A DNA stretch of 64,000 bases from a virus. This document shows positions 1 through 64,000 of the stretch, one piece after another. The translations under genes were made by a program, and so were the position numbers. Numbering within the stretch: the first letter of the stretch is position 1; the number at the start of each line of letters is the position of its first letter. The stretch lies in the IMG/VR virus record IMGVR_UViG_3300037418_001469. One strand, written 5' to 3'. Below the pieces are notes generated by a model that was given only the letters and a program-made list of their open reading frames with translations, made no database searches and was not told the origin of the DNA.

Positions 1-47
1 ATGCTAGTAAACTCTAAAGAGTATAAAGACGACTTGAGGAATATATA

Positions 48-578
48 ATGATACGCATTATCATAGCAGGTGGTAGACACTTTGATGACTATGAATTTTT
101 GCGAGACAAGGTAAGCGACTTTATCCTTATGGAATTACCGAAAGAGTATTGGAAACCTGAGAATATAGAGATAGTATCAGGTGGTGCTAAGGGTGCTGAC
201 TCCCTTGGTGAAAGATATGCCAAAGATACAGGTTGTAATATTAAGAGATTTATTCCTGATTGGAGTATCGGAAAGAAAGCAGGAATACTACGCAATCATG
301 AAATGGGTGATTATGCTGATATACTTTTAGCCTTTCATGATGGAGAGTCAACAGGAACTAAAGATATGATTGATTATGCAATAAAGAAAGGTTTACTTGT
401 AGAGGTGTTTACATATGAACCTGTCATATGGACTTATTTTAGCGAGGAACAAGGAAACGGTTTCGATGTATCGTTTACTGCTTTTTATAAACAACAAGTT
501 AAAAAACATTCACGAGAGCCTGTAGGTAAGAAGATAAAGATAACTTATCAGGAGTACGAAAGAGGTGGAAAAAATTGA
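48..578 (+). CDS. SLOG/YspA-like (DUF2493) nucleotide-binding protein
   Basis: IIIAGGRHFDDY, IVSGGAKGADSLGERYA, AGILRNHEM, FHDGESTGTKDMI motifs. Confidence 0.8.
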   Translation: MIRIIIAGGRHFDDYEFLRDKVSDFILMELPKEYWKPENIEIVSGGAKGADSLGERYAKDTGCNIKRFIPDWSIGKKAGILRNHEMGDYADILLAFHDGESTGTKDMIDYAIKKGLLVEVFTYEPVIWTYFSEEQGNGFDVSFTAFYKQQVKKHSREPVGKKIKITYQEYERGGKN

Positions 579-976
579 ATAAGCCTACATTCATTGTGGA
601 AGGTTGGAAAGATGCTTATCAGATTCAAGGAGCATTAGAAGGTCATGATTACGGTATTATTGTGACTGACGGTACTAAATTTAACAATGCATTAGCAATT
701 AAGATTAATAAAACTATTGAAGAAGGATATACACCATATATCTTGTCTGACCCTGACGAGGCAGGAGACCATCTAGCTGTCATGATTAATCATCATTTTC
801 CCGACATTGAAAGGATTAATGCTGATTATGAGCATTGTAAATACTGTAAGGACTTAAGAAAGAAAAAGTTCAAAGCAGGCATAGAATATAGTTCATATAA
901 GTATTTGAAAAATCTTTTATATCCATATTTAGGATTAATATATGTTGACCCTAATAGACAGTGGCTTTATCTATAA
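575..976 (+). CDS. TOPRIM-domain protein (RNase M5-like)
   Basis: FIVEGWKD and ILSDPDEAGD TOPRIM motifs; GIE motif near the C-terminus. Confidence 0.75.
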   Translation: MNKPTFIVEGWKDAYQIQGALEGHDYGIIVTDGTKFNNALAIKINKTIEEGYTPYILSDPDEAGDHLAVMINHHFPDIERINADYEHCKYCKDLRKKKFKAGIEYSSYKYLKNLLYPYLGLIYVDPNRQWLYL

Positions 977-995
977 TATAAGGAGTGTTGTTATT

Positions 996-1289
996 ATGAC
1001 AATCAGAGAAAATGTAGAAAAAATTTTAGAATCGTTCCCCGCATCAAGAAATGACGATAAGAAGTTAATCTTAGAATATTGGAGAAAGTTTGACAATGTT
1101 TCGTTTGACAATATTGATAAGTTTGTAGGCAGTTTTATTTCAAAATCAACACCTACAGAATCTATCACTAGAGCAAGACGACTAATCCAAGAAGAAGGAA
1201 AATTCCTACCAACCGATGAATCTGTTATCGCTAGAAGATGGAAGAAATCAAAGATGGAAGATGCTATTAGGAATCGTGAAGTAGTGTGA
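996..1289 (+). CDS. Conserved phage hypothetical protein
   Basis: AAGGAG RBS before ATG 996; PESITRARRLIQ motif. Confidence 0.6.
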   Translation: MTIRENVEKILESFPASRNDDKKLILEYWRKFDNVSFDNIDKFVGSFISKSTPTESITRARRLIQEEGKFLPTDESVIARRWKKSKMEDAIRNREVV

Positions 1290-1493
1290 AGAATAGTGTG
1301 ACATTGGTAATATTTATATTGTTCTATGTACTTGTCCCGATTGGAATAAGTTACATTTCACATATAGGATTTTGGTATTCGCTAGGATATACATTAATTA
1401 CCTACTTTTTAATAGGAACTTTACATGATTTTGTCCTTGACTATTGGCGAACCCGTAGGTTATAATTTAATTATAATATAAGGAGTGGTACTC

Positions 1494-1913
1494 ATGAAAA
1501 AACTTAGAAAGAACTTTAAGAAAGCAGTTCTAATGTTTGTCATAGTATTTCTTCTTCTCCTAGAATTTCGTAATTTTAAACTAATAGATGCACTAGTGCA
1601 ACGAACTAACCAACAAACCAATTATACTCAGCAGTTGGAGCAAGAAGTTAGGCAACTAGAAACTGCAAACGCAAGACTAGAAAGCAACATCGCTTACCAA
1701 TATGACAAGATTCAAGAATTGAGTACTGTTAAACCTGAAATTAAGGTTAACTACATAACTAAGCAAGTTGAACATAAGCAAGAAGAACATAAGCAAGAGA
1801 AAGTACATATTGCTGATATGCTATTACCGAAGCAAGAAGATGTAACAACAGTAATAATTGGAACACTTGCTACTCTAGGTGGAATGGTAAAAACATTAGT
1901 TCCACAATTTTAA
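1494..1913 (+). CDS. Membrane-anchored coiled-coil protein
   Basis: Basic N-terminus, TM helix, Q/E-rich heptads; AAGGAG RBS. Confidence 0.6.
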   Translation: MKKLRKNFKKAVLMFVIVFLLLLEFRNFKLIDALVQRTNQQTNYTQQLEQEVRQLETANARLESNIAYQYDKIQELSTVKPEIKVNYITKQVEHKQEEHKQEKVHIADMLLPKQEDVTTVIIGTLATLGGMVKTLVPQF

Positions 1914-1932
1914 AAGATTCTGATATTTGCCC

Positions 1933-1970
1933 TTGACTTTCCTCGGAAATCAAGTTATAATATAAATATA
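1933..1970 (+). promoter_or_regulatory. sigmaA-type promoter, CCTTGAC..TATAATATA class
   Basis: TTGACT-17-TATAAT followed by ATAAATATA; similar layouts at 5691, 7618, 28822, 48214, 49521, 54216, 58849, 60937. Confidence 0.75.
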
Positions 1971-1998
1971 ATACAAAAATACTTTATGAGGTGATATT

Positions 1999-2604
1999 AT
2001 GGAACACAACAAGTTAATGATTCAACTAGGAAACATGAACACAACAACGAAAGTAGACGAACTACTATACGCAGAGCAACTCGATAATCGTGAGTTATTC
2101 CTCGGTGAAGTAGTAGACGATGATATTATCCATGATGTTATTCATCATATTATTCGTTGGAATCGTGAAGACGCAGGCAAGCCAGTTGAAGAACGCAAGC
2201 CAGTTAAGTTATTTATTAACTCATATGGTGGAGATTTGGTAGCATGTAACTCAGCTATTGATACAATTAAGTTAAGCAAGACACCAGTTTATACATATAA
2301 CTTAGGTAAGGCATTCTCCGCAGGAGGATTACTACTAATGGCAGGTCATAAACGCTTTACATATGCTAATTCTGTAGTATTGATTCACCAAGGCTCGTCA
2401 GGTGCATCAGGAACAACCTCTCAGGTTATCGACCAAGTTGAGTTCCAAAAGCGTCAAGAAGAGCGAGTTAAGTCCTATATCTTAGGTGCTACAAAGATTA
2501 CACCTGAACAATATAAAGACAAGTTTAAGGAAGAATGGTTTTTCTTCGGTGACGAAAGCATTGAACTAGGTGTGGCTGACGAACTAATCACAGAATTACT
2601 ATAG
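1999..2604 (+). CDS. clpP: ClpP-family peptidase
   Basis: LFINSYGG, GKAFSAGG (catalytic Ser), LIHQ (His); the third triad residue appears as Glu (KEEWF). Confidence 0.8.
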   Translation: MEHNKLMIQLGNMNTTTKVDELLYAEQLDNRELFLGEVVDDDIIHDVIHHIIRWNREDAGKPVEERKPVKLFINSYGGDLVACNSAIDTIKLSKTPVYTYNLGKAFSAGGLLLMAGHKRFTYANSVVLIHQGSSGASGTTSQVIDQVEFQKRQEERVKSYILGATKITPEQYKDKFKEEWFFFGDESIELGVADELITELL

Positions 2605-2606
2605 AC

Positions 2607-2628
2607 AGAAGGGGACTATCCCCCTTTT
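2607..2628 (+). terminator. Intrinsic terminator
   Basis: AGAAGGGGA-cta-TCCCCCTTTT directly after the clpP stop. Confidence 0.6.
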
Positions 2629-2802
2629 GTAACGTGCAATAAAAAAACAAATCTATGGAGGTAGATATTATGATTAACTTTGAAGAACTATTATTGAAAA
2701 TTGTTGCAGAATTACCATTAAGTGAGTTTGAGAAAGCGTGTGAGAAGGCAGGTATCAATCAATATCTTAAAGAAGATATTTTAAACTTAATGGAAAGACG
2801 AG

Positions 2803-3099
2803 GTGTTTAATATGAACTTCACATATCTTGATAATGCATTCCAAGAAGACTCTAGAGCAGTAATGCTATATGCAATTAAGGATTACCAAAGCTCAATGTT
2901 TATAGAAGTAGGAACTACTGTTACTGTCTTAGATATTATGGTAGACCCTAATTTCCGCAGTGGATATTCAGCAGTAATCAAACTAAAAAATAGTGCCACA
3001 ACAGCAATTGTTGACAAAGATGTGCTTATGCCATATAAGGACTATGTTAAGCTTTATAACAAAGCATTAGAAACGGCTTTGTTGGAAGGAAGATTGTAA
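2803..3099 (+). CDS. Hypothetical protein
   Basis: ORF with stop/start coupling to the next gene. Confidence 0.55.
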   Translation: MFNMNFTYLDNAFQEDSRAVMLYAIKDYQSSMFIEVGTTVTVLDIMVDPNFRSGYSAVIKLKNSATTAIVDKDVLMPYKDYVKLYNKALETALLEGRL

Positions 3100-3413
3100 T
3101 GATTACTAGTGAGACTAGACGTATAGCTTATAAGAATATCTTAAAGAGTCTAGGTAATCGTCAATCGCAGGTATTCACTGAATTACTTTGCTTTCCGCAA
3201 GGTATTACAGCAAGCGAATTATCACATAAAATGCATAGTATTGGATTCTTTCGTTCACCTGAAAGAAATAATGTGCATCCTAGATTAAATGAAATGGTTG
3301 AACTAGGAATCGTAGAAGTCATCGGCAAAAGACAGTGTGCAGTTACGAATAAAACAGTAGCAGTATATAGAGCGACTAACGAAGTACTGGAAACCATTAT
3401 GGAGGTTATGTAA
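3099..3413 (+). CDS. Winged-helix DNA-binding protein
   Basis: GITASELS...NNVHPRLNEMVELGIVE..GKR.C..T wHTH pattern. Confidence 0.65.
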   Translation: MITSETRRIAYKNILKSLGNRQSQVFTELLCFPQGITASELSHKMHSIGFFRSPERNNVHPRLNEMVELGIVEVIGKRQCAVTNKTVAVYRATNEVLETIMEVM

Positions 3414-4334
3414 GTGGAACAATATTTACAACTTTGCAAACACATTCTTGATAATGGTGTTGTAAAAAGAGACAGGACAGGAACAGGAACTATTAGTACT
3501 TTTGGATACCAAATGAGGTTTGATTTGTCGGAAGGTTTTCCTTTAATGACAACAAAGAATATGAATGGTGTTAGATTAGATGGTATTATTCATGAGTTGC
3601 TTTGGTTCTTAGATGGAGATACAAATATTAGACCATTAGTTGATGAAGGAGTCAACATATGGAACTATGATGCTTACAGAGAATATTTGAAATTTGCAGG
3701 AAGTAACCCATTAACACTGGAAGAGTTCAAAGGAAAAATACTCCTAGATAGAGATTTTGCACAAGTATATGGAGACCTTGGACCTGTGTATGGTAGACAA
3801 TGGAGAAGTTGGCTAGTACATGATGAAATTGATACATCGTACAGCTACAGAGAAAAAGAAACTATTGACCAAATATCAGAGGTTGTCAAGCAAATTAAGA
3901 TAAATCCTGATAGTAGGCGACTAATCGTTAGTGCGTGGAATGTAGCAGACATACCTGATATGGCTTTACCACCATGCCATGTATTATTCCAGTTTTATGT
4001 TGCTAATGGAAAGCTATCTTGCCAATTATATCAACGCTCAGGAGATGTGTTCCTAGGTGTTCCATATAATATTGCAAGTTACGCATTATTAACACATATG
4101 ATTGCACAACAAACTGGTTTGGAGGTAGGAGAATTTATACATACTTTAGGTGACGCTCATGTGTATTCAAATCATATAGAACAGGTTAAGATACAGCTAT
4201 CAAGAGAGCCAAGAACACTACCTAAACTCATTATCAAACGAAAGCCTAATAGTATTTTTGAATATAAGCGTGAAGATTTTGAATTTGAAGACTACGACCC
4301 ACATCCTAGCATAAAAGGAAAAGTATCGTTCTGA
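3414..4334 (+). CDS. thyA: Thymidylate synthase
   Basis: [39 protein letters not shown]. Confidence 0.97.
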
Positions 4335-4822
4335 TGAAGATAATTTACACAAACAAAGGCAATAAGATTTTCGTTGATGATGATGTATATGAAGAACTTA
4401 ATCAGCATGTGTGGTGTTTAAATAATTATGGCTATGCGTATAGAAAGACTAAAGTAGACGAACCCTATTCGCAAAGTCACATATTAATGCACAGATATAT
4501 AGTAGGTGTTATTAATGACAGGTCGGTTGTGGTTGACCATGCCGACCACAATATATTGAACAATACGAGAGACAATCTTCGTATATGTAATCAATCAAAA
4601 AATGGCATGAATCAAAAGTTATCCACAAGGAATACAACTGGATTCAAAGGAGTTCATTATAGAAAAGATAGAGGAAAATACCAAGCCTATATCCAACACA
4701 AAGGAAAGAAGACTAATTTAGGAACATATGATACAGCAGAAGAGGCAGGTTTAGCTTACAATAGTAAAGCATTAGAACTATTCGGTGAGTTTGCCCTGCT
4801 GAATAATATAGAGGTGATATAA
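4334..4822 (+). mobile_element. Free-standing HNH-AP2 homing endonuclease between thyA and dfrA
   Basis: MHRYI..VDHADHNILNNTRDNLR HNH motif plus NTTGFKGV..LGTYDTAEEAGLAYN AP2 domain; overlapping stop/start on both sides. Confidence 0.88.
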
Positions 4823-5304
4823 TGGCACTTAACATAATTGTATGTATGGATAAGAATAGAGGCATAGGAAAGAACAATTCTATGCCTTGGCATTTGCCCA
4901 AAGAATTAGCTTATTTCAAAGAAATTACAAAAGGTCATGTAGTCGTATTCGGCAGGAATACTTGGGAATCACTACCTAAGAAACCTCTACCTGACAGAAA
5001 AAATGCAGTATTTACTAGAGATTTAAAGTTTCATGTGCCTCAAGTGTGGGCATTTCATGAACTAGAAGATATCTTTTGGATTGAGAGAATGTACGGATAT
5101 AAAGAAGTCTTTATATGTGGTGGTGCAAATGTATACAAACAATTGCTACCACATGCAGATAGAATATTTCTTACAGTAATTGATGCAGAATTTGAATGTG
5201 ACACATTTTTCCCTGAGTTCAACCACGACGAATGGAATGTAGTTAGTTCAGAGGAAGATACTGATAATGGATATAGCTTTAAAAAATTAATCCTAGAAAA
5301 ATAA
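4822..5304 (+). CDS. dfrA: Dihydrofolate reductase
   Basis: IGKNNSMPW, GRNTWES, PLPDRKN, FICGGANVY, DTFFP. Confidence 0.96.
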   Translation: MALNIIVCMDKNRGIGKNNSMPWHLPKELAYFKEITKGHVVVFGRNTWESLPKKPLPDRKNAVFTRDLKFHVPQVWAFHELEDIFWIERMYGYKEVFICGGANVYKQLLPHADRIFLTVIDAEFECDTFFPEFNHDEWNVVSSEEDTDNGYSFKKLILEK

Positions 5305-5325
5305 AAAAAGAGTAGCCTTAATCGG

Positions 5326-5580
5326 CTACTTCTTCTTTGGTCTTAGGACTCCTTCTGTCCATTCATAACCTTCTGTCCACTTACCATCATTTTCTTCAAT
5401 TACTCTGTTTAATGTTTTAAATACATGTTGCTCTATTCTTTCTAATTCACCTTTAGATTGTTTGATAGTTAATCTTACTAGTTCACCGCTAAATTGCCAT
5501 CTATTCTCTTTCCACATTTTCCTATATTTGATGTATATTGGGTCAATGTATACTACATTATTGTCTTTGTTGTCTGCCAT
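5326..5580 (-). CDS. Small hypothetical protein with its own LexA-box promoter
   Basis: AAGGAGTG RBS before ATG 5580; convergent hairpin at ~5311-5330. Confidence 0.7.
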   Translation of the reverse strand: MADNKDNNVVYIDPIYIKYRKMWKENRWQFSGELVRLTIKQSKGELERIEQHVFKTLNRVIEENDGKWTEGYEWTEGVLRPKKK

Positions 5581-5600
5581 ATATATCACTCCTTACAACA

Positions 5601-5629
5601 ATTATAACATAGGAACGTATGTTTGTCAA
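5601..5629 (-). promoter_or_regulatory. sigmaA promoter with a LexA/SOS (Cheo) box in the spacer
   Basis: Minus strand TTGACA-17-TATAAT; GGAACGTATGTTTG at 5612-5625 fits GAAC-N4-GTTY. Confidence 0.75.
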
Positions 5630-5748
5630 GGTTGTCTAATGAGCAGAAGGACTCCACTATTATTATATCACGTTTTTTGATTTTTATTCCTTGACTTTTC
5701 GGGAATATTTTTTTATAATATAAGTATAAGATAAATGGAGGTGCGAGT

Positions 5749-6153
5749 ATGGTAAAAGAATTACTTGAAGTCGATTTTGAAGAAACTCGTTGGGGTGGAT
5801 ATGATACAATTGAACATTACAACAGAGGAGAATTAGAAACAAAGCTAAAACGATTATTCATAAATCCAAATCAAAACATCAGCTATCAGAGACATGAAAA
5901 ACGAGCAGAGGCATGGACTGTTCTAGATGGCTCAGGAGTTATCATTGTTGATGGAGAGGCTTTTTCTCTGACAATCGGTTGCTCAATAAGCATCCCTGTA
6001 GGCTCATGGCATGCTGTTCAGGCAGGCGAAAATGGTCTAGAGATAGTAGAGGTACAAGTAGGAACAAAGTGCTCAGAAGACGACATAGAGCGTCTGTATT
6101 ATGATTGGAACGACATTCTTGTTCATGTAGAGTTGGTGAATGACAATGACTAA
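5749..6153 (+). CDS. Cupin, mannose-6-phosphate isomerase type II C-terminal-like
   Basis: ISYQRHEKRAEAWTVLDG, IPVGSWH, EVQVG..EDDIER. Confidence 0.85.
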   Translation: MVKELLEVDFEETRWGGYDTIEHYNRGELETKLKRLFINPNQNISYQRHEKRAEAWTVLDGSGVIIVDGEAFSLTIGCSISIPVGSWHAVQAGENGLEIVEVQVGTKCSEDDIERLYYDWNDILVHVELVNDND

Positions 6154-6427
6154 ATATCGTAAAAAACCAGTTATTATTGAGGCTTTTAAATTTTATGTAG
6201 ACCCTATGCCTGATTGGTTTATGGATAAGGTGACATCTAATGACGTTATACTTTTTAACTGTAACTACAGTAGGTATGACCTTGACGAAGCTTATTGTGA
6301 AATTCACACTCTTGAAGGTGTTATGGTTGGTGAAGGTGGCGACTACATAATTAAAGGGATAGAAGGCGAAATATATCCTTGTAAATCCAATATCTTCAAG
6401 GCTACATACGAGAAGGTGGATGACTAA
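6146..6427 (+). CDS. KKPV/PGDY-type small phage protein (possible nucleotide sponge)
   Basis: KYRKKPVIIEA...TLEG...GDYIIKG..GEIYPCK..IFKATYE. Confidence 0.6.
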   Translation: MTKYRKKPVIIEAFKFYVDPMPDWFMDKVTSNDVILFNCNYSRYDLDEAYCEIHTLEGVMVGEGGDYIIKGIEGEIYPCKSNIFKATYEKVDD

Positions 6428-7017
6428 TGGCTAGTCTTCACTTTCTCCACGCACCCATGAACGCAAGTAAGTCAGCACAGGCACTCATGGTAGCACATAA
6501 CTATGAGGAAAGAAATCTACAAGTTCTAACCATAAAGCCTACCCTAGATACTAGAGATGGTTCATACATAAAGTCACGAGCATTAAATATAGAAAGAAAA
6601 GTAGATGTTGCAGTTACCAAGGAAGATTCAATTATGACTGAATACATTAAGAGGAGATATGGCTCTATTGTTAGCCATCCCGCAGTAATTATCGTTGACG
6701 AGGCACAGTTCCTAACAGCTAGACAAGTTGACGAGTTAAGACAGATTGTAAATCACTTTGAAGTACCAGTAATGGCTTATGGATTAAGGACAGATGCTTT
6801 CACTAACCTATTTGAAGGTAGTAGAAGATTATTTGAAGTATCTGACCACTTCCAAGAGTTTAAAACTATCTGCCCATGTTGCGGTGGAAAAGCAATATTC
6901 AACATGCGTATAGGCGATGATGGAAAGCCTGTATTCGAAGGAAATCAAGAGCAACCAGGTCATAACTATCTACCTGTATGTAGTAAATATTATTATGAGT
7001 TGAAGGAGATTAAGTAA
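6427..7017 (+). CDS. tdk: Thymidine kinase
   Basis: PMNASKS P-loop variant, IIVDEAQFL, YGLRTD, LFEGS, C-terminal Zn site. Confidence 0.92.
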   Translation: MASLHFLHAPMNASKSAQALMVAHNYEERNLQVLTIKPTLDTRDGSYIKSRALNIERKVDVAVTKEDSIMTEYIKRRYGSIVSHPAVIIVDEAQFLTARQVDELRQIVNHFEVPVMAYGLRTDAFTNLFEGSRRLFEVSDHFQEFKTICPCCGGKAIFNMRIGDDGKPVFEGNQEQPGHNYLPVCSKYYYELKEIK

Positions 7018-7021
7018 TTAA

Positions 7022-7603
7022 ATGACACCAAGAGAAGTGAAGGCACATATACAGCAAGAGTCGATGGAATATCAAGAGATTATTCCTGCCCACATAGATA
7101 GAGATGAATCATCACAGTACGAGTTCAACAAAGCTAAAAAGTTCCTTACTAAAGCATTTGGTGGTAAGCGTTGTATCGTATGCGAAATGCGTGGAGAAAA
7201 GCCAATAGGCGCCATTGAATCCCACCATGTATTTGAATGGAGTCATTGGAATGATAATGACATGGAAATGGTAGAGACCACATTACGAGCATTATCACCT
7301 TTTATTCATGGAATATATATGATTAGCAAGGAGGATATTTTAGCAGGTAAAAAGATTCCTAGCTTATGGGAGCACCCTGAGTTAAGGAATAAGCCTTTTA
7401 CTTCACTAGACGACCCTAGAAATCAGTGGTTCTTATGTCACGCACATCACCAACAGTCTACTAACGAGCAGACAGAGAACGGTTATGATATTTTAGGTCT
7501 ACATAATGTACCTTTCCCTGAGTGGTTACAATACATGGGCTTACCGTCAGGCATAGTACCAGTAAGGCATGCAGTTAAAAAAATGGATAATAAAGTGAAA
7601 TAA
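7022..7603 (+). CDS. HNH-like Zn-binding protein
   Basis: CIVC..IESHH...NQWFLCHAHH...GLH. Confidence 0.5.
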   Translation: MTPREVKAHIQQESMEYQEIIPAHIDRDESSQYEFNKAKKFLTKAFGGKRCIVCEMRGEKPIGAIESHHVFEWSHWNDNDMEMVETTLRALSPFIHGIYMISKEDILAGKKIPSLWEHPELRNKPFTSLDDPRNQWFLCHAHHQQSTNEQTENGYDILGLHNVPFPEWLQYMGLPSGIVPVRHAVKKMDNKVK

Positions 7604-7683
7604 GTCAGGGTTCGTCCTTGACTTTTCCTTTTACACGTTTTATAATATAGATATAAGATAAACAATTGAATGGAGGAAATAGT

Positions 7684-8724
7684 ATGATAATAGGTCAGAG
7701 TTATAGTATCTTAGATAAATTAGAATTGTCACATGGATTGCGTATTGCTAGTCTAGGAAGTGAATATCACCATGTATGGATTAGAGACAATATTTATATG
7801 GCATTACCATATCTAGATAAGTTATGTGATACATACGAAAGAGCCTACCATACTATGCTTGACATTTTCTTGAAATATGAATGGAAGATAGATATACACA
7901 CCAAACAGAAACCTAACCTCATGTATGAATACATACACCCACGATATTCCAAGTATGACCTCACTGAAATTAATCAGGAGTGGGGCAACTGTCAGCATGA
8001 CGCTATTGGTGCTTTCCTTTGGGGCGTTGGCGAAGGAGAGAAGGCAGGAAAGAAGATTCTACGAAATGAGAGAGACAAACAACTAATTCAAAAACTAGTA
8101 TGGTATCTAGCCTGTTGTGAATATTACATAGACCCAGATAATGGAGTATGGGAAGAATGGCGAGAAGTCCACAGTTCTTCCATAGGAGCATGTGTAGCAG
8201 GATTGACAGCAGTGAGAGACATTGTTTTTGTACCTAGCGAGTTAATTAAGAAAGGTTGGTATGCATTAGGAGGATTATTTCCACATGAAAGTGCATCTAG
8301 ACCTATTGATTTAGCACAATTAACACTAGTATATCCATTCAAGATATATAGTGGATTGGACGCAGAGGTTATAGTAGGCGAAGTAGAGAATAAGCTACTC
8401 AAACAGCGTGGAGTAATACGCTACCAAGGAGATAGTTACTATAGTACAATAGAGAATGAAGGTAGGAATCATCCATTAGTGCACTACTACGGAACAGAGA
8501 TGGAATGGTGCTTTGGAGTTAGTTGGCTAGGACTTTCTCATTTAGAGCTAGGCAATATAGAAAAAGCTAAAATGTATTTAGAATGGTCTAGAAAACTAGC
8601 ATTAGAAGATGGCAGTATTCCCGAAGGATATTTATCTAACACCGATATTCCAAACCCTAACACACCCCTTGGTTGGTCGAATGCAATGCATATTTTATTA
8701 GAAGAGAAATTAGGAGGAATGTAG
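7684..8724 (+). CDS. Glycoside hydrolase family 15-like / phosphorylase-kinase-like protein
   Basis: VWIRD, QHDAIG, DNGVWEE, GVIRYQGDSY, IPE..PNPNTPLGWS. Confidence 0.78.
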   Translation: MIIGQSYSILDKLELSHGLRIASLGSEYHHVWIRDNIYMALPYLDKLCDTYERAYHTMLDIFLKYEWKIDIHTKQKPNLMYEYIHPRYSKYDLTEINQEWGNCQHDAIGAFLWGVGEGEKAGKKILRNERDKQLIQKLVWYLACCEYYIDPDNGVWEEWREVHSSSIGACVAGLTAVRDIVFVPSELIKKGWYALGGLFPHESASRPIDLAQLTLVYPFKIYSGLDAEVIVGEVENKLLKQRGVIRYQGDSYYSTIENEGRNHPLVHYYGTEMEWCFGVSWLGLSHLELGNIEKAKMYLEWSRKLALEDGSIPEGYLSNTDIPNPNTPLGWSNAMHILLEEKLGGM

Positions 8725-8725
8725 A

Positions 8726-9721
8726 ATGAAAGTTAAATTGTTTACTCATACAGATTTAGATGGAGTCGGATGCGGAATCGTTGCCAATGTAGCGTTCGGA
8801 AAAGAAAATGTAAGTATTGAATATTGCGACTACAATCAGATTAATACAAAGATAATGCATTTTATCACAGGTAAAGGATATGAGAAATATGACCGTATCT
8901 TTATTACTGACATATCTGTTAATGAAGAAGTTGCTAAGACAATTGATAAGCTATTTAGACAAGGTGTTGGATTTCAACTTGTTGACCACCACGCAACTGC
9001 ATTGCCATTAGCAGAAAGATACCCTATGTGGTGCGAAGTCAGAGTAGAGGAAAGCAATCTAGGAATTTATCAAGATGACACCCGTGAAAAGGTACTATCA
9101 AGTGGAACTAGCTTGTTTTATAAATTCCTCCGAAACAAACATCTTCCTAAGATAGAAAAGAACGCTATATTGAAAACATTTGTGGAAGTTATCCGAGAAT
9201 ATGATTCTTGGGAATGGCATAATGTATTCAAAAGTGACCACCCTAAGCGTTTAAATGACTTACTTTACATTGTTGGCAGAGAAAAATTTATAGAAAGATT
9301 CTCAGATAATCCACTACCAACATTTACAGATACAGAATTAACATTATTAGAAATTGAAGAACACCGTATCAATAAATACATTTGGTATAAGAAACAAGAA
9401 GTAAAAACCGATGCAATTGTAATAAACAATAAGGTATATAAATTTGCTTATGTGTTTGCAGAGCAAAATTCATCATTACTAGGCAATGCTATTGCTCAGG
9501 AATACGGAGACAAGATTGATTTCGTAGCTATCTTTGATATTGGCAGTAACAAAGTAAGTCTTCGTGGTATTCATGACCATATTAATCTAGGAACTGAGAT
9601 TGCTAAGAATTATGGTGGAGGCGGTCACGCTAAAAGTTCAGGATTTGAGATTAATCCAGTGTACCGTCAGGCAATCATGCGAAACATACTAGGAATTTAT
9701 AGTACAAAGGAGATAGAGTAA
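8726..9721 (+). CDS. DHH/DHHA1 phosphoesterase (NrnB-like oligoribonuclease)
   Basis: HTDLDG, FITDI, VDHH, SLR, GGGGH. Confidence 0.88.
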   Translation: MKVKLFTHTDLDGVGCGIVANVAFGKENVSIEYCDYNQINTKIMHFITGKGYEKYDRIFITDISVNEEVAKTIDKLFRQGVGFQLVDHHATALPLAERYPMWCEVRVEESNLGIYQDDTREKVLSSGTSLFYKFLRNKHLPKIEKNAILKTFVEVIREYDSWEWHNVFKSDHPKRLNDLLYIVGREKFIERFSDNPLPTFTDTELTLLEIEEHRINKYIWYKKQEVKTDAIVINNKVYKFAYVFAEQNSSLLGNAIAQEYGDKIDFVAIFDIGSNKVSLRGIHDHINLGTEIAKNYGGGGHAKSSGFEINPVYRQAIMRNILGIYSTKEIE

Positions 9722-9722
9722 A

Positions 9723-10379
9723 ATGGATAAAACAGTAGCTTTTGTTGAGTTCCTAACAGATTGGCAGAATATTTCTTACGAGCAGGTAGAAACAGCTAGC
9801 GAAATTCAAGTATTTAATGTCATTGGAACTATCATTCAGCTAGTTAAGAATGGATATATGTCCTCTGAGGCAGTATATCGTTTTCTTACTTGTCTATCGC
9901 TCGATGACGAGGACAAAGAAAAAATGAAAAAAGTTCTTGATAATGCTCATGAATCAGCTAACATAATTAACTAAGGAGGAATTAAAATGACAAAGAAATT
10001 CAAATTTATTGTAAAAACAACGAAGGAATTTACATATGACGAAAAAGGATTTGTTACAAAGGAAGTAGTTACAGAAGAATCATATGAAGAAGAAGTCAAT
10101 AAAGGTGGTAGTGAAATCACAAGTGGAACTATCACTGCAACAGATATAAAACCCGATGTTTATATTAAGGCAACAGGTATTCCATCTACAGCACTTTATG
10201 AGACTAATTGTTATGACCCAAAATTCTTAATAACAAACAATGGTGGTTTAGAAATGACAGGTGATTTAAAACTTAACGCAAAATCTGTAAGTGAAGTTGC
10301 CAACGAAGTTAAAGCAATCTTAGAAAAAGATTTAAAAAATGAAGTAAAGTTAAAATCAAAAATCATCGGAAAACGCTAA
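9723..10379 (+). CDS. Two hypothetical proteins (9723-9974, 9987-10379)
   Basis: Co-oriented ORFs with RBS-like sequences. Confidence 0.55.
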
Positions 10380-10506
10380 GTATTGCCATTTGAAATCAAG
10401 GACAGCTTATGATATTATATAAGTACAGAGGAGGAACAAAAAATTACTACACGATTAAGTATCCCAATCCTCTTCTGTACCAAATCCATTAAAGGAGTTG
10501 TTGTAT

Positions 10507-10689
10507 ATGAGTACAAACAAATTGTTAGTACCACAATCAGAAATGGTATTAGAACAAATGAAACAAGAAATTGCTCAAGAGTTCGGTATTCATTATGGTG
10601 CAGATGCAACTGCTCGTGATAATGGTAAAATTGGTGGAGAAATAACAAAGCGACTAGTTCAAATGGCTCAAGAACAATTAAAACAATAA
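10507..10689 (+). CDS. ssp: Alpha/beta-type small acid-soluble spore protein
   Basis: NKLLVP...[42 protein letters not shown]. Confidence 0.93.
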
Positions 10690-10696
10690 AATAACC

Positions 10697-10721
10697 GCCT
10701 AGCCTCGTGCTAGGCTTTTTT
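10697..10721 (+). terminator. Intrinsic terminator
   Basis: GCCTAGC-ctcgt-GCTAGGC followed by T6. Confidence 0.8.
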
Positions 10722-10773
10722 GCAAATGAGATTATATTATATGTATAAGATAGAATTTAAGGAGGAAAACTAA

Positions 10774-11732
10774 ATGATTAGTGCAGTTGATGTAGCAGAA
10801 GATATATTAAAGTTTAGAGGCTTTTGGAAATCATCATTTAAAGACAAGTTGATTTGGCTATTTATACTATATCCATTTATGTTGTTTGTTGTTTCATTCT
10901 TCACTTTGCAGATGATTTATACATATGTCTATTGTGGCTTGCACAGTTTAAAGCACAAGTTAAGGAGGAAAGGAAATGAAGACAAGTACAAGTAATTCAG
11001 TATTTGAAGGAGAAAACATCATTGCTTATGACCACGATACATATATAGTATTTAAAGAAGATGGTCAAGGCGAGATAGTCATTCCAAGTATTGAGAGATA
11101 CGAAATAAAGCATGGCACTAGGGCAATCAGAGAGAATGGCTCTGTAGACCTTCTGTGCCCCAATATGAGCGTTTTAAACCATATAGAAAATAAATGGTCT
11201 AGGTTGGACGAAACAACGCTTATATGCTCAGAATGTGGCTCTCAGATGGATATAAACAATATTAACGGACGAGCAAAGTTGGAGGAGAAAGAATAATGAA
11301 TAGTGATGGTCGAAGGACGGTAAAGATTCTACTTGGCGGAGAATGGACGGAAGCAGAATTTCAGGAACTGGAAGAAGGAGATATATTCAGACTATACAAT
11401 CCTTTTGGCGAGTTAGTAGGAACATACAAAGCACTGTCAGACCCTTATATTAACATTGATTTTGATGTATACGAGATAGCGATAGAGGAGGTAAAAGAAT
11501 GAAAATAGAAAAGGTAAAATACAATGTCTTCATAAATAGCTTTGGAGGAGGAATTGGAGCAGGAACTTTAAAAGCTATGGGTACGATAGAAGAAGTAACT
11601 GTAGAGCACAATACAATAACAGATAAAATAGCAGTAAAAGTAAATAATGAGGTAGTGTTTGAACATGAACCTAGACCAAAGGCTAATAATATTACAACAG
11701 CAGATAGCGAATCAAGTATCACAGAAGGTTGA
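10774..11732 (+). CDS. Four small hypothetical proteins (10774-10995 TM, 10976-11296, 11296-11502, 11499-11732)
   Basis: Overlapping start/stop codons and GGAGG RBSs. Confidence 0.55.
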
Positions 11733-11866
11733 CCTATACTACTATGAAGGATATGGCGCATTAGCAGTGCCTCATGGAGCACCACTGCACCCTAGATATA
11801 TTATATTCGCTTTCCCTGACATAGCAATAAGAGCAAACCCCCAAGTCTTTTGACAAGGGGGCTTTT

Positions 11867-12196
11867 TTATTTATCTTTACCTAGTAGTCCATCACGAAAC
11901 AATTCTTTTTTGTGTTCTCTGTGATTTTTCATATAGTCTCTATGTTTATCTTTATCGTAATACCTACCTCCTTTTTGATTTTTCTTAAATCGTTCACTTG
12001 CCTTCTCTTTTCTTTCGGGAAACAACGTAAATTGAATAAGCCTCTTGCTTACATTCCATTTTTTAGCTAAAGAAGTAATGCTAATAGTTCCGCTTTCATA
12101 TTCTTTTACTATTTTTTCCTTATCTTCTTGAGTTAACTTAACTCTCTTGTCATATTTTTCATTATTGATTGGAATTTTATCGAATTTATAGGGCAT
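11867..12196 (-). CDS. HTH DNA-binding protein
   Basis: KLTQEDKEKI..SITSLAKKWNVSKRLIQF; GAGGTG RBS before MPYK. Confidence 0.65.
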   Translation of the reverse strand: MPYKFDKIPINNEKYDKRVKLTQEDKEKIVKEYESGTISITSLAKKWNVSKRLIQFTLFPERKEKASERFKKNQKGGRYYDKDKHRDYMKNHREHKKELFRDGLLGKDK

Positions 12197-12492
12197 TGCA
12201 ATCTCACCTCTCATTAGATATAAAAAAAGTGCGTAGCACCGAAACGCCACGCAATCCTTATAAGTGTAGGTTTCCTGCGTCAACCTACTCCTCACTATCT
12301 AAAAAATCCTCAATAATTTCCTTGCCTTCTCGAATCGTTACATACGCTCTTTCTAGTTCAATTGCCTCAGTACTCTTAGGGTCAGGGTAAATTTTAGCAT
12401 TGTACCAATTCAGTTCACTTAAGGTATCATCCAAATCCGCAACCAAAGTGATAAGTTTTTCATGTTTAACTTTTTCCATTAATACCATCCTC

Positions 12493-12873
12493 CTAAAATA
12501 TTCTATATTGAATCTTACACAATAGTCTACCTTTGCGGAAAAACAAGTCAATCTCACGATTCCAATATCCAATTAGATTTCCTTCTTTATAAATCATATC
12601 ATAGTTTCTATCGTCATCTTTTACGATTCCAATAATTTTTTCCTCAAATACCTCTCTAATTTCTCTTTTACTCATTTTATCATTATAATTTATACCATGC
12701 TTATTCAAGACCACCTTAACGAACTGCTCTCTGTACTCTTTAATATACATATTAGCCTCTTTACGAATATCATTAAAGTTATTAAAATGCATCTTCTCCA
12801 TCAATGTCGATAAATCCAGTACGATTGTTCCTAAACTTTTGTCCTGCTGTTTCTTCTTTTTTGTTTTCGACAT
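12493..12873 (-). CDS. Hypothetical protein
   Basis: AAGGAGGAG RBS before MSKTKK; overlaps the 3' end of the macrodomain gene. Confidence 0.55.
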   Translation of the reverse strand: MSKTKKKKQQDKSLGTIVLDLSTLMEKMHFNNFNDIRKEANMYIKEYREQFVKVVLNKHGINYNDKMSKREIREVFEEKIIGIVKDDDRNYDMIYKEGNLIGYWNREIDLFFRKGRLLCKIQYRIF

Positions 12874-13468
12874 AATCTTCATCTCCTCCTTGGTAAACGA
12901 AAGCCACGAGACCATCTTTGAAAATATCCTCCACCATCGGAAGGACAACTCCATTCCAATCGCCTCCTCCAAGCCCACAACCGAGCCTAAATGGGATAAC
13001 AACATCTACATTAAGAGCCTGTGCCATCATTTTAACATCTTCTAAGCCTGTACGCAAGGCATTGTAGTCAGTATATCTCTTGCCATCTCTTCCATAAAAC
13101 TCTTGACCAATAATATTGCAGACATACTTATCAGGTTCTACCTCAATATATGAAGTATATCCCAATTCTAGAAGTCCTAATTCGTACTCAGCACGATAAT
13201 GTTCGTAAACCATTGGATATTTATTACGAATGGCTTTAGCTAAGCCTGAACCCATTACTCCTTGAGCGTTGCATTGTTGAACCATAATACACTTATTAGG
13301 TTGTCCATCAAATATATCGTTCATTACATGAATTATCATTGTCTCATTCCTTCCTATTACAGACTCACCGCAATGAATACAGTGAACCCAATCGTCACTA
13401 GTATAGTCTATCTGACATACTGCTTTACCCCTACGGTTGGGACAAGAAAGATGGGTATCAGTCGCCAT
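12782..13468 (-). CDS. Macrodomain (ADP-ribose hydrolase) protein; possible internal start at 13339
   Basis: QQCNAQGVMGSGLAKAIR, IPFRLGCGLGGGDW. Confidence 0.85.
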   Translation of the reverse strand: MATDTHLSCPNRRGKAVCQIDYTSDDWVHCIHCGESVIGRNETMIIHVMNDIFDGQPNKCIMVQQCNAQGVMGSGLAKAIRNKYPMVYEHYRAEYELGLLELGYTSYIEVEPDKYVCNIIGQEFYGRDGKRYTDYNALRTGLEDVKMMAQALNVDVVIPFRLGCGLGGGDWNGVVLPMVEDIFKDGLVAFVYQGGDEDYVENKKEETAGQKFRNNRTGFIDIDGEDAF

Positions 13469-15027
13469 TGTTGCTTGCCTCTTCAAATTCACCACAATCT
13501 TTACATTTCATCCATAATCCTGAGTCATAGTAGTCTCCATATCCATTTATGGTACAATTCTCACTTCCGCATTTTTTACATATAATTTTAATTGAAAAAC
13601 TATCAGTATCTTTTTTCACTTCGCTCCAACCTCCTATAATAAAATATGTGACTATACCTAAAGCGAGAAGAATCCAAGATATATCTCTTTTTTTCACTAC
13701 ATCATTCCTTTTTAATATATATGATTATGAGTAATAAAACAGGAGAGTATAGTAGTCCTGCTATAAATATTATGTAATCATTCATTACTATACCTCCTCA
13801 GACGCTCAGAATAGCCTCCTAAACGATTTTAAAAAGGAAGTAGTATAAATACTACCCCCTCGTGTTATAATTGCTCCTAGAGCCTGTCTTTAACTGTAAA
13901 ATTGAACTTAATCTTATTGAAAGATTTAAGTAGTCGTTCCTTCTCTTGCTCATTAGTATTAGTAACAATACGATACCGTATCTCTTTGTTAATATCTTCT
14001 TTCACTTTATCAATCACATCCTCTACTGTTAAAGAACTAAGTTTTTCGATTATTCTTCTGTCGTAATCATAGACCGATTCTCTGCTTGATTTCCAAATAA
14101 GGTCGATGCAATTAGTTTCTTTCTTAAAGCCTTTTACCTTATATGTATACTTTATATAATATGCTTCTTTGTAATCATAACGGTCATATTTCATTACTAT
14201 ACTAGCTTTAACTTTAATTTCCATATAAACACCTCCATAAGCAAGATTTTCTATAGCCTCGCTCAATTATTTTTTACTTAAAATTGCATCAAGAAACAAA
14301 CAAGTAAAAAAGGCAACTATCCAAACACCTAAGCCACTCATATGCGTTCCAAAAGCATCGTTAAAATTATACACTACTTCATTTGCTTTACCAAATATAT
14401 TTATTAGCACTAATGCAATAATCAAAAAAAATGTAAACATTTATTCCACTTCCTTAAACATATAGCGTACTTTGTCAAATCCTTTAGCGTTATCATATAT
14501 AGTGTATTGTTCTAACAGAAAAGCAACTAACTTTTCATAATCCTTTACTCTGCAATCAGGGTTAAACACCATTTGTTTAGGCATTTGAAAATGTACAAGT
14601 TGACCACTGTGTAGTTTTAGATAGGAAATCTCTCCAACCGCATCAATAGTAGCTGTGTCATTTTCCAATTCAAAATCAGGTTCATTTTCAAAGGGATTAG
14701 GCATGGCATAGTGACCGTACATACTATCGTACATTTTCTCATAACAGTTATAGCATAGATTTTTGTGGTAATGATGCAAAGCAACATTGTGATTATTGCA
14801 CTCAGAACATCTACCTTCCATTTGTATCACTCCTCCGTATTGTAAATATCAACTAATCTTAGCTTGCTAGTTATTGCGTAATAGGTCTTTCCACAGCAAT
14901 TGGCTCTATATGATGTTCCATCTGCATCAAAGTCAGCGTAAAATTCTAACTTGCTCTTGCAATGTGGACATTCAGACTCATATAAAAGCTGACTAATATA
15001 GTACTCATTTAAAGGTATTGGTATCAT
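13458..15027 (-). CDS. Small hypothetical proteins, several with CxxC pairs (13458-13697, 13877-~14224, 14441-14830, 14827-15027)
   Basis: Co-oriented ORFs with RBSs; minus-strand promoter at ~15040-15087. Confidence 0.5.
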
Positions 15028-15144
15028 TTTATCACTCCTTAGTATATTATAGTTATATTATACTAAAAAAAATTGGTAAAGTCAAGGAGGTACTTGTATA
15101 AATACATGAAAGATGGTTATAATATATTCATGGAGGTGTTGAAT

Positions 15145-15696
15145 ATGAATATATTTGATTTTACAGGAGAAAGAATCATTTTTGCAGGAGATAAGAAGCT
15201 ATTTTTGTACAGCGTGGACAAGCAAGAGGAATTGTTCAAGATGAATTTTAAAGGAATTGATACGTTTTTTAATACTCTTGATTCAGTAGGCAATAAGGCT
15301 ATCGGTAATGCAATGATTCTTTTTGATGGTTACAATGATGTGGCTACAGAATTATATGAGGTTCCACAAGTAAGAAAATTCGTAAAAGAGCTGTTTAATC
15401 GCTATCCTTATTTGCTAAATTATATCAACTTTGATATAGAAGGACATCATTCATTGTTGGCTTGCTTATTAGATATAGAGGTAATGTATAAAGGAGAAAG
15501 ACTTACATTCGATGAGCATGCTAAGAGATATGGCTTTGGAAAACCTATGCCAAAACATAATGTGCATATGAAAATGCCAAGTGAATTATTAGCACACTTG
15601 GTAAAGTCTATGTTTTCACATGGAAATACAACAGGAACTACTAAATATGCGGACAAGCAAGCATATAAGTTGATGGAAATATTTAAGAGGGCTTAA
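15145..15696 (+). CDS. CRR6/DUF1817-like protein, an isolated + strand unit
   Basis: LFDGYND...ELYEVPQVRKF motif; own promoter and terminator (15686-15714). Confidence 0.55.
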   Translation: MNIFDFTGERIIFAGDKKLFLYSVDKQEELFKMNFKGIDTFFNTLDSVGNKAIGNAMILFDGYNDVATELYEVPQVRKFVKELFNRYPYLLNYINFDIEGHHSLLACLLDIEVMYKGERLTFDEHAKRYGFGKPMPKHNVHMKMPSELLAHLVKSMFSHGNTTGTTKYADKQAYKLMEIFKRA

Positions 15697-15961
15697 ATAG
15701 CCCTCTCTTTTTTTCTAATTCCACTCATTCCAACACCAGTTTTCTAGTTTATTTATTATTTTATTGCTCATGACATATTCAATAGCTTTATCTCTAGGCA
15801 TAAACAATGTGACTAACATCATTAGTGAAAGTGGAATAAGCACAATAAGAAACTTAATATAGAATTTCCAACCTAGACTCATGGGTTCAACCTTCCTTCT
15901 TTATAGCCTGTTTTAAATCCAATGGTATAGGCAACAATTACTAGTATTAGAGTTATAATCA

Positions 15962-17255
15962 TTATAATGCCTCCTTGTATTTGGGTTCAATTAATTTTTC
16001 TACATAATACTCAAAACAATTAGTTTCACTGCACAGGCAAGCACCATCAAATCCTAGCCTTATGTAATTATCTCCTACATAAATAGGCTCGTTACACTCG
16101 TCACAATAACAGAACACCTTTTCTTCTTGACCGCTAGCTAACTTCCACTCATCGTAGTCTCTCATTCTTCCACCTTCTTCTTTCTATATGCCTTAGCAGT
16201 AGTAATAACAACTACTCCATCAGGATATATTTGATTGTTTATATTGAGAACCTTAGTGTCGATATCTGTTATAAGAGCATCACGGTCATGTAGCATATAT
16301 TTTCTAGCCAATCCAAACAATGCCTTGATTTGATAACCGATTGTATAGTCTAGCAACTTTCTGTCTGCATATCGCTTATCTTCAATGATATTTTTAACTT
16401 CAAACTCTTCTAATAGTACTAGTTCATACTTACTCATTGCTATATACTCTCGCTTTCGCTGTTATTTTTAAATAGTTATCACCAAATAAAGGATAGTTAG
16501 GGAAATCATCTTCTTCTTTAAAAGATATGCTAATTAAAGCATCGTCAATATCTATATCTACGAATGCATCTATAAGCCTATGAGCTAATTGTTTCTTTGT
16601 TTCTTTGACAATATCAACCTTTGCTGATTTAATCAGTTCATAGTTAAGTGTAGATTCAACATAAAAAGTTTCCTTTTTTTTATATTCCACAATACCACTC
16701 CTTAATAATTGTTATTAACCTTTTGGAACTTTTAATAACTTTTTTTATTAACCGTTATTAACGTCCGTCTTTCCAAGCTATGTACAAGCCTACCAAAATA
16801 ATTGCTCCGATTATACCGAAGGTGACAAAGCCTGCAATAAAATTAGTCCAATCCATGTAGTCACCGCCTTTTAATTATTAATCCACCATAGTCAACATAA
16901 CATAGATAGCCATCAATATAGCACCTAAGTCGAGTGTACCTTTGTTTGCCTGCTTTAAAAATTGAAGACATAAGCCAACTAACATAACTAATCCAAATAC
17001 GAACATAAACATCTCTCCTTTATATTATAAGTATAATATAATTATACAACAAAAAAAGAAACTAGTCAAGGACTAGTTCCCTTTACATTCTATACAAACA
17101 GTGTTTCCTTTTTCAGGCACAGACCAGTTATTATAATGTTGGACATTGAAAAAAGCACCTGTCTCTTCTTTTTCATCACGCACTAGCTTACCTACTGGAA
17201 CTCCGCACTTATAACAAGAAAACTCATATGGACTTGCCTTAGATTTAGTTGTCAT
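15962..17255 (-). CDS. Small hypothetical proteins and membrane peptides (15962-16165, 16162-16437, 16430-16690, ~16760-16856, ~16878-17012, 17073-17255)
   Basis: Coupled ORFs with RBSs; two short hydrophobic ORFs read directly from the DNA. Confidence 0.5.
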
Positions 17256-17691
17256 TCAGCACGCCCCATTCACTAGGCATTGGCTTTCTAATTTCATATG
17301 TTTTGCTAGGGTTAAACTTAAGTTGTTTGAATCCATTAGCAACATCATACCTCTTAACTCGGACGATAGCATCAGGAGGAATAATACCATCATACTCTAT
17401 AGCCTCGCAACCATAGAAACTTACACTATGGTCTGAGGAGTACTGAGCCATATTCCAATCCAGTTTAGCTGTGTCAATTTTCAAGAAGTCAATAACAGGG
17501 TTGCTAACTACTTCATTTGTATCATAATCAAAACGTGTTTTTGGTAATGCAAAGAATCTAAAACAATCCTCTAGTGAGAAACAGGCATATACATAGCCCC
17601 AACTAGGCTTTATGCCCTCTCTTAAGATGTTACTAACATTGCTAGGTGCTGTGCCATGCCATATAAAATGAGGTCTAGTTGGTTTTTCCAT
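17245..17691 (-). CDS. ADP-ribosyltransferase-fold protein (Tpt1/KptA-like)
   Basis: WHGT...ILREGIKP...VYA, LKID, YDGIIPPDAI. Confidence 0.6.
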   Translation of the reverse strand: MEKPTRPHFIWHGTAPSNVSNILREGIKPSWGYVYACFSLEDCFRFFALPKTRFDYDTNEVVSNPVIDFLKIDTAKLDWNMAQYSSDHSVSFYGCEAIEYDGIIPPDAIVRVKRYDVANGFKQLKFNPSKTYEIRKPMPSEWGVLNDN

Positions 17692-18093
17692 CTCTACTCA
17701 GCTCCTTCATAATTTGTTTAATATCTTGTAAAGACAAAAAGAAGTCACGAACTATTCCGCTATCCATTTCTTGATAGATACGAACAAACTTTCTTCCTTT
17801 GTAGTCTTCTTCGATTTTGAAATAATCTTCTGTTCCATTATGCATATAGTCGTCGAATTTGGTCATTTAATCCACCTTCCTCCCCTTCCTAACCCTCATT
17901 CTTCTCTCTATCAAATCACCACACAAGCCCCACCACGCCATAGCAACGCCAAACAAACACACGACAATTCCACCCAGGAATAAACCCCCAACAACCACCC
18001 AAGCCACAACCAATTCCCATTCCACTGTCATTTTGTCGCCTCCTACTTTTACATTATAAATATAATACAGGGCAAAAGTCAAGGATTGTCTTT

Positions 18094-18486
18094 TCACTTT
18101 TTATTTAGTTTTTGTTCAATTTTACGGACGCAATCATTTACGTTTTTATTAATCTCAGAACCACTAAAACGTAACACAGACTTATAGCCATTCTTGTATA
18201 GATAAGAACTCCTCCTTTTATCGTACTTTTTTTGGTCGGGGGAAGAATGAAAAGCCTTACCATCGCACTCAATAGCAATATTACCTATAGTCATATCTAT
18301 ATAGTAGGGACCACACCTAGTCTGAGATTTAACTTTATATCCTTTTCTTGCTAATGCATTATATAACTTCCACTCTATAGGAGATTCACATTTAGGTTTT
18401 GTATCTGTTTCTTTATATAATATCCATGCAGGGACAAGCAGTGTAGTTAGGAACATAACCACAAGTGATAAATTACCAACACCCAT
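18094..18486 (-). CDS. Membrane-anchored DUF559/Vsr-like endonuclease
   Basis: N-terminal TM helix; ESPIE..L, GPYYID, AIECDG..FH, LRFSGSEI. Confidence 0.8.
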   Translation of the reverse strand: MGVGNLSLVVMFLTTLLVPAWILYKETDTKPKCESPIEWKLYNALARKGYKVKSQTRCGPYYIDMTIGNIAIECDGKAFHSSPDQKKYDKRRSSYLYKNGYKSVLRFSGSEINKNVNDCVRKIEQKLNKK

Positions 18487-19904
18487 ATATAGTCTCCTTT
18501 ATTTATTTTCCTTTATTGCCTTTAAAATTATTTTTAAATTTCTCCTCATTTCAACAAGAATCCAAATAGTTTGTAGATTAGCAAGAAACCACCCTGCTAT
18601 ATGAGACCAAGCAAAGAATGTTATTCGTTCTTTATCACTCGATAACTTTAAAAATCGTTTCATAAATTTCCTCATAGTAACCTCCTTATTAAATATTAAT
18701 AAGTGTTAATAACCAACCATAAGCAACTATATCTGTTTATGCTTAGCTATGTATTTTATTATACCCCACTTAGTCTTGCTTGTCTATGGTACTTAGTTAT
18801 GACTAACTAGGTCTCTAACTAGTCCATCCCAAGAGCTACCTATATAGGACGAGATGCAACTTCCAAAAACTAACGAGTTCTTTACTCGTTCCTCGTGCGC
18901 CCTCTACCTGCGCTCGGTCTCCCCCACGGAACTACCAAGCTATATCCTTTAGCCTGCTAAAGAGTGGTCTTTTTCTATACGACTTGTCCCTATACTATAT
19001 ATTATACCTATATTATGACACAATATACACCCTTTTATACATGTTTTTCGTTCGGAAAATGTAGAATATTTTTTCCAAAATAGGGCACGATTTTTTTTCC
19101 AAAAAGTAGTCCGAATTTTTTTTCAATTCCTATAATCAGGAATGGAATTTTTTCTATATAAGTGTAATTTTACACCCCCTAGGTACTGGATTTTTTTTCC
19201 AATAAGGCTGAAAAGTCTATAATGTATGGGTTAGGGTGCGTATATCCCACTTCGTGGGTTTTTTGGTCTTTCATTTGAATATACCCCTACCCTACCCAAA
19301 AAGACGGGAAATATTGCAGGAAATAATTCCTATAACCTATGTTATGGGAATTAAGTCAATTGTACACAATATAATTTTAGACTATAAAATCGTACTCACA
19401 ATTGTATTAATCAAAAAAACTTGATATGTAACCTAATATGCTTAGTTTAACCAATAAACAAATACCATTAGTTTACCCAATTAACAAATACAAAATTGAA
19501 TTGTGCACAATTGATTCAAACAGCTAGAACTCTATGTAGTTTACACATACATAGAAAATCTAGGTAAGTTTGTGAATGTTTTCACATACCTATATCTTTT
19601 ATTATAATAGAAAGAACATGAAATCAAGTAAATTTACTTGACAGTAAAACGTAGTAATATCAAGGCTTTGACGAGTTTCTTCCTATATAGAAAAAAGGAC
19701 CAAAAAAGAATCTTTAAAAAAGATGAAAAAATGAGCAAATAGGAGGAAATAGGAGATAATAGCAGAAAAACATGCTTTTTTAAGCTAAAACGGGCTAATA
19801 TGAACTTATTTGGAGTTTTACTTATTTTGCTCTAGGTATTATGATTGCATTGTAAGATAAATTAAATAAAGTTAAGGTTTGGTTGAGGGGGTGCTTTTCT
19901 ACCC

Positions 19905-20302
19905 TTCAAAAAAGTTTTTAAAAAAGGTTGCATATTTTCCTACAACCTGCGTATAATGATAGTAGCATCACAATTGATAATCAAATAGCTTATTCTTCTC
20001 ACACCTTCTATCTAGTATAGAGGGGATGGACATAACGACGTTTTATAGTCAGGTGAATGTGAGAAAAAACTTTTTAAAAAAAGTGGAATAAAGTTCTTGA
20101 CTATCACATAAGCTATACTGTAAGATGATTATAGTACCACACTAACTTAATACGCTTTACCTTACAGGGATTGTCTCCCCTACATTAACCTTCTATATAG
20201 AGGGTATCTCCAAAAAGGCTTAGTAAGAAACTTAAAAAACTTTTTGGAAAGATTTTAAAATAACGCTTGACAGTTTAAAACTTAACCTTTACAATTAGGG
20301 TA
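19905..20302 (+). promoter_or_regulatory. Three tandem strong sigmaA promoters with A/T-tract UP elements
   Basis: TTGCAT-18-TATAAT (19928), TTGACT-18-TAAGAT (20097), TTGACA-17-TACAAT (20267); each preceded by AAAAA(G/C)TTTTT. Confidence 0.75.
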
Positions 20303-21260
20303 GCTTCAAAATTAACGCTTGACAGTGAATAAACAGGGTAGTGAGAAAAACCCTACTATATTGTTCATAAGTGGTAACAAGCAACCCACTATAAAAATAG
20401 GCTTGCATGAGTTCCTTGACAAGAAAATAGTTCAAAGAAGACTTACACCCTTCATGTTTTAAAGAGGGTTCGGGTCTTGTCTAACTGATACTCGCTGAAA
20501 AAGGTGATTCTTGCCTAATCTAAGTGAGTGCCAATGGGTTAGCTAATTAGTCAGATATCATGCTTGCATAGGTGATGGAAGATGTCCAAATTACAGGTGA
20601 AACTAAGGGTTTTTGACTTAGCAGGTTCTCTGGAAACGGGCTTGGTGAGTGGGTCAACAATAACCGCAATGACTAAAAGGTGGAACCCAAGCAATTCCGA
20701 GCAAAGCGACTTGATTCTAAGGTTACGAACTAGCTTGGATAGTAAGCTATACACCCCACACTGTATCACCTGAAAAGGTGGGCAGTCTGTGACTTAAAAG
20801 TAAGGGGTGAGAACTTGGCAAGGTTAGGCAGGGACGGGCGACAAGGGTAGCAAAGCGAATCTAAGAACTATTTGACAATACAGGTTAACTTAAAACTTTC
20901 TTAGGGAATATTTTATGTTTGTTGTTGAAAGTTGAAAGTTGAAAGGTTAACCGCTAAAAGTTGGGTATAGCATATCCAAGTGGGAAAAGTAACCATTCAC
21001 AATATGTGCGGTTACAATGTAGGATAGCGAGAGCGAATCCAAGGTATAGCAACCTATACCATAATTAAGGTTGTAAATTTCGGATTGTTAAGCAAGTCGA
21101 GTAGTCCAAACAATGAGTCCCTAGGGATTACCATTACAGGCACACTGAAAAAGGTTAGTCTCCTTATTAGGATAAACACTTTAGTAGGTTAGACTGTAAA
21201 GGCAAACAAGGTACTATACTCACTGGAGCACATGGTACGACTTGCTTGATTGAATCTGAT
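20302..21260 (+). ncRNA. Candidate large ornate ncRNA (~0.85-0.95 kb, GOLLD/ROOL size class)
   Basis: No credible ORF, raised GC, many nested helices with G-U pairs (20425-33/20865-73; 20508-21/20821-34; 21080-99/21238-59), repeated CUGAAAAG and GNRA-like loops. Confidence 0.72.
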
Positions 21261-21328
21261 ACGGTTTTATTCGGGGGTTTATCCCTTGAATAATGCTAAT
21301 AGTCGAATATAAAACTATAACTTAGGAG

Positions 21329-21649
21329 TTGTTGAAATTGAGAAAAATTGCTAACGATACAAAATTAAACTTTAAGAAAGATTTATCTAACATTGAATTA
21401 ATGGGAATTGAACATATCTTAAACTCGTTTGAAACTGATATTGAATCTGAGGTATTAATGGCTGAGGATTACGGTTTAGCTTATACGAGTTCATCATCAT
21501 ATGCTATGTATAATGTTACGGAACATGTAGTATTTGATGGTTTAACTGTTAGTCACTTCTCTATTACTGATAATGATATGCTTATTATGGTATGTACTGA
21601 TGATGATGAGAATAATCATTGTTATGAAATAGAGGGTTCGGATTACTAG
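21329..21649 (+). CDS. Acidic hypothetical protein inside stalk 1
   Basis: AGGAG RBS with TTG start; D/E-rich. Confidence 0.6.
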   Translation: MLKLRKIANDTKLNFKKDLSNIELMGIEHILNSFETDIESEVLMAEDYGLAYTSSSSYAMYNVTEHVVFDGLTVSHFSITDNDMLIMVCTDDDENNHCYEIEGSDY

Positions 21650-21765
21650 TCCTTTACCTTTTCCGCCAAATTAAAATCTAACATTCGACTGTTAGTGTTA
21701 TTCAAGGGATAACATTATCCTCTGAATAATGGTTATAGTCGAAAAATAAATCATAATTAGAAAGG

Positions 21766-22216
21766 TTGTTGAATATGTTTAACAGTAATCAAATTAAAGT
21801 AGTTAGGGAATATTTAGAAAAACGTTTTAATACAATGAATGTAACGTATATTAAATCAGGTGCTAGTGGCATACTATTCCAAGTGAATGAATTTGAGTTA
21901 GTAGTTATTATTGATACTGATTATAATGTTACATTGGGTTATACAAAATATGATGAAGTTCACACTATTAAAGGTGGTTACTCATTAGGGTTATTAGAAA
22001 ATGCATTGAAAGAAACTGAATGTGCTTATGCTTAAATGGTTAGTGATGATTACAGTCTTATTTTTGATTCTTGTACTTGGGTTGGTTAATGATGCATTAT
22101 CAGTATACAGTGTTACTCATTATATAGATGTTGTGTTTGTATCTACTATAGGAGTTGCTTTACTATTTGTTTATGTTGTATCTGTATTTGTTACAGTGTT
22201 GATTCACAAAAATTAA
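21766..22216 (+). CDS. Two hypothetical proteins inside stalk 2 (21766-22035; 22022-22216, 2 TM)
   Basis: ORF track, RBS, hydrophobicity. Confidence 0.55.
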
Positions 22217-22350
22217 TTCCTTTCTTTTCCCGCCCGCAAAATTTAAGTTCTAAACTTTAAATTAAAATCATATAATCGACTATAACCGTTATTCAGTGGA
22301 TAACATTCACTGTTAGAATCAAAAAATAAATCATAGGAGCGTGCTTATTT

Positions 22351-23664
22351 ATGAAAAAATCAGATTTTCTAGAAATGAAAGTTCAAAAATCAGGGGAGTC
22401 TTTAAAGGGAATTGCAAGTCTTATTACTCAGTCTTTTGAGGTTGAAGCAATGACAAAAAGTGATGAAGATGTTTTATCTCGCAAATTAGATTCAATTGGC
22501 AAAGGTTTAGCAAGGGATAAAAGTATTAACGATGGTAATGGTTGGAATGATGATGTACACCATGATGTTTCATTAACTTCTTATACTCATGATAATGGTG
22601 GTCTATATGGTACTGAAACAAGTTCTTCACCTATTGATATCTGCAATTGGTTTGAATTGAAAAACTATTTAAATCAAATATTAGACACTTATTTACAAGC
22701 TAGTGGGAATAAAGTTCATTTTACTGTTAGAGGTTCTATGCATGTACACAATACATTATCATATACTTATGATGAGGATTACAACCTTCTTAGTGCTGTA
22801 AAATTAGACATTAACGGTGTCTACCATAATGTGGCTCGTTTTATCCTTAAGTTTATGCCCGTTATGAAATGGTTGGTAATGACTGATAGAAAAGGTGCTC
22901 GTGGGGTTCGTGGTTCATCATATGGTGATAAATTTGATAATGATAGATTATTTTCTTGGTGGTCTGAATATGAGGGTTCTATAGATACTGATAGCACATA
23001 CAGACTAACTCATTTTGATAGAAACTCATGTTTTCGAGTTATGCAAGCTAATTGCTTACACTATGAAAATCGCTTAGCAGATTGTAGTTTTAACGCTACA
23101 CACATTGGTATGTGGTTGTCAATCAATCGTGCAATAACTCTTATGGGTATTGATTTTTCAAGGAATGGTTATTTGTTCAATATCAATGGTGATGATGTAG
23201 AATTATCTAGAGACTTGATGTATCAACATTCTAGAGGTTATAAATACGTTGGCAAAGAATCTATCGAAATGCTATATAAACAGTTTGTTGGATATCTTGC
23301 AAAATATCTTAAAATTATTGGTTCACTAGAAACTATTGAAGTGATGGATAAGTTAATCAAGTGTCCTATTTCAGAATACTTAAATGAGAACAATATTACT
23401 GAGGAATATTGGAATCTAGAGATTATAGAAAAAGTGTTTAATACTAGGAATCGTGCTAGTGATACGGTTCTAAGAGATAGATTCTTAGAAGGTATCAAGG
23501 CTATGCTTATTCCTAATGCGGATAGCTTGAACGACTTCTTAGATAATACTGCAAGTTATCTAGAGGTAGAATCTAAAAAGGTTAAATCATTATATCAGAT
23601 GTTCAAACGTGAAAACGTGGATATTGAGTTCTTAGGTGGTAGACTTGTATATCTTGGGGATTAA
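22351..23664 (+). CDS. Putative COOH-NH2 amidoligase, divergent paralog 1
   Basis: SFEVE, HDVSL, ETSSSP, GSMHVH, HYENRL; C-terminal extension shared with 39658. Confidence 0.62.
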   Translation: MKKSDFLEMKVQKSGESLKGIASLITQSFEVEAMTKSDEDVLSRKLDSIGKGLARDKSINDGNGWNDDVHHDVSLTSYTHDNGGLYGTETSSSPIDICNWFELKNYLNQILDTYLQASGNKVHFTVRGSMHVHNTLSYTYDEDYNLLSAVKLDINGVYHNVARFILKFMPVMKWLVMTDRKGARGVRGSSYGDKFDNDRLFSWWSEYEGSIDTDSTYRLTHFDRNSCFRVMQANCLHYENRLADCSFNATHIGMWLSINRAITLMGIDFSRNGYLFNINGDDVELSRDLMYQHSRGYKYVGKESIEMLYKQFVGYLAKYLKIIGSLETIEVMDKLIKCPISEYLNENNITEEYWNLEIIEKVFNTRNRASDTVLRDRFLEGIKAMLIPNADSLNDFLDNTASYLEVESKKVKSLYQMFKRENVDIEFLGGRLVYLGD

Positions 23665-23726
23665 TTTCCCCTTGGTATTAAGTTATAAGTTTAAAGTTTA
23701 AAATTATATCGTAGGGGGAATTAATA

Positions 23727-24326
23727 ATGAAAGTGTCCGTACAAGTAGCTAGGGAGCAAATGAGAATCTTACTAGGTGCAGGTGCAGAATTTAATTGGAG
23801 AGAGAACTATATTCATGGCACATGGTTAGAGTTTAATATTAAATCATGCTATGCGGATAGAGTAGAAACAATTTGTGATATGATTAGTAATGATTGGGGA
23901 TATGAATTAGACAGAAAAAATAATATTGCTACATTCTCATTATTCGATTTTAATAAGGAGAATACAGTGGAAAAGAAACAACTAATTAAGGTTCGCCAAT
24001 GGTTAACTAGACGAGATAGCAACCCTATTCCAATGCGTACTATGGAATGTGTAGTAGTTAGAGAGACAGCTAGAGCAATTCAGGTAAAGTTGAAGGGACA
24101 TTTAAATCCATCTAGTAATTGCAATCATTGTGGTAGAAAATTAACGCACCCTGTAAGTTTAATGTATGGGCTTGGTCCTATTTGTGGTGGGCATTTTCAT
24201 ATTAACCCTTGTGATAATGAGCAACAATTGAAGGCTCGTTATGATGATATGAAGCGTAAAATGGAAAGTGTAACATGGGAAGGTTGGATACCTAGAAGTC
24301 AAATAGAATCTATGCAAACAGTATAA
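23727..24326 (+). CDS. DUF6011-like Zn-finger protein
   Basis: CNHCGRKLTHPVSLMYGLGPIC. Confidence 0.7.
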   Translation: MKVSVQVAREQMRILLGAGAEFNWRENYIHGTWLEFNIKSCYADRVETICDMISNDWGYELDRKNNIATFSLFDFNKENTVEKKQLIKVRQWLTRRDSNPIPMRTMECVVVRETARAIQVKLKGHLNPSSNCNHCGRKLTHPVSLMYGLGPICGGHFHINPCDNEQQLKARYDDMKRKMESVTWEGWIPRSQIESMQTV

Positions 24327-24710
24327 TATTATATCCTACACTGCCTATAATCTAAAAATAGATTATGGGCAGGAATGTTATAATATTAAATTATAAGGAG
24401 GTGGTAATATGATGACTAGGGATGAATTAATTGCGGAATTATTAAAATTGTCACCCAATGATTGTGTAATTGGTGTCTATGTGGAAAGTATTGATAGTGT
24501 TGTTGATGTTACTGGTGTTGAAATGTATAACGGTGAAATTAATATTAGGGTTGATTATTAAATTATAAGGAGTGGGAAGAATGAGAGACTTATCACATTT
24601 AAGCAAAGAGGAATTACTAAAATTACTATCTGTTATTTATGATAATGCTGATTTTTTCGGTAATGATATGACCACTGGTATTATCTGTAGGGCAGAGGAG
24701 GAAATTAAAA

Positions 24711-26184
24711 ATGTATAAGTGTTATAGCAAGAAACAATTTGAATATTTCTTAAGGAATTTATTAATTGAGAATCGTTTAGGGTTCTTATCTGATGTTACT
24801 GATACACATAATCAAACTTGGGAATATATATATGAAGTTAGTACACGCAATCCATCTGTTAAAGTTATCATCTTTTCTTCCGTTGATAAGCGCACACAAA
24901 AAACTAGAGATAATGGTGATGATAGGGTTCGCTTGGTTCTTAGGTGGACTAACAGGAAAGGCGAACACGTTTATAAGCGGTTAGCTAGACATAACCGTAT
25001 TGAAACACTATTTAACAATGTTAAGAGTACATTATTAAATGCTAATGTATTCAATCTTAACTTGTCAGAGTTTAGCAATAAACTACCATTTTAAAGGAGT
25101 GTTGACAATGGGATTCTCATGTATGAAATGCAAAAAATTTACTACTGATTTAGAGTTTATCACCAAGAAAACGCAACCTAAAAAGTTTGATGATTATACT
25201 AAAATTGGCGTATGTCCTGCATGTAAGGCAAAACGTGAAAAATGGATGAAATCAAGGGGGTTAGCATGATATGTGGATTGTAACTTATTACAATATTAGC
25301 ACTTGGGATAAAGAGTGGGCTGAATTTGATACTCGTTGTGAAGCTATGGACTATGCTATGGAAAGATTAGAAAAGCAAAAAGAGTCTGCATACTTAGATG
25401 GTAAAGTTAAAGTGTTTTCGTCTACCGCAGATGATGAAATAGAAGAACCTAAATTAGCTTATAAACTAGCAAAAATGATGGCTGATTGTATTGACAAAGA
25501 GAATAGTGTTATTACTATTGATGATTTTTATGATAGTGTTGGTATATGTGAATCTAATAGGACTGATTTTGGAACTACTAGTCTTATGAAGGATGCTAAT
25601 AAATACTTGGACAGATGGGGATATTAACAGTGTTATCTGCCTATGATATAAAATTATATCGTAGGTAGCCTAGACTGTTAAAGTCTAAGATTATATTATT
25701 AGGGAGTGTTGGGGATGGCACAATTAAAAGTAGATATTGAAAAATTTGTAGTAGAAAATAAGGAGGAATTAGTTAGTAACTACCTTGCTAAGGTATGCAC
25801 TAAGTTTAAGAGTCAATTATTAGATTTACATGATGCAAGAAAGGGGTATGATGAAATTATTAGCTTTATCCTATCATTAAAGTATAAGTATATAGTATAA
25901 TATTATAGTGAGGTTGTTGTATGTTGTGGCTATCTTTACTACTATTGCAATTCCTACCTATGTTTCTAGCTTGTGTAAAATCTAATAATCAATTATAAGG
26001 AGTGGGGAAAATGACAGATAAGGGAATAATGATGCTAGATAGAATTTTAGTTATGGTAGAAGAAATCAATTCAGAGTTACATTGGCTAGAGGAACTGCCT
26101 ACATTAACATGTGAACAAGCGGATAGATGGCAACGATTAACTATTAAGCATGAAACTATAAAAGAAATTATGGGGATGATGTAA
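24711..26184 (+). CDS. Small hypothetical early proteins (24711-25094, ~25108-25269, 25271-25627, ~25715-25900, ~26011-26184)
   Basis: ORF track with RBSs. Confidence 0.55.
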
Positions 26185-26768
26185 TGACTAGTGGGTTTGG
26201 TGTTATAATAGCGATTGTTGAATTGTTTCTATATTGTAGCTTAGTAGCTTGTATTGGCTATCTTTTAAACAGATTCTTTCCGCCATTCAAAAAATTAGTT
26301 AACTTTCTTGTTAATGCTGATAAATAATAATTGACAGTTTAAAGCTGATAGTATAATATAGAGTTATACCAACTAGAGGAGAGTGTTAGATTGAGAACGT
26401 ATAATCTATTATTAAAGCGTAAAGGTATTATCTGTACTGATACAGTTACTACTAACCCTATCGGTCTAATATTATATCGTTGGAAGAATAGACTTTGGGA
26501 AGTTACGGTTATTGAATAGTAATTGGTGCTTACAATCTGATTTTAGATTGTAAGTAGTCGTGACTAGTCAATGAGTATAGTCAAATATTATATTAGGAGG
26601 TAAGATATGTATATTGTCTCATTTACAGATAATAGCGGAAAAGTGCATGAACATGAGCATGAGTATGAAAGCACTGCTAAATTATTTATTGAACACATGA
26701 AAGAATTTTATCCTAATAGTAATCCTGTTTTAAAAATCAAAAATTAAATTATAAGGGGCGTGGGGAAA

Positions 26769-27188
26769 ATGATTAAAGTAGAAAATAATACTGTAAGTGT
26801 TAATGGGATATCTATTCAATTTGATTCTACAACAAGTCTTAATAGTTTTTTATTAGACTATGTTTCTAAGCATGAGCAGGTTGTTTCGCAAGTTGAAAAG
26901 ATTATTATAGAAAAACCTTTTAATTATAAGCTACAAATGTTAATTGATACTTGTGGGTATATTGAAATTGAAGAACTTGGTTTATCAGTTCGTTCTTTCA
27001 ATTGTTTAAAGCGTGCAGGAATTAATATAATTAAAGATGTTCTAGAATTAGATTATGAGCGTATAATTAGAGTAAGAAACTTAGGGATTAGAAGTATTAG
27101 AGAAATTGAAAGTGTGGTAAATGAGTTCACACGTTCTAATTATATTAATTGGTCTGAATCTTTACCGCCCGTTGCAGTCGAAAATTAA
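26769..27188 (+). CDS. Protein carrying an RNA polymerase alpha-subunit C-terminal domain
   Basis: IEELGLSVRSFNCLKRAGIN...VRNLGIRSIREI, close to bacterial alpha-CTD. Confidence 0.85.
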   Translation: MIKVENNTVSVNGISIQFDSTTSLNSFLLDYVSKHEQVVSQVEKIIIEKPFNYKLQMLIDTCGYIEIEELGLSVRSFNCLKRAGINIIKDVLELDYERIIRVRNLGIRSIREIESVVNEFTRSNYINWSESLPPVAVEN

Positions 27189-27530
27189 ATCTTAAGGAGT
27201 GAGTAGCTTTGGAGAAGAAGGAAATGCAAGGATTTAAAGGAGGAAGCAAAATGAGATTAGTTAAGATGACAATTCATTGGATAATGATGAAGTGGTATTT
27301 TCAATTATGGCATAAGGTTTCAAGAATGACCAATCAAAAATGGCATGACAAATTTTACTATTATGCAGAAACATTGATAAAAATGTGAAAAAACGGGTAC
27401 CAAAAAATTTTAAAAAATTTGGTACCTTTTACTTTTTGACTCGTAAAGTTTTAAGTTGACCATTGACAATTGTTTTCTTATGGTGTATGCTTAGGATAGT
27501 CAAACAAACTAAATTTAAGGAGTGGTTGTA

Positions 27531-28748
27531 ATGTGTAATGATAAAAAACGTACTTATGGAATCGAACTAGAGGGTTATACAGATGAGAATATTAGGGGTA
27601 ATCATATAGGTCAGGGTTGGAAAGTTATTGAAGATGGTTCTTTAAATGATGGAACAGATGAATGTTGTGATTGTGATGGTAGAGGTCACAATGAATGTTA
27701 TCGTTGTGATGGTAGAGGTAATGTTGATTGTGATGATTGTTGCGGTAGTGGTGAAGTTCCTTGCGGTGAGTGTGATTGCACAGGATATATAGAATGCCAT
27801 CATTGTGATGGTGAAGGCGGTAGTTGGGTATCTGATGATGAAGGTGATGAAGATTGGGTAGAATGTGAACATTGTGAAGGCAATAAAACATTAGATTGTA
27901 ATGATTGTAATGGTAGTGGGTATACTACCTGTGAAACTTGTGATGGTGACGGTGAAATTGAATGTGAATCTTGTGATGGTAATGGAAGTTACGAGTGTGA
28001 ATCTTGTGATGGTCGTGGTTCTCATGGTGATGGTGAATACTATGGTGTTGAATGTGTGAGTGGTATCTTAACAGAAGGTGATTATGAGCCTATTAATCAT
28101 ATATTTGACTATATCGAACGCTATGATTGGACTATTGAAGATGATTGCGGTACTCATGTTCATATTGGCGGTGATGATTTAAATGAGAAAGACTTGTCTA
28201 AACTTTATATTCTTGCTAATATTCTTGAGCCTGCTATTTATGGTTCACTTCCTAGTAATCGTATTAATGGCACTTATGCAAAACACACACAGAGAGATAT
28301 GGCAGAATATTTAATTGGAAAAGGAGAGGATATTACATTACAACAATTAGCTGATTATTATTATGGATATAGCGTTAGATTAAACGGACACTTTCAAAAA
28401 TATGATAGCGCTAGATATTATGGTTTAAATTTAAACTCTTGGTTCTATCGTAAGACAATTGAGTTTAGATACTTTGAAGGTGCTATCAATAGAGAGAAAG
28501 CTAATAATTGGATAGAGTTGTGCATTAAGCTAGTAGACTTTGCAAAATATACTACCTTTGAGCAGTTAATGGTTATAGGCAAAGACTTCTATTTGATAGA
28601 TAACCTACAAGAATTACTAGACAAAACAGAAGAATTATTAGGTTTAGAGTATAATATTGGAGCATATAGTAACTACGCATATCAGGAATCAAAGCATAAT
28701 GTAGCAAGTCAATTCAGAGATACTCACATTATTACTCGTGCAGTATAA
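27531..28748 (+). CDS. Putative amidoligase paralog 2 with a DnaJ-like Zn-finger insertion
   Basis: TYGIELE, EDGSL, ten CxxCxGxG-type repeats, GVECVS, CGTHVH, RYYGLN, TIEFRYF. Confidence 0.82.
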   Translation: MCNDKKRTYGIELEGYTDENIRGNHIGQGWKVIEDGSLNDGTDECCDCDGRGHNECYRCDGRGNVDCDDCCGSGEVPCGECDCTGYIECHHCDGEGGSWVSDDEGDEDWVECEHCEGNKTLDCNDCNGSGYTTCETCDGDGEIECESCDGNGSYECESCDGRGSHGDGEYYGVECVSGILTEGDYEPINHIFDYIERYDWTIEDDCGTHVHIGGDDLNEKDLSKLYILANILEPAIYGSLPSNRINGTYAKHTQRDMAEYLIGKGEDITLQQLADYYYGYSVRLNGHFQKYDSARYYGLNLNSWFYRKTIEFRYFEGAINREKANNWIELCIKLVDFAKYTTFEQLMVIGKDFYLIDNLQELLDKTEELLGLEYNIGAYSNYAYQESKHNVASQFRDTHIITRAV

Positions 28749-28881
28749 TAATTGACTATTAGGTGAAGGGGGGATTGTCCCCCTTTCCTAGTATAATCTA
28801 AAATTAAACTATTAAAAATCCTTGTTATTTACTAGGAGGTTTAGTATAATATGTATATACATTAAATTAGGAGGTAGAATT

Positions 28882-29274
28882 ATGGAAAGTAATTATCGTA
28901 CTATTGAGGTGAAGTTGGGCAATTATATTAAGAGATTTGAAATGAGAGATACTTATATTGGTACTTTTGTAGTGGACAATAAGCTATTTAATGTTATTGG
29001 CACTCAACATTCAATGGAAAGGCTAGACGAACGTAACATAAACAAGTATCATATTTTGTCTAGCATTGTCGGATTAGGTGAAAAACTTGCGACACACAAT
29101 AATAGTGGTAAGCACATTATTATTAGTGACGAAAAGAAAGATATCTCTACTATCTTTACAATCGAAAATTTCACTGTAGTATTAATTACTGTGTTGGACA
29201 GAGGACAGATGTATATTTCTCCCAATGTTACACATAAGCGGACAGTCATTGAAACGTATGATAATGTTGGTTAA
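28882..29274 (+). CDS. Possible BECR/DUF4258-like ribonuclease-fold protein
   Basis: TQHSMERLDERNI and C-terminal VLITV strand. Confidence 0.4.
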   Translation: MESNYRTIEVKLGNYIKRFEMRDTYIGTFVVDNKLFNVIGTQHSMERLDERNINKYHILSSIVGLGEKLATHNNSGKHIIISDEKKDISTIFTIENFTVVLITVLDRGQMYISPNVTHKRTVIETYDNVG

Positions 29275-29376
29275 TTAATTAGTGATTGGTTGCCTAGAGT
29301 TGATTATTTGATTCTAGGCAAGGGGTGACTAATTAAAAACTAGTCTAAAATTAGATTACAAGGGAGATTGATAGGT

Positions 29377-30093
29377 ATGACATTTAAAATTGAGGGACAA
29401 TGTGTAGCTTGTGAAAATATGGCAGTAGATGAAGTACTAGATGAGACTATGGTAGAATATTTGAGTGTGTGTGACGATTGCTACAAAGAAGTATTTATCA
29501 ATGTTGCTAATAGTGGGGAGCAATATTTCTTTGAGTGGGCAGAAGAAATGTATGGTACGGAAAAAGCAGTAGGACTAACAAGTGAAATTTTTGGTCAAGA
29601 GTCTACTATTAGATTAGGAGTTGAAGATATGGGTAAAAAGCGGAAAAGAAAAGAAAATGAAAGAATGATAACTATGTTTACTTATGGCATATTAAAATAT
29701 CCTTACAACATTAAACGTGAAGGCGGTATAAATATAGTCGAAAATTCGTTTATAAGAGGACATAAAATGCATCTTTATGCTAGTTCGTTCCCTATTACTA
29801 GAATGACTAATGATGATACAGATTTTGTTTATGGCACACTATTTGAAGTACCTGAAAGTCAAGTATTATACTCTTATGATTTTACAGAAGGATATAACCC
29901 TAAAGCACACCCTTCTATGAATATGTATAATAGAATAGAGGTTGAAGTAGTTAAGCCTAATGGTGAAATTGTAATTGCTAATATGTATTATGCTAATCAA
30001 AGACAGTTTGCCCAACATTTGAATAATAACACATGGATTCCTACAGGAAATTTTGATGATAGACAAATGGCTAAGTCATACAAAAGGAAGTGA
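29377..30093 (+). CDS. Gamma-glutamylcyclotransferase (AIG2-like); possible internal start at ~29628
   Basis: FTYGILK, VYGTLFEV, YDFTEGY, YNRIEV, ANMYY. Confidence 0.8.
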   Translation: MTFKIEGQCVACENMAVDEVLDETMVEYLSVCDDCYKEVFINVANSGEQYFFEWAEEMYGTEKAVGLTSEIFGQESTIRLGVEDMGKKRKRKENERMITMFTYGILKYPYNIKREGGINIVENSFIRGHKMHLYASSFPITRMTNDDTDFVYGTLFEVPESQVLYSYDFTEGYNPKAHPSMNMYNRIEVEVVKPNGEIVIANMYYANQRQFAQHLNNNTWIPTGNFDDRQMAKSYKRK

Positions 30094-30336
30094 TGCTATG
30101 AAAGATTGTCTAGGTCTTTTCTTACTTGGACTTGGTGGAATATATTTATTCTTCTTATTGATTGTTTGTAACCTATAAAATTAAACTATAAACTTTTAGT
30201 TGACAATTGAAAGTGAGGTATGCTATGATTGAGGTAGCTAATACAGTAGTGATTGCAGTTTGTCTTTGTTGGTTCGGTTCTTATATTGTAATAATAGACT
30301 ATAAGGCAAACAAAAAATTGAAAGAGGGTAGATAAT

Positions 30337-31784
30337 ATGTCAATTAAATTAAACATTGGCGATTCTGTTTATGTAGATAACAATGAAACGTTTATAGTCG
30401 AAAAAAGAACTGTAGGGTATGCACTTGTTGGTTTAAGCGGTGAGACAGTAGCTAAATTTCCTCACCTTGCACAAATACCACATTATCTCAATAGCATATA
30501 TGATACAGTGGAAATAATCAAAAATAAGACTGTAAGTGAGAAAACTAAGGTAGAATATAGTATTATAACAGATGAATTAGAATATGTCGATGGCTTTGAT
30601 GATACTATCTATATGGCACTACAGAACATTGGCAAGATTAAAGGAATGAACATAGAAAAAATGTATCGTGAAGGTATTCTTACTAATGAGATGTTAGCTG
30701 AGATTCGTGTTTTTGTAGTCGAATATTTGAATAAAGTTACAGATAATACTATTGACCTTTCTCCACCTGAAAAAGAATACAAATTAGGTGATGAAGTAAC
30801 CGTATATTATGAAGATACTGTTCAAAATGCTACTATTATATGGTTGTCTGATGAAGAGAAGTATGGTCTATTACTTTACGGTGAGTTTACAGTCGAATAT
30901 TCTACTGCTAATGCAGATTGTGATAGTCCAACTAATTATATCTTGTGGCTACAAAGAAACTATGGTTTAAATATAGAGTAGGAAATTAAACTATTGGAGG
31001 AGATAGTATGAGTATTGAAAATCAGAAAAGATTTTATATTGACTTCAATTCAATTAGAATGTGCTATCCATATGAAATAAGTAAAAGAATTAATGATTTT
31101 GGAGTGTTAGAACAATATAAAGACAAGAAATATACAATGGCAGAGATAAATCAAATAGTTGCAGATTTAATAATGAAGAATCCATATATTAGTAATTCTA
31201 TGTTCATTAAAATTTGTGTTATGAGTGGCATGGGTTATCATCATATATTAGACATTAAGAACTATAATTATAGCAAGCAAGAGCGAACAGATAAAGAGGT
31301 TAGGTTTCAATATTAGAGTAGAATTTTCTACTCTTGGGATTTCAATTTAGTATTATACCTTAAGGAGTGATTACTATGGTCAAATATTCTACCAATATAG
31401 GTGTTACTGTTGTTTGTCTTTCTCCTATTGAAAAAGGTGATGTTATTAATGTTGTTGACAAGAAAGGAAATTCTGTTACTAAGTATGTGGAAAGTATTAA
31501 AGATAATCACTTAGAACTAGAAAGTTACCATATTCAATCAGTCATAATCAAACATTAAACTTTAAGGAGGTGATAACATGTCTCACATAGGAGATGGTAA
31601 GTTGTTTGCTATCGGTGATGCTTTGATGCAATTACAAAAACGCACATGGTGTCATATATCAAGTCGTAGAGAGACAGAAATTCAATTAATTCTTGAGATT
31701 GTTCATAAATTAGATTATAACGTAGAAGTGGACACAACATTAGATGGAGTAACTCGAATCTTTATATCGAATTACCTTGACTAA
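30337..31784 (+). CDS. Hypothetical proteins (30337-30981, 31008-31316, ~31376-31558, 31578-31784)
   Basis: ORF track with RBSs. Confidence 0.55.
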
Positions 31785-31914
31785 AATGTTAAGGTTGTGG
31801 TAAGATATAATAGTAAACAGTAAGGGATAATGCACCTAGAAAATAAAAAAACAGTTGACAAATGAAAGTTGAATGTGGTAAGATTAAACTAACAAATATT
31901 AAGGAGTGTTGTAA

Positions 31915-32814
31915 ATGAATGAAAAGTTAAAGGTGACACGCACATTAGGATTTGAAATTGAGTGCTTTGCAGATGTACCTTCTCGAACAGATAGTTGGGG
32001 TGACACATATGTTGATTATGATGATGTATCTATTCGTAATTGCGAAGTTAGTACTGATGGTTCATTATATGGAGGTAGCGGTACTCCATTAGAAGCAAAG
32101 ACAGACCCTATTAAAAATCTTAATATTGTAGAAGAAGTTTATAAAGAGTTAAGCGGAATGGATATGAACGTAAATAAAACCTGTGGTCTACATATTCATG
32201 TAGATACTAGCGACTACACAATTGAGGATAAAGCAAAGTTGTTACGTTTTGGAGCAGGAATTGAATTACTAATGTTCGCATTAGTTGACAAGTCTCGTCA
32301 AGGAAACGAATATACAGAAAAACTTCATAAAGGTTGGAGAAAGTTATTTCGTTCCAATTTTATGACGCAAAGTATTCCTTTTGATTCTTTTAACAATTTT
32401 AGTCAATTAGAAAGATATATACAGAATAACTCTACACATAGAGATGCTAGACATATTTGGAATGGTAGATACCAATGGTTAAATGCAGTAGTTAGTCATT
32501 GTCCTACCGCAGAGTTTAGAATCTTTAGCGCTACTACTGATTATAAACAAGCACAAAAGTTTGGCATGTTAGCCTATCATATCGTAGAAACAATCAAAAA
32601 TTCTACTATAGAACAAGTAAGGTTCATTATTCAATCTATCTATCAAAGTCAATCAGTGGACGAAATGCTTGACAGACTATTCGACTCTATTGGATTAGAC
32701 GGTGAGTTCAGACCTGAAATTTTAAATGATAAAATGGCTGAATATATTGACAATAAGTTCTGCAAGCCTATTCGTGAGCGTGAATTAGTAGGCGGTGAGC
32801 AACGAGCAGTTTAA
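31915..32814 (+). CDS. Putative amidoligase paralog 3
   Basis: TLGFEIE, TDGSL, EAKTDP, CGLHIH, RYQWLN, TAEFRIF. Confidence 0.85.
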   Translation: MNEKLKVTRTLGFEIECFADVPSRTDSWGDTYVDYDDVSIRNCEVSTDGSLYGGSGTPLEAKTDPIKNLNIVEEVYKELSGMDMNVNKTCGLHIHVDTSDYTIEDKAKLLRFGAGIELLMFALVDKSRQGNEYTEKLHKGWRKLFRSNFMTQSIPFDSFNNFSQLERYIQNNSTHRDARHIWNGRYQWLNAVVSHCPTAEFRIFSATTDYKQAQKFGMLAYHIVETIKNSTIEQVRFIIQSIYQSQSVDEMLDRLFDSIGLDGEFRPEILNDKMAEYIDNKFCKPIRERELVGGEQRAV

Positions 32815-32860
32815 AAAAGTTGTTGACAGTTGAAAGTTGATGTGCTAAGATAGTATTACA

Positions 32861-33007
32861 GTAAGCAATCCTCTAGGGAGGGACGGACACCCTCCTCTCA
32901 TGAAGCCCATCCTCCTTGAGTAAGAGGAAAATTATTTTAAATTGGTAAGGGGACTACAGGAGATTGACTGACTATCTATCTCTTGCCTTGCCTAGAGGAT
33001 TGCTTAC
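32861..33007 (+). ncRNA. Structured ~147-nt leader or sRNA
   Basis: Perfect 17-bp closing stem just downstream of the promoter at 32823, with internal hairpins. Confidence 0.55.
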
Positions 33008-33040
33008 AATAAAATAATAGACTATTGGAGGTTATTGTGA

Positions 33041-33940
33041 ATGAGAATGAAGAAGGACTTATTAAAAGGTATTGAACTAGGTAGAACTATTGGAGTAGAA
33101 GTAGAAGGTTACACTGGAATGTATCGTTCAATGGTTAACAACGGGGTAAGACATAGTTCAACTAAATATGATGGCAGTCTAGGACAGTCTAGAGCTAGTC
33201 AAGGTATTGAAGTAGTAACTAAGCCTATTAAACAACTAGATTTGTTAGATGAAGTATTTGAGGATATCACTAAGTATCAGTGGAATGTTGGCAGAGGAAA
33301 GGCAGGCACTCATGTACATGTTGATGCTAGAGACTACAACGTATTAGACAGAATTAAGATGGCAGTATTTATGAATCTGATTGAAAAGGCTATGTTTTTA
33401 ATGGTGAAAAAGTCTAGATGGAGTCGCAACAGCTATGGAAGAAATACTTATTGCAGACCTGTTAGTGGTGGTTGGAAAGACTTATTAAATAAGCTAAATA
33501 CGGACTATCCTGAATTTGACATAACCAAATACGGAAATATCGGACCTTTGCAGTATGATATTATTAACAAACGTAATCTGAACTATAACAGACTAATCAC
33601 TCCTAATACTATTCGCTATCAGTTTGTGAATATATGGTCATCTAGCCACAATACAATTGAATTTAGAATCTTTCATGCTATCCGTTCGGCAAAAGATGCT
33701 AAGCTATTCTCATTAATGGCATACCACCTAGTAGAAATAGTCAAACATTCTACTCTAGAACACTTAGAGTATCTTGCTGATGAAATCATGAATCAATCAA
33801 CTAGTGCTGAAAACATGCTAGAAAGATTTTCTCAAGCTATTGGACTTGATTTTATTCCCAAGATTTACAATGCTGATTTAAAAGCTATAATAGATAGAGA
33901 TAAGCGTGTCGGTGCAAGAACTTCATTTGTTGCGGTATAA
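33041..33940 (+). CDS. Putative amidoligase paralog 4
   Basis: TIGVEVE, YDGSL, GIEVVTKP, AGTHVH, RYQFVN, TIEFRIF. Confidence 0.85.
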   Translation: MRMKKDLLKGIELGRTIGVEVEGYTGMYRSMVNNGVRHSSTKYDGSLGQSRASQGIEVVTKPIKQLDLLDEVFEDITKYQWNVGRGKAGTHVHVDARDYNVLDRIKMAVFMNLIEKAMFLMVKKSRWSRNSYGRNTYCRPVSGGWKDLLNKLNTDYPEFDITKYGNIGPLQYDIINKRNLNYNRLITPNTIRYQFVNIWSSSHNTIEFRIFHAIRSAKDAKLFSLMAYHLVEIVKHSTLEHLEYLADEIMNQSTSAENMLERFSQAIGLDFIPKIYNADLKAIIDRDKRVGARTSFVAV

Positions 33941-34718
33941 TATTAAACTCTACCCTTCGGGGTAGGGTTAGGGAACTAAATTATAAAATTAAATTATAAG
34001 AAAGGTAGTGGACACCATGAACGAACAGATGTATAATAGGTATGTACAGTTGATTAATAGACGCTACAAATATGATAACACTAATATGAAAAGATATGGG
34101 CTAGTGCTAAAACTTATGGCTTGGCAATACAATGTAGGTAGAAACAAAGAGGAGGTAATGTAAAATGTACGTTATTCAAAACAGACAAAAGGGTGAGGGC
34201 TTCTATTGTGGAATCTTGTATCATGGTGAGGTTGGTTATTATACTAGTTTTTTTCCAAACCTCAACTTCAAAGAGGTAAAGAAATATGACACTAAAGAAC
34301 AAGCTAAATTCGACTTCTATTATCTAGTGGACATTTGGAATGTTGACCTTGGATTCCTTGAAATAGTACCTGTTGAATTGGTGGTAAAAACAGATGAATA
34401 ATGACTATATACTATTGTTCATGATGATAGCACTTCTTGTAGGTTCATTAATATATAGGGTGTGGAAAGACGAACAAGATTTTAAGAAGGCACACAATAA
34501 GCGTAAAAAGAAAAAGTTTTGGATATAATACAATAATAGACTTTAAGGAGGTGATTCTTATGGCAATTAATCTTAAGAAAAAACCTTTCGCAAATTTAAC
34601 TAAGAAAGTTTTAAAAAAGTAGTTGACAGTTGATAACTGATATGATACAATTAAGAAGTGGTAAGGGAGAGGTTATTCTCTCCCACAAAAAAATCTAAAA
34701 TAAAAGGATGATGTGAAT

Positions 34719-34736
34719 ATGTGTGGAATCAAGTAG
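34719..34736 (+). pseudogene. Truncated GATase 5' end (MCGIK*)
   Basis: Follows a duplicate of the promoter, leader and RBS of gene 35416. Confidence 0.65.
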
Positions 34737-34812
34737 AGCATAAAGTTTCCTCCAATGAGAAGAATATATAATAACGTGGAATTAAATATTATATTCTTAG
34801 GAGGAATTAGAA

Positions 34813-35319
34813 ATGAGCAAAGGTAAACAGTTAAAAAGCAAAGAAGAAGTAGTCGAAAGATTTTGGTCTTATGTAGATAAGGCAGATGGTTGTTGGAATT
34901 GGTTAGGAAGTAAGAATAACAAAGGCTATGGTCAATATCCAACGGTAGTTAAGCATGAAATATTCGACTCTAAGCTAGTACACAGAATAAGCTACTATCT
35001 TAATAACGGTGCTTATGATAGAAAATTAGATGTTTGTCATAAGTGTGATAATCCTTCATGTGTAAATCCTAGTCATTTATTCTTAGGTACTAGGTCTGAA
35101 AACATGATAGATTGTGTAGAAAAAGATAGGCATGATACTAGTAAGAAAGCTAAAGGCGAAAGAAGTGGTAGAGCAAAACTAGATTGGACTAAGGTTAGAG
35201 AGATTAGAGAGAAGTATGCTAAGGGTAATACTTCAACTAGAAAGTTAGCTACAGAATATGGTGTAGACAACAAGGCTATACATGCTATAGTTCAAAACAG
35301 AACTTGGATTGAAAAATAA
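34813..35319 (+). mobile_element. HNH homing endonuclease with C-terminal HTH
   Basis: CWNWLG...GYG, VHRISY, VCHKCDNPSCVNPSHLFLGTRSEN. Confidence 0.9.
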
Positions 35320-35415
35320 CAGTTGACAATTGAAAGTTGATATGGTAAACTTAAGAAGTAGTGAGGGGGCTAACCTCCTCCTACTAAAAAATCTAAAATA
35401 AAAGGATGATGTGGA

Positions 35416-36654
35416 ATGTGCGGTATAAACGGAATGGTTTTCTTAAAAGGTGTAAAACGTGATGCTCAAATGATGGCTAAAGTACGCTTTATCTTTGATG
35501 AATTAATGGTTGAGACTATGGATAGGGGCGAACATGCTACTGGATTAGCTAGCTTTAAGCGTGATGGAAGTTACGAATTTCATAAGAAAAATATCAATGC
35601 AGATAAAATGACTACAGAAGATGAAAAATATCGTGAAATTGTTGCTAACTTTGACGGTGAAGATACTAGTGTAGTAATCGCTCATACTCGCTACATGACT
35701 CAAGGAACAGCAACAAACATGGATAATAATCACCCATTTGATATTGGCAATATCGTCGGACTACATAATGGTTCGGCAAAGAATGACAATATTCTATTCA
35801 ATGAATATAAAGATAAGTTTACTCGTATTGGTCAAGTTGACAGTGAAATTGTGTTTCAATTAATTAATCACTATAACCAAGATGATATTACATTAAAAGG
35901 CTTAACAAGTGCATTGGAGGATACTAAGTTAAGAGGACTATTTGCACTAGCTTTTGTCCACAAGAACAATCCTAATATGTTACACTTAGTTAAGCAAGAA
36001 AAACCTATGTACATTGCTTATTGGAAAGAGGCAGGAATTGTTATTTTCAACTCGATTGACGACTACATTATCAAGGCTTTCCGTAAATTAGAGCGTATAG
36101 GATTCTCATTCGGACTAAAAGACACCAAGCAAAGTGTAGAGATTAAGAAAGTTACTGATGATAGATACTTCACTGTTAATGCTGATGCTGAAACAGTAGC
36201 AGATGCTATTAGTGATGAAGTTCGTTTGTATATCGAATCTTCTTCTTACACTTATTACAAAAGTGGTGTAACAACTACAACTACTACCACTAATAAGACC
36301 ACTAAGGCAACTGTTGAAGGTAAGCGTGAAAAAGTAACTGCTACAGATAGCAAAGGTTTAGTGTTGCAAGGTGAAATTGACACTGCTACAGGTGAGGTTA
36401 TTATTTGGTCTAATGATGATATTAATGATGCTGATGATGGTAGTGGTCTAAATGATGTTGAGGAATTGTCTTGCTTTGAGTGTAATGAATTAATCACAGA
36501 AACAGATATAGATGCTAGCTACAATCGTGACAATCCAAAAGACGAGTGCATTTGTTTCGATTGCTACACTGAAATCATGAACACATATGTAAATGATATG
36601 CTCGATGAAAGAAAGGAAGAATCTGTTGATTGCGATGGTCAAAAGATAGGCTAA
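35416..36654 (+). CDS. Class II (Ntn) glutamine amidotransferase 1
   Basis: N-terminal MCGI, RGEHATG, HTRYMTQG, NNHPF, HNG, VDSE. Confidence 0.9.
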   Translation: MCGINGMVFLKGVKRDAQMMAKVRFIFDELMVETMDRGEHATGLASFKRDGSYEFHKKNINADKMTTEDEKYREIVANFDGEDTSVVIAHTRYMTQGTATNMDNNHPFDIGNIVGLHNGSAKNDNILFNEYKDKFTRIGQVDSEIVFQLINHYNQDDITLKGLTSALEDTKLRGLFALAFVHKNNPNMLHLVKQEKPMYIAYWKEAGIVIFNSIDDYIIKAFRKLERIGFSFGLKDTKQSVEIKKVTDDRYFTVNADAETVADAISDEVRLYIESSSYTYYKSGVTTTTTTTNKTTKATVEGKREKVTATDSKGLVLQGEIDTATGEVIIWSNDDINDADDGSGLNDVEELSCFECNELITETDIDASYNRDNPKDECICFDCYTEIMNTYVNDMLDERKEESVDCDGQKIG

Positions 36655-36712
36655 TGTGGAGGGAGTAATCCTTCCTTTGGGATTTAAAATTATACTATAA
36701 AGAGGTGGTGCT

Positions 36713-37933
36713 ATGATACACTTCCATAAGTACAAAGAAGTTGATAGGTACTTAATGTTTACAGGTGAAGATGCAGTTATCTATAAGTGTGAAAAATGCA
36801 ACAAAGAAAAGGTTAAATACACATTAGAGACTTATATTGGTTTGAAAGATGCACTACCGTATAAAGAGTGGTTAAAATCTAAAAATATATCATAAGGAGT
36901 GGTGTTTATGAAATGGATAGCCTTAGTTAAAATAACAGATTGGCAAATGTTACATTCATGGCATAGCGGAAGTTGTGACACATACAAGTCTAAAGCTAAC
37001 TTGGAAACAAAAGAACAAGCAGAAGAATTTATTAATGAAGTGGAAAAACTTTATGAAAGTCATTACAATATCCATCGTAGCGACAGTGATAAATATAGAT
37101 TAAAACCATGTATTCTAAGCTATGATGAATCTCAAAGCGAGAATGTGGAGAACTTCTTTAGATACATGTAATCTAAAATTAAACTATAAGGAGTGTTGAA
37201 TATGATATTAGAGAATAGGTTTGGTTTATTTGTAGACGATAAGAAAATAATTATTGAAACTAATTGTGATGAAGAAGTTTTTGAAAAAGTTGTTAAATTG
37301 GTTGTTGACCATGCTATGTACTATAACATAGAACAAGTGCTTGATGTAATTAAATCATTAGGTTATGAAGCTGAGTATCTTGATGATAGCACTAATAAAG
37401 ATTTTGATTTTTAATCTAAAATTATACTATAAGGAGTGCGTGATATGATGGAGTTTACTTATAAGATGAATATATTTGGAGAAAATGACAGCTATATGAT
37501 ACAAACAGATTGTCCACTTGATACATTCAGAAAGGCAGTAGATTTCGTGAGATGCGTAAAAGATTATGATGGTTATACATTGTTAGAGGTACTAAAAGTG
37601 ACAGGTTATAATGCTGAATTTTTTGAGCCTGATAATATTACTGGAACATTTAGTTTTTAATCTAAAATTAAACTATAAGGAGTTGATAATATGACTTTAA
37701 GAGAGATAATTAAAAATCAAATATTAGATTCTACAAATGAACTAAATGTAGAACTAAGTAATGAAGAACTAAGGATTGCAATAGCAGGAGTTGAACATTG
37801 TGTCAGTGAATGTATGGCTGATTCAGTAAGTGATGCAATTTCAGGTGTTCTTTATGATAGAAAATTAGATTCTAATTTCCCACAAGATATGCCTGATTCA
37901 TTTAAAAATTTCATAAAAGAAAGGAGCAAATAA
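36713..37933 (+). CDS. Small hypothetical proteins, including paralogs ~37202-37414 and ~37445-37660
   Basis: Bounded by near-identical TAATCTAAAATTA(A/T)ACTATAAGGAGT at 37169, 37412, 37658. Confidence 0.6.
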
Positions 37934-38006
37934 AAATGACTTTTAAAATAACTGTTGACAATACAAAACTGATACTGTATGATGTTATTAAAGGAGGAAA
38001 TACAAC

Positions 38007-38270
38007 ATGAACAACATGACATTCGCAGATTATATCAAGATTAAACGTGCAGAAAAGAATCTTTCAAGAAGTGAAATGGCAAGGAGAGCAGGCTTTACTC
38101 CCCAATATGCTATGGATATTGAAAGAGGTAATATGATACCTACAGAAGATAAAATTGAAAGCCTTGTTAATGTTCTTGAATTAGATGAAAGATTAGCTTT
38201 TCAATTAGCTGACAAAATTCCTTTAAGAATATATGAGCAAGCTAAACAGAAATTCTTTGGTGAGGAGTGA
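38007..38270 (+). CDS. XRE-family HTH regulator
   Basis: RAEKNLSRSEMARRAGFTPQYAMDIERG; own promoter at 37955. Confidence 0.85.
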   Translation: MNNMTFADYIKIKRAEKNLSRSEMARRAGFTPQYAMDIERGNMIPTEDKIESLVNVLELDERLAFQLADKIPLRIYEQAKQKFFGEE

Positions 38271-38274
38271 TTAA

Positions 38275-39644
38275 ATGCCTGTATCATTGGAAAAAGATTT
38301 TCCATTTCGATTAGAGCCACAAGTAATATGTAGTTGCGGTAAAATTATCTATGAAATAGATACAATGTTTTGCTCAGGTTGTGGTGATGTAACATGTGAG
38401 AATTGCTACACTGATTGTTTTGATTGCGGTAAGATGTATTGTAGTAATTGCTCTGAAAACACTTCACAATGCCTAAGATGTAACATAAACAGTAATATAA
38501 AAGTACCTGATGAAAAAGCATTTCTAGTTATCAATGGAGTTACAACACCAATTAAGAACAGTGCTTTTATGATACAAAAGACCTCACTTGTTAATGCTAG
38601 AGACATTAGGCTTACTCTTAATGGAGTAGAGTATAGATATACTTATCGTTCATTGACACAAACAGAAAATGATAAAATGATATATGATTACCACTTATAT
38701 TTTGAAGAAGTAAAACAAGTAGCGAATATGAACGATGAAGAATTTGCAATAAGTGTGAGAAATGCTTTAAGAAGTTTCAATGAAACGCATGGATTAGCAG
38801 ATGAATACGATGATTATAGCACATTAGGTTGGTGATAATATGTCAAAAGGGTACTATGATTGCTATGGATATTTTGCAATAGACCGTCCTCATAACACCT
38901 ACCCGATAAAAAATGTTGAGCGTCACTTAGAGTCTATTCTTTCACTAAAGAAGGGTGACGTTCTTAATCTTAAAGGAATTGGTGATTTACAAGTCATAAA
39001 TTTAAATATTGATGAATATAATTATCGTGACAAAGGTAAAGATTGTCTTTATCAAGAGATTGGAATAGTATGTATAACAATATAATATTAAACCTTAGTT
39101 GAGGGGGTTGTCTTGTGCTACATGTGGTTAGTATGAAAGTGTATGGCATAGATGAAAATGGTGACGATGAAAGGCAATGGTATAAGATTAAGAACGGGGA
39201 GGAAGTTCTTAATATGGAATTATGTAGCGGTGATAAAATTCTAATAGATGGCATAGGCAACCTAGAAATACTCGGACTTCACTACAAAAGCGAAGAAACA
39301 GGCACTCACCCTTACAAGTCACTAGAAATAACTTGTGGGTTAATTACAAACGAATAATTTAAAATTAAACTATAAAAAGTAGTTGACAGTTTAAAGTTGA
39401 CTATGTTATACTTAAAGTACAGTAAGCGAAGGAGCTGATTGGTATGATAGGTAATTCTAAATTCAACATGTGGACTATAACATATATAAACAAAAAAGGA
39501 TTACACTCAAATATTGAATGTCAGGATAAGGCAGAACTCTCTATTGAATTGTCTTACTTACGAGAAAACGGTCAAGATATGGAATACGTCAATGTATTTC
39601 CTCCAAAAAGTAACCTTACTTATGATGAATTATTAAACTATTAA
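38275..39644 (+). CDS. Hypothetical proteins (Cys-rich 38275-38835; paralogs 38840-39085 and ~39133-39357; 39444-39644)
   Basis: ORF track; shared GD..L.GIG.L.(V/I) motif. Confidence 0.55.
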
Positions 39645-39657
39645 GGAGTGTTGTTCA

Positions 39658-40959
39658 ATGAGAATGTTTGATTACTTACTGTTTAACGATAGATTGGGTA
39701 AATTATCCACTAGAGATTGTGAATATTGGCAAATGATGTTCCGTAAGATTCTAAAAGTTGGTGAAGAGTTCGAAGTGCAAGCACCTAGAAACAAAGACTT
39801 AGATGATGTGTTTGATACTTTTAATCGTGCTTTTAATCCTTCTCGCTCTATTCATCATCATGGTCAACATGGTGTCAAAGAAGTAATGGGTGATGGTTCT
39901 GTACCTCATGGTGTAGAAGTAGTAACAGTAGGCAAACGGTTTGATTGGAAAACATTCTATCAAATGAATGAGCATATCATGGATACATTCGCTAAAAATG
40001 ATATTCAAACTTCACATCATACAGGAATGCATATCCACTTACTAGCAGGATATACTAACAATGACATGACAGAATTAGAACGTAATGTACCTGAAATTAT
40101 TTTAGCTAACTTTTATCAACTTCACCGTATCTTTGCACCTGAACTATATTGGATTGCTAGTGGTGGAAAAGATGATTATGCTATCACTCGATATATGTTA
40201 TTTAGACGACCACCATTTGACTATTCGGCTACCAATACTGCTATGAGCATTATCAGAGAAGAAATGAACGAACGTTATGGTAAATATCAGATGTTCAACA
40301 TGAATCATTCTAGATTCAGTAGGAGAGAGTTGTCTACTTTCCATGTTGAGATTAGACACCCTGACACACACTTGTCTCCTGCGGTATCAACAGCCTTAGT
40401 TGCCCTAGAAGTAGCATTGTTGCATAAAGCAATCGACCTATCTCAATGCGGTATTATTTCTATTAAACAAGATGAGTACGACTTTAAGAAAGCTATCTTT
40501 GATAAGTTTGTCAATATGGGTACTGGTGACAGAGAATCTGATAGTACCGATTTAGACCAAGATGATATTGAGAACTTGCAATTGCGTACTAGTGCAATGA
40601 TTCGTTGGTTAAAAGGAGAAATCTATAATTTAAATCCAATTGCCTATGACATTCTTAAAAAGATTGCGGTTACTCCATCATCATTAATGAGAATCAACGG
40701 AATGTCTTGGAGTCAAATTGATGAAAAGATTTATACTCCACGAATGATTGACCGAGAGAATGTTGATAAGCTACTAGAAATGATTGTTCTTCAACAAATT
40801 ACAGATTGTGGTAATGGTGGAGAATGGATTGATAAAGCTAGTGAACGCTTGCGACTTCCAATAGAAAAGACCAATCAACTTCTAAAAGATATTCAACTAG
40901 AGAAAGTAATGGTCTTTGATGATGAACTAGGCTCAATGTTGATGAAACAAATAGTCTAA
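39658..40959 (+). CDS. Putative amidoligase paralog 5
   Basis: VGEEFE, GDGSV, GVEVVT, TGMHIH, KYQMFN, HVEIRHP. Confidence 0.75.
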   Translation: MRMFDYLLFNDRLGKLSTRDCEYWQMMFRKILKVGEEFEVQAPRNKDLDDVFDTFNRAFNPSRSIHHHGQHGVKEVMGDGSVPHGVEVVTVGKRFDWKTFYQMNEHIMDTFAKNDIQTSHHTGMHIHLLAGYTNNDMTELERNVPEIILANFYQLHRIFAPELYWIASGGKDDYAITRYMLFRRPPFDYSATNTAMSIIREEMNERYGKYQMFNMNHSRFSRRELSTFHVEIRHPDTHLSPAVSTALVALEVALLHKAIDLSQCGIISIKQDEYDFKKAIFDKFVNMGTGDRESDSTDLDQDDIENLQLRTSAMIRWLKGEIYNLNPIAYDILKKIAVTPSSLMRINGMSWSQIDEKIYTPRMIDRENVDKLLEMIVLQQITDCGNGGEWIDKASERLRLPIEKTNQLLKDIQLEKVMVFDDELGSMLMKQIV

Positions 40960-41210
40960 TATTATATCGCAATTAAAGAGGGCTATGCCCAAGCAGATTA
41001 ACTTCTCCAAGTCGCTATCCCTCTTTAATATATAATCAAAAATTCGATTGTAGGAGTGTGTATCATGAGTGAGATTAGAGACAGAATAGAAGAACTGGAA
41101 AATAGAAAAAGCAGTATGGAAAGCATATTAGATTCAATTAATGATGAATTGAATGAACTGTATCAAGTAGAGAGTGAATTAGAATATAATAATAGACTGT
41201 AGGTGATACT

Positions 41211-41780
41211 ATGTTTATTGCTAAAGGAACGAAAGTAAAAGTTGGAAACTCACAGGTAGTACTAAGTCAAGAAACTGGATACTATCAACTAATTGAGCAA
41301 GTAGAAAGAATATATCCAATTTTAAAAGTAGTAGGTTTTAGATTTATTAGCAAAGACACAATGGTTTTATTGACAACAGAAAAAGAAGGTGATAGTGTGG
41401 TAATCCCAAAAGGAACGACTGTTTCATTTGTTGCTAATGGAGAACTTCAAAAGTATGAATTAGAAATGAATGCTACTATTGATATGGTCGAAGAGTCTAT
41501 CTTAGAATGGTTTGAAGGCTATAGAGAAGAGTCTTTATGCTTCAACGGTATAAACTACATGTTTCCTAATATAGCGTCAGGATATGCGATTATTGAAGGC
41601 AAGATGGCAGAACGTTTTGAAGAAGAAAATAAAAAAACATACTTTTCAATGAAAGATGTAAAAAATGTACTTACGCTTGGGGTAAGAAAAGGTGACACAT
41701 TGCACCTAAAAGGTTACTCTAGCTTTAAAGTATCTAGTGTTGACTTTGGCAATAATATGATTTGCCTTTCACTTGAGTAA
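41211..41780 (+). CDS. Hypothetical protein
   Basis: ORF; internal repeat (I/P)KGT.V. Confidence 0.55.
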   Translation: MFIAKGTKVKVGNSQVVLSQETGYYQLIEQVERIYPILKVVGFRFISKDTMVLLTTEKEGDSVVIPKGTTVSFVANGELQKYELEMNATIDMVEESILEWFEGYREESLCFNGINYMFPNIASGYAIIEGKMAERFEEENKKTYFSMKDVKNVLTLGVRKGDTLHLKGYSSFKVSSVDFGNNMICLSLE

Positions 41781-41875
41781 AAAATTTAAAAAAGTAGTTG
41801 ACAACTGACATTGGATAGTGTAATATAAAGGTATAGCAAAAAACAAAATTTGAAAAACGAAAGAGGTAATGTGAA

Positions 41876-42994
41876 ATGTGTGGAATCTTCGGCTTAATGA
41901 TGTACTCAAAACAACGTACAAAGGAAGAATTACGATTCATTAAGGAATTAGCGACAGAACTAGCTATTGAAAATCAGGCTCGTGGCACTCACGCAACTGG
42001 TATTGCTACATTCGGAAAAAATGGCAATGATGTACTAAAGCACAACGTATCTGCTGATGAACTTACAAGCTATGCTACATGGTGGAATTTCTTAGATAAG
42101 AATATTAGTGATAATACTTACAATATCCTTGGTCATACTAGATATGCAACTCAAGGCTCTCCTGATAACAATGATAATAACCATCCTATCGTGACAGCTA
42201 GTGCAATTGGTATTCACAACGGTTGGATTAATAATGATGATAGCTTATTCAACAAAGAGAATTTGTTTAGGCAAGCAGAAGTTGATAGTGAAGTAATTTT
42301 TCGACTAGCTGATAAAGAAATTGGCAATGACAGAGAGAATACAAAGACAATGGCAGAAAAACTAGCAGGAGTGTACGCAGTAGCATTTGTTAAAAAGAAT
42401 GAACCACATATCCTTAACTGGTTTAGAAACAACAACCCTACTACATTCGCTTATATTCCTGAATTAAATATCACTGTATTTGCTAGTCTACAAGCATACA
42501 TTAAGAGTGCAATTGCTACAGTAAATGCCTCTGTATACTATGAAACAGGATTCTCAGTAAGTGAGCAAATTGAATACTTCTCACCTATTCAAGATACTAT
42601 CATGCAATTCGATGTAACTGAAAACACTCCTATCCAACAACTAGCACAAGAACCTTTACGATTTCAAGAATCATACGATTACTCATATGGTGGTTATGGC
42701 TATAGCAAAGGTGCTTGGTTTGATGAAGAGTGGTACGACTACCGCACTGACAGACAACAAGAAGAAGAACATGCTAATTCAATTGAAAGCATTTATGAAT
42801 TTATCGAAGAAAAGAATCTAGAATATTTTATGAGTACTGATGAATATGCTGAAATGATTGAATTGCTAGACCAAAATGAAAAAAACGAATGGTCTAAAGG
42901 CTATAAGGCAGGAAGAGAATCTACTGAAAACGAAATTAAACTACTCAAAGAACAAGTCAGAACATTATCGCTAGGAGCTAAACTAGCTAACTAA
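41876..42994 (+). CDS. Class II (Ntn) glutamine amidotransferase 2
   Basis: MCGIFG, RGTHATG, GHTRYATQG, NNHP, HNG, VDSE. Confidence 0.9.
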   Translation: MCGIFGLMMYSKQRTKEELRFIKELATELAIENQARGTHATGIATFGKNGNDVLKHNVSADELTSYATWWNFLDKNISDNTYNILGHTRYATQGSPDNNDNNHPIVTASAIGIHNGWINNDDSLFNKENLFRQAEVDSEVIFRLADKEIGNDRENTKTMAEKLAGVYAVAFVKKNEPHILNWFRNNNPTTFAYIPELNITVFASLQAYIKSAIATVNASVYYETGFSVSEQIEYFSPIQDTIMQFDVTENTPIQQLAQEPLRFQESYDYSYGGYGYSKGAWFDEEWYDYRTDRQQEEEHANSIESIYEFIEEKNLEYFMSTDEYAEMIELLDQNEKNEWSKGYKAGRESTENEIKLLKEQVRTLSLGAKLAN

Positions 42995-43028
42995 TCTAAT
43001 AATATATCTTAAAGGAGCGTGTTGTGTA

Positions 43029-44111
43029 ATGCCAATTAATAGAATCCCTAGACCTCGACGAACAGAAGAACGAGTCGAGTATATTAGCCGAGAAACAGCA
43101 GACCAATGTTTGGTTGATTATTGTGAGGAGTTTGACATTAACCTAAATAGAATACCTCATGAGAATATTGGTTCATTTCTTAATGAAATTAGATACACTC
43201 CTTTAGATGTACCAACAGAGGCAGTGGCAGAAATTTGTGGAATTACACCCGAAGACTATATATCAGAAACTCCTATTGTTGAAAGCCTTAATGATTTTGA
43301 AAATGATTTTGAACAGTGGTATTCAACTGTTATAAATAATAGTCGCCCTGCTAGGATTAGTAATAATTTCGCAGAACTAAGGCAGGAAGCAAATGCTAGT
43401 CAAAATACTGCAATTCCAATTAGTTTTGCTGATATTGCGGTATCTACCCCAATTTTTCAAACCACAATGGCTAAGAAAAAGAAAAAGCCACAAAGGAGTG
43501 AAAGAGAGATAATGATGGAGATTATTAGAGGAGAGAATTTTCCTAAGCCTAACTTTAAAGATTGGTCATCTAGAAAAGAACTACAAGATATTGTTAACGA
43601 TTGGTTTAGGAATATTGAATATCGTGAGCAATGGATTTTTTCTAGAAGAGAGCGTGAAGGATTCAATAGACGAAATGTTGGAATGTTCAATCTTGATGAT
43701 GTAATGGCTCGTATGACGAAACGTAAAAACGGACACCCACTTGATACTGAAAAGAGTAAGTTTTACGATTGGAAATTAGGTGGAACTGATTGGACACTTC
43801 GACTTGAGTTATATCAACATGAACAATACTACTTCTTAATTAGTCGCTATATTCACAAGCCTACACACGCAGAGATTAAGTATGATGTACGCTATTGGAG
43901 TGGTAACAGTTTTCAGGTAATCAATACATTAGTTTCAAACGAAAAAGGTCACGAATTACAATTTGAAATGGCATTCGGTAGTAACAATCCTGACAGTGAT
44001 TACTATGTTGAGCCTCATGATGGTAATGATGATGATTTTTATGATAGTCCTTTTTATTACACAAGAGAGTCTGACGATGATTGCTTAGAAGAACCGTGGG
44101 AAGACGATTGA
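43029..44111 (+). CDS. Hypothetical protein with acidic tail
   Basis: Long ORF with RBS. Confidence 0.6.
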   Translation: MPINRIPRPRRTEERVEYISRETADQCLVDYCEEFDINLNRIPHENIGSFLNEIRYTPLDVPTEAVAEICGITPEDYISETPIVESLNDFENDFEQWYSTVINNSRPARISNNFAELRQEANASQNTAIPISFADIAVSTPIFQTTMAKKKKKPQRSEREIMMEIIRGENFPKPNFKDWSSRKELQDIVNDWFRNIEYREQWIFSRREREGFNRRNVGMFNLDDVMARMTKRKNGHPLDTEKSKFYDWKLGGTDWTLRLELYQHEQYYFLISRYIHKPTHAEIKYDVRYWSGNSFQVINTLVSNEKGHELQFEMAFGSNNPDSDYYVEPHDGNDDDFYDSPFYYTRESDDDCLEEPWEDD

Positions 44112-44223
44112 TATCTTCCCTCTCTTGGGATTAAAATATAAAATTATAATCTAAAATTATATTTAAAAATTAAGTTGACAACTAACAACATATGTAGTAA
44201 AATTACATTAGAGGTGATAGCTT

Positions 44224-45249
44224 ATGAGTAAAAGACCACAAACATTTCATGATTACATTGGTCAAGACAGAATGAAAAGACAACTATCAGTAACGATGAG
44301 TGCATGTAAGAAAATGAATGAACCACTTCCACATCTATTGGTAAGTGGACCCCCAGGTTTAGGCAAAACAACTATCGCAAAGATTATTGCAAGCGAAATG
44401 AATGTAGGATTTCATGAAGTAATGGCTAGCAATATCAATAGCTTGGACGACTTAGAAAACGTATTCATCAATCTAGACGACAAGAAATATGACATATTGT
44501 TTATTGATGAAATTCACAGATTGCCAATGAAAGTAGAAGAACTGCTTTACCCTATCATGGAGGACTTCACTATTGAAGTAGAATCAACAGACCAATTTGG
44601 AAGAAAAAAACCTGAAAGATTTTGGATTCCTAAATTTACCTTGATAGGTGCTACTACATTAGCAGGAGACTTATCGCAACCAATGAGAGATAGGTTTGGA
44701 CTTAACTTCACTCTTCAAAAGTATTCTCAAGAAGAGACAGCAATGATTATTAACAATCTAGCATTGAGACAAGGAACAGAAATTACAGAGAATGCCCTAA
44801 TGGATATTGCTAAACGTGCCAAAGGAACAGCAAGAATCGCTATTAATTACTTTAACCGTTGCAAAGAATATGCGACATTCCTAGGTAAAAAATTAATTGA
44901 TGAAATAGCAACAACAGAACAGTTTGAATTGCTAGGTATTGATGAGTTAGGGTTAGATGAAAAGGACTTTGCTATCTTAGAATATCTAGCAACTCAAACT
45001 GCCCCAATTGGAATTGATACACTAGTAACCGCAACCAACATAGACAAGAGCACAATACAAACGATTATTGAGCCTTATCTAGTGCAACAAAGATTGATGG
45101 ATAGAACTAGAAGTGGTCGAAGAATTACCCCTAGAGGACTTGATTGGATTTACAGTAGTGGAAATTATGAGGTTGCTACTGAAATTATTGAGCCACAAAT
45201 ACAAGTAGCTACAAATAACGGAATGAATAGATTCGGAAGTAGACGATAA
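44224..45249 (+). CDS. ruvB: Holliday junction branch-migration helicase RuvB-like
   Basis: RPQTFHDYIGQ, GPPGLGKTT, LFIDEIHRL, FTLIGATT, RDRFG, IEPYL..RTRSGR. Confidence 0.93.
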   Translation: MSKRPQTFHDYIGQDRMKRQLSVTMSACKKMNEPLPHLLVSGPPGLGKTTIAKIIASEMNVGFHEVMASNINSLDDLENVFINLDDKKYDILFIDEIHRLPMKVEELLYPIMEDFTIEVESTDQFGRKKPERFWIPKFTLIGATTLAGDLSQPMRDRFGLNFTLQKYSQEETAMIINNLALRQGTEITENALMDIAKRAKGTARIAINYFNRCKEYATFLGKKLIDEIATTEQFELLGIDELGLDEKDFAILEYLATQTAPIGIDTLVTATNIDKSTIQTIIEPYLVQQRLMDRTRSGRRITPRGLDWIYSSGNYEVATEIIEPQIQVATNNGMNRFGSRR

Positions 45250-45262
45250 GGAGTGACTGCTT

Positions 45263-46801
45263 ATGATAGGTTTTGATTGGATAACAATGAACCCAATTAA
45301 AGTTAATGAACCCACAAAGTCAAATTTACCTCAAATTTATACGTTTAAGTATAAGATTGGCGATGTGTTTTATGACCCTAACCAAGGAAATATCATTGAA
45401 ATAACAGGATATAATTATAGTGCTATCGTAACATATAAAGGTGATATTACAACAAAAAATGCTAGCACTACGACAATAATAAAAACCAATACTATATATC
45501 AATCTGCGCTAGATAAATTAGAAAGGTATGATTCTTTGAGCAACTTAATGGACAGTAAGAAAAAGAATGGCATTAACTACAGAATACACTATGTTGATTT
45601 AGACACAAGCAAAAAAGTAGTAAAAGAAAAAGTAAAGCACACTACTATGACAATGACAGGCATCAGAGCATTAGCAAAGATGTTGAACTCCATGATAAAA
45701 CGTAATCCTAATCGAAAAATTATTATGGTGTCAGTAGTAGACGACCAAGGTATATATTTAAAAAGTGTTAAGTTTCTCCCCGAAGAGATAAAAAAACAAG
45801 TATTCTTAACAGGCATGAAGGAAAGGTTACTTGCATTTGCTAAATACGAATGTGGTTATGATATAGCAATAGGATTTTAAGGAGTGAATATATGTACAGA
45901 TATAAGATATATTTTTATGACAGAGATATAAACTCTGAATATCCTGTAACAATAGAAAAAAAAGATATATGTGATTTGTGTAAGTGGTTGAATAAGCACA
46001 CAACTAGGTGGAACTTAGAAGTTGTTTATGCTCAATTATTAGACGATAATCTTAATGTTAAAGGTCAAGTTGCACTACTACAAGAAGAATTGGATATTCA
46101 ACACTTTATTACTTCACTACCCACAAGACTGATTGCCTACCATGAGTTTATAAGCGGAGGTGTTTAATAGTGAACCTATATCGAATAAAATTAAGTGGAC
46201 AATTCGCTAACTATATTTACTCTTATTCTAAATGTAGCGACATATTATCTCTCGCTAGGTTCGTCAATAAAAGAATAGAGAATTATCCAAAAGAAAGAAT
46301 ATTTGAAATTGACTTGGTAGAGAATTACGATGACAAAGAAGGAATCAGAGTGTTCTCACAGCATGAGTATAATATACAATATTTTTATGAGACATACGAA
46401 ATGAGACTAATACAACACTATAGAGAGAAAAACGCAGTGTAGGGGGCTTACCCCTATACATAGGGAGAAACATATAATATTAATTATAGGAGATGGTTGG
46501 TATGATGACAGAGACAAAATTTAAAAGAGGCTATGAAAATGGAGAACAGACACTAGAGATTTATGAAGGCAAGGTAGACTTAGTATTGTATAATGACAAA
46601 CCTAATAGTCCTAGTTTTTACTTCTATCGCTTTCCTTCGCAAGTAGTATTCGGAGAGAAACTAAGTAGAGAAGTTAGCCTAGTGCATAGACATGAAGTTG
46701 AGAAATTTCTTAAAAAGAAAGGAATGGATTACGGTGAATTAATTGAGAAGTTGCTACATGTAGCATGGTCAAATGATATGACAATGAGAGATGAAATGTA
46801 G
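45263..46801 (+). CDS. Hypothetical proteins (45263-45880; paralogs 45892-46167 and 46170-46442; 46493-46801)
   Basis: ORF track; shared DI..L....NK and IQ.F.....RLI motifs. Confidence 0.55.
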
Positions 46802-47122
46802 CAAAAAAGTTTTTAAAAGTAGTTGACATAAGCTAGTCAGTGTGCTATACTAAAGATAGTTAAAGGAGATGATAACATGATTCACAATAATTACGAGAAA
46901 CTAACCTATGAGGAAAGAAGGATAACTGATGAAATGTTTGCCGAAGCATACAAGTATGCTATGAATAGAGGACTAAAACTATCAGGTGATGATAGGGCAG
47001 AAAGGTTGATTGAGGCTATTGCGACATATATAGTCGAAAGCAAAAAAGTTTAAAAATCAGGTATAAAACCTAACTAAATAACATATAATTATAATACAAC
47101 AAACAAAGGAGAAGTGATAATT

Positions 47123-47776
47123 ATGGCAAAATCAATCGTTGAGGCTCGCAAAGCAAAAGCAAAGGTTAACGAAGATGATTTAGATTTCACAGTAGGTACT
47201 ATTGCAGGATTGGAAGATACTACTGACAATGAAATCATGCAAGTTGTAACAAAATTAAACGAAAACAAAGAAACTCAATTACAAGGAGATGATGTTGATA
47301 TGACAACTCAAACAATCGAAAAAAACGTGGTCACACCTGAATCATTAGAAGGAACTGTTGAATTAAAACTTCGCAAGAATTACAAGCCACTTGTGGATAC
47401 AATCATTAAAAACAATGACAACGTAATAGTGCAAGAATTTGATACACACTTTCAAATCAATGCTCCACAGATTAAATTGACTCGTCAAGATGGAGAGCGT
47501 GCGCTAGGCAGACTGAATGATGGTCAATGGAGAGTTCTATTCATGAACAAACAAGGTGAACTAGTTAAATTTGATGATTATTCGTTTATCTTAGGTGTCC
47601 TTCCTGAAGAAATTGAAGAAAACAAAGAAACCGCACAGCTTAACACTCGAATCGACTCCAAGGCTAAGTTAGAAATGGACGAAATTCGTGACTTATTAGG
47701 AATGACACAATCTAAGTTCCTTGAAGTGGCAATTGCTGAATATGTTTCAAAAGTCAAAGAGGAAATGATTCTATAA
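47123..47776 (+). CDS. Protein with a C-terminal ribbon-helix-helix domain
   Basis: AQLNTRIDSKAKLEMDEIRDLLGMTQSKFLEVAIAEYV. Confidence 0.6.
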   Translation: MAKSIVEARKAKAKVNEDDLDFTVGTIAGLEDTTDNEIMQVVTKLNENKETQLQGDDVDMTTQTIEKNVVTPESLEGTVELKLRKNYKPLVDTIIKNNDNVIVQEFDTHFQINAPQIKLTRQDGERALGRLNDGQWRVLFMNKQGELVKFDDYSFILGVLPEEIEENKETAQLNTRIDSKAKLEMDEIRDLLGMTQSKFLEVAIAEYVSKVKEEMIL

Positions 47777-48720
47777 TAGAGTGGGTTTATCCCACTCTTT
47801 AAAGGAGGTGAGTAATCAAATAATATAACATAGGAAGGTGATAGTAATGGTCGAAACATTCAAACAAAAAATATTCGGAAGAAAAGCAAAATCACTATTC
47901 AATGTACTTCGTAACAGTGGTAAGATATCATTTGCTAATGATGTAATTGGTCTTAAGGTAACTAAAATTATAGATGGTGAATCAGGAAAATATGTTCTTC
48001 CTGACGGATTCTATGATTACCTTCCACTAAACGAGAGAGGATTGTATTACAAAGTATTCCTAGAAGATGGCTCTGACTACATTATAACAATAGACGAACA
48101 AACAAATAGTTTAATATTCAACTTTAACACCACAACAGAGAAATTAAAAGGATTACAAGAAACAATCTTAAACTTTATTGATTATGATTATGGCAAGGAA
48201 AAGGATTAATTCCTTGCCTTTCCAAGGGAAATATATTATAATTATGTTATATGTGAGGAGATGTTGGCATGCCACGAACTAGAGATAGTTTTACAATCCG
48301 AATAAGTAGAGAATATTGGATTACACAGGAAGGAAAAAAGATGTATGCACATGAATTTGATGACGAGCACCTATCTAACACCCTTGGACTTTTACATAGG
48401 CAGGCAAAAGCATACAGACTAGATGAAGCACTACGCTTATGTGATATGGTTGATAGAATAGGATATGAAGGTCATAATCAACAAGGAGACTATCAGACAT
48501 ACAAGAAAAAAGTTGATATGTTTCTAGACCCTTCTATTAGTGACAAAGAATGGCTCAAACAAAACTCTAAAATATATGTCCTGCTTATGGAAGAGGCAAA
48601 TTTTAGAGGAATTAAAGCTAATGACACCATACCAAAGAAAATATTAAAATCAAAAATCACAGGTAGATATGCTTATGGAAACAACTATTCATTTACTTGG
48701 ACTTAAGGAGATGGCTTATA

Positions 48721-49098
48721 ATGGAAAACACAACAAAACATGAGGCAGATTTCGTATTTATTCAAGGTGGAAGTAATGTGTACTTCATAGAGAAAGATAG
48801 ATATAACTGGTTAGATATATTTGTCGCTGTTGATGGATTTACGTTGCAGAGTTTTATAGATAGCGAGTATAAGACAACTGTATTAAATACGAGAGGAGAG
48901 GTTATCATGCAAAATTTTAAGAATGTTGACATGAAGGTGGTGCAAGAATTATTATCAGGTGTAGAGAAATCATATGAAGAACGACTACAACTGCTAGCTG
49001 ATATTGACAAGGCACTAGATGAAGGTGACAAAGAAAAATTCATGCGACTAACAGAATTATTAAATGGAGGTATCGAGAATGAGCGTGGAATCGCCTAA
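48721..49098 (+). CDS. IDEAL-domain protein
   Basis: LLADIDKALDEGDKEKFMRLTELL. Confidence 0.7.
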   Translation: MENTTKHEADFVFIQGGSNVYFIEKDRYNWLDIFVAVDGFTLQSFIDSEYKTTVLNTRGEVIMQNFKNVDMKVVQELLSGVEKSYEERLQLLADIDKALDEGDKEKFMRLTELLNGGIENERGIA

Positions 49099-50915
49099 AA
49101 TACAGTACGGATTGATATACAAAAAGAAAGATAGAATGCTAGGAATAGAAAAAGCATATAATGGTGACGATAGGTATGCTTGCGGTGAATACACTTACAA
49201 GCTAAGTGAGTGGCTCGATGAAGAACCTTGGTTACTAGATGATTTAAACAAGGTTCTTATGGCAAAATGGGCATCAGAGGAGTGGTATAATTCATCATAT
49301 GAGGAGCCTGTTAATCCATATCATCCAACAGATTTAGAAATTATCAAAGTAGTAACTATCGTTACAACTATGGAGTCTGATGTACTGGAAGAATTGGAAG
49401 TTGTTAATGAGAATTTAAAAGAACAAGGATACGCACCAATTAATGTTAAAAAGTATGTTCATGGTGATGACCCACCTATTGAAGAGGAGTAATTAAATTG
49501 AAAAGTTGGCAAGAAAAACCTTGCCTTCTTTTGGGAAATATATTATAATATAATTATCGGATAAGGACGTGATAATATGGCAAAAGGACTTAAAAATTTA
49601 TGGTGGTATTGGTGCATTCTATGTGGAATTACAATGACACTTATTATTGTGAATGGCGGTAAAATTGATACAGGTAACGGTATTGTAGGAGTATTGCTAA
49701 AAATGTTTGGAGGTTGATTACAATGAGTATAATAGGTAAGAAAACAAAGTCTCGTGGCACTTGGGGTAGCATTAAGCCTATTACAAGAATTAAAGAGAGT
49801 GCTAGGGCTTACGATAGAAAACAAACAAAAGCTGATACTAAGAAAAGGGTGAAAGAATATGAATAAAATCCCTATTGGTGACACATGGCTCTATTGGTAC
49901 AATAGAGAGCACCGTGATAACGGATTCTACCAAGAACTAGAGGCACTGGAAAGATTGATTGAGATGGAGAAAGAGTTTCCAATCAAAGGTGAACAGTGGT
50001 TACGAGAATCAATTAAAAAGAAAATTATCTTACAGTGTAAAATTAAATCCTTGAAAAGTGGTGTTGTAAATGAGTAAAAACGTAGCTTACATGATTGTTG
50101 AAAAAGACACAAATAGAATACTTGATTCAGAGGCAAGACGTTTAGTAGAAAAAGAAGTTACTTTTCATTCATTATTTCCTGCAAGGTATGTTGCAGAAAA
50201 TTTTCGCAATCGTGACTTAAGTGACAGACAAGGTAATTATTATAAAATTGTTGAAGTGGAGATTGTGGAGTTTGTCAATAATCAACTGACAATTGCCTGC
50301 GAAGAATACGAAGAAGAATTTAATGCTCCATTCTAAGGAGGTGATATATATGAAGATTTGCCCAACGTGTAGAAAAAGACAGCTATATCTTCCATTAGTT
50401 CTTAATCCATTATCAAAAGACGGTCAAACCTATATCTGTAGACCATGTAAGGAGGAAGGAAAATGAGTAAGCAGAGGGCTACTTAAGCCCTTTGTACATA
50501 AGGAGGCAATCATATGAAATTTGAACATATAGATGGAAGGATATATTTACAGCTATACGAAAAGAAAATTGATGTAACAGATAGCGTAATGCCTGTTGTT
50601 GATGATTACTTAGACTTTCATTTAGGATTAGTTGGAAAACATGAAATGAAAAGACAGGCGCAGGAAGATAGACCACTTACTGATGCTGAGAAACTAAAGA
50701 TAAACGAAGAATATCATAAGCAAAGCAATTGGAGGTAGACAATATGATGTTCAGAGTTAAGAGTGAATATAATCATGAAAACCCTTTGTATTATCATATA
50801 GATACAATTGCAATTGAACGAAAAGAAGGAGATATGGCTTACGTTTATGACACTAACGATGGAAATTACTTTTGGATTGAAGTTAAGAAATTAGAAATAG
50901 CAGAGGAGTTGTAAT

Positions 50916-51752
50916 ATGATACTATTAAACAGTAAAGAAGTTGAGTTTGGTTCATTTCCAAACGGAGAAACATTATTTAAAAAAGACGGATTAGAGATTG
51001 CAACATCAATTCCTAATGAAATATCATTTAAATATGAGAATGATAGCGACTTAATTAAGCTGATGTTTCTAAAGAACTACTTAGACATTTTCAATGTCAG
51101 AAATAATCTAACAATATACTATATGCCTTATAGTCGAATGGATAGGAGTGAAGATGGTTCACCATTCACATTGAAGTATGTAGCTAACTTCATTAACAAT
51201 CTAAAATTTGATTATGTAGAAATAGTTGAGCCACATTCAGATGTTACATGTGCATTAGTTGATAGGTCTTTACCTAGATATATAAATTATCAGTTGATTG
51301 GAAGAGTCATTGAGGAAGTTGGTTTTAATCCACAGAATGATTATATCGTATTCCCTGATGCAGGTGCTCAGAAACGATACACTATGAGATTTCCTAATGT
51401 ATTGGTAGGAAATAAAAAGCGTGACTTTACGACAGGAAATATATTAGGACTTGATATTGTCGGTGACATAAACAATGTTGGCACTAAGGCAATCATAGTT
51501 GACGATTTAACATCTAAAGGTACGACATTCGTTAAGACAGCAGAAAAGCTAATAGATTTAGGCATGGAAGAAATATACTTGCTTGTTGCTCATGCTGAAA
51601 ATACTATGTTTAAAGGAGAGTTATTTGATGGACTGATTGATAAGATATTCACAACTGACTCACATGTTACTGAGCATGGTTTTTGGAGTAGTAGAAGATT
51701 CCAAGACAAGCTAAAGATATATGATATTGAGGAGGTATTGAAAAGTGAGTAA
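50916..51752 (+). CDS. Ribose-phosphate pyrophosphokinase-like protein (putative Adps of NARP1)
   Basis: FPNGE, YMPYSRMDR, EPHS, FPDAGAQKRY, KKRDF, IIVDDL..KGTTF. Confidence 0.88.
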   Translation: MILLNSKEVEFGSFPNGETLFKKDGLEIATSIPNEISFKYENDSDLIKLMFLKNYLDIFNVRNNLTIYYMPYSRMDRSEDGSPFTLKYVANFINNLKFDYVEIVEPHSDVTCALVDRSLPRYINYQLIGRVIEEVGFNPQNDYIVFPDAGAQKRYTMRFPNVLVGNKKRDFTTGNILGLDIVGDINNVGTKAIIVDDLTSKGTTFVKTAEKLIDLGMEEIYLLVAHAENTMFKGELFDGLIDKIFTTDSHVTEHGFWSSRRFQDKLKIYDIEEVLKSE

Positions 51753-51941
51753 TCCGTTTAGATTAAGAGCAGAGCAAAGAGAGTTTGAGCAACAATACTA
51801 TGGTGGATATTGCAACCAAGCTAGAGCAAAAGGAATTGAGCCTATGTCCTATGTGAAGTTTCAATTTAGACTAGGACTATTGTTAGGAAGAGACTTAACT
51901 AAAAAACAAATTATGAACGAACTATTGAGGAGTGATGTTTA

Positions 51942-53675
51942 ATGACAAATACTAATCCATTTTTATTAGCTGACTTTTATAAGATAGGACATATTGCCCA
52001 ATATCCAACTGAAACAGAGATGATTTATTCTTCTTGGACACCACGAACTTCACGTATTAAAGGCATTGATAAAGTAGTTATGTTTGGTCTACAAGGATTC
52101 ATCAAGCAATATCTAATCGACTACTTCAATGAAAACTTCTTTGACAGGAATAAAGAAGAAGTTGTTAGTGAGTACGCTAGAGTCATAAAATATACTCTAG
52201 GAGTAGAGAATCCTAAGACAGACCATATTGAGGACTTGCATGATTTAGGCTATCTGCCTATTAGAATAGATGCCCTCAAAGAAGGAACACTGACACCTTT
52301 ACGAGTACCAATGCTAACTATTTATAATAGCAACCCTAAATTCTTTTGGCTAACAAACTTCCTAGAAACGCTAATGTCTGCTGAGTTATGGCAACCAATG
52401 ACAATTGCTACATTATCAAAGCAGTATCGTAAAATATTAGACCGTTATGCTTTAGAAACTACTGGCTCTACAGAAGGAGTAGAGTTCCAAGCACACGATT
52501 TCTCTCTTAGAGGTATGGCAGGTGTTGAGGCAGGTAAGAAAGGTGGAGTAGGACACTTGTTATCCTTTGTAGGTACTGATACTATCCCATCTATTACTTA
52601 CGCTGAGGCATACTATAATGCGAATATAGAGAAGGAGTTAGTTGGAACTTCTATTCCTGCAACCGAACACTCAGTAATGACAGCTAATTCTGATTATGAA
52701 ACTCGTGATGAATACGAATCATTCAGACGACTAATCGAAGATACTTATCCTAATGGATTTGTTTCAATCGTATCTGACACATATGATTTTTGGAAAGTTG
52801 TAGGCGAAGTTATACCTTCACTGAAAGATAAAATTATGGCTCGTGATGGTAAGGTAGTCATTCGTCCTGATAGTGGAGACCCTGTTGAAATTATTTGTGG
52901 TAAGCCTATTACTGACCTGACCAATGAAAAATACTGTGATACACTTGAAAATGCTAGAGATTTCTTCTATGAAGAACTAATGGATATACTACGAGAAGAG
53001 ACTCCTCATGGTGAATATGGAGATGATGAAGTTCGTGGTAGATTCAAGTATCAAGATAAATACTATGAACTAAGGATTAGTGTTGATTATGACAGATACG
53101 ATAAGCAGTATTACTTCATTTGCGGTCATAAGATTAGGCTCTTTAAGGAATTTACCCCAAGCCTATCTGACCTAGGACTCATTGAATGCCTATATAATAT
53201 CTTTGGAGGTACAGTAAATGAGAAAGGTTATAAGGTATTAGATTCTCATATCGGTGCTATCTACGGTGACTCTATCACTCTAGAGAGAGCAGAAGAAATT
53301 TGCAGACAACTTAAGGAGAAAGGCTTTGCATCTACCAATATTGTATTTGGTGTCGGTAGCTTTACAATGCAATATAATACCAGAGATACCTTTAGTTTTG
53401 CCATGAAAGCTACTTTCGGAGTCTTTAATGGTGAAGATAAGTTGATGTTTAAAGACCCTAAGACTGATAGTGGTATCAAGCGCTCACAAAGAGGATTAGT
53501 AGCAGTTGTGAAGAATGAAGAAGGAGAGATTACCTATATTGATGGTTTTGATAGAGAGTCTTATGGAGTTGACGAAATGCAACACTTTACCCTATTAGAG
53601 CCTGTATTCGAAGATGGTAAGCTACTTCGAGACCAATCATTAGCAGAAATTCGTGAGATTTTAGCAGGGGCTTAA
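51942..53675 (+). CDS. Nicotinamide phosphoribosyltransferase-like protein (putative Namat of NARP1)
   Basis: ADFYKIGH, HDFSLRG, GTDT, PATEHSVM, SIVSDTYD, IRPDSGDP, IYGDSIT, KDPKTD. Confidence 0.92.
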   Translation: MTNTNPFLLADFYKIGHIAQYPTETEMIYSSWTPRTSRIKGIDKVVMFGLQGFIKQYLIDYFNENFFDRNKEEVVSEYARVIKYTLGVENPKTDHIEDLHDLGYLPIRIDALKEGTLTPLRVPMLTIYNSNPKFFWLTNFLETLMSAELWQPMTIATLSKQYRKILDRYALETTGSTEGVEFQAHDFSLRGMAGVEAGKKGGVGHLLSFVGTDTIPSITYAEAYYNANIEKELVGTSIPATEHSVMTANSDYETRDEYESFRRLIEDTYPNGFVSIVSDTYDFWKVVGEVIPSLKDKIMARDGKVVIRPDSGDPVEIICGKPITDLTNEKYCDTLENARDFFYEELMDILREETPHGEYGDDEVRGRFKYQDKYYELRISVDYDRYDKQYYFICGHKIRLFKEFTPSLSDLGLIECLYNIFGGTVNEKGYKVLDSHIGAIYGDSITLERAEEICRQLKEKGFASTNIVFGVGSFTMQYNTRDTFSFAMKATFGVFNGEDKLMFKDPKTDSGIKRSQRGLVAVVKNEEGEITYIDGFDRESYGVDEMQHFTLLEPVFEDGKLLRDQSLAEIREILAGA

Positions 53676-54370
53676 TGCCCTTGCTGAACACTTGACATAA
53701 AAGACGAAGGAGTGAAAATCGTGAAAAAAGGTGACGTTGTTGTTTTTGTAATTGGTACAGACAAAACGCAATACAAAGTAATCACTGATGAATACGAACT
53801 TCATGGGCGAATAGTAGTCGATTTAGAAGGGTATTCGGGAGAGGTTGCAGTTGATTATCTTAAATTAGTTTAGTCGTCTTACGAAGATATAGCGAAAGGA
53901 GGAATACACATTGAATAAGATAGCTTTGAAGGATAATAAAACACTTCACATTACAAAAGGTAAAGAGTATGAATTAAGAACCTATGATGTCAGAGGCTTG
54001 GTTTCTGTTGTAAACGATGTTGGTGACAAAGTGATTATGTCAAGATATGATTTTGAATTTGAGATGATGGACTAGATAAAGGAGGAGATAGTATGGAAAA
54101 TCTAGATGTTGCAATTTTTATTGAGAGATTTATGTATAGAGAAGGTTTAAAAAGTGGTGAAACTTCCGTTGCTGAATTGGTAAAAAAATTATTAGAAGAA
54201 GATGAATAAAAACCCTTGCTTTTCTCTTGGAAAGCAATTATAATATAAATATACGATAAAGGAAAGGTTGTTGATACTATGGAAAATCAAACACACTTGA
54301 ATGCAGTCGGAGAGATTACTGAATTGCTTTACTTTGCTAAAAATACTAATGAGAAGGAAGGTAGATAATT

Positions 54371-55099
54371 ATGGCACTAGATTTAACTAAAAAAGTAGCA
54401 GTAGCGAAGGTAGTATTGGAGAAGAAAAATGTATTTGGTCAGAAAGCACAGATTGTTATTGCAACTGATATCTCAGGTTCAATGAGTAGACGCTTTGAGC
54501 AAGGCAAGGTACAAGAACTTATCACACGAATGCTAGGTATTGGAATGAATATGGACGTTAATAATGCTATTGATGTATTTGCTTTTAACAATAGGAGTCA
54601 TGTAATTGGTGAAGCTACACAGTACAATATTGATGGATTTGTTGATAATGTCTTCCTTCGCAAAGTATCAGTTAATGGAGGTACTAGTTACTCTCCTGTA
54701 ATGAGTGACATTGTTGGTAAGTTTGGAAATGTTGTTCAACCGCAAAGTGGTTTTGGTAAGTTGTTCGGTAAAAAATCTGAGCCTGTAATTGCGAATGTTC
54801 CTACTTTAGTATTCTTTATTACTGATGGAGAACTTGGTCGGTCAGATAAAGAGGCAACAGAGAAGATTATCCGAGATTCCTCTAACCAAGCTATCTTTTG
54901 GCAGTTCATTGGTATTGGAAGTGAGGAGTTTGACTTCTTGCAAAAGCTAGATGATTTAAGTGGAAGATTTCTTGATAATGCTGACTTCTTCAAAGTAGAA
55001 GACCCAACTACTACTCCTGATGAATGGTTCTATGAGCAAATTCTAAATGAGTTTCCTTCTTGGTTGAATCAAGCAAAATCTAAAGGTATATTATTATAA
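54371..55099 (+). CDS. vWA domain protein (Ter-associated)
   Basis: DISGSMS MIDAS motif, GGTSY, FITDG, IFWQFIGIG, LDNADFF. Confidence 0.85.
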   Translation: MALDLTKKVAVAKVVLEKKNVFGQKAQIVIATDISGSMSRRFEQGKVQELITRMLGIGMNMDVNNAIDVFAFNNRSHVIGEATQYNIDGFVDNVFLRKVSVNGGTSYSPVMSDIVGKFGNVVQPQSGFGKLFGKKSEPVIANVPTLVFFITDGELGRSDKEATEKIIRDSSNQAIFWQFIGIGSEEFDFLQKLDDLSGRFLDNADFFKVEDPTTTPDEWFYEQILNEFPSWLNQAKSKGILL

Positions 55100-55117
55100 T
55101 ATAGGAGTGTTGTAAAT

Positions 55118-55894
55118 ATGATAGATTTGATTATGCAATATGGATACTTAGTGCTTACACTAATAATTATGGAAGGACTACTTTCGGCTGATAATGCCCT
55201 AGTCCTAGGAACAATGGCAAAGAAAGCAGGTAAGGAGAACGAAAAGAAAGTTCTCATGTATGGTATGTTTGGTGCAGTTGGTTTTCGTGCAATCTGTATC
55301 TTACTAGGAACAACACTAATTAAGTTTTGGTGGTTGAAATTGTTTGGTGCGTTATACCTAGCAAAGTTAGCCATTGGTCATTTTACTAGTAAAGACTTAA
55401 ACGAAGATGGCATTGACGATAACTATCAAGATACCTTGCTACATAGGTTCTTAGGAAAGTTTGGCATCAGGCTAAGCGTGTTTTGGACGACTGTTATCTC
55501 AATCGAATTGATGGACTTGACATTCAGTGTTGACTCTATCCTAGCTTCACTTGCCATTAGCGACAGTTTCTATGTATTACTTCTAGGTGGTGTCCTTGGT
55601 ATTCTAATGATGCGTGGTGTAGCACAATTCTTCATTAAACTAGTTGAGAAAGTGCCAATCCTTGAGCATACAGCATATATCCTAATCGGCATTATTGCTA
55701 TCAAGATGTTCTTAACAACTCTTGGTCACTTGGGAGAGTGGCTAGCTAAAGCAGGCGAGTATCTGGTAGGTGTTGGAGATATTGAGGTGTCTTCCCTAAT
55801 CTTCCTTGGTATCTTAGTTCTGACATTCCTAGGTACTTTTGTTGTTAATGCTTTTATGAAGAAGGAAGAAAAGGTAGAAGTTGAGGGTGCTTAA
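55118..55894 (+). CDS. terC: TerC-family membrane protein
   Basis: EGLLSADNALV, IELMDLTFSVDSILA, GGVLGILMMR. Confidence 0.9.
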   Translation: MIDLIMQYGYLVLTLIIMEGLLSADNALVLGTMAKKAGKENEKKVLMYGMFGAVGFRAICILLGTTLIKFWWLKLFGALYLAKLAIGHFTSKDLNEDGIDDNYQDTLLHRFLGKFGIRLSVFWTTVISIELMDLTFSVDSILASLAISDSFYVLLLGGVLGILMMRGVAQFFIKLVEKVPILEHTAYILIGIIAIKMFLTTLGHLGEWLAKAGEYLVGVGDIEVSSLIFLGILVLTFLGTFVVNAFMKKEEKVEVEGA

Positions 55895-56122
55895 TGCACC
55901 CTTGATGCAAATTGTGACGCGAGGAGGAATGGAAAATGATTAAAACAGTTGATGAATTGATTAATGAATTAGAAAAGTATAGAGGTAAAGAAATTGTTGT
56001 AGGCGGTATGTTTGTTAGCCATATAAAAGAAGTTGCAATAAAAGAGGAACATGTTCCTAATCGTCCTGACAGAGTTTTTATTAAAATTCATTAAGACGCT
56101 ATTCGAAACAAAAGACGAAGTA

Positions 56123-56235
56123 TCCGAACAAGGGTTAACAGTAGGCGAGACTGCAATCCTCTAACCCTGCGTCATAGAAATATGGCAACACCCAAGCACG
56201 AGCGAGAGCAAGTGTAGTACGGAGTTAGGCAGTCC
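56123..56235 (+). ncRNA. Compact structured RNA candidate
   Basis: GC-rich intergenic island with several helices, GAAA/GAGA loops and pseudoknot potential. Confidence 0.45.
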
Positions 56236-56256
56236 ATTTTTTAGGAGGAGATAGAA

Positions 56257-56760
56257 ATGAGGTTGATAAAGCATAAACCACTTAAGTTAAGAACTGAACA
56301 TAGAAGACATTATAATGATGATGATACAGTCAGAGAAATTGATGTATTAAGAGCCGATATTGAAGAACTTTTTGATATAAAAGAAATTTGGAGAACAACT
56401 AAATGGTTGACTGAACAGACAGAACATGGTTGTGCAAGATTTGATTTTGCCGTATATTGTATGGCTACTAAGATAGCTAAACGTGTTTTAACAGGAGAAG
56501 AATTAAAAGAACTAGAAGAATACAATAAAGATACTATGTTGTTTAAGAAGAAAGAAAGAGAAATGCTATCTGATAGTACTTATGGCGCTATTAGAAAGTA
56601 TGTTTTTAAGTGTTGGAAAGAATATGAGAAGTTTAACATGTTGAAATTCACTAAGGTTCAATATACAAAAACTTTTGGTTGGGGTAGAAGAAAAAGAAGT
56701 TATACTTATCATGAAACAGCAGTAAAACTAACTGAAAAAGGAAAGAAGGTTGAGGTATGA
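56257..56760 (+). CDS. Hypothetical protein
   Basis: AGGAGG RBS; ORF. Confidence 0.55.
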   Translation: MRLIKHKPLKLRTEHRRHYNDDDTVREIDVLRADIEELFDIKEIWRTTKWLTEQTEHGCARFDFAVYCMATKIAKRVLTGEELKELEEYNKDTMLFKKKEREMLSDSTYGAIRKYVFKCWKEYEKFNMLKFTKVQYTKTFGWGRRKRSYTYHETAVKLTEKGKKVEV

Positions 56761-56926
56761 CGAAATTTAATGAAGAATCAGAAGAAATTGTAATTGTAAG
56801 CAAGTCAGGAGCAAGAACACTTATGCCTAGTTTGTGGATGGCAAAGTCATATGCAAAAGGTATATGGAAAGGCAGTGTAGATAGAATCGAGATTAAAACA
56901 GTAATCAAAGTTGAGGATGAAGAAGA

Positions 56927-57630
56927 ATGAAAAAGTTACTAATACTATTGTTTATGTCACTATTACTAGTAGGTTGCGAAAGAGCATATGCCCACAAGGA
57001 AGGTGAGTTCATAGGTAATATACATGTTGAATCTAAGAATGACGAAGAAGTAGCCCTATTTAAACAATCTAATGGTAAGATTTTAAATCTCTTTTGGAAA
57101 GATGATAAGCCTATTGAACTGAAAGTAGGAAAGAAGTACAGAGTAACATATCAGACTAGTGATGATTTTACAGATTATTTAGAAATAATTGACTTGGAGG
57201 AGATAAAATGAAAAAATTAGCGTTTATTATTGTATCATTAGCAGTATTGGTATTGTCGGCTTGTGGAGGTCTACAACCTAGAAAATATAATAAGACTGTA
57301 GGCTCAAGTACTAGTAATGACACAGTATTGTGGGTTAATAGTGATGGAACAGATTGTGACTTAGGAGATTTTCTAGAAGGTGACAAGGATTGTCATAAGA
57401 CCAAGAAAACTGTTTACTATAAAGCCCCAAAACAATCAGTTATATCTAAATTGAAGAATAAACTAGGCAAGACTAAGGCAGTTGCTACACCTAAAGTAGC
57501 CACACCTAAGACTACAGTTAAGAAACCTGTTAAGAAAACAGTGACATATAAGCGAACTACACCTAGAAAGAGTTCATACAGTAAGCCAAGAACTAGGTCA
57601 TTCAGTAGTCATACACGAAAGAGGCGATAA
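56927..57630 (+). CDS. Two lipoproteins (56927-57211; 57208-57630 with Lys/Arg-rich tail)
   Basis: Lipoboxes LVGC and LSAC. Confidence 0.7.
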
Positions 57631-57632
57631 TT

Positions 57633-58064
57633 ATGCAACAAATTAAATTTTGGGGAGCTGACCGCCCCAACGGTTTTCTAAGTAACTTTTACTTTAGTTC
57701 TATGAAGATTGATGGAGTTATCTACCCCACAGTGGAACACTACTTTCAATCAATGAAGTTTGAAGGAACTGGATATGATGAATACATCAGAAACCTTAGA
57801 TACCCATCAGAAACAGCTAGAGAGGGTAAGCGCAGAGACCTTCCACTTCGCCCTGATTGGGAGGAAGTAAAGGAAGATATTATGTATAAAGCCTTAAAAG
57901 TTAAGTTTAACAACTACACCCTACAGAAAAAATTACTGGAAACAGGAAATAAAGAACTTGTTGAGGATTCTCCGTATGATTCTTATTGGGGTGTCGGAAG
58001 GAATGGAACTGGTAAGAATCGTCTAGGTATCTTGCTAATGAAACTAAGAGAGGAGTTGAAGTAA
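57633..58064 (+). CDS. NADAR-family ADP-ribose hydrolase
   Basis: FLSNFY, YPTVEHYFQ, LRPDWEEVK, LVEDSPYDSYWG, GKNRLGILLMKLR. Confidence 0.93.
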   Translation: MQQIKFWGADRPNGFLSNFYFSSMKIDGVIYPTVEHYFQSMKFEGTGYDEYIRNLRYPSETAREGKRRDLPLRPDWEEVKEDIMYKALKVKFNNYTLQKKLLETGNKELVEDSPYDSYWGVGRNGTGKNRLGILLMKLREELK

Positions 58065-58929
58065 TATGAAATTTGCATATTACAATGATACTAATAGAAA
58101 TGTAGGTATTCACCCTGCTACGATTATCCATGGTTGCGAAGTAGATATGGAAGTTATCAAACATGGTGAGGTTAGAGAGTTTACACTTCCCGAAGGAACA
58201 TATCCTTGGGTAAAGATGTGGGACTATGGTGATAAACATGGTCTACAGATTCTCGTTTCCCCACGCAGTTTAGACAATAACAGTGGTGTAAAGCATGAAC
58301 CTTTATATGAACTATCTAAGGAAGAAGCACATAATATTATTGAGCATTTGAAGAAAATAAATCCGCACGATAAAAAGGAGAAATAATATGAAAACAATAA
58401 TGGTGATAGGTGAGAAACAAGAATTAACACCTGAACAAATGAAATATGTATTAGACAAGATTCACAAGGAGGAGTCGATAAATGAAGACGATATGTGAAC
58501 ATGATTATGTGTTTTATCAACTATTAGATAGGTGTAGCCCTGTTTTGGTTGAGTTCATATGTACAAAATGCGGAAATATTATTGAGGAAGAAGACTAAGG
58601 AGTGGTAACATGAATATTGAGAAATTGTTAGAGTGGAAAAGAATTTCTGATTTAAAAGAAAAATGTACTAGCGACCATACCATGTGCGACAGGTGTAATG
58701 AACAATTGTATTTCTGTGATTGTTGCAAATACTTAGCAGATGTAATTATCTTAGAAAATTACGATTTAATATTAGATGCTTTAAAAAAAGATATGGGCTA
58801 GAAGTTAACTAGCCCATCTTTACTATACCATATAGAGTCTAATATTCCTTGACAATAGCATATTTTTCTTATAGAATATAAGTATTAGAACCGAACCACT
58901 AGAAACATTTAAAAAGGAGAAAAATACTT

Positions 58930-59949
58930 ATGACAAGAAAAAAAACCGTTGAGGAAATTTGTATTGCAATAAAGGAAATGTATGGATATGAATTAATATC
59001 TAAAGAATACTTAGGAAATAAAGAGCCAATAATAGTTAGTTGTGGAAAATGTGGAGAATTTGAAACAACATTTAACTATCTTATTAGAGGAAGAGGACTA
59101 TGTGAATGCTATAAAAAGAGAGTACAAAAACACGATATTGGTAGTATAAGGCTAGAATTTGAAAAAGAAGGATACCTGCTTCTTTCAGACAAGTATGAAG
59201 ATAATAAAAAACCACTATGGTTTATCTGCAACAATGGTCATAAAACTACCACAACCTATGCTCAGTTTAAAAAAGGTCAAAGATGTGGACAGTGTTTTGG
59301 AAACATAAAAAAAGACATCGAATTTGTAAGGCAATATTTCAAAGACAGAGGTTGTGTATTAATTAGTAGAGAATATGAAGACGAACACTCACCGTTAGTA
59401 TTTATGTGCGATTGTGGTAGTAAAGCTATTACAACTTGGAACAAATTTCAAAGAGGTTGCAAATGTAACAACTGTAGATATCAAAGAGCAAGTCAATCTC
59501 TATATAAAAATGGAACTGTGCCATGCTCAAAAGGTCAATATCTAATCCATTCAATAACAGGCGGAGAGATAAACTATCCAATATCTCACTATAATGTAGA
59601 TGTAGCATTATTAGATAAAAAAATCTTCCTAGAGTTTGATGGTTTTGGGCATGATTTCCAAGTTAAAAAAGGTCAAATGTCTAGAGAAGGATTTGAAAAC
59701 AGAGAAAAAGCTAGGCACAAAAATATAGCAAAAGAAGGTTGGAAAGAGATTAGAATATTGTGCTATGAAAATAGAGCACCTAGCAAGGAGATTCTTTCTA
59801 AAACAATACATCTTGCCATCCAATATTTGTCAGTTAATGAGGATAGTAAGTTTATTATAGATTTAGATAATGGTCTATTAGTCTATGGCGGAGGTAAGTT
59901 CATCATTGACCTAGGTAGAAGAAAGCATATAACACATAGAATGTTATAA
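58930..59949 (+). mobile_element. Putative homing endonuclease: repeated Zn-ribbons plus Vsr/EDxHD-like nuclease
   Basis: Three L.S..Y......L...C..G repeats; NVDVA..IFLEFDGFGH..GWKEIRI; own promoter at 58849. Confidence 0.7.
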
Positions 59950-60924
59950 GCTATCTGTTATACCGTTTGTATACCATATATCTTCAAGTATTTTAACATG
60001 CCTACTTTGGGGTACAAGTCTTCGTTTTCCTAATGAGTTCCTGTACTCCTTAAACGTATCTACATAAAGTTTATCATATGTCGTAGACATAAAGTTTAGA
60101 TTGGTGTTTATTCTTCTTGTATAGTCTATTAATTCCTTTGCCTGTTCATCTTTGTGAAATATAAAAAGAATTATAGGAAAGCCATTAAACAACTTAGACC
60201 ACTTCTCGTTTCGCCATTCACCACTGGCAAAATACCTTCTATAGTTATTGACTTTTCCTAAAATTGTTTCAATAGGCTCAGTTGCATTATCACACTCTAA
60301 ATAGAAAAACTTTGAATCTCCTCTAGCTGTATACTTGTATATACAGAAAGCATCAGGTATTAACTTTCCTTGATGAACTTTATTATCCATAGTGAAATGA
60401 AACTTCTTCATTTGCTCTGTATCGAATCTAATTATCTCTCCTATTGTTCCTTCATCAGTATATCCTAATTGACGATTTAGAACGTGTAGTAAGGCTTTGA
60501 AATCTATTATCTTTAAATAGTGGCGATAATGTTGAGGAATATAATCTCTCTTGCGAAATTTAAATTGTTTCTTAGTGTATCCTAGTTTACTTGCTAATGC
60601 CATAGCACCTGCATAATCAAGAACATAGTGAGCCTCTGACGAACCTGCATCACGTTCCACTGGTGGATACCATCTATCAATACAATTAGCCTTATAGAGC
60701 CTTCTGAGTCTGTCATTTGCTCTGTTCCTCGAATTTGAAATCTTTAGGTCGTTAAATATCATCATTTCAATCTGACTCGTGTTTAAAAATTGATGTTTGA
60801 CTAATAGTTTGAGTATTTCATAGTCTCGGTCTGTTATCCAAGATAAGGACTCGACATATTCATTTGTAATTCTAATATTTTCTCTTTCATATTTAGTAAT
60901 TGTACGTTTTTCAGGCACAAACAT
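59944..60924 (-). CDS. Replication-relaxation family protein
   Basis: ITDRDYEIL..FLNTSQI..RLRRL wHTH; HYL; LIPDAF; FYLECDNATE. Confidence 0.82.
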   Translation of the reverse strand: MFVPEKRTITKYERENIRITNEYVESLSWITDRDYEILKLLVKHQFLNTSQIEMMIFNDLKISNSRNRANDRLRRLYKANCIDRWYPPVERDAGSSEAHYVLDYAGAMALASKLGYTKKQFKFRKRDYIPQHYRHYLKIIDFKALLHVLNRQLGYTDEGTIGEIIRFDTEQMKKFHFTMDNKVHQGKLIPDAFCIYKYTARGDSKFFYLECDNATEPIETILGKVNNYRRYFASGEWRNEKWSKLFNGFPIILFIFHKDEQAKELIDYTRRINTNLNFMSTTYDKLYVDTFKEYRNSLGKRRLVPQSRHVKILEDIWYTNGITDSL

Positions 60925-61188
60925 TTAAACTCCTCCTTGATTTTTTTTGGACTATCTGTTATAATATAATTATAAGATGAAACGGAGATGATAATATGTT
61001 AGGAGTAGTACTTGCATTAGCAGTAATAATCTTAGTTGCCCTGTTGATGATTATTATTGATTTAAATGAAAATTCTTATTTGTGTAAACACATTGCAATG
61101 ATGTTTCTAGTTATAGGATTGATTGTTTCATTCTTTGCAATAGTAACCGCAATCGGTTAATAAATTATATGATTTGGAGGTCGGTATT

Positions 61189-63590
61189 ATGTTGCCTTTA
61201 GATGTGTGGTCTAAAAACAGACGTAAAGAGCATGAAAGACAAGAAGAAATTGATACATTAAGAGAAAAAGCTAAGAAGTATGACGAACTACAAAGTTGGT
61301 GGTGGTGGCTAGAAAGACGCACACATAATGGCAAGACTACCAATGGAAACATCAGGACATTCTTAAATGGCATTGAAGAATACTTTGAATCATATGAGGA
61401 GGAAAATAAATGATAGAATTTATACAAACATTGTCAGGAGTCTACACATTAGCAAATCTGGTTATGGTATATATAATGCTTGAATATATCTTCACTTACT
61501 ATGATATCGTAGGCTTTAGAGTAAAACATCTAACATTAGCAATACTATTTCTACCTTCTGCTTTGCTTACTGCGATTTTATTTTTATTGGCTATATTAGT
61601 GGCGGTAATTACTAACGCAGATTTTTGGAATAAGAAGTTGTTCTAGATGATTGCACCAATAGTAATGCTTATCAGTGTTGTTGTTATTTTTCTTGTATTC
61701 CTATATTTAATAATATTTAAGTAGAATAAGGAAGTGGTAGCATGAGAAGAAAAATTTTAATTGTATTACTTATTATAGCTGTTCCATTGGTCTCGTATTA
61801 TGAAGGTTTTAAACATGGTGAAGCAAGTGTATACGAAAAAGCTAAAAATGATGCAAAATTACTAGACATGTATAAGTGAGGTGATTAAATGATTACACTA
61901 TCAGTTATTGCTTATTTGATTATTGCATTGATTATAGCAATTACATATCAAAAAGACAATTATATTAATAGACCATCTTTCTTAAAGAGACTTAGAACAG
62001 GATTATTATGCCCTGCAATTCTTGTCTTGGTATCATTCCTCCTTGTTATGCTTTGTAAACTATTTTTTATTTTGTTCACATGGTTACTTTATACAATTTT
62101 TTGGATTGGAACAAATATGCCTTAAGGAGATGATTAATATGGAAGTTAAAGAGAGTTATCGTGCTACGATAGGTGGATTGCATGTAATAACCGTTTACAC
62201 AGGAATTGGTGAAGTTTTTACAAGTATTGATAGTGTAAAAGCAAAAAATCTTAGCGAAGAAGATGCTCAATGGTTGCTAGAAAATACAGATGCAAAAGTA
62301 ACAAAGGTTCGTGTCACAGTAGAAGAAATTGAAATTAAGGAGATGATTGTTGATGAAAAATAAATTAATTTTATTTTTTGGCTTAGCTTTATTGGTAATG
62401 TCTTTAGCTTTAGGATTGGTAAATATCTATAGTGGTATTTCGCTTATCATAGGAGGAAGGTTTGTCTTGATAGGCTTTCTGTTTACAATTTGTCAGTTAG
62501 CTATCTTTTATTTTCTCTTCTTTAAACCAGTAATAGATACATATAAAAAATATAAAAAATCCAAGAAAGTAGGCATATAATATGAAGAGATTTCTTAAAT
62601 CATTATTAATAGTTTCAATGGTTGGTAGTCTATTAGCAGGTTGTACATCAGAGGCAGATACGGTTTCAGAGAACCTATCAAAGTCAGCAGATTCATTTGA
62701 AGTGCAACGGAGAGTAATTTTCGTAAATGGTATAACAGACAAATACCTACTTGAGATTGACGGACTATGTTCTATTACTGACGAAGGAAATCAGCTTGAA
62801 GTAACATGCAAGGTTGGAGAAGGTCTATACAAAAAGCATTTCCTAGGATTAAGTGACAATGTTACTTACTTTGTAGAACAAACTGACGCAAAATATGAGG
62901 ATGCTTATCACTACAAGGTGTTATTCCGTCCCGAAGAAATCATTCCTGATATTGACTTACAAACAAGCATAACGGATAAGGATTAATACTATGATAGTAT
63001 CTTTTATTATAGCGTATATCTTGTCAGCAAGTTTTAATTTGGCTATGTGTATTAACCATTACAAAGAAAAAGGTAGCACTAAGGATTTCAACTCTGCTGA
63101 TGTAGTTCTAATATTTATGCCTTTTGTAAATGTTATTGTAGCTATTGCAATAATCATCTACGATGTGATGCTAGCAATATCATTAAGAGAAAAGAAGAAG
63201 GAAGGTGCAAAGAAATGATAAAAGAATATGTTATAGCTTATTATGGCAAGAAGTATACAAAGGTATTTAGCAATCCTAGAGGTTGGCATGACCAATACAT
63301 AGGAGAAGGAATTATTCACGAAGTAAAATTTGATAATCTACCTAGAGTAGAACATATCAAGCTTTACAAACCAAAAGAAGAATATGCATATGCTAGAATT
63401 GAAGAAAGGTATTATTCATATGAATGAGGTCAGAATTGAACTGACTGAGAAAGACATACAAACAGCTATTAATGACTATCTACATAAAAAATATCCTAAT
63501 TTTCAATTAACTGGAATGTGGTTAAAATACAATGGAAACTACTGTGGTGGTCATGTTAATGGATATTTAAAGGACAGAGAGGGAAAATAA
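61189..63590 (+). CDS. Cluster of small membrane and hypothetical proteins, including lipoprotein 62582-62986
   Basis: Hydrophobic short ORFs; LAGC lipobox; terminator at 63576-63606. Confidence 0.55.
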
Positions 63591-63700
63591 GCCCCTCTCT
63601 TTTTTTATAGTTTTCTTCGGACAACCTTATATAAGAATACTCCTACTACACCAATACCAAAGAGCGTTCCTACCGTTGGCATAAACATAATATCTCCTCC

Positions 63701-64000
63701 TTAAACTATATCTTTTAGGTTTTTAATAAGTTCTTCATCTAATTGAGCCTCGTAATCCATTTCGTCTTCTTCGACTAGTGCTAAGTTCTGTAACACATCT
63801 TCGTATCGTTTTTCTACTATTTCTTCTACTTCATGGAGTGGTTTAGCGTATAGCTTACTGCTCCTTTCTGCTATTTCTTCAATATTTCCTGCTATATTAT
63901 CTCTGTTGGAATCATCACGCTTATGAAAATTAAATGGAATCTTGATAGTAAATGGCGAAGTAGGTTGACCGTTAATGCTAACCTGTGCGACACCATGAAG
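63701..64000 (-). CDS. C-terminal end of a possible VirD4/TraG-like ATPase (runs off the window)
   Basis: Translated by hand: VSINGQPTSPFT...ERSSKLYAKPLHEVEEIV, typical of coupling-protein C-termini. Confidence 0.45.
   Translation of the reverse strand, partial: LHGVAQVSINGQPTSPFTIKIPFNFHKRDDSNRDNIAGNIEEIAERSSKLYAKPLHEVEEIVEKRYEDVLQNLALVEEDEMDYEAQLDEELIKNLKDIV

What the first reader, a model, noticed from the sequence alone, without database searches (positions are those of the whole stretch)
20302..21260. ~0.9 kb ornate non-coding RNA at the head of the early transcript
Seen: three tandem promoters feed ~950 nt that lacks a credible ORF and is richer in GC than its flanks. Long-range helices are AAATAGTTC/GAACTATTT (20425/20865), a 14-bp helix with several G-U pairs (20508-21/20821-34), a nested CACCCC..CACCT-GAAA-AGGTG..GGGGTG domain (20752-20809), and a 7+13-bp closing stem (21080-99/21238-59). 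Modules repeat internally: CUGAAAA(A)G three times (~20495, 20770, 21145) and GGRUAGC-purine loop-GCGAAUC twice (20845, 21022). GTTCCTTGACAA at 20411 resembles the Bacillus rrn boxA. Known: GOLLD and ROOL are phage-associated RNAs of this size, often near tRNAs, and no tRNA is present here. Inference: either a new large phage ncRNA or an unusual GOLLD/ROOL member, made first in infection, possibly a scaffold or antitermination element for the 25 kb downstream.
Basis: partly seen in the sequence, partly recalled or inferred. Interest (0 to 1): 0.88.

Follow-up and report, generated by a model that had tools for sequence, protein, structure and literature searches.

The report
New 1-kb structured phage RNA
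The gene-free kilobase at the start of this soil phage's early genes encodes a large folded RNA, conserved in related uncultured phages and matching no known RNA family, in a unit laid out like a bacterial ribosomal-RNA operon.

Summary
Window 20302-21278 (+) has no credible ORF, is richer in G+C than its flanks, sits behind tandem sigma-A-type promoters, and folds better than shuffles. Syntenic, gene-free homologs occur in eight other uncultured phage lineages from metagenomes.

Covariation is strong. In a four-lineage alignment, 30 of 56 predicted pairs show compensatory double changes and 95.8% of cells are paired. Slid controls give 29-43% paired, and 0 of 500 shuffles reach the observed values. 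About 16% of paired cells are G-U, which fixes the + strand as the RNA strand.

The 14-bp helix is not.

Rfam 15 gives nothing, even at E<=10, so this is neither GOLLD nor ROOL. There is no tRNA in the 64 kb and no match in 50,697 GenBank phage records.

A 12-nt motif, GUUCYUUGAMAA, is kept in all five lineages that have the 5' domain. It resembles the Bacillus rrn boxA. Long inverted repeats bracket the genes that follow.

Best reading: an rRNA-operon-like early unit (tandem promoters, boxA, large structured RNA, processing stalks). Its RNA belongs to a new, modular family. Expression and function are untested.

This scan earlier noted the same architecture, with unrelated sequence, in phiEco32-like coliphages.

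The parts
19928..19957 (+). Promoter-like site P1 (TTGCAT-18-TATAAT) behind an A/T-rich UP-like tract
   Evidence: Read from the sequence. It falls below the scan's -35 threshold. Homologs have similar promoter arrays.
20097..20126 (+). Promoter-like site P2 (TTGACT-18-TAAGAT, with TG before the -10)
20267..20295 (+). Promoter-like site P3 (TTGACA-17-TACAAT, 11 of 12). It would start the RNA near 20302.
20319..20348 (+). Fourth -35 TTGACA, at the position where homologs have their proximal promoter. The -10 is weak in this phage.
   Evidence: Alignments A1, A4 and A12.
20302..21278 (+). The structured non-coding RNA (about 0.98 kb). The ends are inferred from P3 and from the first stalk arm.
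20370..20408 (+). 5' leader with a candidate H-type pseudoknot: AGUGG/CCACU and CAAGC/GCUUG. L006 has GCGAC/GUUGC in the second stem.
   Evidence: Read from the aligned sequences. Not counted formally.
20411..20422 (+). boxA-like element GUUCCUUGACAA
   Evidence: Kept as GUUCYUUGAMAA in 5 lineages. No -10 follows at promoter spacing. Compared with PMC13753749 and PMC3019172.
20425..20452 (+). 5' strand of the long-range closing duplex. Positions 20447-52 can also form a local hairpin with 20464-69.
20490..20529 (+). CUGAAAA module: outer stem 20490-96/23-29, a variable inner hairpin, and conserved strands GAAAA and UAAUCUA
   Evidence: A6: 4 of 9 pairs compensatory.
20528..20821 (+). Central multi-helix domain closed by 20528-34/20815-21
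   Evidence: A8 and A12.
20838..20876 (+). 3' strand of the long-range closing duplex (AAGGGU ... GAACUAUUU)
20955..21075 (+). 3' modules: hairpin UUGGGU/ACCCAA with AAGUGGGAAAA, hairpin GGAUAGCGAGAGCGAAUCC, and a candidate pseudoknot at 21043-21073
   Evidence: A7. Shared with L019, L018 and L022.
21080..21259 (+). Variable 3' domain closed by a 7+12-bp stem
   Evidence: Every lineage has a stem-closed 3' domain of different sequence.
21279..21323 (+). Left arm of the long inverted repeat that brackets the next gene. Its partner is 21668-21712. It marks the likely 3' boundary or processing site.

Best explanation
Window 20302-21278 (+) encodes a member of a new, modular family of large structured non-coding RNAs (about 0.8-1.2 kb). 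The family heads the rightward early gene block in a clade of uncultured soil and rhizosphere phages distantly related to large Bacillus phages.

Shown: the sequence is conserved about as well as the neighbouring genes, it stays free of called genes in the lineages with long contigs, and its helices are kept by many compensatory changes on the + strand.

Inferred: the unit works like a ribosomal-RNA operon.
1. Tandem host-type promoters give heavy early transcription.
2. The boxA-like element early in the transcript loads NusB/S10. The polymerase then crosses 1 kb of untranslated, hairpin-rich RNA and continues into the early genes.
3. A local hairpin holds the 5' strand until its distant partner, about 400 nt downstream, is made and closes the central domain.
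4. Long stems at the 3' side, and around the following genes, are cut by an RNase III-type enzyme. This releases the RNA as a discrete, stable molecule.
5. The released RNA acts in trans as a scaffold or sponge for a host factor.

The trans-acting role is the least certain step.
For: No ORF and raised G+C.

Homologs lie at the same place in eight other lineages. In the five with long contigs (L005, L006, L018, L019, L023) the stretch carries no called gene above 43 aa.

Covariation:
- A12: 56 pairs, 30 compensatory, 95.8% paired against 29-43% slid, 0 of 500 shuffles.
- A8: 13 of 35 pairs compensatory.
- A6: 4 of 9.
- A7: two stems of a candidate pseudoknot both co-vary.

35 of 216 paired cells are G-U, which is specific to the + strand.

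The long-range closing duplex is most stable with the cognate partner in 5 of 5 rows. The mean is -18.3 kcal/mol for cognate pairs and -10.3 for non-cognate pairs.

boxA-like motif: it is conserved in 5 lineages with no -10 downstream. The B. subtilis boxA AUGAUCUUUGAAA binds NusB and follows a 5' hairpin (PMC13753749). GTTCTTTGAAAACT is used as a mollicute-detection PCR primer (PMC3019172); that it lies in the 16S-23S spacer is from my own knowledge.

Promoter arrays. Stalk-like inverted repeats. Stem-closed 3' domain in all lineages.

Precedent: phage K (Herelleviridae) makes a 1.15-kb early lncRNA that is the most abundant phage transcript (PMC9241854).
Against: No RNA data exist, so expression, ends, processing and stability are all inferred.

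The host is unknown, so its own boxA cannot be compared. The motif matches the published B. subtilis leader consensus at only 8-10 of 13 positions, and it contains TTGACA.

Only 4-5 lineages could be aligned per domain, so per-pair statistics are weak.

The central subdomain model finds only 4 lineages, so no single full-length fold is universal.

Nothing distinguishes a trans-acting RNA from an elaborate cis-acting leader.
Confidence: 0.55

Rival explanations
1. The kilobase is only a cis-acting leader (5' UTR) of the early operon. Its folds set antitermination, processing, mRNA stability or timing of the downstream genes. No separate RNA has a job of its own.
For: It is contiguous with the early genes on the same strand and no intrinsic terminator follows it. 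It carries a boxA-like element. One strand has two alternative partners, and both co-vary, as in a switch. A later check of the analogous coliphage RNA, recorded in this scan's notes, priced the independent-RNA reading low (e1-221541; an AI note, not evidence).
Against: Nearly 1 kb with dozens of covarying pairs, candidate pseudoknots and modules that vary by lineage is far more than known antitermination or attenuation leaders need. Stalk-like repeats and a stem-closed 3' domain suggest excision. Phage K's comparable RNA accumulates as the top transcript (PMC9241854).
Confidence: 0.3
2. It is a very divergent GOLLD or ROOL RNA, and would form a multimeric RNA cage like them.
For: It is similar in size, ornate, and phage-borne. 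GOLLD also has a conserved part and a variable part (10.1101/2024.12.08.627333).
Against: cmscan gives no GOLLD or ROOL hit, even at E<=10 with relaxed filters. There is no tRNA in 64 kb. The position differs: it heads the early operon.
Confidence: 0.03
3. The conservation acts on DNA (replication origin, packaging site or protein-binding array), or the region is a decayed gene.
For: It lies beside a zone of divergent transcription with repeats and palindromes.
Against: Compensatory changes keep pairing, with 16% G-U pairs that would be A-C mismatches on the other strand. Slid controls collapse to 29-43% paired. In the long-contig lineages no gene above 43 aa is called in the stretch, and indels are not in multiples of three.
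Confidence: 0.03

Closest known systems
Bacterial rRNA operon leader (tandem promoters, 5' hairpin, boxA bound by NusB/S10, RNase III processing stalks). B. subtilis version in PMC13753749.
   Same: Tandem strong promoters with A/T-rich upstream tracts. Hairpins, then a conserved boxA-like 12-mer. Then a long untranslated structured RNA. Long stems bracket the transcript segments.
   Different: The product is not rRNA. The boxA match is partial. Factor binding and processing are untested. Protein genes follow on the same transcript.
GOLLD and ROOL RNAs (Rfam families; cryo-EM cages in 10.1101/2024.12.08.627333)
   Same: Large (0.6-0.8 kb or more), ornate, phage or prophage encoded, function unknown, with candidate pseudoknots and many purine-rich loops.
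   Different: No similarity by covariance model. Not next to tRNAs. Sits at the head of the early operon. Oligomerisation is unknown.
Phage K lnc002 (Kayvirus, Herelleviridae), 1154 nt, own early promoter, highest read count (PMC9241854)
   Same: An untranslated early RNA of about 1 kb in a large phage of a Gram-positive host, and also without an Rfam family.
   Different: No sequence or motif similarity. It lies next to three tRNA genes, has 29% G+C, and its structure has not been analysed.
Early promoter-boxA-structured RNA units of phiEco32-like coliphages
   Same: The same design: tandem host promoters, a host-type boxA, and a conserved folded RNA of about 0.8-0.9 kb leading the early genes. 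Both phage groups also carry amidoligase and glutamine-amidotransferase genes.
   Different: No detectable RNA sequence similarity. The host phylum differs. Here there is one boxA-like copy rather than one per promoter.
Phage T7 early region (A1-A3 promoters, boxA, RNase III sites); from established knowledge
   Same: Host promoters in tandem, a boxA, and an early polycistronic RNA cut at long stems.
   Different: T7 has no kilobase-sized structured RNA in front of gene 0.3.

Membership tests
GOLLD (Rfam) | Match to the family covariance model | tested here: not met
   No hit at gathering over 64 kb. No hit at E<=10 over 19800-21700.
GOLLD / ROOL | Usual position beside tRNA genes or islands | tested here: not met
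   ARAGORN finds 0 tRNA genes in the window.
ROOL (Rfam) | Match to the family covariance model | tested here: not met
GOLLD / ROOL | Homo-oligomeric RNA cage | not testable with these tools
   Needs cryo-EM or SEC-MALS of the transcript.
Other described RNA families (group I/II introns, RNase P, tmRNA, 6S, OLE, HEARO, raiA and the rest of Rfam 15) | Match to any of 4227 covariance models | tested here: not met
   The only hits are chance-level, at E>=1.
rrn-type antitermination leader | boxA sequence downstream of the promoter and a 5' hairpin | tested here: inconclusive
   GUUCYUUGAMAA is kept in 5 lineages. It matches AUGAUCUUUGAAA at 8-10 of 13 positions (PMC13753749) and GUUCUUUGAAAA at 10-11 of 12 (PMC3019172 primer). 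The host's own boxA is unknown.
rrn-type antitermination leader | Binding of NusB/S10 and termination-resistant elongation | not testable with these tools
   Needs EMSA or NMR and a read-through reporter.
rrn-type operon | Long processing stalks bracketing the mature segments | tested here: inconclusive
   Inverted repeats of 45 nt (80% complementary) and 28 nt (93%) bracket the next genes. The RNA's 3' domain is stem-closed. No single stalk encloses the whole RNA, and cleavage is untested.
Phage K lnc002 | Sequence or motif similarity | tested here: not met
   nhmmer with four profiles and ten motif searches found nothing.
phiEco32-like early structured RNA | Sequence similarity | tested here: not met
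   nhmmer with five profiles against phiEco32 40000-77554 gave no hit.
Structured non-coding RNA in general | Compensatory base changes above controls, and no conserved reading frame | tested here: met
   Gene calls.

The most novel reading that the evidence does not exclude
The RNA is a new class of large ornate phage RNA that works in trans, for example as a self-assembling particle or a sponge for a host RNA-binding factor. It is produced by a transcription unit that copies the host rRNA operon: tandem promoters, boxA, guided folding and stalk processing. Unrelated phages of Gram-positive hosts (this clade) and Gram-negative hosts (phiEco32-like) would have reached this design independently.
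Probability: 0.3. Interest if true: 0.9.

Novelty: new variant of a known kind. Interest (0 to 1): 0.78.

Why it matters
Very few bacterial or phage RNAs approach 1 kb with this much conserved structure. Each one studied so far (rRNA, group II introns, OLE, GOLLD, ROOL) has revealed new RNA biology.

This RNA has a defined place in the infection programme, as the first product of the early promoters. It also carries a recognisable host signal, the boxA-like element. That turns the open question of what large phage RNAs do into concrete experiments.

If phages of both Gram-positive and Gram-negative hosts build such RNAs with rRNA-operon machinery, that would be a general and so far undescribed host-takeover strategy.

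Tried and rejected
Searches for relatives in public phage collections:
- blastn (distant mode) of the region against 50,697 GenBank phages gave no match.
- The syntenic regions of Bacillus phages PJN02, FADO and 2S-4, which share the downstream 106-aa gene at 45-48% identity, show no similarity by blastn or nhmmer.
- IMG/VR searches by protein and by pattern gave nothing useful. They yielded one distant contig, L016, without the RNA.

Pattern scans of metagenome and genome collections returned one hit each, L014 and L015. nhmmer did not confirm either.

Covariance model R1 of the central subdomain found only its four seed lineages, even with filters off.

Candidate relatives:
- Phage K lnc002 is not similar.
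- The phiEco32 gap is not similar.

Sequencing runs: no RNA holder is listed. The holders are soil and rhizosphere DNA metagenomes. Laying four partial holders gave only short contigs and one single-contig difference.

Other readings rejected:
- The 63-aa ORF at 20582-20773 is rejected as a gene. Its start region is absent from L011, and indels relative to L006 break the frame.
- The motif at 20411 is rejected as an internal promoter, because no lineage has a -10 at the right spacing.
- The repeated TTGAATAATGCT...AGTCGAA box is rejected as a promoter. It is the arm of a long inverted repeat.

Full report
**What is there.** The window comes from a large uncultured phage. The contig on record is up to 173.6 kb, and related contigs reach 191 kb. 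It is found in soil and rhizosphere metagenomes. Its genes include thymidylate synthase, a clamp loader, NAMPT, amidoligases and glutamine amidotransferases. The small gene after the region (21329-21649, phrog_4874) has relatives at 36-48% identity in large Bacillus phages, namely Zhangjivirus PJN02, FADO and the Bastillevirinae.

Between the leftward gene at 18094-18486 and that small gene lie 2.8 kb without any ORF of 80 aa. The finding covers the right-hand kilobase. There, G+C rises to 0.38-0.44 against 0.27-0.33 in the flanks, and GC skew is positive.

**Checking the observation.**
- Promoter-like sites lie at 20267-20295 (TTGACA-17-TACAAT) and 20097-20126. Two further sites, at 19928-19957 and 20319, are read from the sequence. 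Each sits behind an A/T-rich tract.
- The + strand folds at z = -3.85 and the - strand at z = -2.69.
- CTGAAAARG occurs three times in the kilobase, against 1.66 expected in the whole window.
- There are no tRNA genes.

**Homologs.** DNA searches of GenBank phages found nothing. I therefore used the neighbouring proteins as anchors. Relatives of the 106-aa and 437-aa proteins in the 5.8-billion-protein collection led to contigs that were then fetched (22-24, 30-33, 45-48). nhmmer then found the region at the same position in eight further lineages:
- L006 (the same as L007 and L008)
- L019 (the same as L020 and L021)
- L005
- L023
- L018 (the same as L017)
- L022
- L011, a partial copy
- L009, which holds only the 3' end

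In the five lineages with long contigs (L005, L006, L018, L019, L023) the stretch carries no called gene above 43 aa. Nucleotide identity of the RNA to these relatives is 64-74% over aligned columns. The flanking genes give 67-71%, whereas the promoter zone just upstream cannot be aligned at all.

**Structure.**
- Four lineages over window 20330-20960 (A12): RNAalifold predicts 56 pairs, and 30 of them show changes on both sides that keep the pair. In the control run, 95.8% of cells pair, against 29-43% when partners are slid by 1-3 columns. Thirty pairs are compensatory, against 1-4 in the slid controls. None of 500 shuffles reaches any of the five observed measures.
- 35 of 216 paired cells are G-U, so the + strand is the RNA strand.
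- The CUGAAAA module (20490-20529) has an outer stem with five different pair types at one position across five lineages.
- The 3' module (20955-21075) is shared with L019, L018 and L022. The helices GGUAUAG/CUAUACC and CAAC/GUUG both co-vary. Together they fit an H-type pseudoknot.
- A second candidate pseudoknot lies at 20370-20408 (read by eye).
In a 5x5 matrix of duplex energies, the cognate partner is best in all five rows and in four of five columns. The mean is -18.3 kcal/mol for cognate pairs and -10.3 for non-cognate pairs.
- The inner part of that 5' strand (20447-52) can instead pair locally with 20464-69. Both partners change together between lineages. This suggests a programmed exchange during transcription, though that is inference.
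- The 14-bp helix 20508-21/20821-34 is not supported, because it conflicts with the covarying local module.
- The family is modular. A covariance model of the central subdomain finds only the window, L006, L011 and L005. Every lineage ends in a stem-closed domain of unrelated sequence.

**Comparison with known RNAs.** Rfam 15 gives no hit at gathering thresholds over the window. Over the region it gives only noise at E>=1. This excludes GOLLD, ROOL, introns, RNase P, tmRNA, 6S and the other described families at this sensitivity.

Phage K, a Herelleviridae member, makes a 1154-nt early lncRNA with the highest read count of the phage (PMC9241854). The authors liken it to GOLLD and ROOL. It matches no Rfam family either and shows no similarity to this RNA.

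**The boxA-like element.** GUUCCUUGACAA at 20411 is kept as GUUCYUUGAMAA in all five lineages that have the 5' domain, while its flanks vary. No lineage has a -10 at promoter spacing after it.

B. subtilis rrn leaders carry AUGAUCUUUGAAA just after a 5' hairpin, and this sequence binds NusB (PMC13753749). GTTCTTTGAAAACT appears as a mollicute-detection PCR primer (PMC3019172). That it is a conserved block of the 16S-23S spacer, and that Bacillus spacers carry it too, is from my own knowledge. The resemblance is good but partial, and the host is unknown.

**Context.** Directly after the RNA, a 45-nt inverted repeat (21279-21323 with 21668-21712) brackets the 106-aa gene. A second repeat (21715-42 with 22276-303) brackets the next genes. 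This is as expected for RNase III-type processing of a long early transcript.

**Earlier notes of this scan.** Earlier notes describe the same design in phiEco32-like coliphages: tandem promoters, boxA, and a folded RNA of about 0.8-0.9 kb. I treat those notes as leads only. I fetched phiEco32 and found no sequence similarity. It does, however, carry an amidoligase and amidotransferase gene set like this window's.

**Verdict.**
- A conserved, structured, + strand RNA of a new family: about 0.93.
- An rRNA-operon-like early unit that releases it as a functional RNA: about 0.55.
- A purely cis-acting leader: about 0.3.

Expression, ends, processing, factor binding and function are all untested. 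No member is cultured and no RNA data are listed.

Noticed in passing
window 18760-19445: A second conserved gene-free block is shared with L018, L019, L006, L023 and L005 (nhmmer E about 1e-22 to 1e-54). On the minus strand it has a conserved terminator-like hairpin plus U-run (18890-18872) and an invariant CUUUAG/CUAAAG hairpin. It may be a leftward early small RNA or leader.
   Followed up: partly
window 21279-22303: Long inverted repeats bracket individual early genes: 21279-21323/21668-21712 and 21715-42/22276-303. The left-arm box recurs in the homologous loci. They look like RNase III processing stalks.
   Followed up: partly
window 22351-23664: A 437-aa protein is conserved in 29 metagenomic clusters, with invariant motifs NG[WF]NxDxHxD and H[FYW]ENR..D. 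It has no Pfam or PHROG family and no tblastn hit in 50,697 GenBank phages. It is probably an uncharacterised enzyme of this clade.
   Followed up: no
window 27522-44111 and L025 (phiEco32 52-60 kb): This phage and phiEco32 both carry amidoligase and glutamine-amidotransferase genes downstream of a gene-free, promoter-rich early region. phiEco32 also has a gamma-glutamyl cyclotransferase, a domain seen here only in the relative L023, not in this window. A functional link is untested.
   Followed up: no
window 19900-20300: The promoters are separated by 100-170-nt units. Each unit has an A/T-rich upstream tract and a short hairpin (CCUUCUAUCUAGUAUAGAGGGG near 20004, CCUUCUAUAUAGAGGG near 20189). 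Relatives have similar arrays, but their sequences do not align.
   Followed up: partly
L024 (phage K 37679-38832, minus strand): Phage K lnc002 is described in the literature as resembling GOLLD and ROOL. It matches no Rfam family at E<=0.1. Only the three adjacent tRNAs are found.
   Followed up: partly
window 18094-18486 (-): A DUF559/MTES_1575 endonuclease-like gene marks the left border of the gene-free zone here and in L005, L018 and L023.
   Followed up: no

Follow-up and report, generated by a model that had tools for sequence, protein, structure and literature searches.

Processing stalks, in which the two ends of an RNA pair with each other, are textbook knowledge for rRNA and a few small RNAs, and, to our knowledge, the sites at which phage mRNAs are described as being processed are local hairpins. 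At the R-sites of phage T7, host RNase III separates the cistrons of the long early transcript, and the leftover half-helix stabilises the products; each site is a local hairpin that contains an internal loop, is cut once and protects the 3′ end alone. The sites of phages SP82 and SPO1 are local intercistronic stem-loops. Sites for Bs-RNase III in SP82 early mRNA were reportedly described by Panganiban and Whiteley in 1983 and by Mitra and Bechhofer in 1994, and the host-takeover module of SPO1 is said to have been described by Stewart in 1998. Processing of SP82 and SPO1 early mRNA by host RNase III is an established strategy (cited in PMC4838370 and PMC3896407), and the first of these sources names Bs-RNase III as the enzyme processing the early mRNA of the Bacillus phage SP82. 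In the B. subtilis scRNA precursor, the ends of which pair into a stem, Bs-RNase III likewise cuts on either side of that stem (PMC1935012).

Paired repeats are known in other settings as well. In transcripts of the Correia repeat-enclosed elements of Neisseria, the inverted repeats pair with each other and are bound or cleaved by RNase III, and the element ends can make promoters (PMC2649163). For the PeSL cassettes of T4-type phages, a role has been shown at the DNA level, in recombination and in mini-circles (PMC2839356, PMC4122927). A literature search, which covered mostly sources other than subscription journals, returned no description of chained or gene-enclosing stems round translated phage cistrons. 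The locus described below lies in a stretch of 64,000 nucleotides, here called the window, from an uncultured, large, low-GC phage of Bacillus type.

Two helices upstream of a conserved gene

The first helix, stalk A, is formed by positions 21279-21308 and 21683-21712 of the + strand, which pair over 30 positions (27 Watson-Crick and 3 G-U) on the basis of sequence and repeat finder, and it can be extended to 21279-21310 and 21681-21712 at the price of one A-C. After a linker of two nucleotides (CA, 21713-21714) on the same strand follows stalk B, where 21715-21742 pairs with 22276-22303 over 28 positions (26 Watson-Crick, one G-U and one U-U). The original prediction had given both pairings, the 2-nt spacing and the enclosed ORFs exactly to the base, and had correctly counted four of the five non-Watson-Crick positions as G-U, three of them in stalk A and one in stalk B, the remainder being the U-U. 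Each helix is built from the 5′ and 3′ flanks of the unit that it encloses and makes up at least about 20 bp of near-continuous dsRNA, as do rRNA-type stalks. A U-U/U-G position near the stalk base is conserved.

Stalks A and B are homologous (repeat families D2 and D4) and differ at three positions, each fully compensated in the partner arm, so that both cross-pairings, of the A 5′ arm with the B 3′ arm and of the A 3′ arm with the B 5′ arm, carry three mismatches and cognate pairing is clearly better. Duplex energies were −43.6 kcal/mol for stalk A and −39.3 kcal/mol for stalk B, against −26.9 kcal/mol for the non-cognate outer pairing and −25.6 kcal/mol for the local junction hairpin, which bears out the earlier claim of homologous stalks with compensating changes in each partner. 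The minimum free energy (MFE) fold of 21250-22345 holds 30 of the 32 pairs of the extended stalk A and 27 of the 28 of stalk B.

Of all long-range helices in the 64 kb, these two rank best. Apart from them, one shorter-range hairpin alone, at 32856-33012 (22-27 bp, 103-nt loop), reached at least 20 Watson-Crick pairs out of 22. When the best 28-nt antidiagonal window was scored in 100 dinucleotide shuffles of positions 20000-24000, the shuffle maxima were 26 pairs and 23 Watson-Crick pairs, against 28 and 26 in the real sequence, and both stalks exceeded all 100 shuffles.

All enclosed genes are read on the + strand. Stalk A encloses an ORF listed as 21329-21649, a small early protein of the phrog_4874 family (cargo A), for which the probable start is TTG at 21338, 9 nt past AGGAG (21324-21328), giving a coding sequence of 21338-21649. 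Stalk B encloses two ORFs: cargo B1, a small protein at 21775-22035 (ATG at 21775; ORF listed from 21766), and cargo B2, a 64-aa hydrophobic ORF at 22022-22216 that overlaps the B1 stop, is specific to this phage and is an insertion relative to the orthologous units (alignment A2). In both window stalks the helix ends about 30 nt before the start codon and resumes 30-60 nt past the last stop, so that the unit lies in a closed loop.

A pyrimidine tract ahead of both 3′ arms, noted originally as CCTTT..TTCC(C)GCC, was recovered directly past the cargo A stop codon (21650-21667, + strand) and past the cargo B2 stop codon (22218-22237, + strand). The motif recurs in relatives, but its position relative to the stalk varies. 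Abutting the 3′ arm of stalk B, within the loop, the sequence reads as a promoter-like element (TTCTAA-17 nt-TATAAT; 22248-22276, + strand). Beyond the last 3′ arm, the leader at 22304-22350 (+ strand) holds a decayed remnant resembling a 5′ arm (family D3) and a shared A-rich leader with a Shine-Dalgarno (SD) sequence. It belongs to a conserved 437-aa gene (22351-23664, + strand), the product of which matched no Pfam entry and no PHROG family.

Upstream of the stalks, several consensus sigma-A-type promoters with A-tracts were located at about 19.6-20.3 kb, and about 0.9 kb without any ORF precedes the helices. A string resembling TGTTGTTGAAAG was seen by eye near 20925-20945 and is a candidate boxA. 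No terminator-like site was found by scanning the + strand from 19950 to 23656; thus the non-coding RNA, both stalks and the 437-aa gene can be one transcript. No Rfam family was returned at gathering thresholds, and no tRNA by ARAGORN. The original prediction likened the transcript to an rRNA operon, and this comparison holds for the layout, i.e. tandem promoters, a non-coding RNA of about 0.9 kb, stalks and no terminator. It fails for the enclosed product: in place of a stable non-coding RNA, the stalks enclose protein-coding genes that have homologues in other phages.

Stalks in metagenomic relatives

Relatives were found by means of the 437-aa gene, which has 28 metagenomic homologues of 37-77% identity, and their contigs were scanned by one G-U-tolerant antidiagonal search. 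Eleven relatives (L120, L127-L129, L132, L133, L136-L140; 37-68% identity in the 437-aa gene) offered enough upstream DNA together with the cassette. All 11 had one or two stalks just upstream of the 437-aa homologue, 15 further stalks in sum, which brings the total to 17 stalks in 12 loci with the window included. The stalks were the highest-scoring long-range helices of the locus in 10 of the 11 relatives, and top-ranked in L140.

Two chained stalks were present in L120, L128, L133 and L139, with linkers of 0-8 nt, and a single stalk in L127, L129, L132, L136, L137, L138 and L140. The contigs of L132 and L140 begin with a cut 3′ arm, evidence of a further stalk. Chaining is seen in five loci, with one more case indicated by a cut arm. 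One homologue (L135) had no stalk within 4.5 kb upstream and another (L141) an orphan 3′ arm only, so the stalks are dispensable in some relatives. Among cultured phages, near and distant DNA searches against 50,697 records found relatives of neither the region nor the arms, and tblastn of the 437-aa protein against the same 50,697 records gave nothing. A 16-nt arm motif returned single chance matches only across IMG/VR, and a metagenome scan one short contig only.

The arms are alignable yet widely divergent: their pyrimidine-rich base and their distal end are conserved, and the middle is variable. The stalks count 21-33 paired positions each (mostly 26-32; 17 stalks). Over 14 stalks, almost all of the about 27 columns show 2-8 double-sided compensatory changes each. 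With RNAalifold, the long-range stalk was the dominant consensus structure of five whole orthologous stalk-B units, having 26 pairs, 14 of them with compensatory changes and none broken in the core. Cognate duplexes range from −20 to −54 kcal/mol, and MFE folds of the units largely recover the stalks (at least 26 of 27 pairs for roughly half of 14 stalks, with 20 of 32 as the minimum).

The interiors of the 17 stalks measure 313-1198 nt and contain ORFs. When enclosed gene content was compared across relatives, as had been suggested with the prediction, the cargo varied and its orientation was constant (17/17). The window, L136 and L138 each have a phrog_4874 gene inside a stalk, and in L132 such a gene lies ahead of the cut 3′ arm. 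Members of the cargo-B1 family occupy the orthologous stalk in the window and in L127, L129 and L132; the remaining cargo comprises a Zeta_toxin/AAA_33 kinase, DUF4258, DUF7447 and ORFans. Cargo A has homologues only in Bacillus phages (PJN02, FADO, 2S-4 and several more), and in PJN02, FADO and 2S-4 no stalk was found round the homologue, only a repeated palindromic motif containing TTGACA.

In most units the arms end about 19-48 nt ahead of the start codons (longer in two or three, including L128_1 and L137), and the 3′ arms begin about 30 nt or more past the stops, which places the arms just outside ribosome footprints. At the stalk base, a UCCCUU-type tract pairs with an SD-like AAGGGA-type tract. 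The SD itself lies outside the stalk, and several units have a pyrimidine tract in the 3′ UTR at a variable position. In mRNAs of the icaR type, an anti-SD in the 3′ UTR pairs with the SD of the same mRNA.

In five cases (L127, L129, L132, L133_2 and L140), the 3′ arm is immediately adjoined by a sigma-A promoter of consensus type (TTGACA, 17 nt, TAAGAT/TAAAAT/TAATAT); in L127, L129, L132 and L140, TTGACA-17-TAAGAT or TTGACA-17-TAAAAT occupies the orthologous position of 22248-22276. The window's own element is weaker, and was missing from the output of a simple promoter scan. To judge from their position, such promoters would start transcripts inside the 3′ arm without the partner arm; part of the downstream mRNA pool would therefore never form the stalk.

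The composition of the helices was compared after extending them under a criterion blind to the difference between G-U and A-C. The 17 stalks held 426 Watson-Crick pairs, 32 G-U, 2 A-C and 14 other mismatches. The excess of 32 G-U over 2 A-C is significant (p = 3e-8 if equal numbers are expected, p = 2e-4 if a 2:1 mutational bias is assumed). Some G-U pairs go back to common ancestry and 32 thus overstates the number of independent events, but the direction of the bias is unambiguous. Scans that allowed A-C in place of G-U found no comparable helices. The G-U excess and the arm-to-arm covariation together indicate selection on pairing in the sense RNA and not in DNA. The earlier argument that the G-U positions point to RNA rather than to DNA inversion has accordingly gained in weight, also through the co-orientation of the cargo units. 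The stalk pair is a real, conserved RNA feature, and long-range pairing at the RNA level, under selection, is strongly supported.

Probable processing by host RNase III and competing explanations

We regard the helices as long-range sense-RNA stalks of a rightward early operon, which host RNase III probably cuts into unit mRNAs with paired ends; the probability of this reading is roughly 60%. Transcription would start at the tandem sigma-A-type promoters and proceed through the ORF-free structured RNA into the stalks, where the near-perfect duplexes of 26-32 bp would be substrates for host RNase III. Staggered cuts would detach the upstream non-coding RNA and separate the cistron units, and the inner half of the stalk would remain on each excised mRNA, keeping its ends paired and out of reach of RNase J1 and 3′ exonucleases. 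The 3′ arm would become the leader of the next gene, through processing and internal initiation alike. The 5′ exonuclease RNase J1 dominates mRNA decay in Bacillota, which would make protection of both ends relevant there. Cleavage is suggested by the length and geometry of the duplexes and by the precedents of SP82 early mRNA and the scRNA precursor; on this basis, both RNase III cutting and stabilisation through paired ends are plausible. The B. subtilis enzyme is described as having narrow specificity (PMC4838370), so that a long duplex is not automatically a substrate. Also against this reading are the relatives that do without stalks, the downstream transcripts that would lack the 5′ arm, and the conserved pyrimidine tract and U-U/U-G position, for which it offers no account.

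No RNase III gene was found in the 88%-complete genome of one relative, and the enzyme would therefore be that of the host. The same genome held no RtcB and no RNA_ligase-family gene. Circularisable cassettes, raised as a possibility in the original prediction, found no support: besides the lack of these ligase genes in the relative, RNase III leaves 5′-P and 3′-OH on opposite strands at a helix end, which is not a nick.

The pairing could be read differently if the functional element were the junction hairpin formed by the A 3′ arm and the B 5′ arm, an RNase III site of SP82 or T7 type or a terminator, with the outer arms as leftover half-sites. SP82 and T7 sites are known as local hairpins, remnants resembling decayed 5′ arms do occur past the last 3′ arm, and the folding energy of the window junction is −25.6 to −27.1 kcal/mol (z = −5.5). 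However, this junction contains 3 mismatches and 4 G-U, against 27-30 pairs over 28-30 positions in the cognate helices, and it is respectable only in the window, where the two stalks are similar enough. In L120, L128 and L133 the junctions reach −12 to −18 kcal/mol, against −29 to −54 kcal/mol for the cognate duplexes and cognate sums of −72 to −90 kcal/mol, and the single-stalk loci L127, L129 and L138 are without any junction. A U-tract or terminator is absent, and the local fold of the last 3′ arm with its downstream remnant was no better than in shuffles. The weak junctions elsewhere and the junction-free loci show that the conserved fold is the gene-enclosing one; the preference for long-range pairing over a local hairpin, already expressed in the prediction, is upheld, and a junction hairpin as the functional element is very improbable. 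We find it equally hard to credit that the arms act as DNA-level repeats, i.e. as terminal inverted repeats (TIRs) of mobile cassettes or as recombination or inversion sites, with the RNA pairing incidental. Homologous stalks do hold different cargo among relatives, a DUF4258 gene is enclosed by a stalk in L128 but follows the 437-aa gene in L126 and L129, and a promoter and repeat at the cassette borders recall PeSL-mediated shuffling in T4-type phages (PMC2839356). Protein-bound TIRs, though, need no mirrored changes between arms, yet almost every column covaries, and the imbalance of G-U over A-C is strand-specific. All 17 cargo units share the operon orientation, only two copies occur in the 64 kb, at one locus, and no recombinase family matched any of the five adjacent window ORFs scanned; the marks of an invertible segment, both orientations and a recombinase nearby, are thus not seen. 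Recombination at the conserved arms, as a by-product and not as the selected function, may explain the cargo exchange.

More serious, if still unlikely, is the explanation that the helices stay uncut and serve as clamps that insulate the folding of cistrons, protect the transcript or hold start and stop codons close to each other. It draws on the identical pairing and conservation evidence as RNase III processing, and the position of the arms outside the ribosome footprints suits it. A variant takes the helix as possibly a timer, in which the 5′ arm, through its UCCCUU-type base, keeps the SD covered until the better-matched AAGGGA-type 3′ arm is transcribed. By itself, the 5′ arm can fold over the SD region in 4-5 of 13 units (L127, L129, L133_1 and window stalk B), which is weak evidence, as these folds reach −3 to −16 kcal/mol and are absent in most units. 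Against clamps in general, RNase III is common to all Bacillota, and uncut helices would mean that near-perfect duplexes of 26-32 bp evade it.

If host RNase III does cut the stalks, mRNAs protected at both ends would result. The proposed processing, if true, would supply synthetic operons with a natural, portable element for gene stabilisation and insulation, and would explain how a long early transcript composed of a non-coding RNA and many small takeover genes is kept modular despite cargo exchange. A bolder, rather doubtful extension is that a clade of uncultured large phages possesses a modular "gene-in-a-loop" expression socket, combining clamped mRNAs excised by RNase III, cargo swapped by recombination through the conserved sequences of arms and junctions, and transient masking of the ribosome-binding site (RBS) by the 5′ arm until transcription of the unit is complete. 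Such a socket, if real, would be an mRNA architecture undescribed for protein-coding genes of bacteria or phages.

Comparison with described systems

PeSL cassettes resemble the present locus in that conserved regulatory repeats and an early promoter border small, variable early genes, the cargo of which differs among relatives. A promoter adjoins the 3′ arm in five relatives, and weakly in the window. The PeSL stems, in contrast, are local terminator hairpins, whereas here the pairing spans the gene and no local terminator is present. Correia elements are short, non-coding and mobile, with many dispersed copies, unlike the gene-enclosing stalks of one locus with covarying arms. An assignment of the stalks to MITE or Correia-type elements was rejected, as the arm motif is no commoner outside the locus than in shuffles, only two stalks occur per 64 kb and the interiors hold ORFs.

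Separation of cistrons by host RNase III would be shared by T7 and the stalks, but the 5′ and 3′ ends of one T7 mRNA are not paired together. With SP82 and SPO1 the locus has in common an early polycistronic region of small genes, driven by host polymerase, in a large phage of Bacillus type. The stalks are not local intercistronic stem-loops of the SP82/SPO1 type; the three homologous SP82 sites are local, and a long-range scan of the SPO1 terminal redundancy found no gene-enclosing helix.

The closest functional analogues are the leader-trailer stalks of rRNA and the stem of the scRNA precursor. Like the stalks described here, those of 16S and 23S rRNA are long-range helices built from the flanks, follow each other in one transcript and exceed 20 bp of duplex, and rRNA operons also have strong tandem promoters and a long non-coding leader upstream. 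They differ in that the phage stalks enclose translated cistrons of 0.3-1.2 kb with varying cargo, and in that cutting here is a proposal. In the B. subtilis scRNA precursor, a stem likewise joins both ends of the released RNA, and the host is a Bacillus, as for the nearest cultured relatives of the window; its cargo, however, is a 271-nt non-coding RNA, and there is one stem and no chain. What sets the present locus apart, on this evidence, is that whole translated cistrons are individually enclosed by conserved, covarying helices of about 30 bp, often arranged head-to-tail.

Promoters and pyrimidine tracts at the stalks

In the metagenomic relatives, sigma-A consensus promoters abut the 3' arm of a gene-enclosing stalk in L127 (4893-4921), L129 (~3076-3105), L132 (~1108-1136), L133 (~4412-4441) and L140 (~371-400), and a weaker version is present in the window at the 3' arm of stalk B (22248-22276). 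In all of these loci the 3' arm starts exactly at the end of the promoter, and primary transcripts of the next gene would therefore begin within the arm.

A pyrimidine tract of the CTTTTCCCCGCC type was identified on the sense strand of the window at 21650-21667 and 22218-22237, and is also kept, every time on the sense strand, in the relatives' loci L120, L127, L128, L132, L133, L137 and L141. Its placement differs: the tract lies past the stop codon of the enclosed gene, ahead of the first 5' arm, or shortly past a 5' arm. An A-rich stretch and a promoter frequently come after it.

A candidate upstream RNA, and cassette differences in relatives

Between tandem promoters and stalk A, the window contains a stretch of ca. 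0.9 kb without ORFs (20302-21260). This stretch is kept in L127 (compare 4300-4420), where its hairpins are visibly compensated, and it returned no match in Rfam. The region is a candidate for a large structured RNA.

The cassette is absent from relative L141 (~1340-1440). At this position, the pyrimidine tract is found together with a TATAAT and a 3'-arm-like sequence that has no partner arm, all directly upstream of a 442-aa gene, and the locus looks like a deletion derivative. In L128, the stalk-enclosed genes encode a Zeta_toxin/AAA_33-like kinase (1455-1922) and a DUF4258 protein (2067-2318); L126 and L129 have their DUF4258 gene downstream of the homologue of the 437-aa gene (window 22351-23664) and within no stalk. 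The L128 homologue of cargo B1 (window 21775-22035) is located outside both stalks, flanked by copies of a 14-16 bp palindrome with the core GTTTCACGTGAAAC, which occurs in about five copies (~1075-1095, 1407-1422, 2365-2380, 2658-2678 and 3722-3742).

Other repeats and genes of the window

Apart from the stalks, the sole strict Watson-Crick helix in the 64-kb window is one of 22-27 bp with a 103-nt loop (32856-32882 / 32986-33012), which sits between the paralogous amidoligase-like genes 31915-32814 and 33041-33940. Additionally, an AT-rich box of the TTTAATATTAAAT type inside the DUF6011 gene, in its 5' part, pairs with a copy past the gene (23819-23847 / 24375-24403), and is kept in relatives (L127 6516-6536 / 7209-7229; L140 1975-1995 / 2848-2868). 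Many genes further downstream are preceded by related AATCTAAAATTA.. leaders.

The window also has a gene cluster (27522-45249 and 51942-53675) made up of several genes for amidoligase-like and glutamine-amidotransferase-like proteins, together with one clamp-loader-like gene and one for a nicotinamide phosphoribosyltransferase. ORF 26760-27188 is positioned where relatives carry a gene for an RNA polymerase alpha-CTD-like (PF03118) protein.

Early regions of cultured Bacillus phages

In the early region of the cultured Bacillus phages PJN02, FADO and 2S-4 (L121, L122 and L123), no gene-enclosing stalks were found around the homologue of cargo A (window ORF 21338-21649). The same region of these phages contains, between small genes, a repeated palindromic motif of the ACGTTGACAACG type with TTGACA.

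Follow-up and report, generated by a model that had tools for sequence, protein, structure and literature searches.

What would a phage do with five different carboxylate-amine ligases, two class-II amidotransferases (GATases) and a gamma-glutamyl(amine) cyclotransferase (GGACT)? In an uncultured soil phage, of which a stretch of 64,000 nucleotides (the window) was analysed, all eight enzymes are encoded on one strand (+) between 22351 and 44111 (Table 1). The locus is an enlarged and rebuilt variant of the phiEco32/LUZ24 amidoligase cassette. It represents a second architecture of that cassette, in which the ligases (n = 5) are exclusively of the GS-fold type and Pfam has no family for two of them.

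Table 1. Features of the enzyme set and its neighbours in the window
Feature	Coordinates	Strand	Family or basis of assignment
Ligase 1 (A1 type), C-terminal winged helix	22351..23664	+	AF2 fold; predicted GS-fold carboxylate-amine ligase
DUF6011 protein; Cys/His motifs zinc-binding-like (by eye)	23727..24326	+	Pfam DUF6011, E 1.3e-7
Shared early promoter (example)	27450..27491	+	A-rich UP-like element, TTGACA, 17 nt with TG, TAnnnT
Ligase 2, Amidoligase_2 with acidic Cys-rich (CxxC repeat) insertion	27522..28748 (likely ATG 27531)	+	PF12224
150-aa protein (or ~130 aa), upstream partner of the GGACT gene	28822..29274	+	Conserved in G001
GGACT/AIG2 gamma-glutamyl(amine) cyclotransferase, N-terminal CxxC..CxxC ribbon	29368..30093	+	PF06094
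Ligase 3, Amidoligase_2, short form	31915..32814	+	PF12224
Ligase 4, Amidoligase_2, short form, basic (pI 9.5)	33041..33940	+	PF12224
HNH homing endonuclease at the start of GATase 1	34813..35319	+	HNH_3, E 4e-11
GATase 1, Cys1 Ntn domain (~residues 1-230), acidic Thr-rich linker, C-terminal CxxC..CxxC ribbon	35416..36654	+	GATase_6
Ligase 5 (A2 type), C-terminal winged helix	39658..40959 (likely start 39664)	+	AF2 fold; predicted GS-fold ligase
GATase 2, Cys1 Ntn domain with acidic helical tail	41876..42994	+	GATase_6
360-aa protein, downstream partner of GATase 2	43029..44111	+	Conserved order

The ligases and their families

According to profile searches against PF12224 (gathering cut-off 22 bits), three of the ligases are recognizable Amidoligase_2 members: 27522 (96.2 bits, E 3.8e-27), 31915 (47.3 bits, E 3.2e-12) and 33041 (38.2 bits, E 1.8e-9). 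Membership in this family predicts a GS fold for all three. The 31915 and 33041 ligases are 33% identical to each other (E 3e-40) and have the stretch AYH.VE..K.ST.E in common, so that the subtype proposed for them in the initial annotation stands. Residues 45-165 of the 27522 ligase contain 23 cysteines, with CxxC repeats, and carry a net charge of -31, in keeping with the Zn-finger insertion that had been noted there. This Cys-rich insert is kept in the orthologue of G001, a distant phage at 30-58% identity.

The 22351 and 39658 ligases (each ~430 aa) have no match in Pfam (searched to E ≤ 0.01), PHROGs or NCBIfam, and fall below the PF12224 gathering cut-off; their kinship to that family is visible only at the profile-profile and fold level. 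They are separate families not covered by Pfam, the first with 29 homologue clusters (alignment A1), the second with 300 representative clusters at E ≤ 1e-3 (alignment A2). ExE, D(G)S, E-x-(S/T), HxH and ExR form invariant columns in both alignments (ExE/D.S/E.S/HxH/ExR in A1), and ExE, HxH and ExR are also invariant in A3, the alignment of the Pfam-positive paralogues; the E-x-E, DGS, H-x-H and E-F-R-type motifs of the initial annotation correspond to these columns. In hhalign comparisons, A1 and A2 match at 96.7% (E 4e-10) over 353 columns, C-terminus included. A2 matches the Pfam-positive paralogues at 88.6%, with DGS, E..T, HxH and ExR lining up with A3, and A1 matches them at only 27%.

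The AF2 models of these two ligases (pLDDT 86-87; 86 for 22351) match YbdK, GshA, GS and PafA/Dop in Foldseek (E 5e-7 to 1e-6), and the best matches of the 22351 model are YbdK, GshF, GS and PafA. The 39658-type catalytic domain has no PDB match at sequence level. On structure comparison (VIA), residues 30-352 of the 39658 model find their best matches in YbdK/GCS2 and glutamate-cysteine ligases (1r8g, 1tt4, 2gwc; Z 19-19.5, with 19.5 for 2gwc and 19.0 for 1tt4; ~269 residues, rmsd 3.1-3.6), although these are only 7-16% identical, have no winged helix and act on free amino acids. The models have a GS-like catalytic fold, and ATP-dependent amide-bond formation is the putative activity. The wHTH-like C-terminus suspected on both proteins is supported: in the 39658 model, the segment 363-433 resembles winged-helix domains (Z 6.5-8.3, VIA), and in Atlas every structure neighbour of the 22351 C-terminus (residues ~360-437) belongs to a wHTH family. 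These winged helices are acidic or neutral (net charges -5 and -1). With PF12224 for three proteins and GS-fold models for two, the initial count of five COOH-NH2 ligases is sustained; the five range in pI from 4.3 to 9.5 and differ as widely in size and appended domains.

The amidotransferases, the GGACT and the surrounding genes

Both GATases match GATase_6 (cut-off 27 bits) at 51.8 bits (GATase 1, E 1.1e-13) and 52.1 bits (GATase 2, E 8.9e-14), and they are 35% identical to each other over 221 aligned residues. Each starts with MCGI, which places a Cys right after the initiator Met, and contains HTR, HNG and DSE motifs; as read from the sequences, both have the Cys1 and the glutamine-binding Arg, Asn-Gly and Asp of class-II enzymes. 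Their tails carry net charges of -23 (GATase 1, with 6 Cys) and -20 (GATase 2), and the earlier description of two Ntn amidotransferases with acidic tails is accurate. The GATases also weakly resemble EgtC and GlmS. An AIG2/GGCT protein had been recognized as well, and its residues 103-229 match PF06094 over profile positions 1-118 of 120 (E 2.1e-8; 35.2 bits vs a cut-off of 22.8), with the motifs YGIL and EGY providing the YGxL signature and the catalytic Glu; the ORF matches PHROG 2520 (E 1.6e-14). The pattern C..CE...C.DCY.E is common to the N-terminal ribbon of the GGACT and the tail of GATase 1.

The set genes are all co-directional and dispersed over ~20 kb (22351-44111), with at least 20 other ORFs and about ten promoter copies between and around them; they do not constitute a single compact operon. 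Several neighbours are conserved. For instance, the DUF6011 gene is a kept downstream neighbour of ligase 1, and the two orthologues stand in the same order in G001. The 28822 ORF has no match in family searches; its G001 counterpart, at 45% identity, lies immediately upstream of the GGACT orthologue. The 43029 ORF has no family match (Pfam, PHROGs, NCBIfam), and its orthologues come after GATase 2 in G001 and in a further phage, L002. On the other hand, the HNH gene is an intruder inserted at the start of GATase 1 and lies outside the enzyme system: promoter, leader and MCGI start are present twice, once on each flank of it. An HNH gene also stands between amidoligase and GATase in UFV-P2.

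A search for TTGACA-N16-18-TAnnnT in 21000-45300 found 14 sites on the plus strand vs 1 on the minus strand, and 11 of the 14 fall in intergenic DNA, which makes up 18% of this interval. The sites follow a common consensus of ~40 nt (alignment A4), with copies at 27463, 30200, 31855, 32823, 34623, 35323, 37955, 39383, 41798 and 44175, which agrees with the claim that most of the set genes have a strong promoter of their own. The early region also contains NAD-salvage genes (NAMPT and PRPP-synthetase-like), and the window encodes a thymidine kinase as well as a thymidylate synthase that scores 390 bits.

Relation to known cassettes

The phiEco32/LUZ24-type phage amidoligase cassette was reportedly predicted by Iyer, Abhiman, Burroughs and Aravind in 2009 (Mol Biosyst 5:1636). 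This prediction is cited in later work (PMC10580990; PMC4431377). The annotation of the window had taken a single ligase as the norm in such cassettes, which is incorrect: phiEco32 (phi32_77-88) and LUZ24 (gp14-gp22) carry three each (PF14395, PF12224 and RimK ATP-grasp), and other large phages five or six. Like the two podophage cassettes, the window combines GS-fold amidoligases, Cys1 class-II GATases and a GGCT/AIG2 protein in one phage, in a non-structural region beside replication genes; the GATases, GGCT and one amidoligase of phiEco32/LUZ24 are detectably homologous to those of the window, and their long GATases have CxxC-rich C-termini, as does GATase 1. In contrast, phiEco32 and LUZ24 have two GS-fold ligases vs five, one GATase vs two, and one compact operon vs genes with individual promoters over 20 kb. 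Two winged-helix ligases from families outside Pfam are found in the window, and the PF14395 and RimK-type ligases are not. None of the five ligases (0/5) matches the PF14395 HMM (COOH-NH2_lig, phiEco32-like type 2), and no ATP-grasp (RimK-type) ligase was matched among the 50 scanned ORFs of the window, which include all of at least 250 aa.

Each of the eight enzymes has its own orthologue in G001, with the best match of 31915 at 10772-11644 (E 3e-51), that of 33041 at 21564-22454 (E 7e-49) and a GATase 1 orthologue that is 44% identical. Because G001 is a phage at only 30-58% identity, the eight-enzyme set is old and no recent expansion; of the "five-fold expansion" first described, the five ligases stand, and the lineage-specific burst does not. 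Neither PF14395 nor ATP-grasp ligases occur in G001 or in the related phage G002, and PF14395 has 2-4 matches in each of three other phages (G003-G005), two of which (G004 and G005) have a full set, in which a GGACT accompanies five or six ligases.

An A2-type ligase adjoins two GATases in L003-L006, which are clusters from large uncultured phages (one a 268-kb jumbo phage). A core of one winged-helix ligase and two Ntn amidotransferases is common to distant large phages. The core that they share with the window consists of the A2-type ligase, then one short and one long class-II GATase, and after these comes a RuvB/clamp-loader-like AAA+ gene; the short 270-aa GATases are the best match there of GATase 2. 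However, the A2-type ligase of L003-L006 has a ~120-aa Cys-rich insertion near its N-terminus, and the core stands with PF14395 "phiEco32-type" (up to three) and RimK-like ATP-grasp ligases, vs three PF12224 ligases and the A1 type in the window. PafA and Dop, which share the GS-like fold (Z 15-16, VIA), offer a parallel of a writer and an amide-cleaving eraser on a glutamyl linkage. Unlike Dop, the candidate erasers of the window are Ntn and GGACT enzymes and not a second GS-fold protein, and no small ORF in 21-46 kb ends in the GGQ- or GGE-like tail of a Pup-like tag.

Possible functions of the set

The reading that we favour, with a probability of about 0.45, is that a single early pathway under common regulation forms and trims amide bonds of the gamma-glutamyl type, probably on a macromolecular target. 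The set would be expressed early, from the shared host-type promoter before nearly every gene, and the five ligases would be non-redundant steps of the pathway. With ATP, each ligase would convert a carboxylate to its acyl-phosphate and couple this to an amine, with a gamma-glutamyl-type amide made in at least one step. Successive ligations by linked peptide ligases have a precedent (PMC4431377). The Ntn enzymes may supply a ligase with ammonia for amidation or cleave gamma-glutamyl amides as EgtC does, and the GGACT would take off N-terminally free gamma-glutamyl groups as 5-oxoproline. Winged helices, Zn-ribbons and the acidic inserts or tails of ligase 2, GATase 1 and the GGACT could dock the enzymes on a common target. 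These modules suggest a basic macromolecule, with a host protein as first guess, and not free small-molecule chemistry.

This one-pathway reading is supported by the adjacency of A2-type ligase and two GATases in L003-L006, by the homology to the phiEco32/LUZ24 GATase, GGCT and amidoligase, and by the invariant catalytic motifs and one-to-one orthologues in G001. It is weakened by GCL and YbdK, the proteins structurally closest to the ligases, which act on small molecules, by the charge of the winged helices, and by the small ORFs of 21-46 kb, none of which looks like a tag with a terminal Gln or Glu. It is weakened, too, by the dispersal of the genes over 20 kb among unrelated small genes with their own promoters, with which independent targets are equally compatible. 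In that unlikely case, the multi-target write/erase system of the initial annotation, every ligase would have a target of its own among host proteins and metabolites, and the tags would be erased by the GATases and GGACT; the individual promoters, the divergence of the ligases in size, pI and appended domains, and their persistence as distinct orthologues in G001 would fit. Yet a single promoter family throughout indicates co-regulation, the podophage homologues form one tight operon, as is typical of a single pathway, and one Zn-ribbon motif occurs on two different enzymes. With promoters and acidic/Zn docking modules shared, the evidence leans towards one pathway.

MurT/GatD and AsnB-type mDAP amidation follow the logic of a GATase paired with a ligase that activates a carboxylate, and the core of A2-type ligase and two GATases would fit an amidotransferase complex. 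Peptidoglycan precursors have been proposed as the substrate of the homologous cassette, termed a "peptidoglycan modification module" (PMC5498523; PMC11945000; PMC10580990), and by analogy stem-peptide carboxylates might be amidated or re-ligated in the cytoplasm, blocking superinfection or preparing lysis. This is distinctly unlikely here, as the proposed three-linkage scheme includes an ATP-grasp ligase and none was matched among the scanned ORFs of the window, winged-helix and Zn-ribbon modules are unusual on wall-precursor enzymes, and the Pfam/PHROG matches of the scanned ORFs include no wall-related domain.

Improbable as well is a small-molecule pathway, in which gamma-glutamylation of polyamines, thiols or another metabolite, or a gamma-glutamyl protecting group (BtrJ/BtrG, EgtA/EgtC or PuuA/PuuD-like), would redirect the metabolism of the host or disarm a defence signal. 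Glutamate-cysteine ligases and YbdK as best structural matches, the weak resemblance of the GATases to EgtC and GlmS, gamma-glutamyl amines as substrates of GGACT enzymes, and the NAD-salvage genes in the same early region all point that way. Against them stand the docking modules of macromolecular type (winged helix, Zn-ribbons, long acidic tails), and no transporter or other biosynthetic gene is kept alongside the set in the compared phages. GS-fold enzymes usually oligomerise, and the paralogues are always kept together (G001 comparison), but a single hetero-oligomeric enzyme with non-catalytic scaffold paralogues is very improbable given the full motif set in 5/5 ligases, invariant within families, and the strong differences in ligase sizes and inserts. 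Hypermodification of DNA or RNA bases by amide ligation, for which the wHTH on two ligases would bind nucleic acid and the cassette adjoins replication genes in several phages, is scarcely credible with winged helices of such charge, the high-scoring thymidylate synthase and the thymidine kinase in the window, and no base-modification genes seen there.

The single co-regulated pathway could be taken further, though the elaboration is itself rather improbable. The five ligases might form a ribosome-independent assembly line that marks a basic host macromolecule with a defined gamma-glutamyl-linked peptide or amide, the enzymes docked via acidic Zn-ribbon modules and winged helices, with the mark edited by the Ntn enzymes and GGACT. 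If true, this would be a phage protein-tagging system without a gene-encoded tag. The phiEco32-type cassette is among the most widespread phage enzyme sets without an assigned product, and the locus gives three new handles on it: a five-ligase architecture of GS-fold enzymes only, a core of winged-helix ligase and two Ntn enzymes, and Zn-ribbon/acidic modules that recur on different enzymes. They point to a minimal core for reconstitution and to candidate bait domains in the search for the target.

Enzyme families and fold of the ligases

The enzyme set occupies the plus strand from 22351 to 44111, in a stretch of 33% G+C from an uncultured phage. According to Pfam, it includes three Amidoligase_2 (PF12224) ligases, two class-II GATases and a GGACT/AIG2 protein, which confirms the families named in the initial annotation, and PHROGs agrees with these calls. 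ORFs 22351 and 39658 (ligases 1 and 5; 430 aa each) have zero matches in Pfam, PHROGs, and NCBIfam. The 22351 family comprises 29 clusters in a collection of 5.8 billion proteins, where the largest contig encoding the ORF 22351 product measures 173.6 kb, and the 39658 profile retrieves 300 representative clusters (E ≤ 1e-3) from 1.84 billion proteins. An ExE strand, D(G)S, E-x-(S/T), HxH, and ExR are invariant in both family alignments. In profile-profile comparison, the two families align over 353 columns, C-terminal extension included (96.7%, E 4e-10), and the motifs also coincide when the 39658 family is aligned with the Pfam-positive paralogues (88.6%, E 2.6e-6); the direct link of the 22351 family to these paralogues is weak (27%).

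AlphaFold2 models of the two proteins (pLDDT 86.3 and 86.9) match YbdK/GCS2, bifunctional GshF, glutamine synthetases, and PafA/Dop in Foldseek. In an exhaustive VIA search, residues 30-352 of the 39658 model superimpose on plant GCL 2gwc (Z 19.5, 269 residues, rmsd 3.1) and on 1tt4 (Z 19.0). The ligase reading of both ORFs therefore holds at the level of structure, and these folds and motifs indicate that the window has five GS-fold ligases.

The wHTH-like C-terminal extension ascribed earlier to both proteins was correctly recognized. Residues 363-433 of the 39658 model separately match the winged helices of NiaR, ScpB, Z-alpha, and BirA (VIA; Z 6.5-8.3, about 60 residues, rmsd 2.3-3.6), and all 10 of the Atlas structure neighbors of the 22351 C-terminus belong to wHTH families. 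Among PDB sequences, the only match of the 39658 family profile is a weak one, with the MCM winged-helix domain (E 0.41). Net charges of -5 and -1 place the winged helices of the two ligases in the acidic to neutral range, which speaks against simple DNA binding.

Features assigned in the window
Feature	Position	Strand	Source or remark
SLOG/YspA-like protein	48-578		
ClpP-like protease	1999-2604		
Thymidylate synthase	3414-4334		
Thymidine kinase	6427-7017		
GH15-like protein	7666-8724		
Macro-domain protein	12782-13495	minus	
Amidoligase_2 (PF12224), ligase 2	27522-28748	+	Pfam
GGACT/AIG2 domain	in 29368-30093	+	Pfam
Amidoligase_2 (PF12224), ligase 3	31915-32814	+	Pfam
Amidoligase_2 (PF12224), ligase 4	33041-33940	+	Pfam
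Class-II GATase (GATase_6), GATase 1	35416-36654	+	Pfam
Class-II GATase (GATase_6), GATase 2	41876-42994	+	Pfam
RuvB-like AAA+, full length (RuvB_N, lid, RuvB_C)	44224-45249		PHROGs: clamp loader
Promoter copies	27463, 30200, 31855, 32823, 34623, 35323, 37955, 39383, 41798, 44175	+	before most genes of the region

Appended modules and promoters

The Zn-finger insertion reported for ligase 2 (27522, initially read from 27531) corresponds to a Cys-rich insert (23 Cys, net charge -31). Ligases 3 and 4 (31915 and 33041) are 33% identical, and the motif said to unite them (AYH.VE..K.ST.E) is present in both. Read from their sequences, GATases 1 and 2 both begin with MCGI and retain HTR, HNG, and DSE, the motifs that bind the alpha-amino-acid end of glutamine in GlmS and PurF; the two proteins have weak similarity to EgtC and GlmS. 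Their C-terminal halves are as acidic as had been described (net -23 and -20). The GATase 1 tail finishes with a CxxC..CxxC ribbon, the motif of which (C..CE...C.DCY.E) is also found at the N-terminus of GGACT, and both ribbons are retained in the orthologues of G001, a related phage. ORFs 30337 and 43029, considered as a second GGACT and as the missing ATP-grasp, respectively, gave no BLASTP similarity, and no Pup-like tag was found among the window's small ORFs examined.

A generic promoter scan gave no excess over shuffled sequence (112 vs. 109.5); the promoter family is visible only by a strand- and position-aware count. Between 21000 and 45300, TTGACA-N16-18-TAnnnT occurs 14 times on the plus strand and once on the minus strand; 11 of the 14 are intergenic, though intergenic DNA makes up 18% of this interval. 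The sites upstream of 27522, 31915, 33041, 34813, 35416, 39444/39658, and 41876 align to a consensus of about 40 nt, in which the -10 is TG-extended and an A-rich element lies upstream, and the near-identical copies at 27450-44200 consist of an A-rich UP-like element, TTGACA, the conserved spacer TTGAAAGTTGA, and the TG-extended -10. The shared consensus indicates that the genes are promoted individually but uniformly, in line with the separate promoters first proposed for most of them. As this consensus resembles promoters for host sigma-70/sigma-A, expression is probably early.

An HNH homing-endonuclease gene (34813-35319) sits inside a doubled GATase 1 start (34610-35480). Promoter, leader, and start of GATase 1 occur twice, once on each side of this gene, the first copy reading MCGIK-stop and the second leading into the enzyme. 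In the LUZ24-like phage UFV-P2, an HNH gene likewise lies between amidoligase and GATase (PMC3890496). Two tandem pairs of small ORFs (37193-37660, 73/74 aa; 38840-39357, 81/80 aa; paralogy judged by eye) are located between GATase 1 and ligase 5, and the product of 38275-38835 has a CxxC-rich N-terminus. Elsewhere, the window encodes a free-standing homologue of the RNA polymerase alpha C-terminal domain (26760-27188; Pfam E 1.5e-18) with a weakly phi29 gp4-like N-terminus, and a TerF-like vWA protein beside a TerC-family membrane protein (54371-55894), here in a phage. A PRPP-synthetase-like gene adjoining a nicotinamide phosphoribosyltransferase (NAMPT) gene (50916-53675) is possibly an NAD-salvage or anti-defence pair.

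Distribution in related phages

When the cultured-phage collection was searched for near-identity and by tblastn, neither the region nor ligases 1 and 5 had a relative there, and the remaining components had only distant matches. In G001, an IMG/VR phage of 157.8 kb (estimated 88% complete), each of the eight enzymes (five ligases, two GATases, and GGACT) finds its own best match, as do three uncharacterized neighbors (23727, 28822, and 43029). These matches are 30-58% identical, and those of 31915 and 33041 fit a duplication that predates the split of the two phages. The order of genes is not the same, with adjacency kept for three pairs: ligase 1 and the DUF6011 protein (23727), 28822 and GGACT, and GATase 2 and 43029. 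The one-to-one matches indicate that the enzyme set is old and maintained; of the five-fold expansion initially proposed, the five ligases stand, but a recent expansion does not. Besides G001, the ligase 1 profile found two short contigs only among metagenome and viral contigs, and hhalign gave no match for this family as a PF14395-type ligase.

In four more distant phages, including a 268-kb genome, a 39658-type ligase of about 560 aa that carries a Cys-rich insert precedes two GATases, the short one first and the long one second, and an AAA+ gene of RuvB/clamp-loader type follows within a few kb. The window's own RuvB-like gene (44224-45249) has this position too, and every related phage examined keeps it downstream of the ligase and GATase core. 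In the jumbo-phage version of the cluster (L005, one of the four), the block also holds two PF14395 "phiEco32-like COOH-NH2 ligase type 2" genes and a RimK-like ATP-grasp gene, and a third PF14395 gene and GGACT lie elsewhere in the genome. The ATP-grasp ligase is followed by a 152-aa ORF (L005 17022-17480) in which a GNAT-like motif was recognized by eye only, and which might add an acyl cap to the product. No PF14395 or ATP-grasp members were found in the window's clade (scanned window ORFs and relatives).

Relation to the phiEco32-type system and proposed chemistry

In phiEco32 and LUZ24, PF14395, PF12224, a long GATase, RimK, and GGCT are encoded in one operon adjoining primase/helicase. 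Their GATase, GGCT, and amidoligase have detectable homology to the window's proteins, and their long GATases finish in CxxC-rich segments, as GATase 1 ends in its ribbon. Large phages have a similar number of ligases (five or six), but of different families. Phi32_87/88 and LUZ24 gp14/15, considered as hidden ligases, had no motifs and no profile match. The window's set is thus very probably a variant of the phiEco32-type system (probability about 0.85).

The set would carry out gamma-glutamyl/amide chemistry. The GS-fold ligases would use ATP to activate a carboxylate, which is then joined to an amine; the class-II Ntn enzymes would either release ammonia from glutamine for amidation or hydrolyze gamma-glutamyl amides like EgtC; and GGACT would take off gamma-glutamyl groups with a free amino group as 5-oxoproline. 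Five unrelated activities are conceivable, but the one promoter type for all genes, the single operon of the podophage homologues, and the same docking-type modules on different enzymes lean toward one multi-step pathway. Successive action is common among linked peptide ligases (PMC4431377). As a whole, this single-pathway mechanism is tentative, at a little under even odds. Because winged helices, Zn-ribbons, and very acidic inserts are macromolecule-docking features, we infer a basic protein as the first-ranked target, followed by wall precursors and small amines, with nucleic acid last. The observation made in the initial annotation is confirmed, and its interpretation is supported in part.

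Prediction of the canonical cassette from genome sequences dates back to 2009 (cited in PMC10580990 and PMC4431377). It has been termed a "peptidoglycan modification" module, with proposed roles in superinfection block or lysis preparation and a function still to be explored (PMC10580990; PMC5498523; PMC11945000). The system itself is therefore already known, and what is new is a further form of it in the window's phage.
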